Positions 1 through 64,000 of a stretch of 64,000 nucleotides of DNA are shown in pieces. Under the pieces are notes generated by a model. It saw only the letters and a program-made list of their open reading frames with translations. It searched no databases and was not told the DNA's origin. Origin of the DNA: a virus; the IMG/VR virus record IMGVR_UViG_3300035180_001563, positions 58,194 to 122,193 of that record; one strand, written 5' to 3'. Position 1 is the first letter of the stretch. Each line of letters opens with the position of its first letter. Made by a program: the position numbers and the translations under genes.

Positions 1-807
1 GGGCAAAAAGAAATCAAGTTCTCTTGGCTTGATAACATCTCTATTATTTTTTGTAAAAACGATATTGTGTTCATTTAGAAAATCTGAAAGCTCCATCTCC
101 CAATTTGAATGTTGGAACAATTTAGTTGAAAATCCATGTTTTTTAAGATGAACTCCAACTGTTCGATCTCCTACGTCCAATTCTTGAGCAATTACATATA
201 AAGGTTTTTGTAAATTGTAATGTTGATCGTATAACCACTCTTTGTCATCCAATAACATTTTTGACTGTGGTGAAATTAACGAAGTACTGAAATTGTTGCA
301 GTGATATTTCTTATCTACCGTTACCTTTATTTTGTTTCTTATTATTGGTGAACTCCACGGATGTTCAACACCATATTTTGTGATATTTGTTAATTTTCTC
401 TTTGTTGTGATTAGGTCAAGTTCTTCTTTACTTTTAGAACTCATCGTCTTTTTAAATTTGGCTCTAAAATTATCTAAATCAGATTTGGTTCTAAGTTCTT
501 TAGAACTGGATATAGTGTTTCCTATACATTTACGGGATTTACATGTGCGTCCATACCTCATTTCATGTGGATCAAATGAACAAAGTGTTCCACATGAACA
601 AATTTTTATCATAGATGGGAATAATCTATCAAATAGTTCTTGATATGATGTAACGTTATGTGACTGGAGGTGTCGTAAAAATTGACCATTCTTACGACAA
701 TATGTGTTATTGTCTATAGGGGAAACTACATACTTTCCGACTAAATCTTCAGGTTTAACATTTGTGTTAGCTAGTTCCAGTGTGGGTTGATGTTGACAAC
801 AATTCAT
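1..807 (-). CDS. Hef-like free-standing homing endonuclease, runs off the window start; follows the TerL N-fragment
   Basis: Translated by hand (absent from ORF track): GGAG RBS then ATG at 807, open to position 1; contains KYGVEHPW, LLDDKEWLYDQHYNLQKPLYVIAQELDV and NNRDVIKPRELDFFLP, matching paralogs at 4802, 24478 and 61603. Confidence 0.85.
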   Translation of the reverse strand, partial: MNCCQHQPTLELANTNVKPEDLVGKYVVSPIDNNTYCRKNGQFLRHLQSHNVTSYQELFDRLFPSMIKICSCGTLCSFDPHEMRYGRTCKSRKCIGNTISSSKELRTKSDLDNFRAKFKKTMSSKSKEELDLITTKRKLTNITKYGVEHPWSSPIIRNKIKVTVDKKYHCNNFSTSLISPQSKMLLDDKEWLYDQHYNLQKPLYVIAQELDVGDRTVGVHLKKHGFSTKLFQHSNWEMELSDFLNEHNIVFTKNNRDVIKPRELDFFLP

Positions 808-1666
808 ATAATTCTCCAATAGTACAAGTTTTTGTATTTCCTTGCACATCCTGTATTTCTATAATCGTATTTATACTGCAACACTCGTATTCTTGCAACC
901 ATTTGAGCTCACCAATTTTCGCTGTTTCTGTTCTTTTGAATTCCTCGTCTCGTCCAGGTGGTTCATTCCACTTAATCCAAGTTGAAACAAATCCATTTAT
1001 GTCCAACTCTGCACCTCTCCATAGTTGTGCAAAGAGGTTTGAGTCCCCATTTGGGGTTGATGTTATGATACATGCACCACCTGTTGACAGTGTTGGTGAA
1101 ATAGAAGTCCAGAACAATTCTTGAATGTTTGGAGGTACGAAAGCAAACTCATCGCAATACAATAATGAGATTGACATACCACGACCAGAATCTTCTGTGG
1201 TTGCTTGAGATATAATACGGCTCCCATTATCAAAACCTATACTGTGTTTATTCCATTCATCATCAGCAACTCCCGGCTTTAACCACTGGGGTAGATTTTC
1301 GTAAGCTGTTCTAGCTCTTGATATCATTTCCATGGCATTACTGTTTTTATTTGACACTATCAATATAGTTTTATCTTCATGAAAAATAGCAAACCACAAA
1401 AGATATGCTGCTGAAGTTACAGATTTACCTGTCTGTCTTGCTGATAATACTATATTGAGTCGATTTCCATTATAACTATTGATTAACTGTTCTTGATATG
1501 GATATAGATTGAATGGAACGATACCCTTCACAGGATGTTGAATTTTTACATAATGTTTAATGAAATATACAGGGTCAACAGAACATCTCAATAATTCATG
1601 AACTTGATCGTTAGAATATTCAACAAGTTCATGAGCTCTTTTTATATACGGATTTTTTCTAGCCAT
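767..1666 (-). CDS. gp17: Terminase large subunit, N-terminal ATPase part, ending in a short split-intein N-fragment
   Basis: Walker A SARQTGKS, Walker B LLYCDEFAF, ITSTPNG, QEYE then CCSINTIIEIQ...TIGELYELL and stop; nuclease domain missing. Confidence 0.93.
   Translation of the reverse strand: MARKNPYIKRAHELVEYSNDQVHELLRCSVDPVYFIKHYVKIQHPVKGIVPFNLYPYQEQLINSYNGNRLNIVLSARQTGKSVTSAAYLLWFAIFHEDKTILIVSNKNSNAMEMISRARTAYENLPQWLKPGVADDEWNKHSIGFDNGSRIISQATTEDSGRGMSISLLYCDEFAFVPPNIQELFWTSISPTLSTGGACIITSTPNGDSNLFAQLWRGAELDINGFVSTWIKWNEPPGRDEEFKRTETAKIGELKWLQEYECCSINTIIEIQDVQGNTKTCTIGELYELLSTSTHTGTS
770..883 (-). mobile_element. Atypically split intein N-fragment (38 aa) in TerL
   Basis: Starts with Cys right after the conserved TerL EYE; CxxxxTxIxI...xxIGELYxLL resembles intein block A and the short IntN of TerL split inteins. 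Confidence 0.8.
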
Positions 1667-1716
1667 ACCCCAAACCCCATCATTTTGTTCTATTTATTGT
1701 GTAAAATAAAGGGGTA

Positions 1717-2139
1717 TCATTTGACAGTTGAGTCTTTCAACATTTTTAATAACTCATTTCTGTCCATTATTAAATTATTATTGACTGTTTTAGGTCCTGA
1801 CTCTTTTGAATTTTTCTCTTTTGCAATTTTTAGTGCAGCCTTCTCCTTTGCCGCTGACAAAGCTGTATTCAAAAAAGCGTTAGCTACTTCCATATTACGT
1901 GCACTATACTTTGGGTCTGACTGTGTTAACAATCCAGCTTGGTCTGCAAAAGACGTCATAGCAGCATCATATACTTCTTGAAACTGACCTTCAATTTCCC
2001 TATCCTTCTCATCGTAAGAATCGATAACAACCATATCTGTTTGAACTTGCTCTACTGTAATTTCAGTAGTACCTCGTTCAATTCCAAATATAGCTTCTAG
2101 GGGATGTTCAACTGTTTTCGTTTCAATGATTGTTTTCAT
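1717..2139 (-). CDS. Terminase small subunit (putative)
   Basis: 140 aa helical protein directly upstream of TerL; ARNMEVA and C-terminal VNNNLIMDRNELLKML resemble gp16-type proteins. Confidence 0.7.
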   Translation of the reverse strand: MKTIIETKTVEHPLEAIFGIERGTTEITVEQVQTDMVVIDSYDEKDREIEGQFQEVYDAAMTSFADQAGLLTQSDPKYSARNMEVANAFLNTALSAAKEKAALKIAKEKNSKESGPKTVNNNLIMDRNELLKMLKDSTVK

Positions 2140-2176
2140 TACAAAACACCTCTTGCAAATGTTTCGTATTTATACC

Positions 2177-2626
2177 TTAATTTGTGAAGAGTTCTTTCTC
2201 AGTGAGGATACGAAACACTACTCCATTATGATCACACCATCGTTTTGCACTTTCCCATTTTGCCACATTAATAGCATATGTTATTTGTTCGTAAAGGTTT
2301 GATCGTTTTGTAAGTTTAGTTTGACTTGCCGGCTTAATTTCAATTAACTCTTTATGCTCTTGACCATTTTTATCTTTAAATACAATAAAATAATCAGGAA
2401 AGTAATTATGAACCTTCTGATCAGTACATTTAATATAAGGAATCGCTATAACTTCAGAACCCCAATAAGTAATATTTGGATTATTATCTAAGAATTTATT
2501 GAATTTTAATTCCCAAGAAGATCTGTACGTAATCTTATTAACATCTCCAATATATTTTTCAGGATGTTGTGGTTTATATAACCCCTGTAGATATGTTCGT
2601 TGCTTTTTAGGAGCTGGATCTTTCAT
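2177..2626 (-). CDS. gp4: Head completion nuclease (T4 gp4-like, TnsA-type)
   Basis: PEKYIGD, YRSSWE, WGSE..IPY, YFPDY, LIEIKP, NxAKW motifs. Confidence 0.9.
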   Translation of the reverse strand: MKDPAPKKQRTYLQGLYKPQHPEKYIGDVNKITYRSSWELKFNKFLDNNPNITYWGSEVIAIPYIKCTDQKVHNYFPDYFIVFKDKNGQEHKELIEIKPASQTKLTKRSNLYEQITYAINVAKWESAKRWCDHNGVVFRILTEKELFTN

Positions 2627-4017
2627 AATTTAGTTTTAAACATTCCTGACGTACTTTTAACCACACTGTTAACAACTGATTTAATTTCTGAATTAACTAT
2701 CTTCACTGCCGTGTTTTTAATAACGTTTTCGATATTGGTGGGTTGTAGTAGTGAATTAACATTTATGTTGTGTATTGGTGAATAAGATTTATTGTTTGAG
2801 GTTGCAGTTTTTACTATAGACGTAATCGACATAGTACTAGCAATTTTGCTTAAATTAGCAGATGATGTTTGTGAATTCATGGTTTTACTAACAACAGCAG
2901 CCATACTTGTTGTATTGTTTGTGGAGGATCCAATACCTGATAACCCAACACCAGCTTGAACAGGTAATGTTTGTGAATTCATGGTTTTACTAACAGCAGC
3001 AGCCATAATTGTTGTATTGTTTGTGGAGGATCCAATACCTGATAACCCAACACCAGCTTGAGTAGATGATATGACAGCATCAGACATCTTTTTTGTTTCG
3101 GCCACGTTATTAGATACAAACGTATTTAAACTAGTAGAGTTATTTAATAGTGTTGAAGAGGTTACTGCTTGTTGAGTACTACTTGTATTATTACCAGCTG
3201 AGTTATTAGTACTTAAATCTTGTACTGGAAATCCGAGATTATATACCATCCCTGGACATATCTCACTAAGAGCTGTAAGCTCACTCGAATCTGTAGTTGA
3301 TTTGTGTGGTTCAATGTACATTCCATCATATACAAACTCAAATGTGATTGAGTTTGTAGCACTTTCAGTCATATTAAGTTCATCAAAGGCAATATTCGTA
3401 ATTTTAGGATTGAAAAAACTATATACATCCATATACTGATTAGCATCAAATAAGTGGAATACTTGAATTTTGCTGAATATTGATGTCATGTTTTCAATAG
3501 GGCTTCCATTCTCATTCAGAAAAAAACCACTAAATGGACTCTGTTGTAGAGTACCAAAACTAGCAGAAGAGAAATTTGAGTCACTTGGTGCTGATCCAAT
3601 TGAAAAATCGAGGCCTGAAGAAACATTTTCATAATTGGGAGTGGTTCCAGCTGAACCACTAATATTAAATATCGGACTTAAACTTCTAACATAATGAACC
3701 AATGTTCCCATAGAATTGGATCCCTTATCATCATGAACAGACATGCTTACAGGATTGTATTTAACTTGTTTTGGAACTTGAGTTTTAAAGTTATACAAAT
3801 TTACATCCTCATGCTCTATTTCTATTTTAGGGCGTTCGAATTTGTAAACCAATGATCCAATGGACTTAACACCTCCAAAATACTGTTGAAATGGTTCGTT
3901 TATATAGAATGCTACCGCAAAAAGAAATTTCGATTTGGGAGTAAACGAATCCGATATGTCTGTAGCATATGGGGTCATAAAAAGTTGAGTTTTAGATGTT
4001 TGATCTGTTGTTGCCAT
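2623..4017 (-). CDS. Tail-tube-like baseplate/tube initiator (gp54/gp19-like) with S/T-rich C-terminal tail
   Basis: PKSKFLF, RPKIE, YNPVSMSVHDD, FDELN..ITFEFVYD tube-fold motifs; adjacent to the tube gene. Confidence 0.65.
   Translation of the reverse strand: MATTDQTSKTQLFMTPYATDISDSFTPKSKFLFAVAFYINEPFQQYFGGVKSIGSLVYKFERPKIEIEHEDVNLYNFKTQVPKQVKYNPVSMSVHDDKGSNSMGTLVHYVRSLSPIFNISGSAGTTPNYENVSSGLDFSIGSAPSDSNFSSASFGTLQQSPFSGFFLNENGSPIENMTSIFSKIQVFHLFDANQYMDVYSFFNPKITNIAFDELNMTESATNSITFEFVYDGMYIEPHKSTTDSSELTALSEICPGMVYNLGFPVQDLSTNNSAGNNTSSTQQAVTSSTLLNNSTSLNTFVSNNVAETKKMSDAVISSTQAGVGLSGIGSSTNNTTIMAAAVSKTMNSQTLPVQAGVGLSGIGSSTNNTTSMAAVVSKTMNSQTSSANLSKIASTMSITSIVKTATSNNKSYSPIHNINVNSLLQPTNIENVIKNTAVKIVNSEIKSVVNSVVKSTSGMFKTKL
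2865..3061. repeat. Near-perfect tandem duplication, 102-bp period, inside the tube-like gene
   Basis: QAGVGLSGIGSSTNNTT(I/S)MAA(A/V)VSKTMNSQT twice; DNA copies near-identical. Confidence 0.9.
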
Positions 4018-4067
4018 AATAAGGTTTATCTTATAAGTATTGATTATTTATCAATACTGTACAAAAG

Positions 4068-4097
4068 AAAAAAGACCACTCAATGAGTGGTCTTTTT
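4068..4097 (-). terminator. Rho-independent terminator after the tail tube gene
   Basis: aaaaagaccactca-a-tgagtggtcttttt inverted repeat with A/T tracts. Confidence 0.8.
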
Positions 4098-4112
4098 GTT
4101 GAGTTATGCTGA

Positions 4113-4721
4113 TTATAAACTCGAACTGCCTGTAGCGTTAGTACTCTCAATGTTGCTGGTTGTTCCATTAATTTCTTGGACAGCATGATCGTATCTTAAC
4201 GTAGTAGTAATTTCTACCTTTTCATTTGCATTATAATCAAGTTCACCGTAGTTTACTTCTTTAATCCAAGCTCCTTGTAATGTCCATGTTTCGACAACAC
4301 CTTGGTTACCATCCAACATTTCAATAGTAGCAGTGAATTTATACATACTTCCAGTTGCTGTTGCTGGTAAAAATTGTCCATCGGCACCATCATCATTTGC
4401 AATAATGCGTTTTTGACCAGTTAATTGATTTTGCACTACCTGAGAAGCGGTTCCAGTTATGTCATCTTCAAATGTAACTGTGCATTCATTCCATTTATGC
4501 TTTCCAGCTACCCATGCTACTGAGTTGTAACGATGCAATTCAATTTCATCAAATGTTAACGTTGGTCTATTAAACTTAACAACTTGATAAGATAAAGGAG
4601 ATGATGTTGTTCCATACATGTCCTTAAAGGTGATACGCCAGCGGTCCTTGTGTTTTGGATGAAGAATACCTGCTGGTCCAGCACCACCAATAGGAATACC
4701 AAAATCATTAATTGTAGCCAT
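4113..4721 (-). CDS. gp19: Tail tube protein
   Basis: RPTLTF..IELHRYNS, AGKHKW, ETWTLQGAWI, GELDY, LRYD; downstream of the sheath. Confidence 0.9.
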   Translation of the reverse strand: MATINDFGIPIGGAGPAGILHPKHKDRWRITFKDMYGTTSSPLSYQVVKFNRPTLTFDEIELHRYNSVAWVAGKHKWNECTVTFEDDITGTASQVVQNQLTGQKRIIANDDGADGQFLPATATGSMYKFTATIEMLDGNQGVVETWTLQGAWIKEVNYGELDYNANEKVEITTTLRYDHAVQEINGTTSNIESTNATGSSSL

Positions 4722-4801
4722 AATTTGCTCCTGTTAAAAATCAATAAAATGTGTTTAAAGTATTTATGTGCACAACAAAGAAAAGTACGCTTTTCTTGAG
4801 T

Positions 4802-6241
4802 TTATTCATACACGAATTTATACTTCCCACAATCCCACACCCTAATAACTCCATTATTGTTACAGTTTTGTTTCTCGCTTAGATTAGTATCAAAATGGTT
4901 GAGTCGTTTTTCTAAAAACTTCCTTCTGAAATTGAATTTATGTATTCTGTTAAGTCCATCTAGTGAATATGTGTAATCCGGTGGAATGACTTCAACAAAC
5001 TTCCACCCACAACGTTCATACATCTTTCCAACACTCCAACGAGCATCAGCGAAGCTGATTACTGGAATGTTAGAATTTTTGATGTTTTTAACAAAGTGTT
5101 TAAATAATTTGTCAAAACCTCCAATTATGGTATGAGTGGTTGCATACCTGTTAAGATAGTAACATTCATCCCTGGAAATAAAGGACATTACTGCAACAAT
5201 GACATTATCATAATGTAGTGCTAAATTTATAGAACCTGGACCATTGCCCTGGATGTGATTTTTTTCAAAAAATTCTCTCTTTTCATGTGTTGTTATCGTT
5301 TTGATGGAACATTTTCTAGCATATGTAGTTTTTTCACTCAAATTAAGTAAGTGTAATATTTTTCTTTTAACTTGGTCTTTTCTAAATAACCACTCATCCT
5401 CAAAAATGGTAAGAAGTTGTATATTTAGATTTTTACATAAATTGTGTTTATTTGAATGATACTGTTTATCTTTGTAAACATCAGAATGCCAATACACTCC
5501 ACAATATTCTATAGCTAAATTAAATGAGGGGATGTATATATCCAATTCTAATGGAGAAATAATAGATCTTGTATTTGTTTTAAACTGTATATTGTGTTCA
5601 ATTAAAAATTCAGCAATTTCTTTTTCTCCACTACTTCTTGAAAAATTCTTAATTTCAATATTGTGCCTTTTCATATATGTTGACACAATACTGACATCTA
5701 CTCCAACTATCGCGGCGATCTCTGTTAGTGTCCTTTGTTGAGTGTGATGTGTTAGATACAACCATGAAGCATCATTAAGTAAGTCAATTTGTTTTCCTTG
5801 TTGCCATGGATAGTTAACTCCATATCGGAGTGTGGACGTTTTACATTTTTTTTGTTTTATTATTTTTGTTTTAGATGGGTTAGAAACTCCCCAATTAACA
5901 AAACTTGTTTGTTCTTTTTTGAATTTTACCTCATCAGAATTGTTTGAACATTTTAAGGAACAATAATCATGATATGAATTTCGTTTTTTCCCATCATTTA
6001 TAAATCTAACTGTTTGTGTCTTACATTGTTTACACATTGTCTTGGAAGTGATATTGTTAATAACACAATATAACTGTTCTCGTATGTTAGTTAAATCATT
6101 TACTATATTACATGTAAGTTCGGTTAATACTTGTTTAATTTGAGGATTTTGATTTAATAAGATTTTATATTTTGGGTTAATTTTACCTACCTGAGTGATT
6201 ACATTAATTCGTGTTAATTCTTGTAATAATTTTACATACAT
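4802..6241 (-). CDS. Hef-like homing endonuclease with C-terminal GNAT/Mom-like domain
   Basis: Zn motif CKQC..YCSLKC, YGV repeats, HTH, ELDIYIP..AIEYCGVYWHS nuclease, then ARKC/NHIQG/SFADARWS/RVWDCG. Confidence 0.85.
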   Translation of the reverse strand: MYVKLLQELTRINVITQVGKINPKYKILLNQNPQIKQVLTELTCNIVNDLTNIREQLYCVINNITSKTMCKQCKTQTVRFINDGKKRNSYHDYCSLKCSNNSDEVKFKKEQTSFVNWGVSNPSKTKIIKQKKCKTSTLRYGVNYPWQQGKQIDLLNDASWLYLTHHTQQRTLTEIAAIVGVDVSIVSTYMKRHNIEIKNFSRSSGEKEIAEFLIEHNIQFKTNTRSIISPLELDIYIPSFNLAIEYCGVYWHSDVYKDKQYHSNKHNLCKNLNIQLLTIFEDEWLFRKDQVKRKILHLLNLSEKTTYARKCSIKTITTHEKREFFEKNHIQGNGPGSINLALHYDNVIVAVMSFISRDECYYLNRYATTHTIIGGFDKLFKHFVKNIKNSNIPVISFADARWSVGKMYERCGWKFVEVIPPDYTYSLDGLNRIHKFNFRRKFLEKRLNHFDTNLSEKQNCNNNGVIRVWDCGKYKFVYE

Positions 6242-6294
6242 AAGTTCTCCGTATTTTAACAGAGGTATTTATGATGATCGTATTAATTGAAAAT

Positions 6295-6319
6295 AAAAAG
6301 GGGTCCGAAGACCCCTTTT
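6295..6319 (-). terminator. Terminator after the tail sheath gene
   Basis: aaaaggggtc-cgaa-gacccctttt (UUCG loop on the minus strand). Confidence 0.85.
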
Positions 6320-6341
6320 GATAATATCACGAACTGTAACA

Positions 6342-8627
6342 TTAACTCACATTAGTAAACAATGAAGCTCCCGACGGACGAATCACGATTGGAATATAAA
6401 TGAATTCAATCGATTTCTCAGGTTGAACAGCAATATCAATATACAATTCATTGTTATCAATCACATCAGGTGTGTTATTAGATGTGTCACAAATTGTCGC
6501 GAAGTCGTATAAACCACGCTTGACCATGATTTTGTGTAAGAAACCATCAACCATAGCTTTCACGTTGCCTCGTGTAATTGAATCATTTGGTTCAAATAAG
6601 AACGGAACAGTACTCTTGCGTAACTGTCTCCTGATATACTTCATTAAACGAGCCACGTTAACACGGTCTAACGCACTAGCAGCGCTTTGTGAAGTTTTCT
6701 GACCAAAGATAATAATTCCTCTTCCAGGTAAATTTGGAACTGGATTTATGTTTGTGAAGTTTTTGTACAGATTGTCACGTTGACCTTGGTTTAGGTTTGT
6801 TGGAACAAACGTTGTGGCAGTTCCAAGGGTGCCTGTAACATACCCAACCTGTTCGATACCAGTCACAACACCACGTGTTATTCCTGCTGGAGCAAACCAA
6901 ACTTCAGATACACTATCACTATAAGCATAAGTTTTAAGAGCTGTTCCAGACATAGCACAGTAAACCTTAGCACCATCTAAATTGGTACCTAAACAGTGTG
7001 GGTAGTAATACGAAGTGTCATTGCTGTGTTGTCTGGTACTTGTTGTAGAATCTGCCCATAATGATACAACATCTTCAGGACTCATGTTCATTGGAGTGTC
7101 TCCAATAACGAATGCTTCTTCATGTATAGCAAGCGACAGAGAAATCATTTCATCCACGACTTCATGATAGCCAGGACACAAGATCAAATTGTATTCATAC
7201 ACATCTGATAGGAAGTCAGCATTTGGGTTATTAATTGCAGCTGCTAATGCCTGTACAATTGCAACTCTACGTGCAGCATCATTCGATCCAAGAGCAGTAG
7301 CATTTAAAAACTCAGCTGTAAACTTAAACATATCTCCTGCTGACTGAAGAATAGTTGCAACTTCAGAAGGTTGAATAACCATATTATTTGTGTTTGTAGT
7401 GTATGTAACAACAAATGTGTTAGTAGTGAAGCCAGGTCTTAATGGAACATTAACTGTAGAAACTGACAATGTATCACCAGTAGTATATCCTGTTCCATAA
7501 TCTGCAGATGTAAACTCAACAGATATCACAGTTCCATTAATAACCGTTAAATCTGCGACAGCGCCATGACCTGTTCCTGTCAGTGTTGTTAAAGGAACAT
7601 TAGGATAATAACCATCGACGAAGCCAGCCCCGCCGTTTGTTAGATCTATTAAATTACCGCTATATATCCAATTCTGTACAAAAGTATTTAATCCAACATA
7701 CCCATCAGTAGCTGGCAAAGAATAACCATTTGTGTAAACACATAAACCACTACCAGTAAATCCACCAGCACTTGAACATGTAAAGTTAGATTGATCATTT
7801 TGAAATTTACTTTCTAAATTTCTGAAAGAATACATCTTATACACAGGAGCTAGTGCAGCAGCTGCGTCAGAAAGATATTCACTGGATGTAACAGCAGTCT
7901 TGTAGTTTAGAACATTTGCAACGGTAGTAGTAAACCCAGTTCCTGTCGGAATAGATGGTGCTGTTAATACGTCACCAGTTGTATAACCAGTTCCACCAGT
8001 AACCAAAGCTATTTGAGTTACACCACCTCCTGCTGTTGTAATATTTGCAACTGCCCCAACACCAGTTCCACCAACTAGAGGAACATTAGAATAATGGCTA
8101 CTTGCATAACCGGTTCCAGGTGTAGTTGCTGATAATGCACTAACTACTCCAACACTTGTTGGTACCAATTGATTTGCTGTATTATATTCTTGAATTCTTG
8201 TTGCTGTTAACTGCTCAAGAGTAACACCTGCAGCTTGAATAGCCTTATCCCACATATTGATAATATCAGCTTGATTGTCATTTAGATTCACATCTGCTCT
8301 GACTGTATATGCAAGATTAGCAACTCCCAAGAATTGGTTAAGAGCAAATACACCGTACTCATTACGAGTGTCTCCATGTAGTGCATTTCCTTGAGAATCT
8401 GTTAAAAATTTTGGAATACCATAAAGTGAACTACTTTGTGATAAAGATGTGACTGCCCGAACAACGTTGTTTTCATATGTTCCGGCTGCAGGCGTTACAC
8501 CATCAGGTTGTGTCTTCTGATCCGCAGTTGCAAGAAATATTAATGGAACAGTAGGAGCCGTATTTGGAATGAAAAACGATTGATCAGTAATACTTACTGA
8601 AACTCCTGGGGAAACTAAAATAGCCAT
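6342..8627 (-). CDS. gp18: Tail sheath protein with inserted beta-rich domains
   Basis: N-terminal LVSPGV, WFAPAGITRG, GQKT...SALDRVNVARL, FEPND, NNTPDVID, IEFIYIP. Confidence 0.95.
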   Translation of the reverse strand: MAILVSPGVSVSITDQSFFIPNTAPTVPLIFLATADQKTQPDGVTPAAGTYENNVVRAVTSLSQSSSLYGIPKFLTDSQGNALHGDTRNEYGVFALNQFLGVANLAYTVRADVNLNDNQADIINMWDKAIQAAGVTLEQLTATRIQEYNTANQLVPTSVGVVSALSATTPGTGYASSHYSNVPLVGGTGVGAVANITTAGGGVTQIALVTGGTGYTTGDVLTAPSIPTGTGFTTTVANVLNYKTAVTSSEYLSDAAAALAPVYKMYSFRNLESKFQNDQSNFTCSSAGGFTGSGLCVYTNGYSLPATDGYVGLNTFVQNWIYSGNLIDLTNGGAGFVDGYYPNVPLTTLTGTGHGAVADLTVINGTVISVEFTSADYGTGYTTGDTLSVSTVNVPLRPGFTTNTFVVTYTTNTNNMVIQPSEVATILQSAGDMFKFTAEFLNATALGSNDAARRVAIVQALAAAINNPNADFLSDVYEYNLILCPGYHEVVDEMISLSLAIHEEAFVIGDTPMNMSPEDVVSLWADSTTSTRQHSNDTSYYYPHCLGTNLDGAKVYCAMSGTALKTYAYSDSVSEVWFAPAGITRGVVTGIEQVGYVTGTLGTATTFVPTNLNQGQRDNLYKNFTNINPVPNLPGRGIIIFGQKTSQSAASALDRVNVARLMKYIRRQLRKSTVPFLFEPNDSITRGNVKAMVDGFLHKIMVKRGLYDFATICDTSNNTPDVIDNNELYIDIAVQPEKSIEFIYIPIVIRPSGASLFTNVS

Positions 8628-8800
8628 AATGGATCTCCTTAATTAAAGCATTTGTTAACTGTAATTTTTTGTATAGTTTGTGTGCAATACGGGACTACAA
8701 TTATTTCAAATTGTATTTATGAAAACACCCACATATTTTGGTTTTTATACAAATATTTCTCATTAACTGTGGAGATAACCATGTGTATTAATTAGATATT

Positions 8801-9562
8801 TTAATTCACATCAACAACATCGGCAGATGATAATAAGTCGTAATTTATATTCTGATCATTCATCTGTTGTACAATATCTGCAGAAGATACATCCAAGCTA
8901 CTAACTGCACCAATACGAGCGTATATCTTCTTAATGAGTTCATTTTTGAGTTCTGAAGGTCCAGAAATCCAAATAGGCATCTCAAAATTTATAGTAGTTA
9001 CAATCATTCTACGATCAGTCCCAATTGGATAATTTTCTTCATATTGAATATTCCGTAACACTATTTTAGTTATTTTAGTCCAATCAAATGTAGAATCTGA
9101 TGTTTGTAATTGTAAAATTGGATCGAATAGTAAAAATAGTTGTTCTAATATCTGATGTTGAGTGTTCACATTACTTGTGTAAATTGATAACGACATCATG
9201 ATGTCATATGGGTTCGGCATTAATTGGTGGATTGTTTTTGCATCTTCGTGCAATAATCCACCTCTTGGGACGTATTTTACGACTCTAGTAACACCTACAC
9301 CCTTATGTCTATGCATTGCATAACCTATTTCATCAATATGACAACTCATCACTGGTAATCTCAATGGCTTGTTTTGTGTATTGTCACTTAGAATGGCTGA
9401 TACTACTCTATCACGACTACCGTATTGAATAGGAACGATTATATCCTTTTCTGTCCCATCTGCCCTCTTGCCAGTCTTAACCACCATACCACTAAAAACG
9501 TTCATAAATTGAACTATGTAATTTGCAATCTGGTGATCAAAATAATATGTATCAATTGTCAT
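8801..9562 (-). CDS. gp15: Tail sheath stabilizer/terminator (gp15-like)
   Basis: YYFDHQI, VPIQYG, LPVMS, PNPYDI, QILEQL..FDP. Confidence 0.85.
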   Translation of the reverse strand: MTIDTYYFDHQIANYIVQFMNVFSGMVVKTGKRADGTEKDIIVPIQYGSRDRVVSAILSDNTQNKPLRLPVMSCHIDEIGYAMHRHKGVGVTRVVKYVPRGGLLHEDAKTIHQLMPNPYDIMMSLSIYTSNVNTQHQILEQLFLLFDPILQLQTSDSTFDWTKITKIVLRNIQYEENYPIGTDRRMIVTTINFEMPIWISGPSELKNELIKKIYARIGAVSSLDVSSADIVQQMNDQNINYDLLSSADVVDVN

Positions 9563-9624
9563 ATGTTAACCTTACTGTTTTTGATATTTATATGTTCATT
9601 TAACCACCATTCATTGAATGGTGG

Positions 9625-11196
9625 TTACTTAGTAATATCTTCACCAGGGATTCTATTTGGACTATGTAACAAATCTTGTAATAGAGGTTTTTGACGGTTG
9701 TAATAGGAACGAGTATCTTCCTCTAAGAAAATCCAACGAACTTTAACAGCACTATACTGATATAACCTTATCAAAATATTATAAGCTGGATCATACGTGA
9801 GTCGGTGATAATCCCCATCCTTAGGATTCGTAGGAAATGACATCCCCTCAGTATAAGGTAGTCCATTTGGTGGCATACCATCATCAATATAAATTTTTGG
9901 TTGATCTCCACCATCTTGGTTAAATCTTGATAAATCTACACCATTAGCTTTTGCATTGTCAATTTCAGCTTGATTAAACTGACGAACATTAGCAGTATCT
10001 TCTCCTAACTCAGGGACTGCTGTTTCAGCAGTGGCTGAAGCTCTTATATTTGCCACAAACGCATCAGCTTGGAAAGGTAGACCTTCAACATTAGTGAAAC
10101 CATTTAGATTAGAAGAAGGATTAAGATCTCCAATGATATCCATCGTTTCTTGACTTGCTAACATTGGTAAAGTTCCTACTCGCTGGATTGATGGTTGCCA
10201 TCCAGGTGTATACCCATTTGAAGACCAGCCAACATCTGTTACTTCCAAATATTTTTTAATCAATTGCATTTTGGTATTAAATTGAGCCTCACTAGGAACC
10301 TCTATGATGTCTCCAACCACAACAGGTCTTCCAAGTGCTGCAACAGCAGTACTAATCGCAATTTGGAATGTTATGTTCTGACTCAAACTCATGTCAATAC
10401 CAAAACGAGACAAGTTGGTCAAATGATCTTGTATATCATAAAATCCTTTAATTTGAACACTCGTTGTTGAGTAGGCCCGATCTCTATTTTCAAGAAATCC
10501 CATCTCATCTTGAACATTGCTTATATCTGTAGCAGTATAATCAATCAACTCTAAACGTTTAACTATCCAAAAATCCAATGACCCACCATTGAAGTTTATA
10601 GGTCGAAGTCTCCAATATCTTGATGCAGTTGATTGCTTAAATGACACTAATTCAACATCTGGTGAATCAGGTAAATTTATTATTGCAACCCCAAACCATG
10701 TTTGATTATTATCAGATCTTTCTATTCGAGCACGGGTAATACGATTTTTACTTTCACACCCCTGCTGAATGCGAATTGTTGTGATGTGATGTCTAACAGC
10801 GGTTTCGATTGAATACCGAAGTCGACCGTTATCTAACCGGATTGGACCAAAATCATACCCTATATAACTGGATAAAGTTACCAAATCTCCTCTTTGAGTT
10901 GATCTCCATTCATTGTTATTTTTGTTGAACACATTATTTGCTGAATAATCTGAATACTCACCACTGGAAATAGGGACACCAGATCCTGTCAAATCTATTA
11001 AACTTCCCTGCTCATGTACACCCATTAATTTAAATATATTGAGAGGAGCAGATGCAATATTGATAGCTTCTGCCATTAAACTTTGAATATAACAATTAGC
11101 TGGATCAGTACTTAAGTTATATGGAGAACACACAGTTTCACTTGAAGCTGTATTGTTACAATCTGTTAGGTTTCCAACTTGTCCACAATTACTCAT
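9625..11196 (-). CDS. Neck/head-closure protein (gp14-like) with inserted F5/8C (discoidin-like) domain
   Basis: FLENRDRAY, LSRFGI, GRPVVVGDIIE neck motifs; insert with WRS..YIGYDFG..IERSDNNQTW..SRYWRL. Confidence 0.7.
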   Translation of the reverse strand: MSNCGQVGNLTDCNNTASSETVCSPYNLSTDPANCYIQSLMAEAINIASAPLNIFKLMGVHEQGSLIDLTGSGVPISSGEYSDYSANNVFNKNNNEWRSTQRGDLVTLSSYIGYDFGPIRLDNGRLRYSIETAVRHHITTIRIQQGCESKNRITRARIERSDNNQTWFGVAIINLPDSPDVELVSFKQSTASRYWRLRPINFNGGSLDFWIVKRLELIDYTATDISNVQDEMGFLENRDRAYSTTSVQIKGFYDIQDHLTNLSRFGIDMSLSQNITFQIAISTAVAALGRPVVVGDIIEVPSEAQFNTKMQLIKKYLEVTDVGWSSNGYTPGWQPSIQRVGTLPMLASQETMDIIGDLNPSSNLNGFTNVEGLPFQADAFVANIRASATAETAVPELGEDTANVRQFNQAEIDNAKANGVDLSRFNQDGGDQPKIYIDDGMPPNGLPYTEGMSFPTNPKDGDYHRLTYDPAYNILIRLYQYSAVKVRWIFLEEDTRSYYNRQKPLLQDLLHSPNRIPGEDITK

Positions 11197-12304
11197 TATA
11201 ATTTTCCTTCAACGTATCTAAGAATTCACGTTCCCATATTGTAATTAGATTATACCCTCTATCTAATATTTTTTGTTCTCGTAATAACGTGGTGTTGTAT
11301 AGATACCCAAACTTCTGTTTGGTAACAGGGTTAATTTCATTTGGATCAAAAATGTCTGGATTTCCATGCCAAAAATCTCCGTGAAACTCAAAAACTGTGT
11401 TTGTTTCCGCACAATACCCATCAACTCGCCCTACTCCAGTAACCACATACTCTCCTCCCTTGAGCTTATGTTGAATATGAATTTGATTATCTTGCTCCAT
11501 CTTATCAAGCCACATCACAGAAACTCGTGATACACCTGATAATTGTTCTATTGGATGTCTTTGACCAGAAATAACATTATTCGGTTTAACATACCAACAA
11601 CTCCCAGACTTTACATCAATATGATTTATCTTTGTTCTGGACGTAACGTACGGTTCTGTAATCAACAACGACGGATAGTTTACAGATAACCACTGCTTGT
11701 AAGAACTTGTATCATTAATTTTTCTAACATATTTAAATTTATTATTGGTTAATACTCGGATTGGTGATATGTAAAAAACATCATTACTTATCAAACATTT
11801 ATGCTTTATGGGTTTTGTTTTTGTCCTAAAACGTTCTAATGGTTCAATTTGAATATTGTTTTGTTTAATATATTGGACATATTCTAAATTAGTCATACGA
11901 GGACACCTAGACAATTCAGTTGGACCATGACCTTTTTTAAATTTCTCTGGAGAACACAACCATTCAACCCCAGATTCTTTGTGTCTGTGTAGAATTTTTG
12001 TATTAGTATTTTTATACTCTCCGATTATACAAAAATCTGGTCTGTTGTGGTTAACCCACTCAACATATTGCTGATGGGATATTTTTACTGGTGATTTGTT
12101 GTTTCTGGATAATGGTGGATAAGATGTACCCATTTTAAACTTTTCTGGAGAACACAACCATTCACCCCCAGATTCCTTGTGTCTGTGTAGAATTTTTGTA
12201 TTGGAATCAATATAATACTCTAGAACCTCATAATCTGGTCTATTGAGTAAAATCCATGCTACATACTGGTCGTGAGTTATTTTTTTCATATAGTTATTGT
12301 ACAA
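11189..12304 (-). CDS. Free-standing homing endonuclease, Vsr-like PD-(D/E)XK (EDxHD-type)
   Basis: Repeated N-terminal modules (TKILHRHKESG.EWLCSPEKF twice, 198-bp period), then RVDGY..TNTVFEFHGDFWHGNP..GYNLITIWE. Confidence 0.85.
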   Translation of the reverse strand: MYNNYMKKITHDQYVAWILLNRPDYEVLEYYIDSNTKILHRHKESGGEWLCSPEKFKMGTSYPPLSRNNKSPVKISHQQYVEWVNHNRPDFCIIGEYKNTNTKILHRHKESGVEWLCSPEKFKKGHGPTELSRCPRMTNLEYVQYIKQNNIQIEPLERFRTKTKPIKHKCLISNDVFYISPIRVLTNNKFKYVRKINDTSSYKQWLSVNYPSLLITEPYVTSRTKINHIDVKSGSCWYVKPNNVISGQRHPIEQLSGVSRVSVMWLDKMEQDNQIHIQHKLKGGEYVVTGVGRVDGYCAETNTVFEFHGDFWHGNPDIFDPNEINPVTKQKFGYLYNTTLLREQKILDRGYNLITIWEREFLDTLKENYNE

Positions 12305-12333
12305 CTTCTGGGTTTAGCATATTTATACATATA

Positions 12334-15300
12334 TTATCCCATAATAATCGAACAACCTAACCCGATTTCTTCAGGGTTAGAGGCAATACTGTTATCAAGA
12401 TCATCCAAACATTGTTGAAAACTAGCTTGAGCACGTGCCCTTAAATCAACAGCATTTAATGACACTCCTCCTCCAGCTCCTGGTAAAGTAGCATATTTGC
12501 CTCGAATTTCAGCTAGCAATTGACATGCTTCTCCGGTGGCCCAAGTCTGTATCCAGTTATTTAGATATCTATCAGCTAATATATCTTGTTCGGTTCGTTC
12601 TATAACAGCATCCATAAGCACTCGCTCAGGTCTCCAGAGATTTTGGTGAACTGTTAACGTTCTCGTGGTTTCTTCCCAAAAATACATAATATTTGAGGCA
12701 AACAACTTTTCCATTAATTCCAAGTACTCATTAATGACATGATAACTCACAAGATCAAACGTTCCCATTTGGTATAAGTGTTGCAACACTATTTGTCCAT
12801 ACACTCCTTGACCTTCTGCAGTCCCAAGGAAAGCTGATGACATTCTCATCATTCCCATAACACTAACTATCTTATGGAACCCAACTGATCTATTGGTCAA
12901 TTTATATTTTTGTTGCCCAGGCTCTAAATTAAAGAAGAACATCACTCGTTGATAACCAGCAGATCCCCTACGTCTCAGTGTCTGGAATGCTTGATCCACA
13001 CAAAATTCTAATTGTTCTTTTGTTAATTCAACTTGAACGATAGGATAACCAAGTTGTGTTAGAATATTCTCAACCATGTCCCTGCGTCGGGCTGATGAAC
13101 CATCAGTTCCAATTCCAATCTCTCTATATGATGGTCCTGGTAACAAACCATCTGTCCCCGTAGTAGGAGATTGAGCTAACCCCTTTGGAGTTAAACAGAA
13201 TAAAAGATCATCAGCTATAGGATCATTGGGAATAATAGCCATTCTGGATTGAGAACCTGAAGTTCCACTCGTGAATATAAAATGACCATACTCATTTAAC
13301 CTAACATTTGGAACTCGCTTCTTTTCCCACTTTAAATTTTTCCACTCATATAGTGTTTGATCATTGGTATTATACCATTGTGTTCCTGAAGCCATAGAAA
13401 ATGGTTGAGTTTGAAACATTAACGGAACCCATGATACTCCATTCCACACGAATAACGTTTTTGCGTCTGTGTTGTACCAGTACTGACCAACCACCAATGA
13501 AGTTGGGATTACATCAGAACTAATGTAATTAATAGGACTCCACCCCGAACCAGTTTTTATACTCCACTTATGTGATGTTGAGTTAAACCAAAATGTACCA
13601 GTAGATACGTGAGTAGGATCTGAAGCGTTGGATATTAAACATGGATTAATCCACTGCATTCCATCCCACAAAAGAATCGAATTTCCGTTAACCCATATTG
13701 TTGGTTTTACTAGTGAGGGAGCTTTAGCAGGATTAGTTGGACTGTCAACAAAGTTGTTCACGATTGTCCACATCTGATTTACTGTATCCCAAACATGCAG
13801 TTTGGTTTCATCAAAATAGAGACTATCAGCAGCGGGGGTGGTAGGATCTGTAAACCATATTATTAAATAACTTGAAATATCAACCCAAACAGCACCACTC
13901 CACTGATGAAGGGTTTCTAAGTCTGGATTATACCAGAAGCTATTAACTCCCTGTGCTATTGGAGATGTTGTAGCAGTTGAAACAATAACACTTGTGAATA
14001 TAGACGTCCATTGACCAGACATCCGATATGTCAATTTATTATTGGTAGTATTAAACCAGTAATATCCATCTGGAATGAGTCTAGGATCATCTAACCACAC
14101 AAAAGCATTTGTTGGATTCCATACACCTGTTGATGTTTGACCCGGAACGAGTGGACACCGTTGAGAAGAGCAGTCTCCATTGGTTATACCCCAACTACTC
14201 AAAACATTTGTTGTTGAGTTTAACCAATATGAACCACATGGCATAACAGGAGATAATGAAGGGTCAGTTGATTGTGTTATTGTGTTGACAGGAATCCAAA
14301 CCGAACCGTCCCAAGCAAATGATTTATTCCCGTCATACCAAATTGTATCACACCCAGGTTGTGTTGGATCTGAAGGATATGTAATATTGGCTTGTGATAT
14401 CCAAGTTATACCATCCCACATACTCAATTTGTTTGTTTGAGTGTTAAGCCACAAACCACCAATACCGGGAGAGGTTGGTACAACAGACCCCGTAATTGCA
14501 TCCAACGGTTGGTTTGATGCTCCATCCCACAAATATAACGTGTTTGTTGACGGATTGATAAACAATGTTCCTGTTCCTGGAGGAGTAGGTCCTTGTAGAG
14601 GAGAATTTAAAGTTGCAAATGCAAAATTTAAACTATTAACCAGTTGTTGATACGTTTGATTATTCGATCCTTCCACTGGAATAATATGTTTAAAAACAAG
14701 TTGTTGCTGGAGAGTACTGTTTCCTGTTAGATAAGTCTCGTCAAGAAACTCTTCATTTGGATATAAAACTCCAGGTCCATATGGATCACCATACTGATAA
14801 CCATCAATCATAATGGATAATTTGTATGTTTTGTTGACATCTAAACCAGTTCTGTCTGTAGATTGTACTCCTAGTTGAACAACCTGATACCCTGGAGTAT
14901 CAGGTTCTTTTTTACTTTGATAGTCCTGTGAATATGAGTGAGATCCTTCGTAGTGATACGTTAAGACATTATCTACAGCAAATCCAGCAACATAATAAGG
15001 CACGTTTGGCTGTAAACCGGTGATCTTCATTGAAGTGGTAGTTTTATCATCATAAAAAGCACCCACCACTAAACCTGTACCAATCTTATCGCCAGCAAAT
15101 AAATTAACATCTACCGTTGGATCGCCAGTATAAAAACGTTTATTTTCAGGGGTTTGGTTTTGATTTATTTCACACGTGTCTGCAACTATAACAATTCCGT
15201 TATAATTTAAATCATTAATAGAACATCCAGGAGCACCCTTAGGAAGGGTCCATTTTATTGTCGCTGTTGTTGGTGTTGTTCTATCAAGCGTGATCGTAAT

Positions 15301-15360
15301 TTCACGACCTTCGTTAACAATTTTATCTGGCGCGTCTGTATACAACCCTAGAGAAGACAT
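12334..15360 (-). CDS. gp13: Neck protein (gp13-like) with very large N-terminal extension (FN3-like domain and Trp-rich repeats)
   Basis: C-terminal LGYPIVQVELT.EQL, RGKYATLPGAGGGVSLN..L, IIMG end; ITGLQPNVPYYV FN3-like; many G.xWxN......L..W.G..W repeats. Confidence 0.8.
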   Translation of the reverse strand: MSSLGLYTDAPDKIVNEGREITITLDRTTPTTATIKWTLPKGAPGCSINDLNYNGIVIVADTCEINQNQTPENKRFYTGDPTVDVNLFAGDKIGTGLVVGAFYDDKTTTSMKITGLQPNVPYYVAGFAVDNVLTYHYEGSHSYSQDYQSKKEPDTPGYQVVQLGVQSTDRTGLDVNKTYKLSIMIDGYQYGDPYGPGVLYPNEEFLDETYLTGNSTLQQQLVFKHIIPVEGSNNQTYQQLVNSLNFAFATLNSPLQGPTPPGTGTLFINPSTNTLYLWDGASNQPLDAITGSVVPTSPGIGGLWLNTQTNKLSMWDGITWISQANITYPSDPTQPGCDTIWYDGNKSFAWDGSVWIPVNTITQSTDPSLSPVMPCGSYWLNSTTNVLSSWGITNGDCSSQRCPLVPGQTSTGVWNPTNAFVWLDDPRLIPDGYYWFNTTNNKLTYRMSGQWTSIFTSVIVSTATTSPIAQGVNSFWYNPDLETLHQWSGAVWVDISSYLIIWFTDPTTPAADSLYFDETKLHVWDTVNQMWTIVNNFVDSPTNPAKAPSLVKPTIWVNGNSILLWDGMQWINPCLISNASDPTHVSTGTFWFNSTSHKWSIKTGSGWSPINYISSDVIPTSLVVGQYWYNTDAKTLFVWNGVSWVPLMFQTQPFSMASGTQWYNTNDQTLYEWKNLKWEKKRVPNVRLNEYGHFIFTSGTSGSQSRMAIIPNDPIADDLLFCLTPKGLAQSPTTGTDGLLPGPSYREIGIGTDGSSARRRDMVENILTQLGYPIVQVELTKEQLEFCVDQAFQTLRRRGSAGYQRVMFFFNLEPGQQKYKLTNRSVGFHKIVSVMGMMRMSSAFLGTAEGQGVYGQIVLQHLYQMGTFDLVSYHVINEYLELMEKLFASNIMYFWEETTRTLTVHQNLWRPERVLMDAVIERTEQDILADRYLNNWIQTWATGEACQLLAEIRGKYATLPGAGGGVSLNAVDLRARAQASFQQCLDDLDNSIASNPEEIGLGCSIIMG

Positions 15361-15400
15361 CTAGTACTCCTAACTATCAATGTGTATTTATTTATTTTAA

Positions 15401-15739
15401 TTATTGTTTGATAGTTTCGGATGTATTTTTCTTAAGCCACTCTTTTAATTTCATACCCTTCCAAATGGTTGTATATGAAATTTCATCAATCATTGGGTTT
15501 TTAATATCCTCAATCTGTAGATTTACAGGCTGAGGGTCTGCGAGGTTGTCGTATATCCACTCAACTATAACTTGATGCCCAGGTTTTAATAAAATTGTTT
15601 GTTTTTGATCTTCATTAAAGACGACAAGTTTACAATACTTCGAAACGTTGTAACTAGATTTTTGAACAGGGGAGCTCTTTATAGCTTCAAGAAGCTTCTC
15701 TTTGGATTCAAGATATTCTTTAAAGGTTAATCTCATCAA
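15401..15739 (-). CDS. Hypothetical protein, possible internal head protein
   Basis: N-terminus MRLTFKEYLES resembles the T4 capsid-targeting sequence; AATAAATA upstream. Confidence 0.55.
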   Translation of the reverse strand: MMRLTFKEYLESKEKLLEAIKSSPVQKSSYNVSKYCKLVVFNEDQKQTILLKPGHQVIVEWIYDNLADPQPVNLQIEDIKNPMIDEISYTTIWKGMKLKEWLKKNTSETIKQ

Positions 15740-15787
15740 AAACTCTTTTTGTAGTTAAATTATATTTATTGGAGATTTCCAAATATA

Positions 15788-17983
15788 TTATAATTTGGGG
15801 TTTTTAATTGAGAATTTTAACGTACCACAATCCCATACCCTATAAAAACCATGATTTGTCATGTTTTGGTATTCGGTTAAACTTGGGTCATAGTTAATAA
15901 GAGAATTTTTTAACATATCTTTTCTGTAATTCCATCTGTGTTTACGAACCCCATTAACGATATAAAAATAATCAGGTGGATTATCAACAACTAAGTTAAA
16001 TCCAAGTTGATAGTACATATTCCCTTTACTCCATCGCTTATCAGCATAACTATAAATCTCTGTCCACTCATGATTTCGTTTAAAATGCTCCAGTAATCTA
16101 GATGCAATTCCGGGGATTCGGTAACTAACTTCAGTGCAAAATCGAACCAATTCGAATGTGTTTGTTTGTTTGTTCTTGTGAACACCAATCCCAGTTCGTG
16201 GAACAGAAAATGTCATCACCGCCACCAACTCATCATTATAATATGCACCATAGGCAATCTGAGAATTGTCGTTTCCTTGAACGTGATTTTTATCCAGTAG
16301 TGGAGATTTTTCTTTGTTAGTTATAGGTACAATCTTACAATCTCTTGCGTGTATTCTTGGTATTACATTATTGTTTTGTGTGTAATGTGATAGTTTTCGA
16401 CGAATAAGATCCGGTCGTTGTTTTAATTCATCAGAAAACAACACAAATACTGGTTTGTGATGTCTCTGTGATTGTTTAATTGTACTCTTCCTTTCGTCTA
16501 TTGCCGGTGGAACATTAATATTAATTATAATTAAAACAATTTTTTCACTTTCTAATTCTATAATATTAGAGGTTTGTTGTACTAACGTATAATCAGATAC
16601 ATTAATATATTGGAGCACTTCAGCTGTAAAATTGTTAGTTATTAACTGATCAAAATCACTTTCCCATACAGAAACTACATTATATCCCAAATTAATTAGT
16701 TTTTGTTCTCTTAATATTGTATGTTGATACAAGTCGTTATATGATTTATTGAGATGCTGATTGTATTGAGTTGGATCGTATACTTTTGGATTTCCATGCC
16801 AATAATCTCCATAAAATTCATATATCGTGTTGGTCTTTGGATTAAAACCGTCCACGCGGTATCGTGTTCCTGGAACTCTAAATTCTCCGTACTGTGTTGC
16901 ATGGTTAAGCTTGCAATTGTCACGCAATTCTATATACTTCAACCATACAAGCGATTTTTTTGAAAATTTGTTGTTCCTAGAGCACTGGGGACATCCATAT
17001 CCTTGGATTAAATTATATGGCCTGGGTTTCCATCTATGTTGACACACATTACACTTAACATCTATAGGTATGTGTGTTTGTTGATATTGTCCTAATACTT
17101 GAATTGTTGGTGCTACTGTTAATAATTTTTGTATAAACGTTTGTTGATTATATCTTGCATTTCCATAACAATGTGGACAATAATGTCCATTCATTAACCG
17201 TTCATACGTAGTATCCCATATGTGATTATTTTCACACTGAACTTCAACAGACTCTCGTCTACCGAGTTGATCCCCATGTTGACTACACACTGTCAGTTGT
17301 GGCCATTTTTCTTTTATATCTAATAGTGCTTGTCTAAACCCTCGACGTACAATTCCAGCACAGTGTGGACAACCTATATTTTTGTTAAGTATGTCTCCAG
17401 GTCTTGCTTTCCATCTATGATTATTTTCACACACAAAAACCAGCTTTGACCCACTACCTTCGTACGTTTGTCCTGAATCTAAGTAAATCATACTATCCAA
17501 ACATCCCGAATTGCGAATGTTCAGTTTCTCAATAAATTCATCGTGAGTATACAAATGTAAATGGATGTTATTAATTCGCTTGCATTCGGGACATCCAGAA
17601 CCTTGTATTATTGTTTTTGGTAAAGTTTTCCATTCATGATTGCACTCAACACACCTAAAAATAGATTTCTTGGTCATTCCATTAAATCCACTAACATACT
17701 CAACTTTGGGATATACAAGATTTCGTTTATCCAATCTGAGTAAAAATTGTTCAACTGATATTGTGTTCTTGGTAGATGTATGTTTAATACTACAAATAGG
17801 ACAACCGTGACCTTGTTTTATTCTAATAAAGGGTGCGTTCCAACTATGATTATTTGCACATTTCCATGTATATTTGTAATGAGTTCCTTGATATTGTTGA
17901 GCTGAGGGATCCAAATACAAACCATGTTTCTCAACCTCTTTAACTTCTACGTCAAATTCAGCTTGTGTTTTTTTGATTGACAA
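15788..17983 (-). CDS. Chimeric homing endonuclease: Zn-ribbon repeats, EDxHD-type nuclease, GNAT/Mom-like domain
   Basis: Five C..H.W....GCP.C-type repeats; RVDGF..IYEFYGDYWHGNP; ARDC/NHVQG/ELVRF/SYADKRWS/RVWDCG. Confidence 0.85.
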   Translation of the reverse strand: MSIKKTQAEFDVEVKEVEKHGLYLDPSAQQYQGTHYKYTWKCANNHSWNAPFIRIKQGHGCPICSIKHTSTKNTISVEQFLLRLDKRNLVYPKVEYVSGFNGMTKKSIFRCVECNHEWKTLPKTIIQGSGCPECKRINNIHLHLYTHDEFIEKLNIRNSGCLDSMIYLDSGQTYEGSGSKLVFVCENNHRWKARPGDILNKNIGCPHCAGIVRRGFRQALLDIKEKWPQLTVCSQHGDQLGRRESVEVQCENNHIWDTTYERLMNGHYCPHCYGNARYNQQTFIQKLLTVAPTIQVLGQYQQTHIPIDVKCNVCQHRWKPRPYNLIQGYGCPQCSRNNKFSKKSLVWLKYIELRDNCKLNHATQYGEFRVPGTRYRVDGFNPKTNTIYEFYGDYWHGNPKVYDPTQYNQHLNKSYNDLYQHTILREQKLINLGYNVVSVWESDFDQLITNNFTAEVLQYINVSDYTLVQQTSNIIELESEKIVLIIININVPPAIDERKSTIKQSQRHHKPVFVLFSDELKQRPDLIRRKLSHYTQNNNVIPRIHARDCKIVPITNKEKSPLLDKNHVQGNDNSQIAYGAYYNDELVAVMTFSVPRTGIGVHKNKQTNTFELVRFCTEVSYRIPGIASRLLEHFKRNHEWTEIYSYADKRWSKGNMYYQLGFNLVVDNPPDYFYIVNGVRKHRWNYRKDMLKNSLINYDPSLTEYQNMTNHGFYRVWDCGTLKFSIKNPKL

Positions 17984-18078
17984 ATCTAGTATCCTTGATA
18001 ATAAAGTACTATAAATTATATCTATTTATATCTAAAGTAACAACCTTTATATTTCCTCCTTTATATCCAACAACAGAT

Positions 18079-18110
18079 AAAAAAATCCCCCATTAAATGG
18101 GGGATTTTTT
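18079..18110 (-). terminator. Terminator after the major capsid gene
   Basis: aaaaaatccccca-ttaaa-tgggggatttttt. Confidence 0.85.
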
Positions 18111-18122
18111 GTGCTTATTAAA

Positions 18123-19511
18123 TTAAGCTAAGGACATGCCTGAGACATTAATTTTACCATAATAATCAGCACTGTTACCAAGAGATGTTGCCTTGTTAAC
18201 AAATGTTGCTTTACCATAACGAGTCATCAAACTGACAACAGGTTGGAAAGTCACTGGGTTGATAACAACACCAGAAGACATTAATGGAATGTAAGGACAG
18301 TAGAAGTAACCTGTGTCTATTTCTCCGTTTCCGCCTTTGTAACCAACAAGAATACTGTCGTTACCTGTTCCACCGATATCTGTAGTATCAACTTGGTTCC
18401 ACAAGTAGCTGTAAACCTTGATAGTACCATTCAATGTACCTGCAAGCATTGTGTTGTTAGGTCCCTTGAAAGAACCCTGAACGGCAGGAGCAAAAACGCT
18501 CTTAGCAGCAGATTGAAGAACGGAAACAACCATTGGGGATACAACGATGAAGTTACCAGCACCACGACGAGTCTTACGAGCAATTTCGTTCGCAACGTAA
18601 TTGATCATCACGCCAAGGTTAGCTAAACGATCGCCAACGAAAGTTGGGCGATAGTAACCAGGAGCAGCAGGTAGTGAACCGTCGAAAGATGCAACTGTTC
18701 CAGCAAGACCTAGAAGGTCGTTAATAATTTCGTTATCAATTTCTTGAACGATTTCTGCGGAGAGAGCCTTAGTCATTTCGTTTTCTAGATCAAGACCATG
18801 TTGAGATTGCATATCTTGCATAGCCTCAATTGTCCAACCAGCTTGTAACTTACGTGAACCAGCTTCAACAGCTTGGGACACAACTTCAACGCCCATCTTA
18901 CGACCACCTGAACCTTCAATATATGAACCACCACCACCATGAAGTGAACCAGCGGCGCCATAAGGACCAGTGGCAGCAGCATCAAGAGCTGAAGGCCATG
19001 CATGACCAGTTTCTGTTACTCCAGCGATTGCGCCTGGAGCAGGAGCACCCATACCACCAGCACCAGCAGCCTGTGCAACGTCAGTAGCACCAGCATAGAA
19101 ACGGCGAACTGCGTTTAAGTTACCAAAAGCTTCAAAGTCTGTTGGATCAACGGTACCTGGAATATTACCAATACCATTGTCGATTGCACCAGTAGCAGCA
19201 GCACCAGCAATACTTTCGTTGTACTTGTAACGCAATGTATAAACTAGTCCAACTGGACCTTGCATTGGTTGTACACCGACGATTTCTGTAGCAATTGTGC
19301 TAGGAATAATACGACGAATCATTGGGATGATGATCTTACGGAAACCAGCAATTGCGCTAGTGTCTGTAGATCCTGAAGCAGCTGTTTCTGCCAATACTTG
19401 TTTTCTTTGATTCTCTAAAAGGGTACCTGTGACTTCACGTCTTGTTCCATCAAGACCTTCTAACAGGGCTTCTTTAATTTCGCCCCAATTTTCATGTAGT
19501 TCGTTTAACAT
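18123..19511 (-). CDS. gp23: Major capsid protein
   Basis: IVGVQPMQGPVGLVY, SRKLQAGWTIEAMQD, TRRGAGNF, FYCPYIPL, MTRYG. Confidence 0.97.
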   Translation of the reverse strand: MLNELHENWGEIKEALLEGLDGTRREVTGTLLENQRKQVLAETAASGSTDTSAIAGFRKIIIPMIRRIIPSTIATEIVGVQPMQGPVGLVYTLRYKYNESIAGAAATGAIDNGIGNIPGTVDPTDFEAFGNLNAVRRFYAGATDVAQAAGAGGMGAPAPGAIAGVTETGHAWPSALDAAATGPYGAAGSLHGGGGSYIEGSGGRKMGVEVVSQAVEAGSRKLQAGWTIEAMQDMQSQHGLDLENEMTKALSAEIVQEIDNEIINDLLGLAGTVASFDGSLPAAPGYYRPTFVGDRLANLGVMINYVANEIARKTRRGAGNFIVVSPMVVSVLQSAAKSVFAPAVQGSFKGPNNTMLAGTLNGTIKVYSYLWNQVDTTDIGGTGNDSILVGYKGGNGEIDTGYFYCPYIPLMSSGVVINPVTFQPVVSLMTRYGKATFVNKATSLGNSADYYGKINVSGMSLA

Positions 19512-19541
19512 TTTTTAATACTCCTGTAGTAAGTTAAATGA

Positions 19542-20492
19542 TTAGTTAAGACCTGCAAGGCGTTTCCAAGATTCAGTAACTGCTTCAGACATAGCTTTCT
19601 TGTCGTCGACATCTTCTTCCTCTTCTTCGGTGTCACCTGTTTTTACTTTAAACTTCTTGTCATCGTCTTTTTTATCTTTGACCGCCTTCTTAGCGCGCTC
19701 TTCAATCACGGACTTACTTTCAGCAAGTACTTCATCTTCCTTCTCTGATTCTTTGTCCACAGACTCTTTCAATACACGACCGATAAAGGTCTTGTATGCT
19801 TCTTCCAAACCCTCTGTAGGAACACTCTTGAGAATTGTTTCCATAATCTCATATTGTTTTCCGGAAAGTGGTTTTAAAACTTTTTCCATACGAATCTTGC
19901 GTTCCAATCCTGCAAGTTTCTTTTCTGCTTGCTTACGACCCTCAGTAGCTTGCTCATAACTTTCACGAACATCACGAAGCTCAGCTTCTGTTGAATCTTC
20001 ATCGATGAAACTCTTACGATATTCTTGTACGAAAGATTCAAAAACTTTCTTACCAAATTGAAGTTTCTTAGCTTCTTGAATATCTTCAGTTAATTCTTCA
20101 AATTCAGCCTGTAAGCGAATTTCTAAGAATGCATCTAACTTTTCAATAAGTTCAGCAAGATCTTCTTGTAGTTCTGTAGCCATCTCATGCTTAGCTTCTA
20201 CCAAACGACTTGCATACTCTGCCTCAAGATTACGGAATGCAGAGATGTCTTCTCTTAATTCAGCAATTTCATTCTTAAGGTAGTCTTCAACTTTAAAATC
20301 AATAGCTTCAATCAAAACGTCACGTTCGTTGATCCACTGTTCAGTTAATTCAATACGAACTTGTTCAGTTGCGTCACGTTTTGCAGCTTCTACGGCTTCC
20401 TGAAGGTGAGACTTCATTGCTTCTTCCAATTCAGTCTTTGTTTCTTCAGAAAGAACCTCTGCTTCAAGTAATTTTTTCAGAAGTTCATCCAT
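19542..20492 (-). CDS. gp22: Prohead core scaffold protein
   Basis: Acidic coiled-coil protein between the protease and MCP genes. Confidence 0.85.
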   Translation of the reverse strand: MDELLKKLLEAEVLSEETKTELEEAMKSHLQEAVEAAKRDATEQVRIELTEQWINERDVLIEAIDFKVEDYLKNEIAELREDISAFRNLEAEYASRLVEAKHEMATELQEDLAELIEKLDAFLEIRLQAEFEELTEDIQEAKKLQFGKKVFESFVQEYRKSFIDEDSTEAELRDVRESYEQATEGRKQAEKKLAGLERKIRMEKVLKPLSGKQYEIMETILKSVPTEGLEEAYKTFIGRVLKESVDKESEKEDEVLAESKSVIEERAKKAVKDKKDDDKKFKVKTGDTEEEEEDVDDKKAMSEAVTESWKRLAGLN

Positions 20493-20622
20493 GTTACTCT
20501 CCTTTGTATGTTAATTATTTATAAATCGCTTATTTTTCAAGGGGTAATCAGTTTTACTGTTTTATAAATCCCCGTAAAAACAACAAGTTACAAAATCTTT
20601 TTTTCTAGTAAAATTTGAAAAA

Positions 20623-21258
20623 TTATTTTTTTATGAACAAATTTTCGCTTAAAAATTTAAGAATCTCTTGTTTAAAATATTTTTGTGCTGCTGGATCGTG
20701 CTGAAGTTGTTCTGCCAAAGTTAAAACACTTCTTCCACTCTTCACCATCTCTAGTGATTCATATATTGAAGCTGGCATAGCTCCTGGAGCTGATGGTGTT
20801 GCAACTATGTCTACGGTAACAAAAGAAAAGTTTTTCACTTGACCATGATCACCAACTTCACCAGCACCTCTAGAACTCACTCCAAGGCGAACACCACTTT
20901 CGACTAACGTCTTAGCAATATTCCCCATAGGGGTAGGTAAAAGTTTTGCTCGACCACACGCATTCGTTCCTTCCATTCTTAAATCTGTGATTGCATGAGA
21001 TATGCGATCCAAATTGATGGAAAGAGTTTGTGGGTGGTCAAGTTCACCAAAAATACCATTCATTTCTTGTATCTTCGTTGATGCTTCCAGTACTGCACGA
21101 GATATTTCACCTAAAGGATAAACTCTATTGTTTCTGTTTTTAATGTCAGCTTGCATAAAGACACCAGACAACCAAACGTTTTTCCCATCAGAAGAAGATT
21201 CTTGAATAATCCCACTTTGAGCTGGGGACAGTTCCTCTATTAATAATTGAGTACTCAT
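20623..21258 (-). CDS. gp21: Prohead protease
   Basis: GVFMQADIKNRNNRVY, GELDHP, LGVSSRG, DIVATPSAPGA. Confidence 0.95.
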   Translation of the reverse strand: MSTQLLIEELSPAQSGIIQESSSDGKNVWLSGVFMQADIKNRNNRVYPLGEISRAVLEASTKIQEMNGIFGELDHPQTLSINLDRISHAITDLRMEGTNACGRAKLLPTPMGNIAKTLVESGVRLGVSSRGAGEVGDHGQVKNFSFVTVDIVATPSAPGAMPASIYESLEMVKSGRSVLTLAEQLQHDPAAQKYFKQEILKFLSENLFIKK

Positions 21259-21279
21259 ATCTTTCTCCCTTTAGTGAGA

Positions 21280-21582
21280 TTATTCATCCTCATCTTTTTT
21301 TGACTCTTTTGACTTGCTGGGCTTATCCTCTGACTCATCGTCATCGTCATCCTCATCGTCATCTTCATCATCTTCGTCTGAGTCATCGTCCTTCTTGTCT
21401 TCGTCTTCGATTTCCCCATCGTCCTTCTTGTTTTCGTCGTCTTTGTCTTTCTCTTCATCCTTGTCTTCAGCTTCTACAACGGATTTCATTTTTTCGACGA
21501 CGTAAGTACGGAAAATGTCTCGAGCCTTTTCCTCATCTTCATTGATCATTGCATCAACAAGGGCTTTAAGTTCCTCTTTCAT
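21280..21582 (-). CDS. Highly acidic prohead core protein (gp67-like)
   Basis: D/E-rich small ORF between portal and protease, as in T4 gene order. Confidence 0.6.
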   Translation of the reverse strand: MKEELKALVDAMINEDEEKARDIFRTYVVEKMKSVVEAEDKDEEKDKDDENKKDDGEIEDEDKKDDDSDEDDEDDDEDDDDDESEDKPSKSKESKKDEDE

Positions 21583-21670
21583 AATTAAATCTCCTTTGGT
21601 TGTTATGGGTTTTGTTGTTCTGTAAATACATACAGTCCGACGATTAATATTTAGTTAAGAAGAATGTATA

Positions 21671-21698
21671 ATCAAAGGGTTACACCTAACCCTTTGAT
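21671..21698 (-). terminator. Hairpin after the portal gene
   Basis: atcaaagggtta-cacc-taaccctttgat. Confidence 0.6.
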
Positions 21699-21729
21699 AT
21701 ATATAAGAAAAAATAAAAAATAATTTGAT

Positions 21730-23397
21730 TTAAATTGGTTTTTCACCACCAGGAGCAGGTACTTCTGCAATGTTAGGTCCACCAGAACCACTAGGACCTT
21801 CACCTTCAGTGCCAGGTTCGGAAAGTCCAAAGTCTCCCCCTACTCCACCACCTACTCCACCACCTACTCCACCAAATCCAACTTCTTGTTCTCCACCATA
21901 TATGTTCTGTAAATCTGAACTATTAGGTGTTTGTTTTATCCCCTTTTCTTGGCGAATCAACATTTCATTTTGTGCAATTTCATCATCAGATAACTGCAGA
22001 TATCTGGCTAGTATAAATCGTTTGGATAGATAAGGAATTGTTTCGACTGAGTTAGCGTTGTTAATCAAACTTGTGTCAAGATCAGCACGTCTGTAATGCT
22101 CATAATTATTTGGAGCTGGTAATTTAATTTTATATAATGATTCATCAATGTTGATGTTGCAATCACGGAGATACATCTTGAACTCTCTGTCAAGAGTTTG
22201 TTCCAATGGAGATTGTAATCTTGACACAAAACGAGCAAACTGTAATTCCTCAATATATGCTGCTCCAACCTTACCATCGTTAAACATACCACCACCTTCT
22301 CCGCCTGGCTTCATCCAGGAACGGGGAACACGTAGACCTCTCAGTACTTTCTCAACCCAATATTCCAAGTCGTTAATCTCACCAAGATTACCTCCACCTG
22401 GAAGAGTTTCAATTTTGGACCCTCGACCATCAGCTGTGGATGCAAAGAAAAAGTCTTCCGTCATACTTTGTGGATTGTAAACAGAATCAATAGATTCTTT
22501 TCCACCTACCGAAGATGGAATCTTCTTTTGTCTAATTTCATTCTTCACTGTTTCCAGATATTGTTTGACCCGGTGAGGAGGCATCTTACCCACATCTACG
22601 TAAAACACTCTTCTTTCAGGAGCACGAACAATACGGTAAATAATCACAGCATCTTCCAGTAACTCTTTTTGCTTATGAGACCTGTACACGCTTCGGAGAA
22701 CTGAATCTCCAAATGGAGCTGATTCAGACATATCATCATTTAATGTGAATCTAACTATATCCTGTATCGGAACATACGATGTTTCATACGGTTCTCCTGT
22801 AGATACAGTATTCATTCCAGATGTTCCACCTCCTGGTGCTCCACCAGCAGTTCGAGGTTTTTTGGTATCAATCCGTACAACAAAACCCATAACCTTTGTC
22901 ACGTTTTCATGGTCTACGATTGCTGCAAGTACGTTTGTTGCTGGAATCCACTCCCATTGATTGTGTGGAGAATTTTTCTTAAAAAAGCAGTCACCATACT
23001 TAATAGTGTTTCTTGCAATTTTAAACATTCTATTGTCCCAAGCATGAATACCAGTCCAGTGACGTAATGCTGCCCGAATGGTCATAACAAGAGAGTCTTC
23101 AACCTGTTGTCCCTCTTCAATTTGCATTTCTATATCTAAAGCTAAACCTGTATTGACGTTTGATGTTGTCATTTCTTCAGCTATTGTATCCAGAGCACGA
23201 GTGACTTCCACATCGTTGTCCATAATGTCATATTCTCTGTATCTGGTGAGTCGAGTAGCAGAACCTTGGACTAAACGTTGATACCATGTATAATTTCCAT
23301 ATGCAGCATATTGACCATCTACACCTTGACTGTCTTGAACTGCAACTACTTCAGGTCTTGAAGATGCAAATTTAAAATAATCTACAAATTTTCCCAT
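21730..23397 (-). CDS. gp20: Portal protein
   Basis: EDAVIIYRIVRAPERRVFYVDVGKMP, EDFFF, IETLPGG.NLGEI.D, EELQFARFV.RLQ. Confidence 0.97.
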   Translation of the reverse strand: MGKFVDYFKFASSRPEVVAVQDSQGVDGQYAAYGNYTWYQRLVQGSATRLTRYREYDIMDNDVEVTRALDTIAEEMTTSNVNTGLALDIEMQIEEGQQVEDSLVMTIRAALRHWTGIHAWDNRMFKIARNTIKYGDCFFKKNSPHNQWEWIPATNVLAAIVDHENVTKVMGFVVRIDTKKPRTAGGAPGGGTSGMNTVSTGEPYETSYVPIQDIVRFTLNDDMSESAPFGDSVLRSVYRSHKQKELLEDAVIIYRIVRAPERRVFYVDVGKMPPHRVKQYLETVKNEIRQKKIPSSVGGKESIDSVYNPQSMTEDFFFASTADGRGSKIETLPGGGNLGEINDLEYWVEKVLRGLRVPRSWMKPGGEGGGMFNDGKVGAAYIEELQFARFVSRLQSPLEQTLDREFKMYLRDCNINIDESLYKIKLPAPNNYEHYRRADLDTSLINNANSVETIPYLSKRFILARYLQLSDDEIAQNEMLIRQEKGIKQTPNSSDLQNIYGGEQEVGFGGVGGGVGGGVGGDFGLSEPGTEGEGPSGSGGPNIAEVPAPGGEKPI

Positions 23398-23452
23398 TTT
23401 ATAACACTCCTAATATTTTATATTTATAGTATCGTGAATGGGGTGTAATTTA

Positions 23453-24355
23453 TTATATTACTAATGCTCTTATTATCTCTGTGATATCGTTAAACTTATC
23501 ATACTTTATAACATGTAAATTGTGTTCTTGGGCTCTAGCGTATTGTTTTTTAAGCGAATCACGATACTTCATCTCAGTGTAACGTTGGTTTGACTTGTGA
23601 AAAAAATGATGTTTTTTGTAGTGTTGTTCCCCATTATACTCAATTAGTATACGTTTTGATGGAACGTAAAAATCAAAAATCAGCAACTGATCTTTATATC
23701 TGACCCGATATTGAAATTCATAAGATATCATGCATTCATCAAGTATCATTTGAATTTGTTTCTCTCCTCTCGACATAGAGCAATAAGGACACCCTTCTCC
23801 AGATAAATGTTTGTTTGGAGTTTGTGTAAATTCTCCATGTTTATTACAAATAATACGCACCTTTTTTCTTGCTCCAAGATAATCAACTTGTGAGTAATCA
23901 TAACGGTTACCGTGTATTTTGGTGAATTTTTCTTTTATATTCAAACTATGGTTTTTTATTTGTAACATCGATACAACTTGTTTGGAACATAACATACATC
24001 CTGAATTTTTGTTAATTACATTATCAAAAGAAGCACTCCATGTATAATTACATGTGTTACAAGTCCATTGAACTTTTTGTTTATATTTTACAAACTCACC
24101 CTCGAACGATAAATTTTTATGCTTAAGCTTTGTTAGTATTTGTTGCATCGATTGATGCTTGCCTGCACATTTTGGACACCCTTGCTTAGAATTTATATGA
24201 GCGTCAGGAGTTTGGTTGAATACCCCATGTACAGGACATTTAATATTAATTTTTGTTTTTGCATTTACATATGTTGACAGGGTATAATCATATTTAAAGT
24301 TATGTACATTGTTTGACTTTTTTACAAAATCTTCTTGACTTGCGCCTTTTCCCAT
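23453..24355 (-). CDS. Free-standing homing endonuclease, PD-(D/E)XK type
   Basis: H..KYDY...Y......I.CP.HG.F.Q.P..H....GCP.C repeats; SRGE..FDFYVP..LIEYNGEQHY. Confidence 0.85.
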   Translation of the reverse strand: MGKGASQEDFVKKSNNVHNFKYDYTLSTYVNAKTKINIKCPVHGVFNQTPDAHINSKQGCPKCAGKHQSMQQILTKLKHKNLSFEGEFVKYKQKVQWTCNTCNYTWSASFDNVINKNSGCMLCSKQVVSMLQIKNHSLNIKEKFTKIHGNRYDYSQVDYLGARKKVRIICNKHGEFTQTPNKHLSGEGCPYCSMSRGEKQIQMILDECMISYEFQYRVRYKDQLLIFDFYVPSKRILIEYNGEQHYKKHHFFHKSNQRYTEMKYRDSLKKQYARAQEHNLHVIKYDKFNDITEIIRALVI

Positions 24356-24477
24356 TATATGACTCCACGTTCTATGTATTTAGAGAAAGAATGTTTTAGG
24401 TAATTTAAGCGTGTATGAGAAAGTTGCTTCCCAGTACTAAACGCTGTATAAATACATTATATTATTTAGGAACGTAT

Positions 24478-26037
24478 ATGCACGACGAGTTGAAAGAAGC
24501 GTTTGAATCTGGTACTACCATACGAAATAAGACTCCATTATATAAACTGCTGTCTGATAATACCCAACACTTACCTAGTGATTATTTACCTAGACAAAAA
24601 TTGTGGCACTTATATTTCAATACCACAGAAAATCCGGGATGTAAAATATGTGGAAAATCGATTCAGTGGGAGTCGGCAGCAAAAACAGCTGATCAGAAGT
24701 ATCGAACATACTGCTCACGTAAATGTCAATGGTCTGATCCAGAAATTAAGGATAAGAAATACCAAACTGAACTACAACGATATGGTGCAGGACGACCTAC
24801 TGTAGTAGACAAGACTAAAGTAACTAATAACATAAAATATGGCTCTGATTACGCTATCCAACAAGACGAGTATAAGCAAAAACAATCAAATACTGTATTA
24901 TCCAAATATGGAGTGCTTAACATTACTCAATACAAACCTGCACTGAAAAAACGAGATCAAACTAATCTTTCATTGTTCGGTGTGAGATCTCATGCACAAC
25001 AACACTTACCTGATGATGTAGTTATGAAATTGGGTGATTACGACTGGATGAATACTCAACATACAATCAATAAAAAATCAGTAATTGAAATTGCGCAAGA
25101 GTTGAATATTAACTATGAGATTGTATCAAGACATTTAAAATTTCACGATATTTCAATACAACATTACCCTTCATCGTCTTCATACGAAAATCAAATATAT
25201 GATTTTTTGTGTACAATATTAGATTCTATAGATATACAAAGAAATAATAAATCAATACTCAATCCAAAACATATTGATTTTTACATTGAAAAATACAATT
25301 TAGCAATTGAATTTAATGGAATATATTGGCACAGTGAACAAGTTAATCCAGATCGTAGATATCATTTAGACAAAACAAATAAAGCATTAGCACAGAATAT
25401 TGAACTAATTCAAATATATGAATCTGAGTGGATACTTAAACAAGAACTTGTAAAGAGTATTTTACGAAGTAAATTGAAGCAAACTACCAATACCATTTTC
25501 GCAAGAAAATGTGACATTCGTGAGGTCGATAAACAACAAGCAAAACGGTTTTTGGATGAAAATCATATACAAGGAAATACATATAGTTCTGTTAATATAG
25601 CATTATTTTATCAAAATAAAATGGTAGAACTTATCACGTTTGGAACACCTAGATTTTCTAAAAAATATCAATATGAATTGGTAAGATTGTGTTCATTACA
25701 AAATCATTCCATTGTTGGAGGAGTTTCGAAAATATTTAAATATTTCGTTAAAAAGTATAATCCCAACTCAGTGATTTCATATAATGACAAACGGTGGGGA
25801 ACTGGTGCTGTCTATTCAAATTTAGGTTTTAAATTTTCTCATGCATCATCCCCAAACTATTGGTATTTCAAAAGTGGAGATTTAACACTACACTCAAGAG
25901 TCAAATTCCAGAAACATAAATTGCAGTCAATTCTTAATGTGTATGATTCTTCCCTGACTGAGTGGGAAAATATGATTGTAAATGGTTATAATAGGATATG
26001 GGACTGTGGAAACAATATATGGGAATGGTATCCATGA
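24478..26037 (+). CDS. Hef-like homing endonuclease with C-terminal GNAT/Mom-like domain
   Basis: CKICG..YCSRKC, KYG repeats, IDFYIE..AIEFNGIYWHS, ARKC/NHIQG/SYNDKRWG/RIWDCG; start set to the ATG downstream of TATAAATA. Confidence 0.85.
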   Translation: MHDELKEAFESGTTIRNKTPLYKLLSDNTQHLPSDYLPRQKLWHLYFNTTENPGCKICGKSIQWESAAKTADQKYRTYCSRKCQWSDPEIKDKKYQTELQRYGAGRPTVVDKTKVTNNIKYGSDYAIQQDEYKQKQSNTVLSKYGVLNITQYKPALKKRDQTNLSLFGVRSHAQQHLPDDVVMKLGDYDWMNTQHTINKKSVIEIAQELNINYEIVSRHLKFHDISIQHYPSSSSYENQIYDFLCTILDSIDIQRNNKSILNPKHIDFYIEKYNLAIEFNGIYWHSEQVNPDRRYHLDKTNKALAQNIELIQIYESEWILKQELVKSILRSKLKQTTNTIFARKCDIREVDKQQAKRFLDENHIQGNTYSSVNIALFYQNKMVELITFGTPRFSKKYQYELVRLCSLQNHSIVGGVSKIFKYFVKKYNPNSVISYNDKRWGTGAVYSNLGFKFSHASSPNYWYFKSGDLTLHSRVKFQKHKLQSILNVYDSSLTEWENMIVNGYNRIWDCGNNIWEWYP

Positions 26038-29000
26038 TTAAGTTCTTTTTGGAGCGTTTGCTGTTGGAGCAACAGCAGTCACTCTAGCTTCATGTGCTCT
26101 TAACATAGAGTTGGTGTTTATTTTTTCACTCTCAACAGCATAATAAGCATCTGCTAGTGTTGATGTTGCGTCACTAGTATCTTTAGTGAAATTATTATTT
26201 GTTGTCATTAATTTTACTAATTGTTGCATCGAGTTCTTTAAGTCTTCCATTAACTGAGCTTGAGTTTCCTGTGCTTCAACTGGACCTTCTACACCCTCAA
26301 CTTTAGGAGATGGTGTATAAGGAGATACTACTCTACTCAATCCAGTAGCTCCTCTTGCTACTGGTCCTATTTTATTTCTAGTTGGATTTGGGATTGCAGT
26401 CATCCTATCGAGTGTATTAAGTTTTGCTTCTGTCATTGATGCAGCACCTATGTCTCCTCGATTGTATGCATTGTTCGTATATGCGGTTAAATTAGTTTTG
26501 TTACCGACATCACTAGGTTGATTTGTGTTTTTGTCTTTGTTACCACCAAACCAATCTACAATAGAACCCCAAATGTTTTTAAAGAATGCTTTTGCTTTAT
26601 CCATATATTCACTTATAATTTTTCTTGCCCCAGACAGTATTTCAATTCCACTAGACACTGCCGATTTTGCAGATTCTCCAATAAAATCAAATGCTGAACC
26701 AATACCACTACGGATTTTTTGTCCAAGCCACGCACCAGCTTTAAAAGGTAAACTAAGCAAACCAAGACCTGAAGTTACTCCCGACTTCAGGCTCCCAGCA
26801 ACAAAATCAAATACTGAACCAAATCCTTTTCCAATCATCTTTCCCAAAGCCCCTCCACCTTCTCCCCCTAACCAACCCCCTATAGCTCCTCCAATAGCCC
26901 CACCAGCCCATGTTCCAACAGGACCTAAGAATGATCCTACAATTGCTCCAATCCATTCACCAGCTAAGGCACCTCCAGCTACCCCAGCTGCAGTTCCAAC
27001 TCCAGCTCCAACTCCAGCTCCAACGGATTTTCCTACCTTTCCTGAACTAGCGTATTCTTCAGTCCCTGCTGACACTCCAGAAAATATTCCAGCAATTGGT
27101 CCCAAAAATTTCATCAATTTTGGTGCAAATTCTCCAACATCCCTAGCCAATATAGCAGCTTTTGGTCCAACTTTTCCTTTTTTAAACACATCTAATACAT
27201 CTTTTCCCAACTGCATAACACCAGCTTTCTGAGCGAAAGCAAACATACCAACAGCAACACCAAATGCAGCAACCCATATTCCAAAATTCTTTGCAGCTGA
27301 ATCCATCAACGCTTCAGCTTTGATAGCTGTGCCTCCTGCCCCAACAGCACTACTCTTAATTACCTTTTGTATCTCTTTATCGATTTCTGCTTGTGATTTC
27401 CCCTTCTCTTTACCCAATCTTTGAGCTTCTTGTATTTTTTCAATGGTATCAGTCATTCCTACTGTTAATTGATCGAATGCATTTAGTCTAGCCTCTGCGG
27501 CGCTGGCTGCGCCACTATCCCCCCTATTGTATGCACTGGTCATTTGTTGTTGTAATTCTCCCCGTTTCTTGGCTGTTTCTTGCATCTCGGCCATCAGTTT
27601 CGGATTATCGAACTGTCTCATACGGATTAAATCCCCCATCTCCTTAGCCTTACCAGGATCAACTCCTATCATCATAGCGCCAGCAGTTATCTTTGCAGAA
27701 GTTTGATATCTTTGTCCGAGAGTTTGACTACGGAGTTTTTCCATTGCACCTGCTACAGCTATTGCCTTTTCAGCCGAAAGACCCATTGCTGACAATTCTT
27801 TTGCGCGTGCCAACATAGTTTTGTTCATCATAACTTGTTCTTGGCCAGACAACGTGTTTAAACTATCCTGGATCTCTGATGACTCCATTTGAGCTTCATA
27901 CAATTTCATCAATTCTTCCGAACTTTTTCCAGTGATTGCAGTCATCTCTCTCAAGTGTTTAGTCCATCTATTTGAACCTTGATCTATCGTTTCTCCACCT
28001 TGTTCATATGACTTGGTAAAATTTATTACTTCCATATTCAATGCAGCTGCTAATTTAGGATCCCCCGTTAATTCAAAAAACTTAGAATTATATTTTTCTA
28101 GATTTTTTGTGGTTTCTTCAATACCCTTACCACCAAACGCAGCTTGCGAATTTTGACCTAATATTTTCTGGAATTCTGATGCTGACAAAAACAGCTTCGT
28201 TGCTTCTGTAAACATCGGTGCAACACCAGTTGTATATGCAGCCCTAGCTACTTCTTTAAATTCCCCGTATGCTTTTGCTCCAAAATAAGTAACTGCTGCC
28301 GATGCAACGGATAATATAGAAAATCTGAGTGTACCAAGTATACTGGTAATTCCATTGGCGGAAGCTGCTTCTATATCTTTCGAACCAACACCCATCTTTC
28401 CTAATATACTAGCTTTCCCTCGTTCGTGAAGCTCTTTAACAAAACTGTGATCCATGTTATGAATAGACTCAACTGCTTTAACTGTTCCGTCAGACAACTG
28501 CATTAGTTTAGAATTAAGAACTCCTGTCGTTCCAGCGAGTCTTTTTTGTATTTCATTATAATCCTTGATCCCAGTTAAACCATCTAGTGACCCCCCAACC
28601 TTTTGCATTTCTTGTGACAATTTTCCCAAACCCTTCACAAATAAGGCTTCTGCTGCTGCTTTGCTTGTTGGATCTGTTGACTTGTCAAATAACTCTTTGG
28701 CTGTCTTAATCGACTTATTATATCCTTCCAGCTGAGCTGTTTGACTCCTCACGGTATCGATAAGATTGCTGAACTCTCCAGCCGTTCTAACTCCTTGAGA
28801 TTTAACTAAACTAGTTAGATAACTATTTCCTTTAACTATATCTTCTGCAGTCTTCTGTAATGCCTCCGGTAAATCCTTAGAAATTGTGCTTATATGCTCT
28901 GCAGTTCGTTCAACCTCACTAATTAGACTTGCAACCATATTACTGTGAATCTCTAAGTTTTTTGAAGTTTTCGTTGTTGCTGTGTTCAATTCTTTGAATT

Positions 29001-29262
29001 GTTTTGCTACACTATCAACACCCTTTGCCAGATTACCAAAGGCAATGTTGAATTTGGTGGTTATATTAAGTGTTTGCTTTTGTAATAATGCTTGTCTATC
29101 ATCAAACGTTTCTCGAATGTTCCCTGACCCTTGACCAATACCTCCAAAAGTGTTCCCAACACCCGAAGAAGCAGCCCCTGCTCGACCGGCTGCAGCTGTT
29201 AACGATAGCATAATTTGTTTTGCGATTGAGTTGATGTCGTCTGGGGACATTCCAGTAGCCAT
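26038..29262 (-). CDS. Tape measure protein (putative)
   Basis: 1074 aa, A/G/K-rich, helical, with glycine-zipper hydrophobic segment; next to baseplate hub assembly genes. Confidence 0.75.
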   Translation of the reverse strand: MATGMSPDDINSIAKQIMLSLTAAAGRAGAASSGVGNTFGGIGQGSGNIRETFDDRQALLQKQTLNITTKFNIAFGNLAKGVDSVAKQFKELNTATTKTSKNLEIHSNMVASLISEVERTAEHISTISKDLPEALQKTAEDIVKGNSYLTSLVKSQGVRTAGEFSNLIDTVRSQTAQLEGYNKSIKTAKELFDKSTDPTSKAAAEALFVKGLGKLSQEMQKVGGSLDGLTGIKDYNEIQKRLAGTTGVLNSKLMQLSDGTVKAVESIHNMDHSFVKELHERGKASILGKMGVGSKDIEAASANGITSILGTLRFSILSVASAAVTYFGAKAYGEFKEVARAAYTTGVAPMFTEATKLFLSASEFQKILGQNSQAAFGGKGIEETTKNLEKYNSKFFELTGDPKLAAALNMEVINFTKSYEQGGETIDQGSNRWTKHLREMTAITGKSSEELMKLYEAQMESSEIQDSLNTLSGQEQVMMNKTMLARAKELSAMGLSAEKAIAVAGAMEKLRSQTLGQRYQTSAKITAGAMMIGVDPGKAKEMGDLIRMRQFDNPKLMAEMQETAKKRGELQQQMTSAYNRGDSGAASAAEARLNAFDQLTVGMTDTIEKIQEAQRLGKEKGKSQAEIDKEIQKVIKSSAVGAGGTAIKAEALMDSAAKNFGIWVAAFGVAVGMFAFAQKAGVMQLGKDVLDVFKKGKVGPKAAILARDVGEFAPKLMKFLGPIAGIFSGVSAGTEEYASSGKVGKSVGAGVGAGVGTAAGVAGGALAGEWIGAIVGSFLGPVGTWAGGAIGGAIGGWLGGEGGGALGKMIGKGFGSVFDFVAGSLKSGVTSGLGLLSLPFKAGAWLGQKIRSGIGSAFDFIGESAKSAVSSGIEILSGARKIISEYMDKAKAFFKNIWGSIVDWFGGNKDKNTNQPSDVGNKTNLTAYTNNAYNRGDIGAASMTEAKLNTLDRMTAIPNPTRNKIGPVARGATGLSRVVSPYTPSPKVEGVEGPVEAQETQAQLMEDLKNSMQQLVKLMTTNNNFTKDTSDATSTLADAYYAVESEKINTNSMLRAHEARVTAVAPTANAPKRT

Positions 29263-29356
29263 AGTATTTTTAATCCGTAAACAGTAATGATATTTATGTA
29301 TTTCAGAAAGGGTATTTTTTCACTTGATATATATTAATAGTCAAATGGAGAGATAT

Positions 29357-30160
29357 ATGGAACAAATTGTACAAACAACAGCGAACTCAACAAACCCACT
29401 ATTGAGTAGGGTTAAAATTCCAGGTGAAACCATCCGTTTACCTTCCAATGGAATTTTTTATGTTAATGGAGAAATAAGCCAAGATGTGACAGACGGAGAA
29501 ATTCACCTATATCCTTTGACAACAATGAGTGAAATTTTGTTACGAAGTCCAGATAAGCTTTTGAACGGAGAAGCACTCATCGAAGTATTAATGCAAAGTG
29601 CTCCACAAGTACTTAAACCAATGGATCTATTATCAAAAGATGTTGACTACATATTAACTGCACTCAGGAAGGTAACATATGGAGATGTGATTGAAATCAA
29701 ATATCAACACACGTGTGAAAATGCAAAAGAACACACATATGGTGTATCACTTTCACGAATACTTGGAGCTTCAAAAGTCATTGATCCAACAACACTAAAT
29801 CAAGTGTTTGCTTTAGATTTACCAAACGGTCAGGTTGTTAAGCTTCAACCAATGAGATTTAAAAATGTGATTGAGATAATGCAATCGGTACAAAGTGTTG
29901 CCTCAGACGATAAGATGATTGGAGAGCAATTAATTAAATCTGTATCGTATATGATTTCAGCTGTTGATGAGATATCTGATCCAGTCATGATATCTGAGTG
30001 GTTAAATCAAATTCCAACTACATGGTTTAATGATATTTCAAAAACAATTGAAAGAATTAGTGATTGGGGACCTGTTTTCGAATATAAAGATGTTTGTTTA
30101 GATTGCGGGCAGGAGGTAGAGTTGTCAGTTTCTCTTAACCCGCTAACTTTTTTTATGTGA
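29357..30160 (+). CDS. Baseplate hub assembly protein (gp26-like)
   Basis: IRLPSNGIFY, DVDYILTALRKVTYG, C-terminal CLDCG...LNPLTFF. Confidence 0.85.
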   Translation: MEQIVQTTANSTNPLLSRVKIPGETIRLPSNGIFYVNGEISQDVTDGEIHLYPLTTMSEILLRSPDKLLNGEALIEVLMQSAPQVLKPMDLLSKDVDYILTALRKVTYGDVIEIKYQHTCENAKEHTYGVSLSRILGASKVIDPTTLNQVFALDLPNGQVVKLQPMRFKNVIEIMQSVQSVASDDKMIGEQLIKSVSYMISAVDEISDPVMISEWLNQIPTTWFNDISKTIERISDWGPVFEYKDVCLDCGQEVELSVSLNPLTFFM

Positions 30161-30384
30161 TATTAAGATGGGGGACAAACGCCGATAAAGTTCAATATAT
30201 CAAGGGATTACAGAAAGAAGCCACTCGTATCGTTGAAGGAGTGGTTTCCCTAATTTATTACATGAGAGGTGCTGTTTCATATACGGAAGCCATGTACATG
30301 ACTTATGCAGAAAGACAAATTATGTCCGACTTCCTTGAACAGCGGTTTGAACACGAAAGTAAAAGGATGTACCCGGTGTACTAA
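30157..30384 (+). CDS. Baseplate hub assembly catalyst (gp51-like)
   Basis: YMRGAVSY.EA..MT..ER motif directly after the gp26-like gene. Confidence 0.7.
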   Translation: MILRWGTNADKVQYIKGLQKEATRIVEGVVSLIYYMRGAVSYTEAMYMTYAERQIMSDFLEQRFEHESKRMYPVY

Positions 30385-31982
30385 TACACTTGGTGGTATG
30401 CGTCAAGCCACCATTTGGGTGTTATATTTTTAGTTTGTTGTTTAAGATAACTAAACGAACTGTCGAGTATATATACTGTCCCCCAATCTTCCTTGTTTCT
30501 AACAACCCGACCGCTAGCTTGAATTACATCTATGAGTGTCTGTCTGAGGTACCATTGTTGTGATAGCTCAGCCTTTCGCTTAATCCACGCGTCTCCTAAA
30601 AACGGAAATCCAACTTTAACAATAATTGCAAAACGTGATAAATCATCAACGAGATCCAAACCTTCGGTGATACTAGGAGATATTAACAACCCTGGCTTAT
30701 CACTTTTTTGAAAACTTTCAATGATTAACCCCCTGTCAATACCACTTTCAGGGTTGTGGTGGAATATATTATGAGGTATTTTGTTTTTTAATTGTTCAGT
30801 TAACCATTTAGCAATAGCAAAATTGGCAGTGTGTATAATTCCAGATTCGTTGTGGTGATGTTCATTCAACAATTGAACAATTGTTTCAATCATTTGCGTT
30901 CTACCCTTACTATTTTCAGGATTTTTCCAAGCAGCGTTCATCTTCATTACAGGCATAAAAAATATTGGTCGGTGTTCTTTTGAGAATTCCGAGTCTAAAG
31001 ATAAGAAAGCAGCTTCTTTTGGATCAATACCTAAATCAGTACAGAACTGTTTATGGTCTAATATCGTTGATGAAAGAAACAAAAACCGATCGGCATGTTG
31101 TTCAAAAACATTTTTAAAATTATGAGCAGCAGATAATCTTTTAATTTTCATATATGTTGGATCTTTAATGAGAACTAATTGGTCTGATATCTCTTTTTCA
31201 TTTATTTCTCCAACTAAGTGAGATATTGTGGTTGAGTGTTCCAATAAACTATTGGTCTCACGCATCTTTCTAATCTCATCAGCTGTATGGGACTTTGAAT
31301 TTGTAAATGTATCTACTTCTTCCAACATGTCACTTAAAATAATATCAAGTTTTGAAAGGTAAGCAGATTTTAACCACATAAAAGCCTGTTGAACATTATC
31401 GTGTTCTTTGTATGGTAGGTTATACTTTTCACACCGCTTTTTCGATATAATAACAGCATCAAATTCAGTTAATTCTTGTTCTATATTATGACATTCATCA
31501 AATACCATTAACTTGCGTTTATTTTTAAAAACTGTTGTGAAGCCCAATATCAACAATGCAAGTTTGTAATTCATTACAACATGAGGGGTTACTTTGGCTA
31601 GTGCCTTTGCATTTTCATAAGGACAGGAACCACATGGAGGTTTGATTAAACCTCCAATATCACAGGTAGTGTTTTTGTTGATGCAGTGATAATTACCCTT
31701 TCCATATAATGTTGCCATAATACGTTGTGGGTTATCTACGAATGACCTTTCGTACTGTTGTTGGAGAATTTTTTGAGGAGTGAGAATAAAAGAACCACCC
31801 GGTGTGGTTTTACCTTCATTTAAATATTGTGCAAATGTTGTTGCTACATGAGATTTACCACCTCCAACAGGAATTTCACAAATCAGATATTTCGCAGTTT
31901 GTTTTTCTAACCATGTTAAAGCGTCAACTTGTGTCAGTCGAGGTTCACTTGTACTATGTGAGAAAAAGTCTAATATACCCAT
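30381..31982 (-). CDS. DinG/Rad3-like superfamily 2 helicase
   Basis: PVGGGKS, GKGNYHC plus Cys cluster, DECH, EGLD, QASGRVVR..DWG..ILD. Confidence 0.9.
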   Translation of the reverse strand: MGILDFFSHSTSEPRLTQVDALTWLEKQTAKYLICEIPVGGGKSHVATTFAQYLNEGKTTPGGSFILTPQKILQQQYERSFVDNPQRIMATLYGKGNYHCINKNTTCDIGGLIKPPCGSCPYENAKALAKVTPHVVMNYKLALLILGFTTVFKNKRKLMVFDECHNIEQELTEFDAVIISKKRCEKYNLPYKEHDNVQQAFMWLKSAYLSKLDIILSDMLEEVDTFTNSKSHTADEIRKMRETNSLLEHSTTISHLVGEINEKEISDQLVLIKDPTYMKIKRLSAAHNFKNVFEQHADRFLFLSSTILDHKQFCTDLGIDPKEAAFLSLDSEFSKEHRPIFFMPVMKMNAAWKNPENSKGRTQMIETIVQLLNEHHHNESGIIHTANFAIAKWLTEQLKNKIPHNIFHHNPESGIDRGLIIESFQKSDKPGLLISPSITEGLDLVDDLSRFAIIVKVGFPFLGDAWIKRKAELSQQWYLRQTLIDVIQASGRVVRNKEDWGTVYILDSSFSYLKQQTKNITPKWWLDAYHQVY

Positions 31983-32060
31983 TTGTGTAAAACCTTATTA
32001 TTAATAAATTTCATTTTACACTACTTTGTAATAAATATAAACAATTGACTCTGAACTTTT

Positions 32061-32795
32061 ATGAAATTAACATTTAAACAGTATATCATCTCAGAAGTTG
32101 AACTCTCCGCAAACTTTCCAATACACAAGGAATTGGAACAGTCTATTTGGGATAAAAATGTATTGAGAACTGATGTTAAAGCTGCTATGAAAAAGATTGC
32201 AAAAGAATTTGAAAAATTTCTCGAATCTCCAGATGTTAAAGTTGTAGATGTTATTTTTACAGGAAGTCTTGCCAATTTTAATTACACAAAATATTCAGAT
32301 GTTGATATTCATCTGATATTGGATGCAAAATCAAGTGATAATGATCAATGTGTAATCGACTTACGTGAATTTTTAATGGCAAAGAAAAATTTATGGAACC
32401 AAACACATAATATAGTTATACACAAGTTCCCAGTAGAAGTATATGCTCAGCTTGCAGATGAAAGTAACGTTGCGAGTGGGGTATACAGTTTAACTAAAGA
32501 TGAGTGGATCACAAAACCGACCCACATTTCAAAAAAATATAACAAATACGCCGTTGAAGTGAAGGCAAAACACCTTGCTCATGCTATTGATAAAGTAATA
32601 GAGGATAAAGTTGATGATAGTGACGTTTTAAAGAAAATCATGGAAAAAATCAAGACCATGAGAAAAAGTGGTTTAGAAAAAGGAGGCGAGATGTCGGAAG
32701 AAAATCTCGCCTTTAAAGTTCTCAGAAACAACGGTTATTTAGAAAAACTCACGAAATATCGTACCAAAGTAAGGGATAAAACACTGTCATTGTGA
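32061..32795 (+). CDS. Pol-beta-superfamily nucleotidyltransferase with CTS-like leader
   Basis: TGSLANFNYTKYSDVDIHL (GS..DxD), PVEVY; N-terminus MKLTFKQYIISE. Confidence 0.85.
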   Translation: MKLTFKQYIISEVELSANFPIHKELEQSIWDKNVLRTDVKAAMKKIAKEFEKFLESPDVKVVDVIFTGSLANFNYTKYSDVDIHLILDAKSSDNDQCVIDLREFLMAKKNLWNQTHNIVIHKFPVEVYAQLADESNVASGVYSLTKDEWITKPTHISKKYNKYAVEVKAKHLAHAIDKVIEDKVDDSDVLKKIMEKIKTMRKSGLEKGGEMSEENLAFKVLRNNGYLEKLTKYRTKVRDKTLSL

Positions 32796-33374
32796 GTTAA
32801 ACTCTTTAACCCGCATAGTTGCTCGTTTAAGTTCTTCATAAGAAGTGTTCATCCAACGTTCTTGAGCAAATTTTTCATACTCTACTCCAGTCATCTTTTT
32901 TCTGTTAGCTTCATCGTCGTATATTACAGTTTGAAATGTGCTTCGAGCATATAGTATAAGTGGTAAACCTACTACCAAATCAAGTATCAAACCAAACACC
33001 ATTATAGCCATAAGAATAAAAGCGAGTAACGCCATACCATGTTCTACACCCAATAGAGTACTTTGAATTAACGATGCTTGCTGTCCATCTTCGTGTTGAT
33101 CAGTTAATTCGGACAACACTCCACCAACAACTGCTCCAGTCATAATTGCTCTCGACGTGGGACTTGACATTCCTAGTTGTTCTTTAATAATATTGATAGC
33201 AAAAATAGTACCTACCTGTATCACATAATTGTTTCCGATGTACAACCCACTCTTAACCACATCTGGCCAGTGTCGATCTGGACCATCAACTTCTTTGAAT
33301 GGTTTATATACTTGAAGCAGTGCAGCCACATCAGGTGAAATGTAGTGTACTGAATTGTATCTCAAAGTTCTCAT
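32787..33374 (-). CDS. Hypothetical membrane protein
   Basis: GAVVGGVL and a long hydrophobic segment; GGAG RBS and sigma70-like promoter upstream. Confidence 0.6.
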   Translation of the reverse strand: MRTLRYNSVHYISPDVAALLQVYKPFKEVDGPDRHWPDVVKSGLYIGNNYVIQVGTIFAINIIKEQLGMSSPTSRAIMTGAVVGGVLSELTDQHEDGQQASLIQSTLLGVEHGMALLAFILMAIMVFGLILDLVVGLPLILYARSTFQTVIYDDEANRKKMTGVEYEKFAQERWMNTSYEELKRATMRVKEFNSQ

Positions 33375-33403
33375 GATATTCTCCGTGTGGTTTATGTATG
33401 TCC

Positions 33404-33431
33404 ATAATACCCTAATTTTTATTTAAGTCAA
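33404..33431 (-). promoter_or_regulatory. Sigma70-like early promoter
   Basis: TTGACT-N16-TATTAT. Confidence 0.5.
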
Positions 33432-33432
33432 C

Positions 33433-33459
33433 AAAAAAGGACGCGTCGCGTCCTTTTTT
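33433..33459 (-). terminator. Rho-independent terminator
   Basis: aaaaaaggacgcg / cgcgtcctttttt inverted repeat. Confidence 0.75.
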
Positions 33460-33478
33460 CTTCCCTTCCCTTGAGAAT

Positions 33479-33904
33479 TTAATTACTTTGAATATCTACC
33501 ACTCCTGATGGTGTATTCATAGCTGCCTGATCTTCTGGAGAATTTCCACTTCCAACAGTTGATTCATCATCTAATGATTCAGGACAGACTTGCTTACATA
33601 CTTCTATATAATCATCCATATCTAGAGGGGAATGTTTAAAACTACACACTATCAAAGCGTTTGCGAATTCGTGTAACATTACATCATCTTTTGCATCTTC
33701 GTGTGACCACTCCATTATACGAATCAAAGTTGGAACATCCATTGCTACTACATCAGGGTGATCTTGTGGTTGATCACGAAATACAGCAGTTGCTGGATCT
33801 GAATCTGGATTAGCTTCTGGATCATATGGTACCTGTTGTTGAGACATGGAAGTGTCAAACTCAAAATCACCCTCATTCATTTTCTTTAATAATTTGAAAG
33901 CCAT
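33479..33904 (-). CDS. Hypothetical acidic protein
   Basis: MDVPTLIRIMEWSHEDA..D..LH motif; TATAAATA at 33931-33938 upstream. Confidence 0.6.
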   Translation of the reverse strand: MAFKLLKKMNEGDFEFDTSMSQQQVPYDPEANPDSDPATAVFRDQPQDHPDVVAMDVPTLIRIMEWSHEDAKDDVMLHEFANALIVCSFKHSPLDMDDYIEVCKQVCPESLDDESTVGSGNSPEDQAAMNTPSGVVDIQSN

Positions 33905-33929
33905 AATAATATTCCTTTGTTGTATTCAG

Positions 33930-34403
33930 TTATTTATAACAAGCTAACCAAAAAGCATCACAAACATCTGCTAGTCCAGTTGTTTTTTTGTATCGTCCCT
34001 TAAATAACTCTAATATTTCTGGAGATAGAGATGATATCATTGCTGCCTTATCTGCTTTTCCAGATCCAGTTGCAAACTTTTTCAAAGATGTAGGAGCAAT
34101 AATTCTACAATTAATGTTGATGTTATTGTTTCGAAGTCCTGTTATCAAAACAAACAACAAACCAGCTAAGTCTCTTGTGGCATCACCTCGTATCCCAAAA
34201 GCAAGCCCTTCGAAATTCACACTGTGTATATTGTGTTTTATAATTAAATTTTGAAATACAGTTGATATTTGACGTGCACGATCATATATGTCTAGTGCAG
34301 CATCAGATTTGAAAGTTCCAAATTCTATGATATTTCTCGTTTCAGATCCATCTAGAACACAAAATCCTGAATTGGTATATGACTGATCGAACCCTAAGAT
34401 CAT
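33930..34403 (-). CDS. ruvC: RuvC-like Holliday junction resolvase
   Basis: ILGFDQS, FEG, PTSLKKFATGSGKADK..M, D..DA. Confidence 0.85.
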   Translation of the reverse strand: MILGFDQSYTNSGFCVLDGSETRNIIEFGTFKSDAALDIYDRARQISTVFQNLIIKHNIHSVNFEGLAFGIRGDATRDLAGLLFVLITGLRNNNININCRIIAPTSLKKFATGSGKADKAAMISSLSPEILELFKGRYKKTTGLADVCDAFWLACYK

Positions 34404-34440
34404 TATAACCTCTTATAAACGTGAGGTTATTTATACCTAA

Positions 34441-34878
34441 GTGAACTACCCCAATGCTAAAGCATTGGGGCTTCCAGGCCAACGCCCAGATTTTCCTGCT
34501 TCATCATTGTATAACTAGATATATCATATGCTATATCCCCACCAGAGGCAACTCCACAGGCGTAAATTCCGCTAGTTCCCAGCGTATTTAAACCGATGTT
34601 CCGAATATTAATCGCAGCATTAATGTCAAACTGAAAATTAAATTTTCCCTTCAACAGCACATTTGTCAATATTTGCTTTTAACATCTGATTCCACAACCA
34701 ACGAACCGATCCACCCGTCTGTTTTAGCGCGGTTTCCTGATCTGGTGTTGGATTTAATCGGAACGTGAATGCCTTATGCAACTTATGTTCTCCATTTGTA
34801 TAAGAGTATTTGTGATGAAAGTTAGAAGAGAGACCAACTAATTCATCCCCGTCTGGGATGAATTAGTTGAGAAGATTG
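34441..34878 (-). mobile_element. tnpB: Internally deleted IS200/IS605-family tnpB element retaining both ends
   Basis: TnpB N-terminus HKAFTFRLNPTPDQ..GSVRWLWNQML joined out of frame to C-terminal DINAAINIRNIGL; right end GAAGCCCCAATGCTTTAGCATTGGGGTAGTTCAC; 15-bp-stem hairpin near 34836-34870; left boundary inferred. Confidence 0.8.
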
Positions 34879-34880
34879 AT

Positions 34881-34904
34881 AAAAAGGGGTCCTAGGACCC
34901 CTTT
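34881..34904 (-). terminator. Terminator after the lipoprotein gene
   Basis: aaaggggtcc / ggacccttt-type inverted repeat followed by a U-tract on the minus strand. Confidence 0.75.
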
Positions 34905-34927
34905 ATATTATTAACACGGTTGTGATT

Positions 34928-35605
34928 TTAGTTTGTGATCGTTCCGGTTCCACTTGTTCCACCAGCATTCGTAACTGTTGGTGCATATGTACCAGTACCG
35001 GTTGTTCCAGTTCCTGTTAATGAAGACAACGTACCAGCACCTAACACACCAGTTCCAGATAATGATGAATATGTACCAGAACCAATCGTACCCGTACCAC
35101 TCAAGTCACTTGAACTGAACGATCCACTTCCAATCACACCATTGCCACCAATCGTTATATTAGGGGCAGGGGCCTGTACATATTGATAACCAGTGGTGCT
35201 GCCCTTAGTAATTGCATCAATCATGTTAGAACCAGCCTTACCAACTGCCAATATCTGACCTATCGGAGCAGCAGCACCAATAATAGCCTTCGCTAACTCA
35301 AGATTCTGGTTAACTGGAGGTTGGTATGGTGTGATTTGAGCTGACATGTTTTGTGAACCATTCTGTGGGGCGTATACCCTAAACTCTTTAACACCCTTTA
35401 TTTCTATTGATTCACCTTCTCGTGCAACAATGTCAACTAGTGGTCGATCTGCTGCAGCTTCTGCCATTTTAATGTCTCTTTGTGAAGATACGTATAACGC
35501 ATAATTGGGGTCTACTTTTGTGGGTGTTTGTGAACACCCAGTTAAATATATCGCCACCAACGCTATGGCTGTCGAACTTACTACTGTCTTAACCAAATGT
35601 TTCAT
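34928..35605 (-). CDS. Putative lipoprotein with Gly/Thr/Ser-rich C-terminal repeats
   Basis: Signal peptide with lipobox LTGC; (S/T)GTG.(I/L/T)G.GT repeats. Confidence 0.7.
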   Translation of the reverse strand: MKHLVKTVVSSTAIALVAIYLTGCSQTPTKVDPNYALYVSSQRDIKMAEAAADRPLVDIVAREGESIEIKGVKEFRVYAPQNGSQNMSAQITPYQPPVNQNLELAKAIIGAAAPIGQILAVGKAGSNMIDAITKGSTTGYQYVQAPAPNITIGGNGVIGSGSFSSSDLSGTGTIGSGTYSSLSGTGVLGAGTLSSLTGTGTTGTGTYAPTVTNAGGTSGTGTITN

Positions 35606-35709
35606 TTATTTCTCCTTGAAAAACTGTTTGTGAGGTATTAACCCTCAAATTATAATACATTATTTTGTAAAAAGATACAACATATATTTAGTATCGACTA
35701 TAAATTCAG

Positions 35710-38589
35710 TTACTCTTCTTGAAGTGACTCAATTGGGTCAAAAGTGTCTACTTCTTGTATACTACTGAAACCACCTTTCATCTGAACGGTGAGAGTTCTA
35801 TCAAAAACGCTTCCAATTTCATCTCGGTGAGAAATGATGTAAATATTCAGATCTTCATCTCTAGCCTTCTTCTTTAGCATCTTAGCTGACGATTGAACCC
35901 CCACAGAATCCAAACCAACATCAAGCACTTCATCTAATAAACAAATGTTAATTGGTGTGTGTAATTTTTGTAAGACATCTCTAAACGCCAAAGATAATGC
36001 CAGATTGACTCGGGCACGTTGTCCATTTGACAAGTTTCCAAAACTTAAAGGTCTTCCATATAAACTAATCTTTGCTGTCATTTCATGAGTAAACTCAACT
36101 CGATGAACTAACCCAACCTGAGTCAAGTAATGATGAAGTCTCATGTTTAAGAACGGCAAGTTTCTATTAAGTAAAGCCTTTCTAACGAAACTATCCTTTT
36201 TTGTTAAAAGCTTTAACAAGAACTGTTGATGGTCTTGTGTTTTCTTCATCTCATTCAGATTCGTATAATCAATTGGATCGATATCCAATTGTTCTAATTC
36301 TCGGAGAGGCTCCAAGAAAGGGTTTACAGATTTTGTTAAATCTTCCACTTTCTGTATAATTACCTGTTTTTGAGTGTGAATCTCAACCAATTGTTCTATG
36401 TCATCAACCTGCTTTTGTTTCTTTTTAATCTTTAATAAAGTAGATAGATCTTCATCATCGGCGTCAGCGTCGTCTAACCGTTCACTGTATTGACTTAATA
36501 GTGTTTTTGCTTCTTCTAGATTATCTGTGCATTGAGAAATCTTTGATTCAGCATCGGCAAATTGTTGTAAACAATATGGACACTTTTGATCGGATAAATG
36601 GATAAGCTCATGTGTACTATCTTTAATAGTTTTTTCACATCGAAGAATAGAAGCTTTCAACTGCTTCCGTTCCAACATATTATCCTTTAGTTGTTTTTCC
36701 AATTCAGTAACTTCAGTATGTAACTTTTTTTCAACTTCAACGTCAACTGATTCTGCTTCTTCTAATTTTCTCTCATAGTCAACGATTGTTTGAGCATTCG
36801 TGTGTGACCATGTTTCAACTCGCTGTTGAGCAACTTTGAGTTGATCGTTATATCTCGAGTGTTCCTTTTCTAATTGTTCAATACGAACTTTTTGAATCGT
36901 CATCGAGTCTTCATTTGATTTAATCATTTCCTTTAAGATGACTGCTTGTTCAGATAACACTGTAAGGTTGAATAACCGTTCGATAAAGTCAGTTTGATTG
37001 GCTTGATAATGAGAATTCACAGGCATATCTAAGAAAGGAGTATGATTTGCAGATATAACAACAATCCGAACAAACATATCGTATGGCATTCCAATTACAT
37101 CTTGTATAGCTAGATCTGTGTTTTTTACGCTATCCCGAGCTTTATTATCCCCATTAACAAAAAAGTGTACAGAGTTTTCTCTTCCAGACTTTCCAGACTT
37201 TCTTCTTCGTTCAATTTTATATTGAACTCCACCTTTTTCAAATTCAACAATAACTTCAAGATTTTTTCCATTGATATTATTTATCAAATCGTCAACTTTA
37301 ATATCAGAAATTGGTCTATCATAGATTGCATAGGTAAGAGCATTCATTAATGTTGTGTTATGAGTTACGATAAAGTTGTCGGTTATGTATAAGTGATCTG
37401 GGTGATCGATCATAATACACTTTGTGTTCTGCATTCCTAAAAAATCAATAGAGTCTATCCTTAATCCCATGTTTGCATATTGTGTTTGTCCTGTTGTCAC
37501 CCGATCTTTTTTTCGAGTCAAGGAGAATAGTTGAGATGGGGTGTGATAATTAATACTTACGTTGAAAGATGGGCGTCCAGGAATCCTTTCATTATTCTTA
37601 TTCTTATAAAATGGTAAACGTGTGGTCATTTTAGCTGTTCCACCCAACGACCTAACAAGATATTGAACGTCTGTTGCTAGTCTTAAACTTGTGGATGAGA
37701 AAGATATGTTGTGTGTTTTACCAACTGTACCGTCTGTATCAAGTAAACCCTGTAATAGTTGCAATTTCTGCATTTGAGACGTTTTGAGCATATATTGGTC
37801 TGGTATAAATTTTTCATAACTATAACAACCCCACACTCCTATATTCATCAATATTGACCTTAGTGTGTTGCCCTTTGAACGAGTAACGTTATTACACACT
37901 ACATAGTCTTTCGTGTTGTTACGACCGAACAGTCGTAAGTGTTGTCCTAGTGTAATCAGTTGTTCATTAACGCGATTCACAATATGTGCGTCTATAGAAG
38001 TAAACTTGGGAGTTTTATCCGTAAGTCTACCATCTCCCAGCAAAGCACCTAGTAAATATGGGTCTAGTGGTAATTGTGCATCTGAAATATCTTCATGTTT
38101 TGGTAGTGGGACAAAAATTTTATAAGAGTTTCTGTTATAACTAGGATTCATCACCAGTTGTTCTAGTTCCAACGTGGTTAGGGTTTTGGTTCCTCGTTCT
38201 CCAATCGAACCCCACCTAGGTGAAAACACTGACCACAAATGTTCACTGTCTGCTTCAGTTTCTCGGCCATCACCAAATCGAATTTTATACGTAGGTCGTA
38301 CCCCCTCTTGTGGGAATGTATCAATGACCTTTGCGACACTACCGTCTGGTGTTATGACATCGTCACCAGTTTGGATATCACCCATGGTTGTCCACCCAGA
38401 CGGCGTCTTTATGTTACAATGTAACGGTTGCGCTTTACCAACGCCGTTACTGCTTTGACCATTAGTTGTATTATCCAAGTCTTCACCCAAAATTAACGTC
38501 GTACCTGTTTTCTGTAGATCGACTACAGTTTTAACTTTTCCATATGACATGAAATTTGATAAGGAGATTGTTTTAAATTCGATTTTCAT
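35710..38589 (-). CDS. gp46: Recombination nuclease ATPase subunit (gp46/SbcC/Rad50) containing an intein
   Basis: NFMSYG, NGVGK[intein]TT, Zn hook CPYC, LSNGQ, LLDE, ISH. Confidence 0.95.
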   Translation of the reverse strand: MKIEFKTISLSNFMSYGKVKTVVDLQKTGTTLILGEDLDNTTNGQSSNGVGKAQPLHCNIKTPSGWTTMGDIQTGDDVITPDGSVAKVIDTFPQEGVRPTYKIRFGDGRETEADSEHLWSVFSPRWGSIGERGTKTLTTLELEQLVMNPSYNRNSYKIFVPLPKHEDISDAQLPLDPYLLGALLGDGRLTDKTPKFTSIDAHIVNRVNEQLITLGQHLRLFGRNNTKDYVVCNNVTRSKGNTLRSILMNIGVWGCYSYEKFIPDQYMLKTSQMQKLQLLQGLLDTDGTVGKTHNISFSSTSLRLATDVQYLVRSLGGTAKMTTRLPFYKNKNNERIPGRPSFNVSINYHTPSQLFSLTRKKDRVTTGQTQYANMGLRIDSIDFLGMQNTKCIMIDHPDHLYITDNFIVTHNTTLMNALTYAIYDRPISDIKVDDLINNINGKNLEVIVEFEKGGVQYKIERRRKSGKSGRENSVHFFVNGDNKARDSVKNTDLAIQDVIGMPYDMFVRIVVISANHTPFLDMPVNSHYQANQTDFIERLFNLTVLSEQAVILKEMIKSNEDSMTIQKVRIEQLEKEHSRYNDQLKVAQQRVETWSHTNAQTIVDYERKLEEAESVDVEVEKKLHTEVTELEKQLKDNMLERKQLKASILRCEKTIKDSTHELIHLSDQKCPYCLQQFADAESKISQCTDNLEEAKTLLSQYSERLDDADADDEDLSTLLKIKKKQKQVDDIEQLVEIHTQKQVIIQKVEDLTKSVNPFLEPLRELEQLDIDPIDYTNLNEMKKTQDHQQFLLKLLTKKDSFVRKALLNRNLPFLNMRLHHYLTQVGLVHRVEFTHEMTAKISLYGRPLSFGNLSNGQRARVNLALSLAFRDVLQKLHTPINICLLDEVLDVGLDSVGVQSSAKMLKKKARDEDLNIYIISHRDEIGSVFDRTLTVQMKGGFSSIQEVDTFDPIESLQEE
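37357..38433 (-). mobile_element. Class-3-type intein with LAGLIDADG endonuclease in the gp46 Walker A motif (359 aa)
   Basis: Begins AQPL, ends VTHN before T; W in HLW, C in TKCI, T in THN (WCT); LLGALLGDG and LLQGLLDTDG. Confidence 0.9.
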
Positions 38590-38591
38590 TA

Positions 38592-39641
38592 TTAAACCTT
38601 TAGAGACTTATAGATGTCAATTAACATTTCGTTATTAATGTGCTCAGTGTCAATGTTGTTGAGTAATTGTAGCATCATTTCACTCACCGATAATAATTCT
38701 CCATCTGTAACACTAACATCTACTTCTGTACCACTGATCACATTCTCAATTTCTTCTGATTCTTCAATCACCATCTCACGAAGTTTATACTTATCTAAAA
38801 AAGATTGCCGAATCACATTAATCTCTTCGTATGTGAGAGTGATATCTGCAGAACATTTAACTCTGGATTCAGTTGGGATTTGAATTTTTCCATCGATAAG
38901 CGCTGAAATCGTTGTTTTGATAAACTTTGGACATTGATCCCAATCTTTAAATTCTACCCGATTTGTTATGTAATCATACGTTGCCATTCCTCTTGAGGCA
39001 TCTCCTGCATCCCCAAAATTTGTTGGAAATGTATTTCCGATGTAAGTAACATTTTCAAAATGTTGACGTTTGTGAAAATGTCCTGAAAAAATTTGTTTAG
39101 GACCCTTAAAATCGTTTGAGTTGGGTCCAGAAGGCATTATGTTGTTATACCCAGTAACAATAAACCCCTGAAACTCAAAATGTCCATACCAAACAGGAAC
39201 TTTGAGATAGTTTGCTAATTCAGTATATTCTTCATGGAACATATATGGACAGAATAACGTCGGAATAATAGTTTCCTCACTCACAATCGGGTCGTCGATT
39301 ATTCTAAAATTTTCAAATGAAGATAAGTGAAATACGGAATGGATATCACGAGTGTGTCTATAATACAAATCGTGATTTCCAACATGAAAAAATACAGGCA
39401 ATCCAAGATCATTTAACTTCTTAGCACCATGATACGAAGACTTTAAGGTTGATACGTTAAGAGCACTTCTGTTCTCGTGCCAATCTCCCATAAACACAAC
39501 ATGATCTATGTCTGGGTCTTTGTGGACATTTTCACAAAACCAATCAATATAATTCATGCAATCATTATTGTGTTGATCTGAATTATTTCTCGCTCCCCAA
39601 TGGATATCTGTAAACATCGCAGATTTCTTTAATTTTTTCAT
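38592..39641 (-). CDS. gp47: Recombination nuclease subunit (gp47/SbcD/Mre11)
   Basis: DIHWG, GD, GNHD, GHFH metallophosphoesterase motifs. Confidence 0.95.
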   Translation of the reverse strand: MKKLKKSAMFTDIHWGARNNSDQHNNDCMNYIDWFCENVHKDPDIDHVVFMGDWHENRSALNVSTLKSSYHGAKKLNDLGLPVFFHVGNHDLYYRHTRDIHSVFHLSSFENFRIIDDPIVSEETIIPTLFCPYMFHEEYTELANYLKVPVWYGHFEFQGFIVTGYNNIMPSGPNSNDFKGPKQIFSGHFHKRQHFENVTYIGNTFPTNFGDAGDASRGMATYDYITNRVEFKDWDQCPKFIKTTISALIDGKIQIPTESRVKCSADITLTYEEINVIRQSFLDKYKLREMVIEESEEIENVISGTEVDVSVTDGELLSVSEMMLQLLNNIDTEHINNEMLIDIYKSLKV

Positions 39642-39685
39642 TGACTGTCCATTTCAAAAAATAGGATCTTATTATCGTTATTAAT

Positions 39686-40366
39686 TTATTCTTCCGGTAA
39701 TACCGCTGTCTCTACGACAACTTCAACCTCTCCAGTGGATTCTGTGCTTTGTTCTCCAGGTTGTGAGTCTCCATCATATCTTGTTGTGATTACAGACCTG
39801 TTATAATCATCAAAACTTCCATTAAGCATAGCTTCTCGCTTTTCATGAAAATCTTCTTCGTGCTCAAGAATATAATTATATGAGGGATTGAAACCATGCT
39901 CAATCAAAGATTTGTCTTTGATGTCTCTAACACGTCTTTCGTGATTGAGATATTGCGTAAAAGAATTTTTAACACATTGGGTATAAAAGGCGAAAGGGTT
40001 GTTGCTGCGATTTTCATCAAATGCTGCCCATGTTTTACACAACATCAATAAAGCATATGACTGCATATCTTCATTATATGAGTAATTAGCGTAATTACCT
40101 TTTTTACCATATCGTTTTGTCAACATGAGGAACATTTTTGCTAATTCGTTTGTTATCACTCCCTTTAGCTTACTTGCTTTTACCTGAATCATTAAATCTC
40201 TGTTGTTGATATAATTTCGAACAGCTGGAGGTTTTGCAACAGTAGGTGGTTTGACGGCTTTTGGAGGTTTTGCAGCAACACGTGGTTTGACGGCTTTTGG
40301 AGGTTTTGTTGTGTTTTTTTCTTTAGGTGTTATTGATTCTGTTGTTGGAGAGATATTGACGCTCAT
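39686..40366 (-). CDS. gp55: Late-transcription sigma factor (gp55-like)
   Basis: NYINNRDL, NYSYNEDM, NPFAFYTQCVKNSF; N-terminal KPPKAV repeats; start reassigned to ATG at 40366. Confidence 0.85.
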   Translation of the reverse strand: MSVNISPTTESITPKEKNTTKPPKAVKPRVAAKPPKAVKPPTVAKPPAVRNYINNRDLMIQVKASKLKGVITNELAKMFLMLTKRYGKKGNYANYSYNEDMQSYALLMLCKTWAAFDENRSNNPFAFYTQCVKNSFTQYLNHERRVRDIKDKSLIEHGFNPSYNYILEHEEDFHEKREAMLNGSFDDYNRSVITTRYDGDSQPGEQSTESTGEVEVVVETAVLPEE

Positions 40367-40399
40367 GCTTTGTGAGTTCCTTATAGTTATAGCTTTACA

Positions 40400-40428
40400 A
40401 GTATACAATAGTTTCTGTAATGAGACAA
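40400..40428 (-). promoter_or_regulatory. Sigma70-like promoter for the gp55-like gene
   Basis: TTGTCT-N17-TATACT, back-to-back with AATAAATA (40431-40438) on the plus strand. Confidence 0.65.
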
Positions 40429-40465
40429 CCAATAAATACATTAGATGTGATAAGAGAAAACATAT

Positions 40466-41200
40466 ATGGCTGCTTCAACAGATGAGTTCAAAGTTAAATT
40501 GGTGTCCGCACTAGATGTTAATTCATCCGAGGCCACAGGACGGAAAGTTGTAATATTTAACGTATCTCCACAAATCAATGAACAAGGAACAGTTGAGTAT
40601 GATCCAATTCAGATAATTCAAGGTCCAACCACATTTCAAGCATACAAAGGTACGTCAGCTAGAACATTCTCACTATCTACAACAAAGTTGATATCCAGGA
40701 CACCAACGGAAGCTCGTGACAATATACAAATATTGAACATTCTCCGTTCGTGGAGAATGCCATATTTCGGGTACCAAAAGAATACAGATGACGTTTCCAA
40801 ATTTTTCAGTGCTGTGAAAAACACCGGAGCCTTAAAAACTAACTCTCTAGATCAATTAAAACAACAGAGCAATGCTTTAGTATCTAGACTGGGGGCTCCT
40901 CCGGAGATATTATATTTTTCTGCTTATTCTCAATCTAATTCATCATCAACATCTGCTGAAGGTCAATTTCGTGGGAATATCAAAAGAGTCCCGGTTGTAT
41001 TAACGTCCCTTTCAATTACATATCCGGATGATGTAGCATATATTCCTACTGCTATGAGAGGTGAAGTTGATGCTCTTGGTGGAGTCCCCTTTCCAGTAAT
41101 AATGACTATTGGTCTTGAATTAACTGAAACTCATTCACCTGGAGAAGTTAATGTATTTAATTTAGCTAAATATGCCAATGGTGTATTGGATGGATTCTAA
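40466..41200 (+). CDS. Baseplate/tail tube cap protein (gp48-like)
   Basis: YKGTSARTFSL, GAPPEIL, VPVVLTSLSITYP, P.IMTI..EL.E. Confidence 0.7.
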   Translation: MAASTDEFKVKLVSALDVNSSEATGRKVVIFNVSPQINEQGTVEYDPIQIIQGPTTFQAYKGTSARTFSLSTTKLISRTPTEARDNIQILNILRSWRMPYFGYQKNTDDVSKFFSAVKNTGALKTNSLDQLKQQSNALVSRLGAPPEILYFSAYSQSNSSSTSAEGQFRGNIKRVPVVLTSLSITYPDDVAYIPTAMRGEVDALGGVPFPVIMTIGLELTETHSPGEVNVFNLAKYANGVLDGF

Positions 41201-41202
41201 AC

Positions 41203-41511
41203 ATGGCAAAAAACTCACTCACTATTACAAAATCAAGATATAATAAGGGAGGTCAAACTGTATCGTACCCAAATCGATTAGATTGGTGGGAACGATACGT
41301 GTTTCCAATCAGCAAAGAAGATGTGTTGTACACAATTGAGTCAAAATACAATAAGCGTCCTGATTTACTAGCGTATGATGTTTATGGTTCACCGGTTTAC
41401 ACTTGGTTCATTTTACAATATAATAATATAATCGATATTAATATAGAGTTTGTAACTGGAACAATGATCAGACTTCCAACTGTATATAGAGTAAAAACAG
41501 AGATAACATAA
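41203..41511 (+). CDS. Baseplate wedge protein (gp53-like, LysM-like)
   Basis: RPDLLAYDVYG....WFILQYN.I.D...G..I.LP. Confidence 0.85.
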   Translation: MAKNSLTITKSRYNKGGQTVSYPNRLDWWERYVFPISKEDVLYTIESKYNKRPDLLAYDVYGSPVYTWFILQYNNIIDINIEFVTGTMIRLPTVYRVKTEIT

Positions 41512-44253
41512 ATGGCGAATGTAACAAATAACTCGAGCAATCAACCACAGAGCGATCCATCACAATCGTCGACTACACAAGCCAATGAGGTACACGATTT
41601 TAACCCAGATTATTCCTCTGATGATCCTACTATCAATCCTAAGGCCAATCCATTAAAACAGTTTAGAACATACTCATATCGATTTGTTCATATTGTGAGT
41701 GACTCTACTCAAATTATACAGAATTTAATGGCTGCTGGTGGTTCTGACATGAACATATATACTCATCCTGACTTGATTGGGGAAGGTCCAAGATTTGGTC
41801 TTAAAACTTTAGGTGGATCCAAAGGTTTACCTGAATCTAAATATGTCATTATTTCAAATACAGCCACAGACTCAAATATCGTTTTTAAATCTGTATATCT
41901 GAGGTCTTATTTTGGAGGAGGAACAAGTACATCAGAAAATACAGCAAACCCTCCTGGAACTACAGGTAACCCCTCTGATGAATTAAAGATGACGTTGATC
42001 GAACCGTTTGGAGTTAGGTACGTTGAGTATATATTGGGTGCTTGTAATCAACTGAATATGAAAAGTTCAGGCCAGGCTATACACGTTCTTAAAGTATTTT
42101 TTGTTGGTCATAAAAGTGATGGAACAGTTGAGATTCTTTCTGGGTACAATCCTATAACATTTGCCTTTACAAGCATATCTATGGATTTTACAAGCTCTCA
42201 AACAACATACACCATAGAAGCTGTACCTACCATGAATGCGGGGGCAAGTTTACCTACAGCATCTATGATTGGTACAAGTACCTTTACTGTACATGGAGGG
42301 ACGTTTAAAGATTTTGTTGATAATTTCAATAGAATTCTTCAAAAAGACAGTGCAGACACCCAAAAGAAATTAGACGAAGAGAAGAAAAACGAAGTTGCTC
42401 CTATATACACCATAACCATTGCACCAACGTCACTGTACCAAACAAAAGATTATATAGTACAGGATCAAGTTCATGATAAAAACAAGGAAGAAAATCCTGA
42501 TAATTGGACTATGTGTACAGCAGTTGGCAGTCAAATACAAGATCTAATCATGCATGCGTTTGCTACATGTAAAAAAGCTTTGGAAGATCAAAAACCAACT
42601 GAATATGATAAGAATGGTATTGCAACCACATATATTCCCAACATCTTTACATATACGAAACAGTTTGTGAATGCAAAAGGACAAATTCAAACTCAATACT
42701 TATATGAAATACAAAAAGTACCAAAGACAGTGTTCAAGAGTACAAATGATCAAGCTGAAACTAAATCAGACTCAACTTCGGATTCAACTGCCTCAAATTC
42801 ATCATCTTTGGACAGCAAACGCTTTAATGACTTTTTACAACAACAGTTATCGAGAGCAAACTTGTTAGAGTTTGATTTTGTATTTTCTGGAATCAATGAT
42901 GATATAATTGATTATCAGATGGTAATGACAAATGGATTGGCGTTACTGAGTAATACAGTAACCCCACCTCAAAATCTGTCACAAAAAACCCAAACATCAA
43001 CAACTCCAGTTGATGGGGTTAAAAAGAACACAAATCAAGTTCCAGATGATAAGTCTACTGCTCCAGAATCAAAGTCAAACACAACCACTGGTAGTCAACC
43101 ACAACTAGTAAGATACACAAAATCTCTACCACTAAAAGATCCATCTTCATATCAAATGTTTTTGTCAATGATGAGAACTTATACTCAGTACGAAGTAGCT
43201 CAAACAACAATTACAATAATGGGTAATCCTCGGTTATTTGATCAGTGCACTATAAACCCAAAACTGTTAATAGATACAACACAAGGGCCTAGCAAAGAAG
43301 ATTACATGCGAGAGGTGCCAGCATATGCAAAAATTAATGTGTTCATGCCTCAAATCGACCCCAATACAGGATATGTTAATTTTGAAACTATTCCAGAACG
43401 TGGATTCAGAAACCCATTTTGGTACGATGGAATTTTTCAGATATACGTTATAGAAAATTTCTTTGATGATGGAATATTTAAACAAAAACTTACTCTCTTA
43501 CCAAATGTAACTTCAGATGCTGTTTCAGACGTCTATACAGAAAAAGATCACAATATGTCATCGTCACCCGGAACAAACGGTAAACGAACAGCATCAGATG
43601 CTAAAAGCGCTTCCAATGTTAAACAAAAAAATTCATCAACGTCTAAATGTGTTACCCGTGGTATTCCAGTTGTTTTAGATGGAACTGATGGTGGAACAGG
43701 TAGTACAAACGTCAAAGCCTTTCTTAAAACAATTCGCTTCGCAGAAGGAACTGCAGCTCCTGATGGTTGGACTCGTGTTGTCAATGGAAAACTTACAAAC
43801 TCAGGCACTGTTCTCTCAACTGCTTCTGAGGCTCAAGCATATGCAAATGCTCACAATCTCTCTGGGTCATTTAATAGTACTGGTTATAGTGGCAATATTC
43901 ATTTTACAGGTGGGTATAGTAAACATCCAAACGCAGCAATTCATTGGGCTAATGGTCAACCAACATCCAGTGCTGCAGGAGCATATCAGTTCCTATATAA
44001 GACGTGGAATGGTATAGTCAGTGCAAAACACTTACCTGATTTTTCTCCCGTAAACCAAGACATAGGAGCTGTATATTTGATAAATGGTAGAGGAGCTCTC
44101 ACCGACGTCAAACAAGGAAGATTTGAAGATGCTATTGAAAAATGTCAACTGGAGTGGGCCTCACTAGGACCTCATTATGGACAAGGATATATATGTATTG
44201 AGAATCTTAAAGCAGCATATGAAAAATATGGTGGAACATATATAGCTTCGTGA
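41512..44253 (+). CDS. Baseplate hub protein fused to a C-terminal lambda-R-type lysozyme
   Basis: NPL..F..YSY, ITIMGNP, GIFQI...F..G.F.Q.L hub motifs; AFLKTIRFAEGT, SSAAGAYQFL..TW, DFSP.NQD, EWASL. Confidence 0.85.
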   Translation: MANVTNNSSNQPQSDPSQSSTTQANEVHDFNPDYSSDDPTINPKANPLKQFRTYSYRFVHIVSDSTQIIQNLMAAGGSDMNIYTHPDLIGEGPRFGLKTLGGSKGLPESKYVIISNTATDSNIVFKSVYLRSYFGGGTSTSENTANPPGTTGNPSDELKMTLIEPFGVRYVEYILGACNQLNMKSSGQAIHVLKVFFVGHKSDGTVEILSGYNPITFAFTSISMDFTSSQTTYTIEAVPTMNAGASLPTASMIGTSTFTVHGGTFKDFVDNFNRILQKDSADTQKKLDEEKKNEVAPIYTITIAPTSLYQTKDYIVQDQVHDKNKEENPDNWTMCTAVGSQIQDLIMHAFATCKKALEDQKPTEYDKNGIATTYIPNIFTYTKQFVNAKGQIQTQYLYEIQKVPKTVFKSTNDQAETKSDSTSDSTASNSSSLDSKRFNDFLQQQLSRANLLEFDFVFSGINDDIIDYQMVMTNGLALLSNTVTPPQNLSQKTQTSTTPVDGVKKNTNQVPDDKSTAPESKSNTTTGSQPQLVRYTKSLPLKDPSSYQMFLSMMRTYTQYEVAQTTITIMGNPRLFDQCTINPKLLIDTTQGPSKEDYMREVPAYAKINVFMPQIDPNTGYVNFETIPERGFRNPFWYDGIFQIYVIENFFDDGIFKQKLTLLPNVTSDAVSDVYTEKDHNMSSSPGTNGKRTASDAKSASNVKQKNSSTSKCVTRGIPVVLDGTDGGTGSTNVKAFLKTIRFAEGTAAPDGWTRVVNGKLTNSGTVLSTASEAQAYANAHNLSGSFNSTGYSGNIHFTGGYSKHPNAAIHWANGQPTSSAAGAYQFLYKTWNGIVSAKHLPDFSPVNQDIGAVYLINGRGALTDVKQGRFEDAIEKCQLEWASLGPHYGQGYICIENLKAAYEKYGGTYIAS

Positions 44254-44258
44254 TTTAG

Positions 44259-44287
44259 TTGTCATGTTATTCTTCTGGTGTTATAAT
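44259..44287 (+). promoter_or_regulatory. Sigma70-like promoter for the dsbA-like/polB operon
   Basis: TTGTCA-N17-TATAAT with extended -10 TG. Confidence 0.75.
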
Positions 44288-44325
44288 TAACGCTAATAAA
44301 AAGTTTTACTTATAAGGAGAATAAA

Positions 44326-44637
44326 ATGGCTCGACCAAAAAAACAACCAGATACAGCCCCCGTCACAAATGCAGCTCCCTCTTCCCCAGCGGACCGAGAA
44401 AAACTTAGAACGATGCTTGAAGAAATTGTCCATGCAATGAGACGGGCAGATGATGAGAAGGTGTCTATTAAGGAAATTAAAGACGAAATCAAAAAACAGT
44501 TTGGTATTGCTCCAAAATACACAGGCAAGATGGCAAAAACAATGTACAAACATGCATTTGATGAAGTCAAAGCAGAAAATTCTGAATTTGAAGATCTTTA
44601 TCAAACTATCGTTGAAGGAATCAGCGAAGACCAATGA
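44326..44637 (+). CDS. Double-stranded DNA-binding protein (T4 DsbA-like)
   Basis: IKEIKDEIKKQFGI.PK...KMAKTMYK..FDE..AE..EFEDLY pattern; AAGGAG RBS. Confidence 0.7.
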   Translation: MARPKKQPDTAPVTNAAPSSPADREKLRTMLEEIVHAMRRADDEKVSIKEIKDEIKKQFGIAPKYTGKMAKTMYKHAFDEVKAENSEFEDLYQTIVEGISEDQ

Positions 44638-47600
44638 GTTACATATCTGCTTTGTATCGTCGCTCAGACGATGAGGTAATTGTGTGGGAACGAAATAATG
44701 GGGTTCGGGATGTCAAGAAATATCCTGCTCCTTATCATTTCTATATAGAAGATGAAAAAGGTAAATATAAAAGTATTTTTGGAAAAAAGCTCAGAAAAAT
44801 TGAGTTTGATTCAAATGAAGAATTTCAAAATACAAAAAGAAAACTATCAAGAACACCGTTATATGAGTCTGACATAAATCCAGACATAAAGATACTTTCG
44901 CAATTTTATTATAATGTAACTCCTCCAAAGTTGAATGTGACGTTGTTGGATATTGAGGTTGATTATAATCCATTAATTGGATTCTCTTCCACAAAAAATC
45001 CATATGCTCCAATAAATGCTGTTGCTCTACATCATATACATACAGATAGATCTATTGTTATTGCTGTTCCTCCTCCAAAGTGGGACAAATCAACATTCGA
45101 CGAGTCATTACGAGAATTGTCTGAAATTGTGTTTGTTCGTAATGAGAAGGAATTATTAAATATATTGTTAGATGAAATTGAAGACTCTGACATATTATCT
45201 GGTTGGAACTGTATTCCTGAGACACAAAATGTGTGGCTTCGAGATAAAATCGTCCCGTTCCGACAAATTGGGTCACAATTGTATGACTCTACTGTACTCC
45301 GTAAGTCTGATATAATGGATAAACAACTTACAACCATTACAACTGCGTTGGGACACACATTTGAGTGTTCTCCAGAACACAGATTTCCAGTGTTGTTGGT
45401 ACCTAATGAAAAATACACAAATCTACAAAACAAAATAGTTCAACGGGTGGATATTTCTGTAAACCAAATGGTGTCGTTGATGAATGATGGCTATTCAATA
45501 TTTACAGAATCGTGTGTTCGTAATAATACGAATACATGCAACCCGTTGTTTACTAATGAACAACTATATTTGGCTGGGTTAATTTACACTGATGGAACAC
45601 TAAAGGACAAAAATAATGTAATTGATACTGGGTATGTGGTGTATCAATCAGATAGTGAAGTTCTTAACAACATACCTTTAGTTACAACAAAGTTAGTTGG
45701 GCCTCACAAGAGATGTTATTCAAGAGTGATCGAGTTTTCACTATTGGGAAAAGAAGTTCATAATTTAATCTACGAAGATACGAAAAAACGACTGAATGTA
45801 GAAAAACTATCAACGCTATCAAAAAAACAATTTTATTATTTTTTGGCTGGGTTGTTAGACGGAGATGGATATGTTTCATCGAACAGCGTTGAGTTGTGCA
45901 ATTATAATAATGACACAAGTGCCTTGGCTGAATTATGTTTATGGAACGGAATTATCACGTCAATAAGACCAAATGTGGTTAGATTTTTAAATTTATCTGT
46001 TTTGGATATACCTACACTAAAACTTAAACGACGGACAACGATATGTTCTACCTACCATCCTATTTTAAAAAGAGATTCAAACCAAAAGGCTAAACAAACA
46101 ACTTTTAAAGTTATAGGTCAGTCTCTGTACACAAGGATTTGTGATATTAATATTTCCGACCTCAAAGTCCCAATGATGGACATAGAGACAGATACTCATT
46201 ATTTTTATTCAAAGGGAACAAAGACTCACAATAGTGACTTCTTTGATATGCCATATATTGCTAAACGGATTGAAAAAACTTTAGGAAAAAGTCAGCTACG
46301 ACGATTATCTTTTGAGGGGGCTGACATGCCTCGTTATCGAGAAGTTGAGGTGTTCAAACAACAGCAGATTGCGTGTGATTTGTCGGGTCGAGTACATCTT
46401 GATTACATGAATTTATTCAAAAAATATGAGGTTGCTGAAAGACCATCATATAAATTAGAATCGATTGCAGAGGAAGTGTTACCACATCTACCAAAATTGG
46501 AATATGAGGGTTCATTAGCAGACTTATATAAGAAAGATTTTAATCATTTCATCAAATATAATATTAGAGATACGGAAATCCTTAAAGGGTTTGAGAAAAA
46601 ATTAGGTTATATTTCTTTAGCAAACGTAATGTGTCATTCATCCACATCCCAATTTAAGGATGTGTTTGGTACATTGAAGTTGTCTGACTTCGCTGTTGTA
46701 AACTACTGTCATTACGAGCTAGACGTAAAAGTTCCAGATTGGGATGGAGATAAACCAGATGGAAAGATTCAAGGAGCATATGTTCTATTACCACAGATCG
46801 GATTGCATGAATGGATTGGAAGTATCGATATTGGTGGACTATATCCAGCAAGTATACGAAGTATCAACATTTCACCTGAAACGTTGATTGGACAATTTTC
46901 AGATAAAGTAAATGATTGGGAACGAATTTTTAATAATACCGATGATGATCTTACACTTGAATATGATACAGGTGAAGTAGAGACTAGGACAGCAGTAGAA
47001 TGGAAGAAATATTTATTAAATAAAAAGTGGGCTGTTAGTGGGTTTGGAACAGTATTTGACCAAAACACACCTGGAGTTTTCCCAGCAATTCTATCATCGT
47101 GGATCAATAAACGCAAAGAGTATCAAAAGTTAAAAGCAAAGTACTATGCTGATGCAGAGGCTTGCACAGATCCAGACGAAAAGAGTAAGTTAGAGGAACT
47201 ATGTGCATACTATGATCGTCTGCAATATGTAATGAAAATTAAGAGTAATAGTTTTTATGGAGCTATTACAAACTTTTACTTCAGGTTTTTTTCGTTAAAT
47301 GGAGGAGAGTCTGTAACCGGGACTGGAAGAATAGTTCTAAAACATCAAATTAAAAAAACAGCAGAGATTCTTGATGGTGAGTATAACATAGAACCTCCTT
47401 TTGATGAGGATAGTTTCAATAAAATGGGGAGAACGTTTCCATCTGAATCGATAATATATTCAGATACTGACTCAGTTGTTGGATCGACTGTTCACATCAC
47501 AAACCAAGGAGATCAAACGATTGAGACGTTGTTTAATATGTACTCATCTGATAACTGTAACAACTTTACGTGCAAACCACAAAATTTAGAAGTTCTCACA

Positions 47601-47819
47601 TATGATCCGATTAATCAGAACCCATACATGGGAGAAGTTGAATACATATACAGACATCTGGTCAGTAAAGAAAAATGGTTAATACAAAGTGAGCATGGTG
47701 ATTCTGTTGAAATTACCGGTGACCATTCTGTAATGGTAGAACGTGAAGGAAAGTTGATTGAAGTTAAACCCGAAAATATTATTTGTGGTGATTTGTTAAT
47801 AACGTGTGTAGAAGTATGA
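44634..47819 (+). CDS. gp43: DNA polymerase B, N-terminal gene (exonuclease and palm up to YSDTD) with one contiguous intein and a C-terminal split-intein N-fragment
   Basis: ExoI DIE, ExoII GWN[intein]SDFFD, ExoIII YNIRD, DIGGLYP, K...NSFYG, YSDTD then SVVGST. Confidence 0.95.
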   Translation: MSYISALYRRSDDEVIVWERNNGVRDVKKYPAPYHFYIEDEKGKYKSIFGKKLRKIEFDSNEEFQNTKRKLSRTPLYESDINPDIKILSQFYYNVTPPKLNVTLLDIEVDYNPLIGFSSTKNPYAPINAVALHHIHTDRSIVIAVPPPKWDKSTFDESLRELSEIVFVRNEKELLNILLDEIEDSDILSGWNCIPETQNVWLRDKIVPFRQIGSQLYDSTVLRKSDIMDKQLTTITTALGHTFECSPEHRFPVLLVPNEKYTNLQNKIVQRVDISVNQMVSLMNDGYSIFTESCVRNNTNTCNPLFTNEQLYLAGLIYTDGTLKDKNNVIDTGYVVYQSDSEVLNNIPLVTTKLVGPHKRCYSRVIEFSLLGKEVHNLIYEDTKKRLNVEKLSTLSKKQFYYFLAGLLDGDGYVSSNSVELCNYNNDTSALAELCLWNGIITSIRPNVVRFLNLSVLDIPTLKLKRRTTICSTYHPILKRDSNQKAKQTTFKVIGQSLYTRICDINISDLKVPMMDIETDTHYFYSKGTKTHNSDFFDMPYIAKRIEKTLGKSQLRRLSFEGADMPRYREVEVFKQQQIACDLSGRVHLDYMNLFKKYEVAERPSYKLESIAEEVLPHLPKLEYEGSLADLYKKDFNHFIKYNIRDTEILKGFEKKLGYISLANVMCHSSTSQFKDVFGTLKLSDFAVVNYCHYELDVKVPDWDGDKPDGKIQGAYVLLPQIGLHEWIGSIDIGGLYPASIRSINISPETLIGQFSDKVNDWERIFNNTDDDLTLEYDTGEVETRTAVEWKKYLLNKKWAVSGFGTVFDQNTPGVFPAILSSWINKRKEYQKLKAKYYADAEACTDPDEKSKLEELCAYYDRLQYVMKIKSNSFYGAITNFYFRFFSLNGGESVTGTGRIVLKHQIKKTAEILDGEYNIEPPFDEDSFNKMGRTFPSESIIYSDTDSVVGSTVHITNQGDQTIETLFNMYSSDNCNNFTCKPQNLEVLTYDPINQNPYMGEVEYIYRHLVSKEKWLIQSEHGDSVEITGDHSVMVEREGKLIEVKPENIICGDLLITCVEV
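45210..46232 (+). mobile_element. LAGLIDADG intein in the PolB ExoII motif (341 aa)
   Basis: CIPETQ start, CSPEH block B, LAGLIYTDG and LAGLLDGDG, KTHN before S. Confidence 0.92.
47472..47816 (+). mobile_element. Split intein N-fragment (115 aa, Ser1) at PolB YSDTD
   Basis: SVVGST block A, ITGDHSVMV block B, then stop. Confidence 0.9.
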
Positions 47820-48961
47820 AATATACTCTACATGATTTCATCGTATCGTCCCAGAGCATCCATGGTGACAAATATGATTATTCAAAATCTATTTACATAA
47901 GTTCGAAAATCAAGATAGAGATAATATGTAGACAACATGGGTCGTTTTGGAGTCTTCCAACGAATCACATATCTCGTAAATCTGGATGTCCTACATGTAG
48001 TGGGTATAATACAAACAAACATAGTTTTATAAAAAAAGCAAGAAAGGTACATGGAGAAAAGTATGACTATTCATTAACAGATTACAAGTCGCCTTTTGAA
48101 AAAATTAGTATTGTTTGTCCTGAACATGGAGAGTTTGTTCAATTTCCCAACAACCACCTGAATAATAAACAAGGATGCTCTGCTTGTTCGGGGAACAAAA
48201 AGAGCAACGTAACAGAATTTATTGAAAAATCAAAGTTAATACACAATAACAAATATGATTACACATTGGTAGAATACTCTAATAATTCTACAGCGGTAAA
48301 TATTCTGTGTCACGTTCATGGTAAGTTCACTCAACAGCCAGACTCACATCTCCAAGGTCACGGTTGTCCAGCCTGTTCTGGACTTAAACGTGTATCTATT
48401 TCTGACTTTATTGAAAGATCTAAGTTAGTTCATGGGGATACTTTTGACTACTCAAACGTAACCACTATTAAAAATACGTATACTAAAATACCAATAATAT
48501 GTAAAATACACGGACAATTTTATCAGACACCTGAACTTCACTGGTTATGTGACGTGTGTTGTCCAGGGTGCAACCGAGTATCATTTTCCAGAAAGAGCAT
48601 AGAATGGTTAACTCAAATGGAAAACACGTACAACATCACGATTCAACACGCACTCAAGCCTGGGGGTGAATTCCGTATTCCTGGAACGAGACTTCATGTA
48701 GACGGATATTGTATACAAACAAATACGATATATGAATTTCATGGTGATATATGGCATGGTAATCCAACAAAATTTGAACCAAATGAACTTTGTCATCCAT
48801 ACAGCAAACTCACCGCAGGAGAATTATTCGCAAAAACAACTCAACGTGAGGAATTGTTACGAAGTTTAGGGTATACCTTAATAACTATATGGGAGAACGA
48901 TTATGATATCATCCGAAGGAAAAACATACAAAATAGTAAAAACACGCATACAGACTGTTAA
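47816..48961 (+). CDS. Free-standing EDxHD/Vsr-like homing endonuclease between the split-intein halves
   Basis: Four H..(K/T)(Y/F)DY...C..HG.F...CP.C-type repeats; HVDGY..IYEFHGDIWHGNP; ATGA overlap with the polB-N stop. Confidence 0.88.
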   Translation: MKYTLHDFIVSSQSIHGDKYDYSKSIYISSKIKIEIICRQHGSFWSLPTNHISRKSGCPTCSGYNTNKHSFIKKARKVHGEKYDYSLTDYKSPFEKISIVCPEHGEFVQFPNNHLNNKQGCSACSGNKKSNVTEFIEKSKLIHNNKYDYTLVEYSNNSTAVNILCHVHGKFTQQPDSHLQGHGCPACSGLKRVSISDFIERSKLVHGDTFDYSNVTTIKNTYTKIPIICKIHGQFYQTPELHWLCDVCCPGCNRVSFSRKSIEWLTQMENTYNITIQHALKPGGEFRIPGTRLHVDGYCIQTNTIYEFHGDIWHGNPTKFEPNELCHPYSKLTAGELFAKTTQREELLRSLGYTLITIWENDYDIIRRKNIQNSKNTHTDC

Positions 48962-49862
48962 GAGATCTGGTACGTTTGATGAAGAGTACGTATATGATTT
49001 TGGGATGAAGGATCAAACTAAGCCTTGGTTCTTTGGGAACAACATTCTGCTACACAACAGCGTTTACTTCAAAACGCATGCTACAAATCAACTCGAAGCT
49101 ACACAAACTGCTGACGCTGTCGCCACTGTAGTAAACGATTCATTTCAATCGTTTATGCAAAAGGCATTCTTGTGTAATCCAGGATACGATGATTTGATAA
49201 AGTCAAACAGAGAAGTGGTTTCAGATCGTGGAATTTTTGTTGATAAAAAACGGTATGTCCTCCATCTTGTTGATTTAGATGGTCACAACGTCGACAAACT
49301 GAAGATTATGGGTCTTGAATTAAAAAAGACTACCCTACCAAAGCCAATCGCAAAAAAACTTTCATCGTTTGTTGAACGACTATTAAAGGGTGACGATTGG
49401 ACTCTTATTGCAAGAGATATTGTTGATTTTAAAGTTGAATTAATGAATACATCTGATATTACGACGATTGGACTGCCAAAAGGAATCAAAGGTGTCGAAG
49501 ACTACACTTCAGCTTGGAAACTTGATAGTAAAACTAGATTACCAGGGCATGTGAGTGCTGCAATTCTTTGGAATACAATGTTACTCGAACATGGAGATAA
49601 AGAAAGTACTGAAATTACTTCAAATATGAAAATCAAAGTGTTTTATTTGACAAGAATGTTTGGTCGATTTAAAGCAATTGCAGTACCAACTGATTTGGTA
49701 ATCCTTCCACAGTGGTTTATTGATAACTTCATTCCGATCATTGATAAAGAACTGCAGATTGAGAAATTGGTAGATGATACAATTCAGAAGATTCTGACAG
49801 CAATTGATAAAGAAGCTCCTAGTAGACAGAGTATGTTCGTTGAAGAGATGCTTGAATTCTAA
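48903..49862 (+). CDS. gp43: Split-intein C-fragment (52 aa, 48903-49058) plus DNA polymerase B C-terminal part
   Basis: GGGAG RBS; YVYDF..WFFGNNILLHN then SVYF; KKRY, KIMGLE, LPGHV. Confidence 0.93.
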   Translation: MISSEGKTYKIVKTRIQTVKRSGTFDEEYVYDFGMKDQTKPWFFGNNILLHNSVYFKTHATNQLEATQTADAVATVVNDSFQSFMQKAFLCNPGYDDLIKSNREVVSDRGIFVDKKRYVLHLVDLDGHNVDKLKIMGLELKKTTLPKPIAKKLSSFVERLLKGDDWTLIARDIVDFKVELMNTSDITTIGLPKGIKGVEDYTSAWKLDSKTRLPGHVSAAILWNTMLLEHGDKESTEITSNMKIKVFYLTRMFGRFKAIAVPTDLVILPQWFIDNFIPIIDKELQIEKLVDDTIQKILTAIDKEAPSRQSMFVEEMLEF

Positions 49863-49885
49863 ATATACGTTTGATTGGAGATAAA

Positions 49886-50731
49886 ATGAAAAACGTTAAA
49901 CTGGCTTTGTTGATTTGTTCTTTAGTATTTTCAACAAACGCATTAGCTAATAAACACCACAAACATTATCACACACGAAAACATCTACACATTGCAACTA
50001 AATTAAATAACAAGTCTCCATTTTTTTCTCGTGTTGTGTTTATAAAGAGTGTTGATGAGCAGAATATCGTTTTTCAAAAAAATGTTGAAAAACCTTCTTC
50101 AATTGCTTCTATTACCAAACTAATGGTTGCTACTATTATTGCTGAGAATAACCTTCCTATGGATGACCAAATACAATTAACCGAAGAGGATGCAGTCGCA
50201 TCTTCAAGGCTTAAAGTAGGCGAGAAATACACACGTGGACAACTATTGAATGTGGCTCTCATGTCTTCGGATAATAGAGCTGCTCACGCTTTAGCGAGAA
50301 CATATCCTGGAGGATTAACTGTTGCCATTAATACAATGAATGAAACAGCAACTAAGTTAGGAATGAATGAAACCTTATACATAGAACCAACAGGTCTTGA
50401 CGCAAGGAACCATTCAACAGCAGCAGATTTAACAAAATTAATGAATTATGCTAAACAGTTTCCTGTGATTACTCAATATGCTTCTATGGCTAAGAACGAA
50501 ATATCTGATAAAGTGTTTTATAATACAAATGCATATATTCGTTCTGGTGAGTGGACTAATATCGTTCTATCAAAAACAGGATATACACAAGCAGCAGGTA
50601 AGTGTATGGTTGTCGTGATGAATATAAGAGAAAAATTGTATGATATTGTAATATTGGGAGCTAGTAGCAGTAAGCAGCGACTTAAAGATTTAGCTACTGC
50701 GAAGAAAATGATTGAAAAAGAAGTTAGTTAA
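49886..50731 (+). CDS. D-Ala-D-Ala endopeptidase/carboxypeptidase (peptidase S11, PBP7-like) with signal peptide
   Basis: SIASITKLM (SxxK), SSDN (SxN), EPTGL, KTGYT. Confidence 0.9.
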   Translation: MKNVKLALLICSLVFSTNALANKHHKHYHTRKHLHIATKLNNKSPFFSRVVFIKSVDEQNIVFQKNVEKPSSIASITKLMVATIIAENNLPMDDQIQLTEEDAVASSRLKVGEKYTRGQLLNVALMSSDNRAAHALARTYPGGLTVAINTMNETATKLGMNETLYIEPTGLDARNHSTAADLTKLMNYAKQFPVITQYASMAKNEISDKVFYNTNAYIRSGEWTNIVLSKTGYTQAAGKCMVVVMNIREKLYDIVILGASSSKQRLKDLATAKKMIEKEVS

Positions 50732-50754
50732 TGTAACCTAAAGTAGGAGCGAAA

Positions 50755-51072
50755 ATGATTTTAAAAAATGCAAATGGAACAGTTGAACGAGTTGCAGGGA
50801 CAACCTGTAAAAATTGTTCGTTCTCTCAAACAAAACCATCCGTAAAAGTATCGAAAGATGAACTTAATGAATTTGGTGGACTGACACCAACAGATAAAAA
50901 AGATATTGCAAACCAAAAAGGTGGTGTTATCACTATGCCAGGAAAAAATTCCCAACTAAAAAATTGTGGTGTAGTCAGTCACCAACAGATCAACCAATAC
51001 GTAACAGAACGTATGTGGTGCAATTTTTGGAACGTTCCAGGCACCTTAAGATCATTTACTCCTGACAAATGA
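50755..51072 (+). CDS. Small four-cysteine protein
   Basis: CKNC...C...WCNFW; AGGAG RBS. Confidence 0.55.
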   Translation: MILKNANGTVERVAGTTCKNCSFSQTKPSVKVSKDELNEFGGLTPTDKKDIANQKGGVITMPGKNSQLKNCGVVSHQQINQYVTERMWCNFWNVPGTLRSFTPDK

Positions 51073-51464
51073 TTTACACTTCAAACTACGTCCGTAGTGC
51101 AAAATACGCACTTTCATATGCTATTAGTGTTAAACCACCTGAATGGTATGTGGGAAAGTGTTTACCACAACTGGCTCCAACATGGGACATGGTTAATCAA
51201 TCAAAATCTGGAAGATTAACTCATGCTCAATATACAGAACAATATATCAATTTGTTATCTAAACGAAGGTTTACTCCTGATCGTGTAATGGATGCCCTTC
51301 CTGATAACTCCCGTTTACTTTGTTATGAATCACCTGGAGAGTTTTGCCACAGACGAATTCTAGCCCAATGGATACAGGACGAACTTGGGTTAATAATTTC
51401 AGAATGGGTTAGCGAAGAAGATATGTATAAAGAACAGCTGATAAACGATTTATTAGAATTTTGA
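51069..51464 (+). CDS. DUF488-like protein
   Basis: IYTS, LAPTW, LLCYE....CHR. Confidence 0.75.
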   Translation: MIYTSNYVRSAKYALSYAISVKPPEWYVGKCLPQLAPTWDMVNQSKSGRLTHAQYTEQYINLLSKRRFTPDRVMDALPDNSRLLCYESPGEFCHRRILAQWIQDELGLIISEWVSEEDMYKEQLINDLLEF

Positions 51465-51470
51465 TTATCG

Positions 51471-51499
51471 TTGATTTTACCATACCAAAGTTGTATACT
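51471..51499 (+). promoter_or_regulatory. Sigma70-like promoter for the clamp-like gene
   Basis: TTGATT-N17-TATACT. Confidence 0.6.
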
Positions 51500-51524
51500 A
51501 AATAAAATTATAAGAATAAATCAT

Positions 51525-52238
51525 ATGAAGTTATCTAAAAATATTGTTGATTACATCCGAAATGCGATTAAGGTTGCAAAGTTGGTTGGAATTGAATCTA
51601 TTGCGTTTGAACCAGGTATAGTACGAGCGATGGATGATAATAAAACCGTAGTTATTTGTCATTCGAATAATGTCCCAACTTTTGAATTTAGTGGAATTGG
51701 AATCGGACGTCTTGATCTATTCACGTCAAGATATGGATTAGTTGATGGTAGAGATCAACTTATCGTAGAAGCTGAATTAGATACAAAGTCTGGTACAAAC
51801 CAAATATCTCAACTTATATTTAAAGCGAAAAATATTAAAGTAGAATATCGCTGTGCAAACTCCACCACAATAAGAGCTCCTAAATCAATCAAAGATGTTA
51901 TGACGTATGAATTCGTGTTAAATGCGGATGGAGTTGATACTTTAATCAAAGCCCAAAATGCGATGGGAGTCGAGTACGTAACTGTCATTAGTGATAAAAC
52001 ATCAGGAATGCGTTTCGAGTTGGTTGATATAAACAGAGATATATTTGTGCATGAATTTTCAGCCCAAGCTGTTAATATTGAAACTAAAACAAAGAGTGAG
52101 TTTGTTCATCGATATCCACTCAAAACATTAACAGCGTTGTTTAAACAAGATGCAACACAACGAATTGAGGTTGGAGAAAGAGGCTTTATGAAACTGGTTG
52201 TTTATGGTCTTGATGTATTCGTTCTCCCTTCAATTTAA
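51525..52238 (+). CDS. DNA polymerase sliding clamp (putative)
   Basis: About 237 aa, beta-rich, in a replication cluster, ending FVLP; weak motif support. Confidence 0.55.
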   Translation: MKLSKNIVDYIRNAIKVAKLVGIESIAFEPGIVRAMDDNKTVVICHSNNVPTFEFSGIGIGRLDLFTSRYGLVDGRDQLIVEAELDTKSGTNQISQLIFKAKNIKVEYRCANSTTIRAPKSIKDVMTYEFVLNADGVDTLIKAQNAMGVEYVTVISDKTSGMRFELVDINRDIFVHEFSAQAVNIETKTKSEFVHRYPLKTLTALFKQDATQRIEVGERGFMKLVVYGLDVFVLPSI

Positions 52239-52271
52239 CAGGCGTAAATATTATTAAACCAAAGGAATTAC

Positions 52272-52535
52272 ATGTTTAATATCTTTAGAAAAAAGAAGAA
52301 AAATCCAGAGGGAAAGGATAGTACTGAACCATGGGTTCAAGTAATCGGCGAACACATTGATCCTAAGTATGGTATTCGTATTGAATTGGATTGGAACGAT
52401 GCGTTTGTGGACTATTTAAAACGGAATGGGTATACGGGTACCAGTGATGAAACAATCGTACAAAAATGGCTTGCACACCTGTATAAGCATTTGGTAGAAA
52501 ACATGAATCCAAACCAATCAACAACGTTTGAATGA
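52272..52535 (+). CDS. Hypothetical protein
   Basis: EPWV...ELDWNDAFV..L...GY.G..DE.IV..W; AAGGA RBS. Confidence 0.65.
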   Translation: MFNIFRKKKKNPEGKDSTEPWVQVIGEHIDPKYGIRIELDWNDAFVDYLKRNGYTGTSDETIVQKWLAHLYKHLVENMNPNQSTTFE

Positions 52536-52866
52536 CATGATGTTTATCTTTAAAATATTAAAACAAGCTATCATTTTATCTAGAGAACAACATAAGCAAG
52601 ATGTTGAAAAACGAGAAAAAACTCGAATAGCGAAATTATTTAATGATCGTTACACTTATCGAAAAGAGTGGATTCTAGGACTTGAACGACTTACTGGAAT
52701 ATCATTGGGGGGAATTCCTCCTAGGGGTGGTTTTGCTTGGATGTGTCCTGATTGCAATAAAATCCATCACCCAATTAAATATAGTGCATTGACAGGATTA
52801 CATTATCCAAGCTGTTGTTCTTATCCTGAAGGACACAGATTAGACTACCATATTAGAGTTGAATAA
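52528..52866 (+). CDS. Hypothetical protein with a CPDC Zn-ribbon
   Basis: WMCPDCNKIH...CC; overlaps the upstream ORF end. Confidence 0.55.
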   Translation: MNDMMFIFKILKQAIILSREQHKQDVEKREKTRIAKLFNDRYTYRKEWILGLERLTGISLGGIPPRGGFAWMCPDCNKIHHPIKYSALTGLHYPSCCSYPEGHRLDYHIRVE

Positions 52867-52869
52867 ATT

Positions 52870-53781
52870 ATGGACACAATATTATTGATTGATATGAGCA
52901 ATATTCTACATAAAACGTTTTTTGTAAACGCAAAAGAGGATATTGAAACGTTAAACGCTCTTGCGTATCACACATCTCTGATCACATTAAACAAGTACCA
53001 CAAAATATATAAACCATCAAAAACTGTATTTGTGTTTGATCGTGAGAATTGGAGAAAGTGGTATACTACATCTGACTTGTGTTATTCTGGAAAAATATAT
53101 AAAGGCCAGAGAAGACAAAATATGACTCCCAGTCAACGTAAACGATATGAAACGTTTTTAGAATTCGTTAACGATTTTGAACAATTAATGAGGTCACATA
53201 CTGGAATCGCGTGCCTTGCCGCGCATGGACTCGAGGCTGACGATCTAATCAGTGGTATGGTAGAAGTATATTCAGAAGAGGATGAAGTTGTTATTGTTAC
53301 TGCTGATAAAGACATGTTACAGTTACTGAGATATCCAAATGTGCAGCTGGTGGATCCAACCACTGGAAAAAATCGAACGTTAGAGGAGTGGGATAATGAT
53401 GCTGACTTCTTTATGTTCAATAAATGTATTCGAGGAGATGTTGGTGATAATGTTCAAGCGGCTTATCCAAGGATCAGATCTACCAAAATCAAAGAAGCTT
53501 ATGATGATCCTTACAAACGTGTTAATATAATGAATGACGTATGGAAAAATCAAACAGGGAAAGAACTATCTGTTAAGGAACTGTTTGAAGAAAATGAAAT
53601 GTTAATGGATCTTTCAAAACAGCCACAATGTGTTCGTCGTAAAATATTTGAAACAATTTCCTATGAAATAGATAACACAGGACAATTTTCTCATTTCCAC
53701 TTTTTACGGTTTTTAGGCAAATATCAACTGAAAAAGGTTGCTAATCAATTAGAAACCTTTATCCCATTATTGATGGGATAA
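52870..53781 (+). CDS. rnh: RNase H / 5'-3' flap exonuclease (T4 rnh-like)
   Basis: LIDMSN, YKGQR, EADD, TADKDMLQL, GDVGDNV. Confidence 0.9.
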   Translation: MDTILLIDMSNILHKTFFVNAKEDIETLNALAYHTSLITLNKYHKIYKPSKTVFVFDRENWRKWYTTSDLCYSGKIYKGQRRQNMTPSQRKRYETFLEFVNDFEQLMRSHTGIACLAAHGLEADDLISGMVEVYSEEDEVVIVTADKDMLQLLRYPNVQLVDPTTGKNRTLEEWDNDADFFMFNKCIRGDVGDNVQAAYPRIRSTKIKEAYDDPYKRVNIMNDVWKNQTGKELSVKELFEENEMLMDLSKQPQCVRRKIFETISYEIDNTGQFSHFHFLRFLGKYQLKKVANQLETFIPLLMG

Positions 53782-53792
53782 ATCACACAGAA

Positions 53793-54044
53793 GTGAAAAA
53801 TAAAAGTACAGAACAATTCATAACGGAAGCACAACTAGTCCACGATTTTAAATATGATTATTCATTAACACAATACACTCACAGTAATGTTAAAGTTGAC
53901 GTTGTCTGTCATCTTCATGGAATATTCCACATATCTCCAAATGCCCATCTGAGAGGAGAAGGGTGTAAACTATGTGGGATTCTACGACGTGGTGCAAAAA
54001 ATAATAAAACAACACAAGATTTTATAAACGTGGTAGTTCAGTAG
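53793..54044 (+). pseudogene. Truncated homing endonuclease (one DNA-binding repeat, no nuclease)
   Basis: HDFKYDYS...CHLHG.F..SPNAH..GEGCKLC homologous to the repeats at 23453, 47816 and 54894. Confidence 0.7.
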
Positions 54045-54056
54045 ATACTATTCTAA

Positions 54057-54551
54057 TTATGTAGCAGGTTCTACATTAGTGGTAGTATCAACCGACGGTG
54101 TAACATTCGGGGAGGATACTGGAAGGGATCCAGGTCCTGGTAAAGATGAATCTCCTCCTACTTGTGGAGGAAGACTCTTGCTAACAAACTCTCCTGCTGT
54201 TCCACCACCATGTTTTAACCATTCATTAAAACCAGCTCCACCGACTAAGTAAGTAAGATAGATTCCGAAAATATCGATCGTTAAAGCCGACCTATCCATT
54301 AAACTGATAACAACCCAGGTGGAGACAACAAGGCCTATTAAATATCCTAATTTATATGGAGACGTCCTGTTTGTTGTATAATCAACGATCAAATGTTCCC
54401 ACTGAACGGGACTATTTGGATTTTTGTCTCCTTGAACAAACAACCACACAAAAAACGCTAGAATGCATATAATGAACCATGTAGCAGTTGAAAAGGGCAA
54501 AGAGAGTAAAAAATGTCCAATACTAGACATTCCGGTGATAATTTGTTCCAT
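54057..54551 (-). CDS. Membrane protein with about three TM segments (holin candidate)
   Basis: Three hydrophobic stretches and a Pro-rich tail; CATAAATA upstream; function inferred only. Confidence 0.5.
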   Translation of the reverse strand: MEQIITGMSSIGHFLLSLPFSTATWFIICILAFFVWLFVQGDKNPNSPVQWEHLIVDYTTNRTSPYKLGYLIGLVVSTWVVISLMDRSALTIDIFGIYLTYLVGGAGFNEWLKHGGGTAGEFVSKSLPPQVGGDSSLPGPGSLPVSSPNVTPSVDTTTNVEPAT

Positions 54552-54596
54552 TATAATGCTCCATAAATACGTTTATATTTATGCAAAAGGTTAAAA

Positions 54597-54884
54597 ATGC
54601 CATCAATTTGTAGAATTGGAGACCCATTCACATGTGGAGATACTGAAGGACATGGAAGTCCAAACGTATTTGCCAACAACATTCCAGCAACTAGAATAAA
54701 TGTAGATAAAACCAATGGACATTCGTGCTTTCCTCCTGTGGTTGTTGTTAGTGGATCTCCTAACGTATTCATCAATAATATAGAAACAGCAAGAGTTGGA
54801 GATCCCCATGAGGGTCACTGTTGTGTTTCATGTCATGGTGGTAATGTTCAATCAGGTTCTCCTAACGTATTCGTTAATAGTTGA
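54597..54884 (+). CDS. PAAR spike-tip protein (gp5.4-like)
   Basis: RIGD, three GSPNVF repeats, ARVGD, metal-binding His/Cys. Confidence 0.92.
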   Translation: MPSICRIGDPFTCGDTEGHGSPNVFANNIPATRINVDKTNGHSCFPPVVVVSGSPNVFINNIETARVGDPHEGHCCVSCHGGNVQSGSPNVFVNS

Positions 54885-54893
54885 TTACTACAC

Positions 54894-55862
54894 ATGCCGA
54901 AAAAATTAACATCAGAACAATTCATACAAACATCAAATCTAATTCATCATAACAAATATGATTATTCTGAGGTTGTGTATGTTAACTCTAAGTCTCCAGT
55001 AACTATAATATGTCCAACCCATGGAAAGTTCACACAAACACCCAATAACCATACTATAGCAAAACAAGGATGTAAAATGTGTGGTATTAATTGTACATCA
55101 ATTAAAAATTCATTAAATACAAAAACATTCATCGAGAAGTCCAGACATATACATGGTGAATTGTATGATTATTCACAAACGATATATACACGAACTTACG
55201 ACCCCGTAAATATCATATGTCCTTCTCATGGTATATTTTCAGTAGTAGCCAAGGAACATACTTCTGTCAAGCACAAACGTGGATGTCCAGAATGTAGTAG
55301 AATTTCATATAGAAACAAAAGGCAAAAAGTGTTGAGTGACTTTATAGCTGATGCTACAAGTATTCATGGAAACATATACGATTATTCACAAGTTGAATAT
55401 AATACTACATTTGAGAAGGTTTCTGTAATATGTGCAAAACACGGACCTTTCTGGGTTCCTCCAAACGCTCATGTGTCTGGAAAAACTGGTTGTCCGAAAT
55501 GTAATATGTCAAAAGGTGAAAGATTAATAAAACAAAGACTCGAGCAATTCGGAATATCATTTCAACAACAAAAAACCTTCGAAACGTGTGTTAATGATAT
55601 CACAAATAAAAAACTCCGTTTTGATTTCTATTTAACAAAGCAAAACATATTAATAGAATATGATGGTGAATCTCATTTTACACCCGTAAAGTTTAATGGT
55701 ATGACAGAAGAACAGTCAATCTCGGAATATATGAGAGGACAGTACAGAGACATTCTCAAAAATAACTGGTCAATTGAAAATAACATATATTTAATTCGCA
55801 TCCCCTACTATATACCAAAAGAAGACTTCGATAATATATTCAAAGAACTTTCGTGTATATAA
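54894..55862 (+). CDS. Free-standing homing endonuclease, PD-(D/E)XK type
   Basis: Three H..YDYS..C..HG..GC..C repeats; SKGE..LRFDFYL..LIEYDGESHF. Confidence 0.85.
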   Translation: MPKKLTSEQFIQTSNLIHHNKYDYSEVVYVNSKSPVTIICPTHGKFTQTPNNHTIAKQGCKMCGINCTSIKNSLNTKTFIEKSRHIHGELYDYSQTIYTRTYDPVNIICPSHGIFSVVAKEHTSVKHKRGCPECSRISYRNKRQKVLSDFIADATSIHGNIYDYSQVEYNTTFEKVSVICAKHGPFWVPPNAHVSGKTGCPKCNMSKGERLIKQRLEQFGISFQQQKTFETCVNDITNKKLRFDFYLTKQNILIEYDGESHFTPVKFNGMTEEQSISEYMRGQYRDILKNNWSIENNIYLIRIPYYIPKEDFDNIFKELSCI

Positions 55863-55936
55863 TACGATTGGTCTCCCTCAATTTTTGATATGTAAATAAA
55901 GTTGTGATTAAACACAACTTTTATAGGAGATTCAAA

Positions 55937-56371
55937 ATGAAGGGAAAATACAGACATTTGGAGTGGTTGGAATTAGAAGGTGGTATCATGACAGAATGTG
56001 CTATCATGAAAAGATCAAACGATGGACATACGTGGTTTTTCCCTGTGTCTCCACTCGATACAGTTGACAAACAAAGATTGTTAAATGTACTTAAAAACCG
56101 TAACTCTGAGCTGTATGAACTTTGGGATCTCATGTCTCAAATTACTCTCGGAAATGGTATTAATGCATTAACATATTTTAACCAACTTGTTAAAGTTAGA
56201 ACACCATCTGGTCAGATTGTTCCTTTTGGAAGTGGACGTTTTGGTGCTCCTACAGCTCCAAACCCTTACGGAAACCAAACAGAATTATCCGATAATCTTT
56301 CAGATAATTCTGATCAACTTAGTGAGGCAGTTGCTGTTGCTAAGGCAGGACGTGGTAGAACTGGACGTTGA
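55937..56371 (+). CDS. Hypothetical protein
   Basis: AGGAG RBS; LD.VDKQRL...YELWDLMSQ.TL.NG.NAL.YF.QLV; terminator follows. Confidence 0.7.
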   Translation: MKGKYRHLEWLELEGGIMTECAIMKRSNDGHTWFFPVSPLDTVDKQRLLNVLKNRNSELYELWDLMSQITLGNGINALTYFNQLVKVRTPSGQIVPFGSGRFGAPTAPNPYGNQTELSDNLSDNSDQLSEAVAVAKAGRGRTGR

Positions 56372-56390
56372 CATTTTCAACAGACAAAAT

Positions 56391-56412
56391 AAAACCGCCT
56401 TCGGGCGGTTTT
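56391..56412. terminator. Bidirectional terminator between convergent genes
   Basis: aaaaccgcc-ttcg-ggcggtttt. Confidence 0.85.
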
Positions 56413-58105
56413 ATTTTTTCCATATATCAAATCTTATAGTACCACAATCCCATAACTTATGGTATCCTCGTTCTTTCATAATTTCAAATTCTGTTTTGTT
56501 TGGATCAAACCCCAGGCTTACTAAATTTGATTTTTTAAAATTGTATCTGTACAATCTAGCAACTTTTTGAGTTTGTATATACCAATAATTTGGTTTACTG
56601 TATGATGTTAGTGTAAAACCAAGCTGTTCATATAAGTTGCCTGTAGACCACCGTCTATCCGCATAACTATATATGTGCGTCCAATTATGATTTTTCTTGA
56701 AGTGTGTTAATAATTTTCCGGCGGCCCCTCGGACTACATATTTTGAATTGGTTGCAAATCTATTTAACTCCCAACTTCCATCTCCATTTATTTTATTTTT
56801 TCCGCCTTTTAGGTGGGATGGAGCTGAAAATGTCATAACTGCAATCAATTCTTCATCAAAAAACAAACCTAAAGATACTTTTGCTTTGTCTGCTCCTTGT
56901 ATATGAAACTGATTCAAAAACGAATTCTTTTGATATGCTTCTATGCTTCTTATATTACACTGTCTCGCATTGATTCTCAAAGAATTAGAGTGCTCTAATA
57001 TGTGTGATATCTTTGACTTTACTGTCTCTGGAGAGTTAATCCATTCATCTTCAAATATTGTTAATAATTTGTAACCACGCTCTCTACACTTTTCTAATTT
57101 TTTAACATGATAATATCTATCATCTTTAACAGCATCCGAGTGCCAATATAACCCACAATATTCGATTGCTATCTTGTGGTTGGGAATAACGATATCAAGT
57201 TCTTGTGGATGTATTATTTGTCTGTCACATATGATAATATCTTCTCCTACAATAGAACGAACAAATTGTTCAACTTGTTGTTCACCTGCTGACCTGTATT
57301 TTGTGGGAAAACTAACACTTTGTGATTTAATTAATTTTTCAAATGTATCCTTACCTATACCAAATGTTGAACATATTTCTGTTAAAGACATATTATTAAC
57401 CATATTTGTTAAAATATCTTTAACATCATCATCATTTTTCAAGTCATTAAATTCAGCAGATAATCGGATGTCAGTCCCTTCTGTTTTAATCCCCCACATC
57501 TTTACATGTTTGCGAAGATATCCAGTACTAACTCCAACCAATTTCCCTATATGGGTAAGCGGGATTCGTTTGTTGTAATATAAATCTTCAACAACCTGTT
57601 TCGTTAAAGGATATTGAGCATTTTTTTGTGACAGTAAACTCTTTCCAGTTGAGCTGTTGTGTAGTGTAATATCATGTAATTTACATAAAGACACAACCAT
57701 ACTTTGACCACAATCTAAAGCTTTCATGATATTAGATTGAGTGATGTGTTCATTCACTAAATCAACAAAACTTGCTTTATTAATAGCGATTAAATAATTT
57801 TTATATGACAGTTCTTTAAATTTAACTGGTTTTCGTATTTTATGTTTGTTCAACACTGTAACGATGGGTTGAGTTGACGTTCCAACCCTAGACGCAATTT
57901 CGGTTATACTTAAATCTTGTGTATACCATTGTATTACTTGTTGTTCATCTATCGAGCACTTGCGTGGTTTTGCAGGTTTCCATACATTGTTTTTCTGTAA
58001 CAACCACCTTATCTTATCCACTGAACAGTCGTGTTCACGTGCAAGAATTTTTAGTTGTTTTCCGTTTTGGTAATCTTCAATGATTTGATGTGTTTGTGAT
58101 TCCAT
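56411..58105 (-). CDS. Hef-like homing endonuclease (multi-HTH N-terminus) with GNAT/Mom-like domain
   Basis: Several HTH repeats, ELDIVIP..AIEYCGLYWHS, ARQC/FHIQG/WELNRF/SYADRRWS/KLWDCG. Confidence 0.85.
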   Translation of the reverse strand: MESQTHQIIEDYQNGKQLKILAREHDCSVDKIRWLLQKNNVWKPAKPRKCSIDEQQVIQWYTQDLSITEIASRVGTSTQPIVTVLNKHKIRKPVKFKELSYKNYLIAINKASFVDLVNEHITQSNIMKALDCGQSMVVSLCKLHDITLHNSSTGKSLLSQKNAQYPLTKQVVEDLYYNKRIPLTHIGKLVGVSTGYLRKHVKMWGIKTEGTDIRLSAEFNDLKNDDDVKDILTNMVNNMSLTEICSTFGIGKDTFEKLIKSQSVSFPTKYRSAGEQQVEQFVRSIVGEDIIICDRQIIHPQELDIVIPNHKIAIEYCGLYWHSDAVKDDRYYHVKKLEKCRERGYKLLTIFEDEWINSPETVKSKISHILEHSNSLRINARQCNIRSIEAYQKNSFLNQFHIQGADKAKVSLGLFFDEELIAVMTFSAPSHLKGGKNKINGDGSWELNRFATNSKYVVRGAAGKLLTHFKKNHNWTHIYSYADRRWSTGNLYEQLGFTLTSYSKPNYWYIQTQKVARLYRYNFKKSNLVSLGFDPNKTEFEIMKERGYHKLWDCGTIRFDIWKK

Positions 58106-58167
58106 GTAATATTTACTCCTGTGTAGTTTATTTATTTTTGTTCACACAGGAGTAAATATTACATGGA
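58101..58167 (-). promoter_or_regulatory. 24-bp perfect hairpin covering RBS and ATG, with a late promoter in the loop
   Basis: tccatgtaatatttactcctgtgt (58101-58124) and acacaggagtaaatattacatgga (58144-58167); AATAAATA at 58129-58136 on the minus strand. Confidence 0.85.
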
Positions 58168-58175
58168 TTTAAAGG

Positions 58176-59267
58176 TTATGCAGTGCTTCTGGCTACCTGA
58201 ATAATAAGGGTATATATAATAGTTAAGGTTCTATTCTGACTCTTGCGAACAGGACTGAATATCAAATGAGTTAAAAGTCGTTCTCCCTCTAAGTTGGAGT
58301 CTGTTGTATTATTTTGTAATCCAGCACCTTGCCCAGTAACAGCAGTTTCAACTGCTAAATATCCAACCAAAGAATTAAACATCCAGTTTGGTGGAGGATT
58401 TACTGTATCGACGACAACAGTGGAGGTTGAACCAACAGAATTGGAAACGAATCGAAGAGCACCATAAGTATTCACAGTACCAGAAGTATTTGAAATTTGT
58501 GCTATACAACCCGACATTGTTCCTGGAACATTAAGTATTTCTATCAAGTCACTGTACAACAATTCACCACCCACACCTGAACCAGTACCTGTATTAAAAG
58601 TTATAACTTGCTTTGTTCCACTATCTACAGTAATACTGAAAGTATATACGGTGTTTTGAGTAAGTCCAGTTACGCTTGTATCAAACTTAGTCCCCACATT
58701 AATATCCTGATAACCTGCAGTATTAATTAACGAAGACCCAGAAGTAAATAAACCAATTTCATCAAACACGAACGCATCTTGAGGATTTTCTGAAGGTGGT
58801 AATTGGTCAGTGATTGTTTGACCTGATGGTTCAAATGGATTAAGTGTACATGTAATAACAACTGAAGATGTTAACCCATTATCTTGACTAACTACTGAAT
58901 TCTTTGATGGGTCATTTGTAGGATCAGAGCCCGGTCCAGTTCCATCTAATAAACTTATTTCATCAACAACTTCAGAGTATGTTTCGTTATATAATTGGGA
59001 TCTCCATCCCGCAGTATCAGGAGCTTGTCCATCGTTTGGTGTTTTATAGGCAATTTGTCCTGCGGCATTTATAATAGTTCCACCATTTCCAAAAGCCATT
59101 CTATATACGTATGAATTATTTTCGTGAGCCAAGGCTCTGGAGATAATTCGAGATAAATTTTGAGGATGTACAGCGTTAGTTTCATCTACATGAACTTGAC
59201 CCAAGTCATCAATAATTTTAGCGTGTCCCAATACACTCACTGGAAGGGAATATTCATTTATTTTCAT
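58176..59267 (-). CDS. Virion structural (baseplate/tail) protein
   Basis: NAVH, MAFGNGGT, FVFDEIGL, LLTHLIFSPVRKSQNR..I.Y; TATAAATA upstream. Confidence 0.65.
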   Translation of the reverse strand: MKINEYSLPVSVLGHAKIIDDLGQVHVDETNAVHPQNLSRIISRALAHENNSYVYRMAFGNGGTIINAAGQIAYKTPNDGQAPDTAGWRSQLYNETYSEVVDEISLLDGTGPGSDPTNDPSKNSVVSQDNGLTSSVVITCTLNPFEPSGQTITDQLPPSENPQDAFVFDEIGLFTSGSSLINTAGYQDINVGTKFDTSVTGLTQNTVYTFSITVDSGTKQVITFNTGTGSGVGGELLYSDLIEILNVPGTMSGCIAQISNTSGTVNTYGALRFVSNSVGSTSTVVVDTVNPPPNWMFNSLVGYLAVETAVTGQGAGLQNNTTDSNLEGERLLTHLIFSPVRKSQNRTLTIIYTLIIQVARSTA

Positions 59268-59340
59268 CTAAACTGCTCCATATACTTTTAGTGTTGTTTT
59301 GTATTTATAAATTTAACGTTGAAAGAAACATCACAAAAAG

Positions 59341-59368
59341 AAAGGTGAAATTCGATGAATTTCACCCT
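59341..59368 (-). terminator. Rho-independent terminator
   Basis: ggtgaaattc-gat-gaatttcacc with flanking A-tract. Confidence 0.65.
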
Positions 59369-59393
59369 TGCTTATACCTCTGCACCAATAATT

Positions 59394-59996
59394 TCATTTT
59401 AAAGAAAAGTTGTTAACTTCTCCTCCAGTCTGTAGAGTTCTGCTCTTTGCGTTCCATTCACTCTTAAACATCAATAAACGAGTTGAATAATCTTCAAACA
59501 CAGTCCAAACATTACCTTCAGCTAACACTTGACCCTGATCGTTTGTGATAAAAAACACTTCAGATAATTTTTTCTTAAGAGCATAGAACATTGTACTTGC
59601 ATATGCTGCTCCTGTTCCATGTTGAACCATAAATGTTGCAAACTGTTTACGAGTTGCAGAAGGATTATCCTGTAAGAACTTTCTAGCTTGAACTGCTTGC
59701 TCTCCACGAGAAGTTTCTTTCTTCTTAGCAGCATCAGCTCCTAGTTTAATTGTTCCTTGTTTTCTTTCAGTCGGCTTCTGTGTTTTCTTGTGTTGAGGAG
59801 CAACTTCATCACCCTCTTCTTCATGGGACTCTTTCCCCTTTCCAATAATCTTATCTGGATTAAAATCTTTAACCTTGACACCTCGTTTGGCCAAATCTTT
59901 GTCAGCTTTTGCTACAAGTGCACGTTCAGAAGGAGAGAGATCTTCATCATCTTCCCACTCGGACAACATTTGGTATTTTGTATTATTTGCATTCAT
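59394..59996 (-). CDS. Hypothetical charged protein, possible internal head protein
   Basis: AGGAG RBS; MLSE near the N-terminus; charged linker and helical core. Confidence 0.55.
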   Translation of the reverse strand: MNANNTKYQMLSEWEDDEDLSPSERALVAKADKDLAKRGVKVKDFNPDKIIGKGKESHEEEGDEVAPQHKKTQKPTERKQGTIKLGADAAKKKETSRGEQAVQARKFLQDNPSATRKQFATFMVQHGTGAAYASTMFYALKKKLSEVFFITNDQGQVLAEGNVWTVFEDYSTRLLMFKSEWNAKSRTLQTGGEVNNFSLK

Positions 59997-60016
59997 ATGT
60001 TTTCTCCTACTTGTTA

Positions 60017-60229
60017 TTATCCAACAACACGAGCATTACCTGCTCTTGCTGATGAAAAGTTAATTGTTAGTGTGTTATTACTTGTTGTTACTACGTTTAG
60101 AGGAAGAATTTTTTCCAACACTCCATTATCATGAACATACACATCACAACCAACCAACGGGTTATTGAGATTGTGATTGATCGTCCATGTTGTAGAAGCA
60201 GAAATCTGTGTGTGATTAAAAAAAACCAT
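60017..60229 (-). CDS. Small virion protein, one W.I.HNL module
   Basis: TWTINHNL...V.VY......LP......NTLTINFS....GNARV. Confidence 0.7.
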   Translation of the reverse strand: MVFFNHTQISASTTWTINHNLNNPLVGCDVYVHDNGVLEKILPLNVVTTSNNTLTINFSSARAGNARVVG

Positions 60230-60240
60230 TCATAATCTCC

Positions 60241-60468
60241 TTAGACGATCTTGGCACGGCCAGTCTGTGCTGTAGAAAAAACAACGTTAACATTGTTTGA
60301 ATCTACAACTTGAACTTCAAGCGGAATGACCTTAGTCCATACAGACGACACATTCAAATAACAATCGACAACAGGAGTGATTGTTTTCAAGTTGTGGTTG
60401 ATTGCCCAAGTGGTAGCAGGTGTTGTTTGCTCAAAGTAAAACGTGTTTAATATAGTTTTAAGTCCCAT
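60241..60468 (-). CDS. Small virion protein, one W.I.HNL module
   Basis: TWAINHNL...PVVDCY...IP...DSNNVNVVFSTAQTGRAKI. Confidence 0.7.
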   Translation of the reverse strand: MGLKTILNTFYFEQTTPATTWAINHNLKTITPVVDCYLNVSSVWTKVIPLEVQVVDSNNVNVVFSTAQTGRAKIV

Positions 60469-60480
60469 TTTATTTCTCCA

Positions 60481-61113
60481 TTACACTAATCTAGCTGTTC
60501 CAGCTGTTGGGGTTGAGAATGTGATTGTGACTTGGAACGCATCATCAACTGTAATTCTTGATGGTTGAATTTCAGCACCCATTGAATCAAATACTCTAAC
60601 TGTTGGTACATAGCCAAGCCAATGCCGTACAACCCAAGTGCTTGATGGAGTACTTTGGGTAAATTCATAAGCGTATTGTGGTGTAATTAACCCACTATAA
60701 TACACATCTGAACCGTACATACAAACTGCGGTGCCTGTCGTAGCGTTCCCCAAACTAACTTGAACGGTATTATCATCTACATAAGAAACATCCTGTGGAA
60801 TAATCTGATATCCATTCGTGTCATAAACCTGAACCATTGGATATAAAGGAGTATTTGTTGAATATGTTGTAGTTGCAAAGTTGTGAGAAACAGTCCAAGT
60901 TGTAGAACTGGAACTTTGTGAGTGCACATACGTATCATGTGAAGGACCTAAAGGAATCCAAATGAGAGATCCTGTGTTTACACAAATCCAAACTCGCTTG
61001 TTTTTAAAAGCCACACGTCCTTCTATCGGAGTCAAAGGAAATGCTGACTCCGTTTGGAGAGAAGCTTGTTGAGCTTGGTTATCGTTAAGGTCCAAGTCGC
61101 CATATAATTTCAT
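60481..61113 (-). CDS. Virion protein with two HNL-type modules
   Basis: MKLYGDLD N-terminus shared with 61130; WTVSHNF and WVVRHWL modules. Confidence 0.7.
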   Translation of the reverse strand: MKLYGDLDLNDNQAQQASLQTESAFPLTPIEGRVAFKNKRVWICVNTGSLIWIPLGPSHDTYVHSQSSSSTTWTVSHNFATTTYSTNTPLYPMVQVYDTNGYQIIPQDVSYVDDNTVQVSLGNATTGTAVCMYGSDVYYSGLITPQYAYEFTQSTPSSTWVVRHWLGYVPTVRVFDSMGAEIQPSRITVDDAFQVTITFSTPTAGTARLV

Positions 61114-61129
61114 CGTACTATCCTTTACA

Positions 61130-61540
61130 TTAAGCTACTGGGTACACTGTAGTATCTCCAAACATCACAACAACACGCCCAGTTTCAGGAGAACCAAAAC
61201 TAATACTAACTGTATTATTATCAGTAGGAGTAATTTCTCCAGGGATCAACATATTACCGGTTGTGTCATACACTTGAACAAGCGGACTACCTGTATTTAA
61301 GTTATGAACAACGGTCCACGTTGCTGATGCTGTTTCTTGATCGTGAATTGCTGTATTGTTCATTGATGTTAAAGGAACCCATGCTGGTACATTTGAGACG
61401 ACCTCAACACAAATCCAAACACGTTTCCCAACATAGGCGATACGTCCTACTACTGGTGGATTTGGAAAAGTTAACTCTTCTTGCAAAGCCATTCTCTGCA
61501 TTTGATTGTTATTAAAGTCAAGGTCTCCATACGATTTCAT
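61130..61540 (-). CDS. Virion protein with one HNL module
   Basis: MKSYGDLD..KRVWICV; WTVVHNL..PLVQVYD. Confidence 0.7.
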   Translation of the reverse strand: MKSYGDLDFNNNQMQRMALQEELTFPNPPVVGRIAYVGKRVWICVEVVSNVPAWVPLTSMNNTAIHDQETASATWTVVHNLNTGSPLVQVYDTTGNMLIPGEITPTDNNTVSISFGSPETGRVVVMFGDTTVYPVA

Positions 61541-61602
61541 TTGAACAGACTCCTAAATTGATATGATGTAATTTCATGCATGTATTTATACTTTTTGGTG
61601 TC

Positions 61603-63423
61603 TTATTCATTATAATATATCCAAACAGTATTTCCGCAATCCCATATTCGATCATAACCATTGTTGACCATGTTATTCCATTCTGTTAAATTGGCATCAA
61701 ATGTGGTTAATAGTTCAGGTAATTTGTGTTTTTGAAACGTGTTTCTTGAAAAAAGTTGCGTTGAAGCATTTTTCTTGAAATACTTATAGTTGGGTGCACT
61801 CCAATTTTCTTGTTTAAATCCTAATCTGTCATACACATTACCGATTCCGTATCTCATATCACAGTACGATAGCAGCGTTTTTGGATTATATGTTCTAATA
61901 AAATAATAAAATAATCTACTCGCCCCACCAACAACCGTATATCCTGCTTTTGAACAAAAACGAAGTAATTCCCAATCAACGTGTTTGTTAAATCGTGGTT
62001 TTCCAAATGTCATAAGTGACACCAATTCATCATTATAAAATAATCCAACCTTAACAGACGAGTTTACGTGCCCTTGAATATGATATTGGTTAACAAATGT
62101 AGTAGCTTGTGTTGAGTCAACATTTCTAATTTCACACTTACGTGCAAATAGTTTTTTATTCTTATCTAATAAGGTTTGTATTCTTGATTTTACGATATCT
62201 TTTTTATTGATCCATTCAATATCATACACGTGAATTAATCGTATTCCACGGTTTAGGGATTCTTTGGTTTTCGTTAAATGATAACATTTAGATTTTCCAT
62301 TAAGTTCTGAATGCCAAAATATTCCGTTTACTTCAATTCCAATGTTCAATTCAGGTAATAAGATGTCAATTTCGTGTGGATTGATTGCTGTTCTATCATT
62401 TTCTACAATAAGCCCAGAATAAAGAGATTTTATAAATTCAACAATTTCAATGTGATGAGAAGATGTGTAATAATATTTTATTGGGATATCATATAGTTTA
62501 AATCGAGTTTCAACTGTATGTGGAGAAACTGATAAGTTCTTTGCAATTAAACAAAGAGGAAGTTTGAGGGTATGGTGTTGTTCAGTGAGCCATTCTCTAT
62601 TCTTTAATATTTGGAGTGTATTTGAGTCTATATGACGATGGTTTGTACTCTCTACTCCATATCGAGATAAGTTTGTTTGGATACGTTTTTCCAAATATCC
62701 AGGTAATTCACTTACATGATGAACACCATATTTTTTAAACACTAACCCCTTTATTTCTTTTTGAAACTGTGAAGATTTGAAAGGATTTTCTACTCCATAC
62801 CGCTCTACATTTTTTGTTTTGTTGCTTTCTATTATATCAGGTTTTTGGATTATATGTTCTACTCCATAACGACTCAAATTTGTTTGTTTCTTTTTTTCTT
62901 GTGATGTAGTTATTTGGGACGGATTTTCTACTCCATAACGAGTTTTCATTGTCTCTTTTTGTTTTATTTTAATTTCTTCACTACAAGAAGCATTTTTGTT
63001 TCCGTATTTCAATAAGTTAGTTGACTGCATTTTTTCCAGAATCATTGGGGATTGTGCTGGGTGTTCTACACCATAATGTTCTTTTGTAGTTTTCTTTTTC
63101 TTTTCAATGATGATAGAATCTGTTTGCATGCAACGAAGACAGCAATATTCTCGGTATGGTTTATCTTCTTTTCCTAAAAACTCAACCGGATTTGAGCAGT
63201 TAGAATTTGAACACGTGTGTTGATGTGTTATGTTGTGTGTAATACAAAAAATTCGTTCTGTCCAGGATGCACCATCTCGAAGAAACACCGTGTGTTGTTT
63301 GATTATATTTTTATCTTCTATATCTGTTTGATTCAACGAATTTGATTTATTACTATTTACTCGTCCTCTCTTATCAAACCACTTGTGTCGTTTTAATAAT
63401 GCCAAAATCTCCAAATTGTTCAT
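61603..63423 (-). CDS. Hef-like homing endonuclease with seven roughly 22-aa YG(V/N) repeats and a GNAT/Mom-like domain
   Basis: xYGVE(H/N) repeats, EIDILLP..GIEVNGIFWHS, ARKC/YHIQG/WELLRF/SYCDMRYG/RIWDCG. Confidence 0.85.
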   Translation of the reverse strand: MNNLEILALLKRHKWFDKRGRVNSNKSNSLNQTDIEDKNIIKQHTVFLRDGASWTERIFCITHNITHQHTCSNSNCSNPVEFLGKEDKPYREYCCLRCMQTDSIIIEKKKKTTKEHYGVEHPAQSPMILEKMQSTNLLKYGNKNASCSEEIKIKQKETMKTRYGVENPSQITTSQEKKKQTNLSRYGVEHIIQKPDIIESNKTKNVERYGVENPFKSSQFQKEIKGLVFKKYGVHHVSELPGYLEKRIQTNLSRYGVESTNHRHIDSNTLQILKNREWLTEQHHTLKLPLCLIAKNLSVSPHTVETRFKLYDIPIKYYYTSSHHIEIVEFIKSLYSGLIVENDRTAINPHEIDILLPELNIGIEVNGIFWHSELNGKSKCYHLTKTKESLNRGIRLIHVYDIEWINKKDIVKSRIQTLLDKNKKLFARKCEIRNVDSTQATTFVNQYHIQGHVNSSVKVGLFYNDELVSLMTFGKPRFNKHVDWELLRFCSKAGYTVVGGASRLFYYFIRTYNPKTLLSYCDMRYGIGNVYDRLGFKQENWSAPNYKYFKKNASTQLFSRNTFQKHKLPELLTTFDANLTEWNNMVNNGYDRIWDCGNTVWIYYNE

Positions 63424-63440
63424 ATGATTATCTCCAAATA

Positions 63441-63471
63441 AAAAGAGAGCGGAGATAAATCCGCTCTCTTT
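63441..63471 (-). terminator. Terminator after the fibre-like gene
   Basis: aaagagagcgga-N6-tccgctctcttt. Confidence 0.75.
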
Positions 63472-63495
63472 GACTTACCTATAAGTATTTATTTG

Positions 63496-64000
63496 TTATC
63501 CTTTTACCCCCATACAAACACATGCACCAGCAACTGCAGTATTAAATGTAACTGTAACTGTGTTTATATCTGTAAATGTGATACTTTGTGGAATAATAAC
63601 TTCATCAGTATCATCAACGATTGTAACGTTAACATACTTCTGACCAATACCATGAGTAACAGTCCAAGAAGTAGCTGCTGTTCCAACTGTTTCTAAGTGA
63701 TAAATCTTCTGTGCTTGCCATGCAGTACCATCAGCAATAAGAGCTGTTCCAGAAGTTGTTGCAGGAGCTGTTCCAACATCATGCAAATCACCAAGGTTAA
63801 TACCTGCTGTGTTCACAGAAACAGTAACTGTTCCAGCGCTTTCAACTGTAGTAACTGTTGAACTACCAGCAATTTTCAATGTTGCACCAAGAGCTACTGT
63901 ACTAGAACCTGTATCACCAGCAACTGTAATGGTGTTGTTTGATAACACAACTGCACCGGCTGTAACTGTGAAGTCTGTACCGAAACTAGCAACACCCTTC
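63496..64000 (-). CDS. C-terminal part of a fibre-like virion protein ending in an HNL-type module; starts beyond the window
   Basis: Frame stays open to the window edge (KGVASFGTDFTVTAGAV...), LGDLHDV repeat, WTVTHGIG module. Confidence 0.7.
   Translation of the reverse strand, partial: KGVASFGTDFTVTAGAVVLSNNTITVAGDTGSSTVALGATLKIAGSSTVTTVESAGTVTVSVNTAGINLGDLHDVGTAPATTSGTALIADGTAWQAQKIYHLETVGTAATSWTVTHGIGQKYVNVTIVDDTDEVIIPQSITFTDINTVTVTFNTAVAGACVCMGVKG

What the first reader, a model, noticed from the sequence alone, without database searches (positions are those of the whole stretch)
4802..63423. Expanded family of endonuclease plus Mom-like GNAT fusions: candidate self-contained cut-and-modify mobile elements
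Seen: five complete ORFs (4802, 15788, 24478, 56411, 61603) share a C-terminal domain of about 200 aa after the nuclease region, with motifs AR.C, (N/F/Y)H(I/V)QG, (E/Y)L.R, G....(L/I)..(H/Y)F, S(Y/F).D.R(W/Y)..G.(L/M/V)Y...G(F/W) and WDCG. The truncated ORF at 1-807 belongs to the same nuclease family. Their N-terminal DNA-binding parts differ (YGV repeats, HTH arrays, Zn ribbons). Known: the nuclease part resembles Hef-like/Vsr-fold phage homing endonucleases, and phage Mu Mom is a GNAT-fold enzyme that modifies adenine and protects DNA from restriction. Inferred from remembered Mom motifs (ELNR, SFAD, G.VY): this domain is Mom-like. Each gene could then modify its own target site for self-protection while cutting rival phage DNA, a one-gene restriction-modification-like homing unit. 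Alternatively the copies could together modify the genome against host defences.
Basis: partly seen in the sequence, partly recalled or inferred. Interest (0 to 1): 0.82.

Follow-up and report, generated by a model that had tools for sequence, protein, structure and literature searches.

The report
Hef-type homing endonucleases with Mom domain
A fragment of an uncultured jumbo phage carries ten diverged copies of a well-known selfish "homing" nuclease gene whose tail is a relative of phage Mu's DNA-modifying enzyme Mom; the design and the cut-and-protect idea are already in print, but what the Mom-like part does is still untested.

Summary
The 122-kb viral contig holds ten full-length genes of this type, not five; six lie in or touch the window. 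Each has a variable N-terminal DNA-binding array and a Vsr-like EDxHD nuclease (I-Bth0305I type). A GNAT domain of about 190 aa follows the nuclease directly. Its closest solved structure by Foldseek is Mu Mom (8bv8). Mom's R111, D149, R151, H58 and Y159 equivalents are invariant in all ten copies; S124 is not.

The genes sit between or inside core phage genes. One shows a precise gene-sized presence/absence polymorphism against close relatives. Two complete related genomes have none. They are therefore mobile Hef-type homing endonuclease genes.

This is a huge known family: PHROG 3339/559, 10,981 representative clusters at E <= 1e-30, and 401 phage records with up to 11 copies per genome. Iyer et al. 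2021 already described Mom-REase fusions in jumbo phages and the modify-and-cut logic. This scan has also flagged the same gene type on other DNA, with 109 notes in at least 89 genomes.

The Mom-like domain's activity remains untested.

The parts
1..849 (-). c5: N-terminal 283 aa of a Hef-type endonuclease gene. Its nuclease and Mom-like domains lie just outside the window (contig 57453-59051). It sits in the break of a split terminase large-subunit gene.
   Evidence: TerL N-half is window 767-1666 and TerL C-half is L012:2301-3512; they match phrog_36964 positions 437-631 and 626-880.
4802..6241 (-). c6: Hef-type endonuclease gene between the tail tube (4113-4721) and tail sheath (6342-8627) genes. 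Nuclease about 5336-5707, Mom-like domain 4805-5356. The S124-equivalent is Asp.
   Evidence: PHROG 3339 E 5e-104; flanks. The two-domain AF2 model has pLDDT 94.9 and pTM 0.88. Foldseek gives 8bv8 and 3r3p; VIA results.
15788..17983 (-). c7: variant architecture. Treble-clef/CapR zinc-finger array, a divergent Vsr-like core (aa 376-414), an insertion of about 90 aa, the last nuclease strand/helix (aa 503-537), then the Mom-like domain (15791-16378).
   Evidence: Pfam DUF4379 9.2e-29, CapR 7.8e-15 and Mom 25.6 bits; PHROG 559 2e-112.
15795..18121 (.). Window-specific insert of about 2.3 kb (c7 plus its 139-bp upstream spacer) between the major head protein stop and the 112-aa ORF. Relative L016 has about 75 nt here.
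   Evidence: blastn boundaries fall at window 18122 and 15794. Close relatives have a gap of 535-654 bp against 2,766 bp here.
24415..26037 (+). c8: Hef-type endonuclease gene on the opposite strand to its neighbours, between a Mom-less zinc-finger nuclease gene (23453-24355) and a tape-measure-like gene (26038-29262). Nuclease 25096-25485, Mom-like domain 25465-26034. The alternative start at 24478 is preceded by TATAAATA.
   Evidence: PHROG 3339 5.7e-125. Six-frame Pfam Mom 28.1 bits against a cut-off of 27.1..
56411..58105 (-). c9: Hef-type endonuclease gene with an HTH-array N-terminus. Nuclease 56987-57367, Mom-like domain 56414-57001. The S124-equivalent is Gly.
   Evidence: Pfam Mom 28.0 bits (cut-off 27.1) and HTH_23/HTH_28. 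AF2 pLDDT 85.9. Foldseek 8bv8 E 1.7e-8.
61603..63423 (-). c10: Hef-type endonuclease gene with DUF7487 ('YGV') repeats. Nuclease 62158-62538, Mom-like domain 61606-62169.
   Evidence: DUF7487 1.7e-30 and Mom 20.8 bits; PHROG 3339 2.3e-134.

Best explanation
These are ten old, diverged members of the Hef-type family of free-standing phage homing endonuclease genes.

Shown: each protein has a fast-evolving N-terminal DNA-binding array and a Vsr-like (EDxHD, I-Bth0305I-type) nuclease. A GNAT domain follows the nuclease with essentially no linker, and its closest characterised relative is Mu Mom. The genes sit between or inside core genes and are present or absent between related phages.

Inferred mechanism: the array docks the protein beside its insertion site in a co-infecting relative that lacks the gene. 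The nuclease cuts, and recombinational repair copies the gene in.

Inferred, about 50%: the Mom-like domain is a live transferase that acylates an adenine in the DNA held by the same protein. By analogy with Mom, the donor would be a charged tRNA. It would work for the element rather than for the phage.

Inferred, about 25%: the mark's specific purpose is to make the element's own allele resistant to its own nuclease.
For: Family: PHROG 3339 'homing endonuclease' matches full length at E 5e-104 to 2.3e-134 for four window copies; c7 matches PHROG 559 at 2e-112.

GNAT/Mom: 8bv8 is the top Foldseek hit for two copies. hhalign against 27 Mom homologues gives 84% probability, E 7.7e-6, over 91 columns. 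Mom H58, R111, D149, R151 and Y159 equivalents are kept in 10 of 10 copies. Across 152 domains from 147 representatives they are kept in 152, 152, 146, 143 and 151.

Rigid unit: the domain is C-terminal in 147 of 147 representatives, and a Hef-type nuclease lies directly upstream in 143 of 147 with a median gap of 2 aa. The two-domain model has pTM 0.88.

Mobility: 8 of 40 evaluable relatives carry such a gene between the major head protein and the adaptor. The five closest relatives have none, and the boundaries fall exactly on c7. Relative L011 has an extra copy where the window has a 174-bp gap. Copies per related record are 0, 0, 9, 1 and 6.

Domain importance: 9 of 14 genes at the same site share c7's last nuclease helix plus Mom-like domain at 53-66% identity, while the N-terminal parts share only 21-29%.
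Against: No biochemical data exist for this domain. Mom's essential S124 aligns to a variable column: S5, T1, G3, D1 in the ten copies, and S/T in 114 of 152 in the wider sample. Y59 is replaced by I/L/V.

The beta4-alpha3 loop is glycine-rich (G-G-x-S-K), more like CoA-using GNATs than like Mom, so the donor is open. Nuclease genes without the domain coexist on the contig, so the domain is not needed for every such nuclease. From memory only (Sandegren et al. 2005, not held): Hef cleaved its own phage's DNA in vitro.
Confidence: 0.5

Rival explanations
1. The Mom-like domain is a non-catalytic part of the endonuclease. It would be a DNA clamp, base-flipping reader or structural partner that positions or regulates the Vsr-like nuclease, retained from a Mom-like ancestor.
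For: There is no linker between the domains (median gap 2 aa), and the two-domain model is confidently rigid (pTM 0.88). The S124-equivalent, essential in Mom, is Gly or Asp in 4 of 10 copies. In the paper's AlphaFold3 model, Mom binds dsDNA and flips the adenine out (PMC13219725 section 13).
Against: Five Mom active-site positions are invariant in 10 of 10 copies and kept in 143-152 of 152 domains across representatives clustered at 50% identity. That is hard to explain for a mere scaffold.
Confidence: 0.2
2. The domain is an active transferase, but on a non-DNA substrate. For example, it might acylate a charged tRNA or a protein, as GNAT toxins and RimI-type enzymes do, helping the element or the phage in another way.
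For: GNATs closest by Z include RimI and N-terminal acetyltransferases. Mom itself binds tRNA. The glycine-rich loop resembles CoA-using GNATs.
Against: The domain is always fused, without a linker, to a DNA nuclease and DNA-binding arrays. The nearest characterised relative by Foldseek and by profile comparison acts on DNA.
Confidence: 0.12
3. Phage-level weapon and shield (the Iyer et al. 2021 reading and the first reader's alternative). The copies collectively momylate the phage genome against host restriction, and their nucleases attack host or superinfecting DNA, rather than driving homing.
For: Stated as a prediction in PMC7824862 section 3.4.7. There are ten copies with different DNA-binding arrays.
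Against: Two complete related genomes (363 and 350 kb) have none, and other related records have 1, 6 and 9. There is a gene-sized presence/absence polymorphism at a fixed site. The copies are 26-45% identical, and none is another's nearest neighbour in a 162-tip tree. One Mom suffices for Mu. All of this fits selfish elements better.
Confidence: 0.1

Closest known systems
Hef (phage U5) and 'Hef-like' free-standing homing endonucleases (PHROG 3339/559; F-LimIII, VII, VIII and X of Dickeya phage LIMEstone1; Campylobacter, Acinetobacter, Klebsiella and Vibrio phages)
   Same: Full-length profile matches. The C-terminal domain is found in 401 phage records annotated Hef, Hef-like or homing endonuclease. 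Members are free-standing next to core genes, e.g. F-LimVIII by the tail tube gene (PMC3296691 passages). Multi-copy genomes occur: 9-11 places in roughly 132-kb Campylobacter phages.
   Different: Only sequence divergence: at most about 50% identity in the domain to any phage record. Density here is high, at ten copies in 122 kb. c7 carries a zinc-finger array and an interrupted nuclease core.
I-Bth0305I, prototype of the EDxHD (Vsr-like) homing endonucleases (PDB 3r3p)
   Same: The nuclease fold and the catalytic Asp/His are shared. Both have N-terminal modular DNA binding. Taylor et al. 2011 include Hef-type enzymes in this family (PMC3239194 passages).
   Different: I-Bth0305I is intron-encoded and ends with the nuclease domain (266 aa), so it has no GNAT domain.
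Phage Mu Mom (PDB 8bv8; Pfam PF25680)
   Same: GNAT fold with an insertion between the last strands. ELNR(111), S(F/Y)AD(149)-x-R(151), G-x-x-Y(159) and H58 are conserved. It is the best Foldseek hit.
   Different: Mom is stand-alone. S124 and Y59 are not conserved here. The match sits at or below Pfam's cut-off for most copies. The family has its own invariant WDCG and A-R motifs. Donor and product are unknown.
Mom-REase fusions of group 2 jumbo phages (Iyer, Anantharaman, Krishnan, Burroughs, Aravind 2021, Viruses 13:63)
   Same: Same architecture and the same protect-self/cut-others idea (passages read).
   Different: That paper does not use the terms homing endonuclease, Hef or Vsr (0 occurrences each) and assumes an acyl-CoA donor. 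Its supplementary lists could not be seen.
Single-chain restriction-modification enzymes (Type IIG/IIC). Recalled, not tested here.
   Same: They work alike in principle: one polypeptide that both cuts and modifies DNA at sites set by its own DNA-recognition part.
   Different: Those use a SAM methyltransferase domain and defend a cell. Here the modifying domain is a GNAT and the unit is a mobile gene in a virus.

Membership tests
Hef-type / EDxHD (Vsr-like) homing endonucleases | Vsr-like nuclease domain with the catalytic Asp and His | tested here: met
Hef-type / EDxHD (Vsr-like) homing endonucleases | Modular N-terminal DNA-binding region | tested here: met
   DUF7487 repeats, HTH and DUF4379/CapR/DUF723 zinc fingers, differing between copies.
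Hef-type / EDxHD (Vsr-like) homing endonucleases | Free-standing, or within a split gene, beside conserved essential genes | tested here: met
   Tube|sheath, adaptor|major head protein, split TerL, helicase|UvsY, next to UvsX, and next to a DNA polymerase fragment.
Hef-type / EDxHD (Vsr-like) homing endonucleases | Gene-sized presence/absence between related genomes at a fixed site | tested here: met
   For c7: 8 of 40 evaluable relatives are occupied, the five closest are empty, and the boundaries lie at window 18122 and 15794. Not tested for the other nine, apart from one comparison with L011.
Hef-type / EDxHD (Vsr-like) homing endonucleases | Site-specific cleavage of the gene-less allele, and homing in mixed infection | not testable with these tools
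   Needs enzyme assays or phage crosses.
Mom family (Mu Mom, Pfam PF25680) | GNAT fold | tested here: met
Mom family (Mu Mom, Pfam PF25680) | Score at or above Pfam's gathering cut-off (27.1 bits) | tested here: inconclusive
   hmmscan: c9 28.0, c7 25.6, c10 20.8, and no hit at E <= 0.1 for the other 7. Six-frame: c9 29.9, c8 28.1, c10 17.7. Profile-profile against Mom homologues gives 84% probability.
Mom family (Mu Mom, Pfam PF25680) | Essential residues R111, D149 and R151 | tested here: met
   Invariant in 10 of 10 copies. Kept in 152, 146 and 143 of 152 representative domains. Residue roles come from PMC13219725 section 13.
Mom family (Mu Mom, Pfam PF25680) | Essential S124 at the start of helix alpha3 | tested here: inconclusive
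   The aligned column is S5, T1, G3, D1 in the ten copies and S/T in 114 of 152 representative domains. It is invariant in 27 of 27 Mom homologues.
Mom family (Mu Mom, Pfam PF25680) | H58, Y59 and Y159 (activity drastically reduced when mutated) | tested here: inconclusive
   The H and Y159 equivalents are invariant. Y59 is I, L or V in all ten copies. The H58 match rests on motif position, outside the hhalign-aligned block.
Mom family (Mu Mom, Pfam PF25680) | HTH-like insertion between the last beta-strands, essential in Mom | tested here: inconclusive
   The model has an insertion of about 45 residues with three helices at the same place. Alignments to 8bv8 are the longest, at 152 and 141 residues against 123-133 for other GNATs. 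No residue-level superposition was available.
Mom family (Mu Mom, Pfam PF25680) | Gly-tRNA(Gly)-dependent N6 modification of dA in dsDNA | not testable with these tools
   Biochemistry is needed.

The most novel reading that the evidence does not exclude
The Mom-like domain is a site-directed, charged-tRNA-dependent adenine N6-acyltransferase, steered by the endonuclease's own DNA-binding array. It would write an immunity mark on the element's own allele. Each gene would then be a single-polypeptide restriction-modification-like homing unit. That would explain how free-standing homing endonucleases, whose insertion does not destroy the target, avoid killing their carrier. It would also imply that more than 10,000 protein clusters encode an unrecognised class of sequence-targeted DNA hypermodification enzymes.
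Probability: 0.25. Interest if true: 0.75.

Novelty: new member of a known kind. Interest (0 to 1): 0.33.

Why it matters
As a discovery it is ordinary. The gene family, its multi-copy habit and the cut-and-protect idea are all on record, and this scan has met it many times.

It matters as a pointer to an open, now testable question. Since 2026 Mom's chemistry is known (glycine from Gly-tRNA onto adenine N6). Here a very large family of homing endonucleases carries a rigidly attached Mom relative with Mom's catalytic Arg/Asp/Arg/His/Tyr intact.

Two observations from this locus sharpen the question. First, among endonucleases occupying the same site in related phages, the Mom-like domain is kept at 53-66% identity while the DNA-binding part is almost unrecognisable. 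Second, the one essential Mom residue that varies is the serine at the cofactor-binding loop.

If the domain is active, it would be a natural sequence-targeted DNA-acylating enzyme. It would also offer a new answer to how free-standing homing endonucleases spare their own genome.

Tried and rejected
Recent in-genome duplication was rejected. The copies are 26-45% identical. In a FastTree of 162 domain rows (10 own plus 152 from 147 representatives; no row dropped; one representative, P0129, is c3 itself), no two own copies are nearest neighbours, no pure own clade exists, and their common ancestor is the whole tree.

'c7 has a second, dead Hef nuclease' was my first reading, and I revised it. 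Unfiltered hmmsearch shows one divergent Vsr-like core (aa 376-414), an insertion of about 90 aa, and then the last strand/helix (aa 503-537).

Megablast of 20 kb of the window against the phage collection found no match.

The PDB sequence search with the domain profile reached GCN5-type GNATs (E 0.002) but no Mom chain at E <= 10. hhalign against the single Mu Mom sequence was weak (probability 3%, E 0.014). Only a 27-member Mom alignment gave 84%.

A homodimer job for the Mom-like domain (complex prediction) returned 'no answer' (score 0.02). It is no evidence either way.

Co-substrate hints led nowhere: 0 tRNA genes in the window, and 15 on the contig, none of them Gly. A QueE-like gene lies next to c1, but no TGT/DpdA-type gene was found on the contig. 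The contig is 36% complete, so that is no conclusion.

TATAAATA occurs 12 times against 7.6 expected, and 10 of 100 shuffles reach 12, so it is not significant.

Literature. Searches for Mom + homing endonuclease + GNAT gave 4 irrelevant papers. Hef-like + acetyltransferase + phage gave 0. Hef + SegH + 'own DNA' gave 0. So I found no held paper that joins the Hef and Mom literatures in words. GenBank annotators do write 'putative nuclease/acetyltransferase protein'.

Sandegren et al. 2005 and Iyer et al. 2009 are not held. What I say of Hef cleaving its own DNA is recalled. Supplements are closed; those of PMC13219725 (the Mom homologue network) and PMC7824862 (lists of Mom-REase proteins) may bear on how far the fusions were already catalogued.

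Rows left out. L032 was omitted because it has the same coordinates as L031. L065 and L071 were omitted because their Mom-domain ORFs are not adjacent to the major head protein or are partial. In one search, 40 of 80 loci had no adaptor match downstream, mostly on short contigs, and were not evaluable. Among the 32 evaluable relatives without a Mom-domain gene at the site, gaps ranged from 514 to 5,420 bp, so other inserts also occur there.

Full report
WHAT IS THERE. The window is the last 64 kb of a 122,193-bp viral contig that CheckV rates 36% complete. GC content is about 35%. Their last 190 residues or so align with 20 invariant columns.

An HMM built from those five domains was run against 389 ORFs of at least 60 aa on the whole contig. 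It finds ten full-length members. The five outside the training set score E = 2.5e-69 to 1.9e-46. The 'truncated' ORF at 1-849 is the N-terminal part of one of them and has the domain beyond the window edge. I call the copies c1-c10.

THE THREE PARTS. (i) N-termini differ: DUF7487 repeats with a zinc ribbon, HTH arrays, or treble-clef/CapR/DUF723 zinc fingers.

(iii) The C-terminal domain folds confidently, with pLDDT 85.9 alone and 94.9 together with the nuclease. It is a GNAT.

HOW MOM-LIKE IS THE DOMAIN. By Foldseek, the top PDB hit for two different copies is Mu Mom S124A (8bv8), at E 1.7e-8 and 7.5e-7. The next GNATs score 8.5e-6 and 2.0e-5.

By sequence, Pfam's Mom model reaches its cut-off for one copy by hmmscan and for two in the six-frame search. 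Seven copies give no hit. hhalign against a 27-member Mom alignment gives 84% probability, E 7.7e-6, over 91 columns.

So this is a distinct subfamily whose nearest characterised relative is Mom. It is not a member of Pfam's Mom family as curated.

CATALYTIC RESIDUES. The 2026 structure paper (section 13 read) names R111, S124, D149 and R151 as essential. Mutating H58, Y59, W48, Y159 or W181 strongly reduces activity.

In the hhalign register, R111, D149, R151 and Y159 fall on columns invariant in all ten copies. H58 matches by motif. Across 152 domains from 147 representatives clustered at 50% identity, these five positions are kept in 152, 146, 143, 151 and 152. Y59 is I, L or V.

S124 sits at the start of helix alpha3, which fits both the 2020 paper's description and the model's helix. 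It aligns to a variable column: S5, T1, G3, D1 here, and S/T in 114 of 152 in the wider sample.

This pattern argues for a live enzyme whose donor-binding loop differs from Mom's. That loop is glycine-rich (G-G-x-S-K), as in CoA-using GNATs, so the donor is open.

ARCHITECTURE. The domain is C-terminal in 147 of 147 representatives. A Hef-type nuclease lies directly upstream in 143 of 147, with a median gap of 2 residues. The two-domain model has pTM 0.88. The nuclease and the GNAT therefore look like one rigid module.

c7 and four representatives have a divergent Vsr-like core interrupted by an insertion of about 90 residues. The junction into the GNAT is still the same.

MOBILITY. The copies lie in these positions:
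- between the tail tube and sheath genes (c6)
- between the adaptor and the major head protein (c7)
- in the break of a split terminase gene (c5)
- between a helicase and a UvsY-like gene (c3)
- beside a UvsX-like gene (c4)
- beside a DNA polymerase fragment (c2)
- beside a QueE-like gene (c1)

I examined 80 related loci found with the major head protein. In 40, both flanking genes were detectable. Eight of these carry a Mom-domain gene between them, and the five closest relatives (82-86% identity) have only 535-654 bp there.

Against L016, homology stops at the head-protein stop codon and resumes at c7's stop codon. About 75 nt there correspond to about 2.3 kb here.

In L011, a different family member sits after the sheath gene. 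An extra copy lies where the window has a 174-bp gap.

Copies in five related records are 0 and 0 (both complete, 363 and 350 kb), then 9, 1 and 6. The ten copies are 26-45% identical and are scattered over the family tree. These are old, independently maintained selfish genes, not a recent expansion and not a fixed phage function.

A DETAIL WORTH KEEPING. I examined 14 Mom-domain genes at the head-protein site in relatives. Nine share c7's last nuclease helix plus GNAT domain at 53-66% identity, which is about the divergence of the head protein itself. Their N-terminal parts match only at 21-29% over zinc-finger repeats. The GNAT is thus the best-kept part of these genes.

WHAT IS KNOWN. The family is very large: 19,998 representatives at E <= 0.001 and 10,981 at E <= 1e-30. 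PHROGs 3339 and 559 model the full architecture. The domain occurs in 401 phage records at 930 places. Campylobacter phages of about 132 kb carry 9-11 places, and some Acinetobacter phage records already call it 'nuclease/acetyltransferase'.

Iyer et al. [quoted passage not shown] They propose that momylation protects the phage while the nuclease attacks other DNA.

Earlier notes of this scan reached the same verdict on other genomes and listed six of these copies on this contig.

VERDICT. The open question is the activity of the Mom-like domain.

Noticed in passing
window 23453-24355(-), 54894-55862(+), 47804-48961(+), 11189-12304(-); also contig 40074-41009: A second set of zinc-finger (DUF4379/DUF723/CapR) nuclease genes matches the N-terminal two-thirds of PHROG 559, as c7 does, but lacks the Mom-like domain. 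Two of them sit right next to Mom-bearing copies (c8, c9). They are natural 'domain-less' comparators in the same genome.
   Followed up: partly
window 767-1666(-) and L012:2301-3512(-), flanking c5: The terminase large subunit is encoded in two halves (phrog_36964 positions 437-631 and 626-880), with c5 between them and overlapping both. Earlier first-reader notes propose a split intein. I confirmed only the two TerL halves.
   Followed up: partly
L013:1058-1933(-) (contig about 4557-5432), next to c1: A QueE-like radical SAM gene (phrog_2076, E 4e-49) hints at a 7-deazaguanine pathway. No TGT/DpdA-type gene was found on this 36%-complete contig.
   Followed up: partly
contig 8173-13268 (outside the window): An array of 15 tRNA genes (Ala, Thr x5, His x2, Met, Trp, Phe, Glu, Pro x3). 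There is no tRNA-Gly.
   Followed up: no
proteins P0128, P0130, P0132, P0154, P0161: Five of 147 representatives carry two Mom-like domains in one 829-1,064-aa protein. They could be tandem fused endonuclease genes or read-through gene calls.
   Followed up: no
L039:7495-9189 and 9206-11029: Two Mom-domain endonuclease genes lie in tandem directly after the major head protein gene of one relative. They belong to different lineages (53% and 27% identity to c7).
   Followed up: no
window 868-875(-), 18023-18030(-), 24447-24454(+): A T4-late-promoter-like TATAAATA lies within about 70 nt upstream of c5, c7 and the 24478 start of c8, i.e. 3 of the 6 copies in or touching the window. The window-wide count (12) is not above chance.
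   Followed up: partly
L029 and L030 (gap 5,420 bp), L053 (4,015 bp), L019 (3,788 bp): Several relatives have large inserts between the major head protein and the adaptor that contain no Mom-domain gene. Other cargo evidently uses the same site.
   Followed up: no
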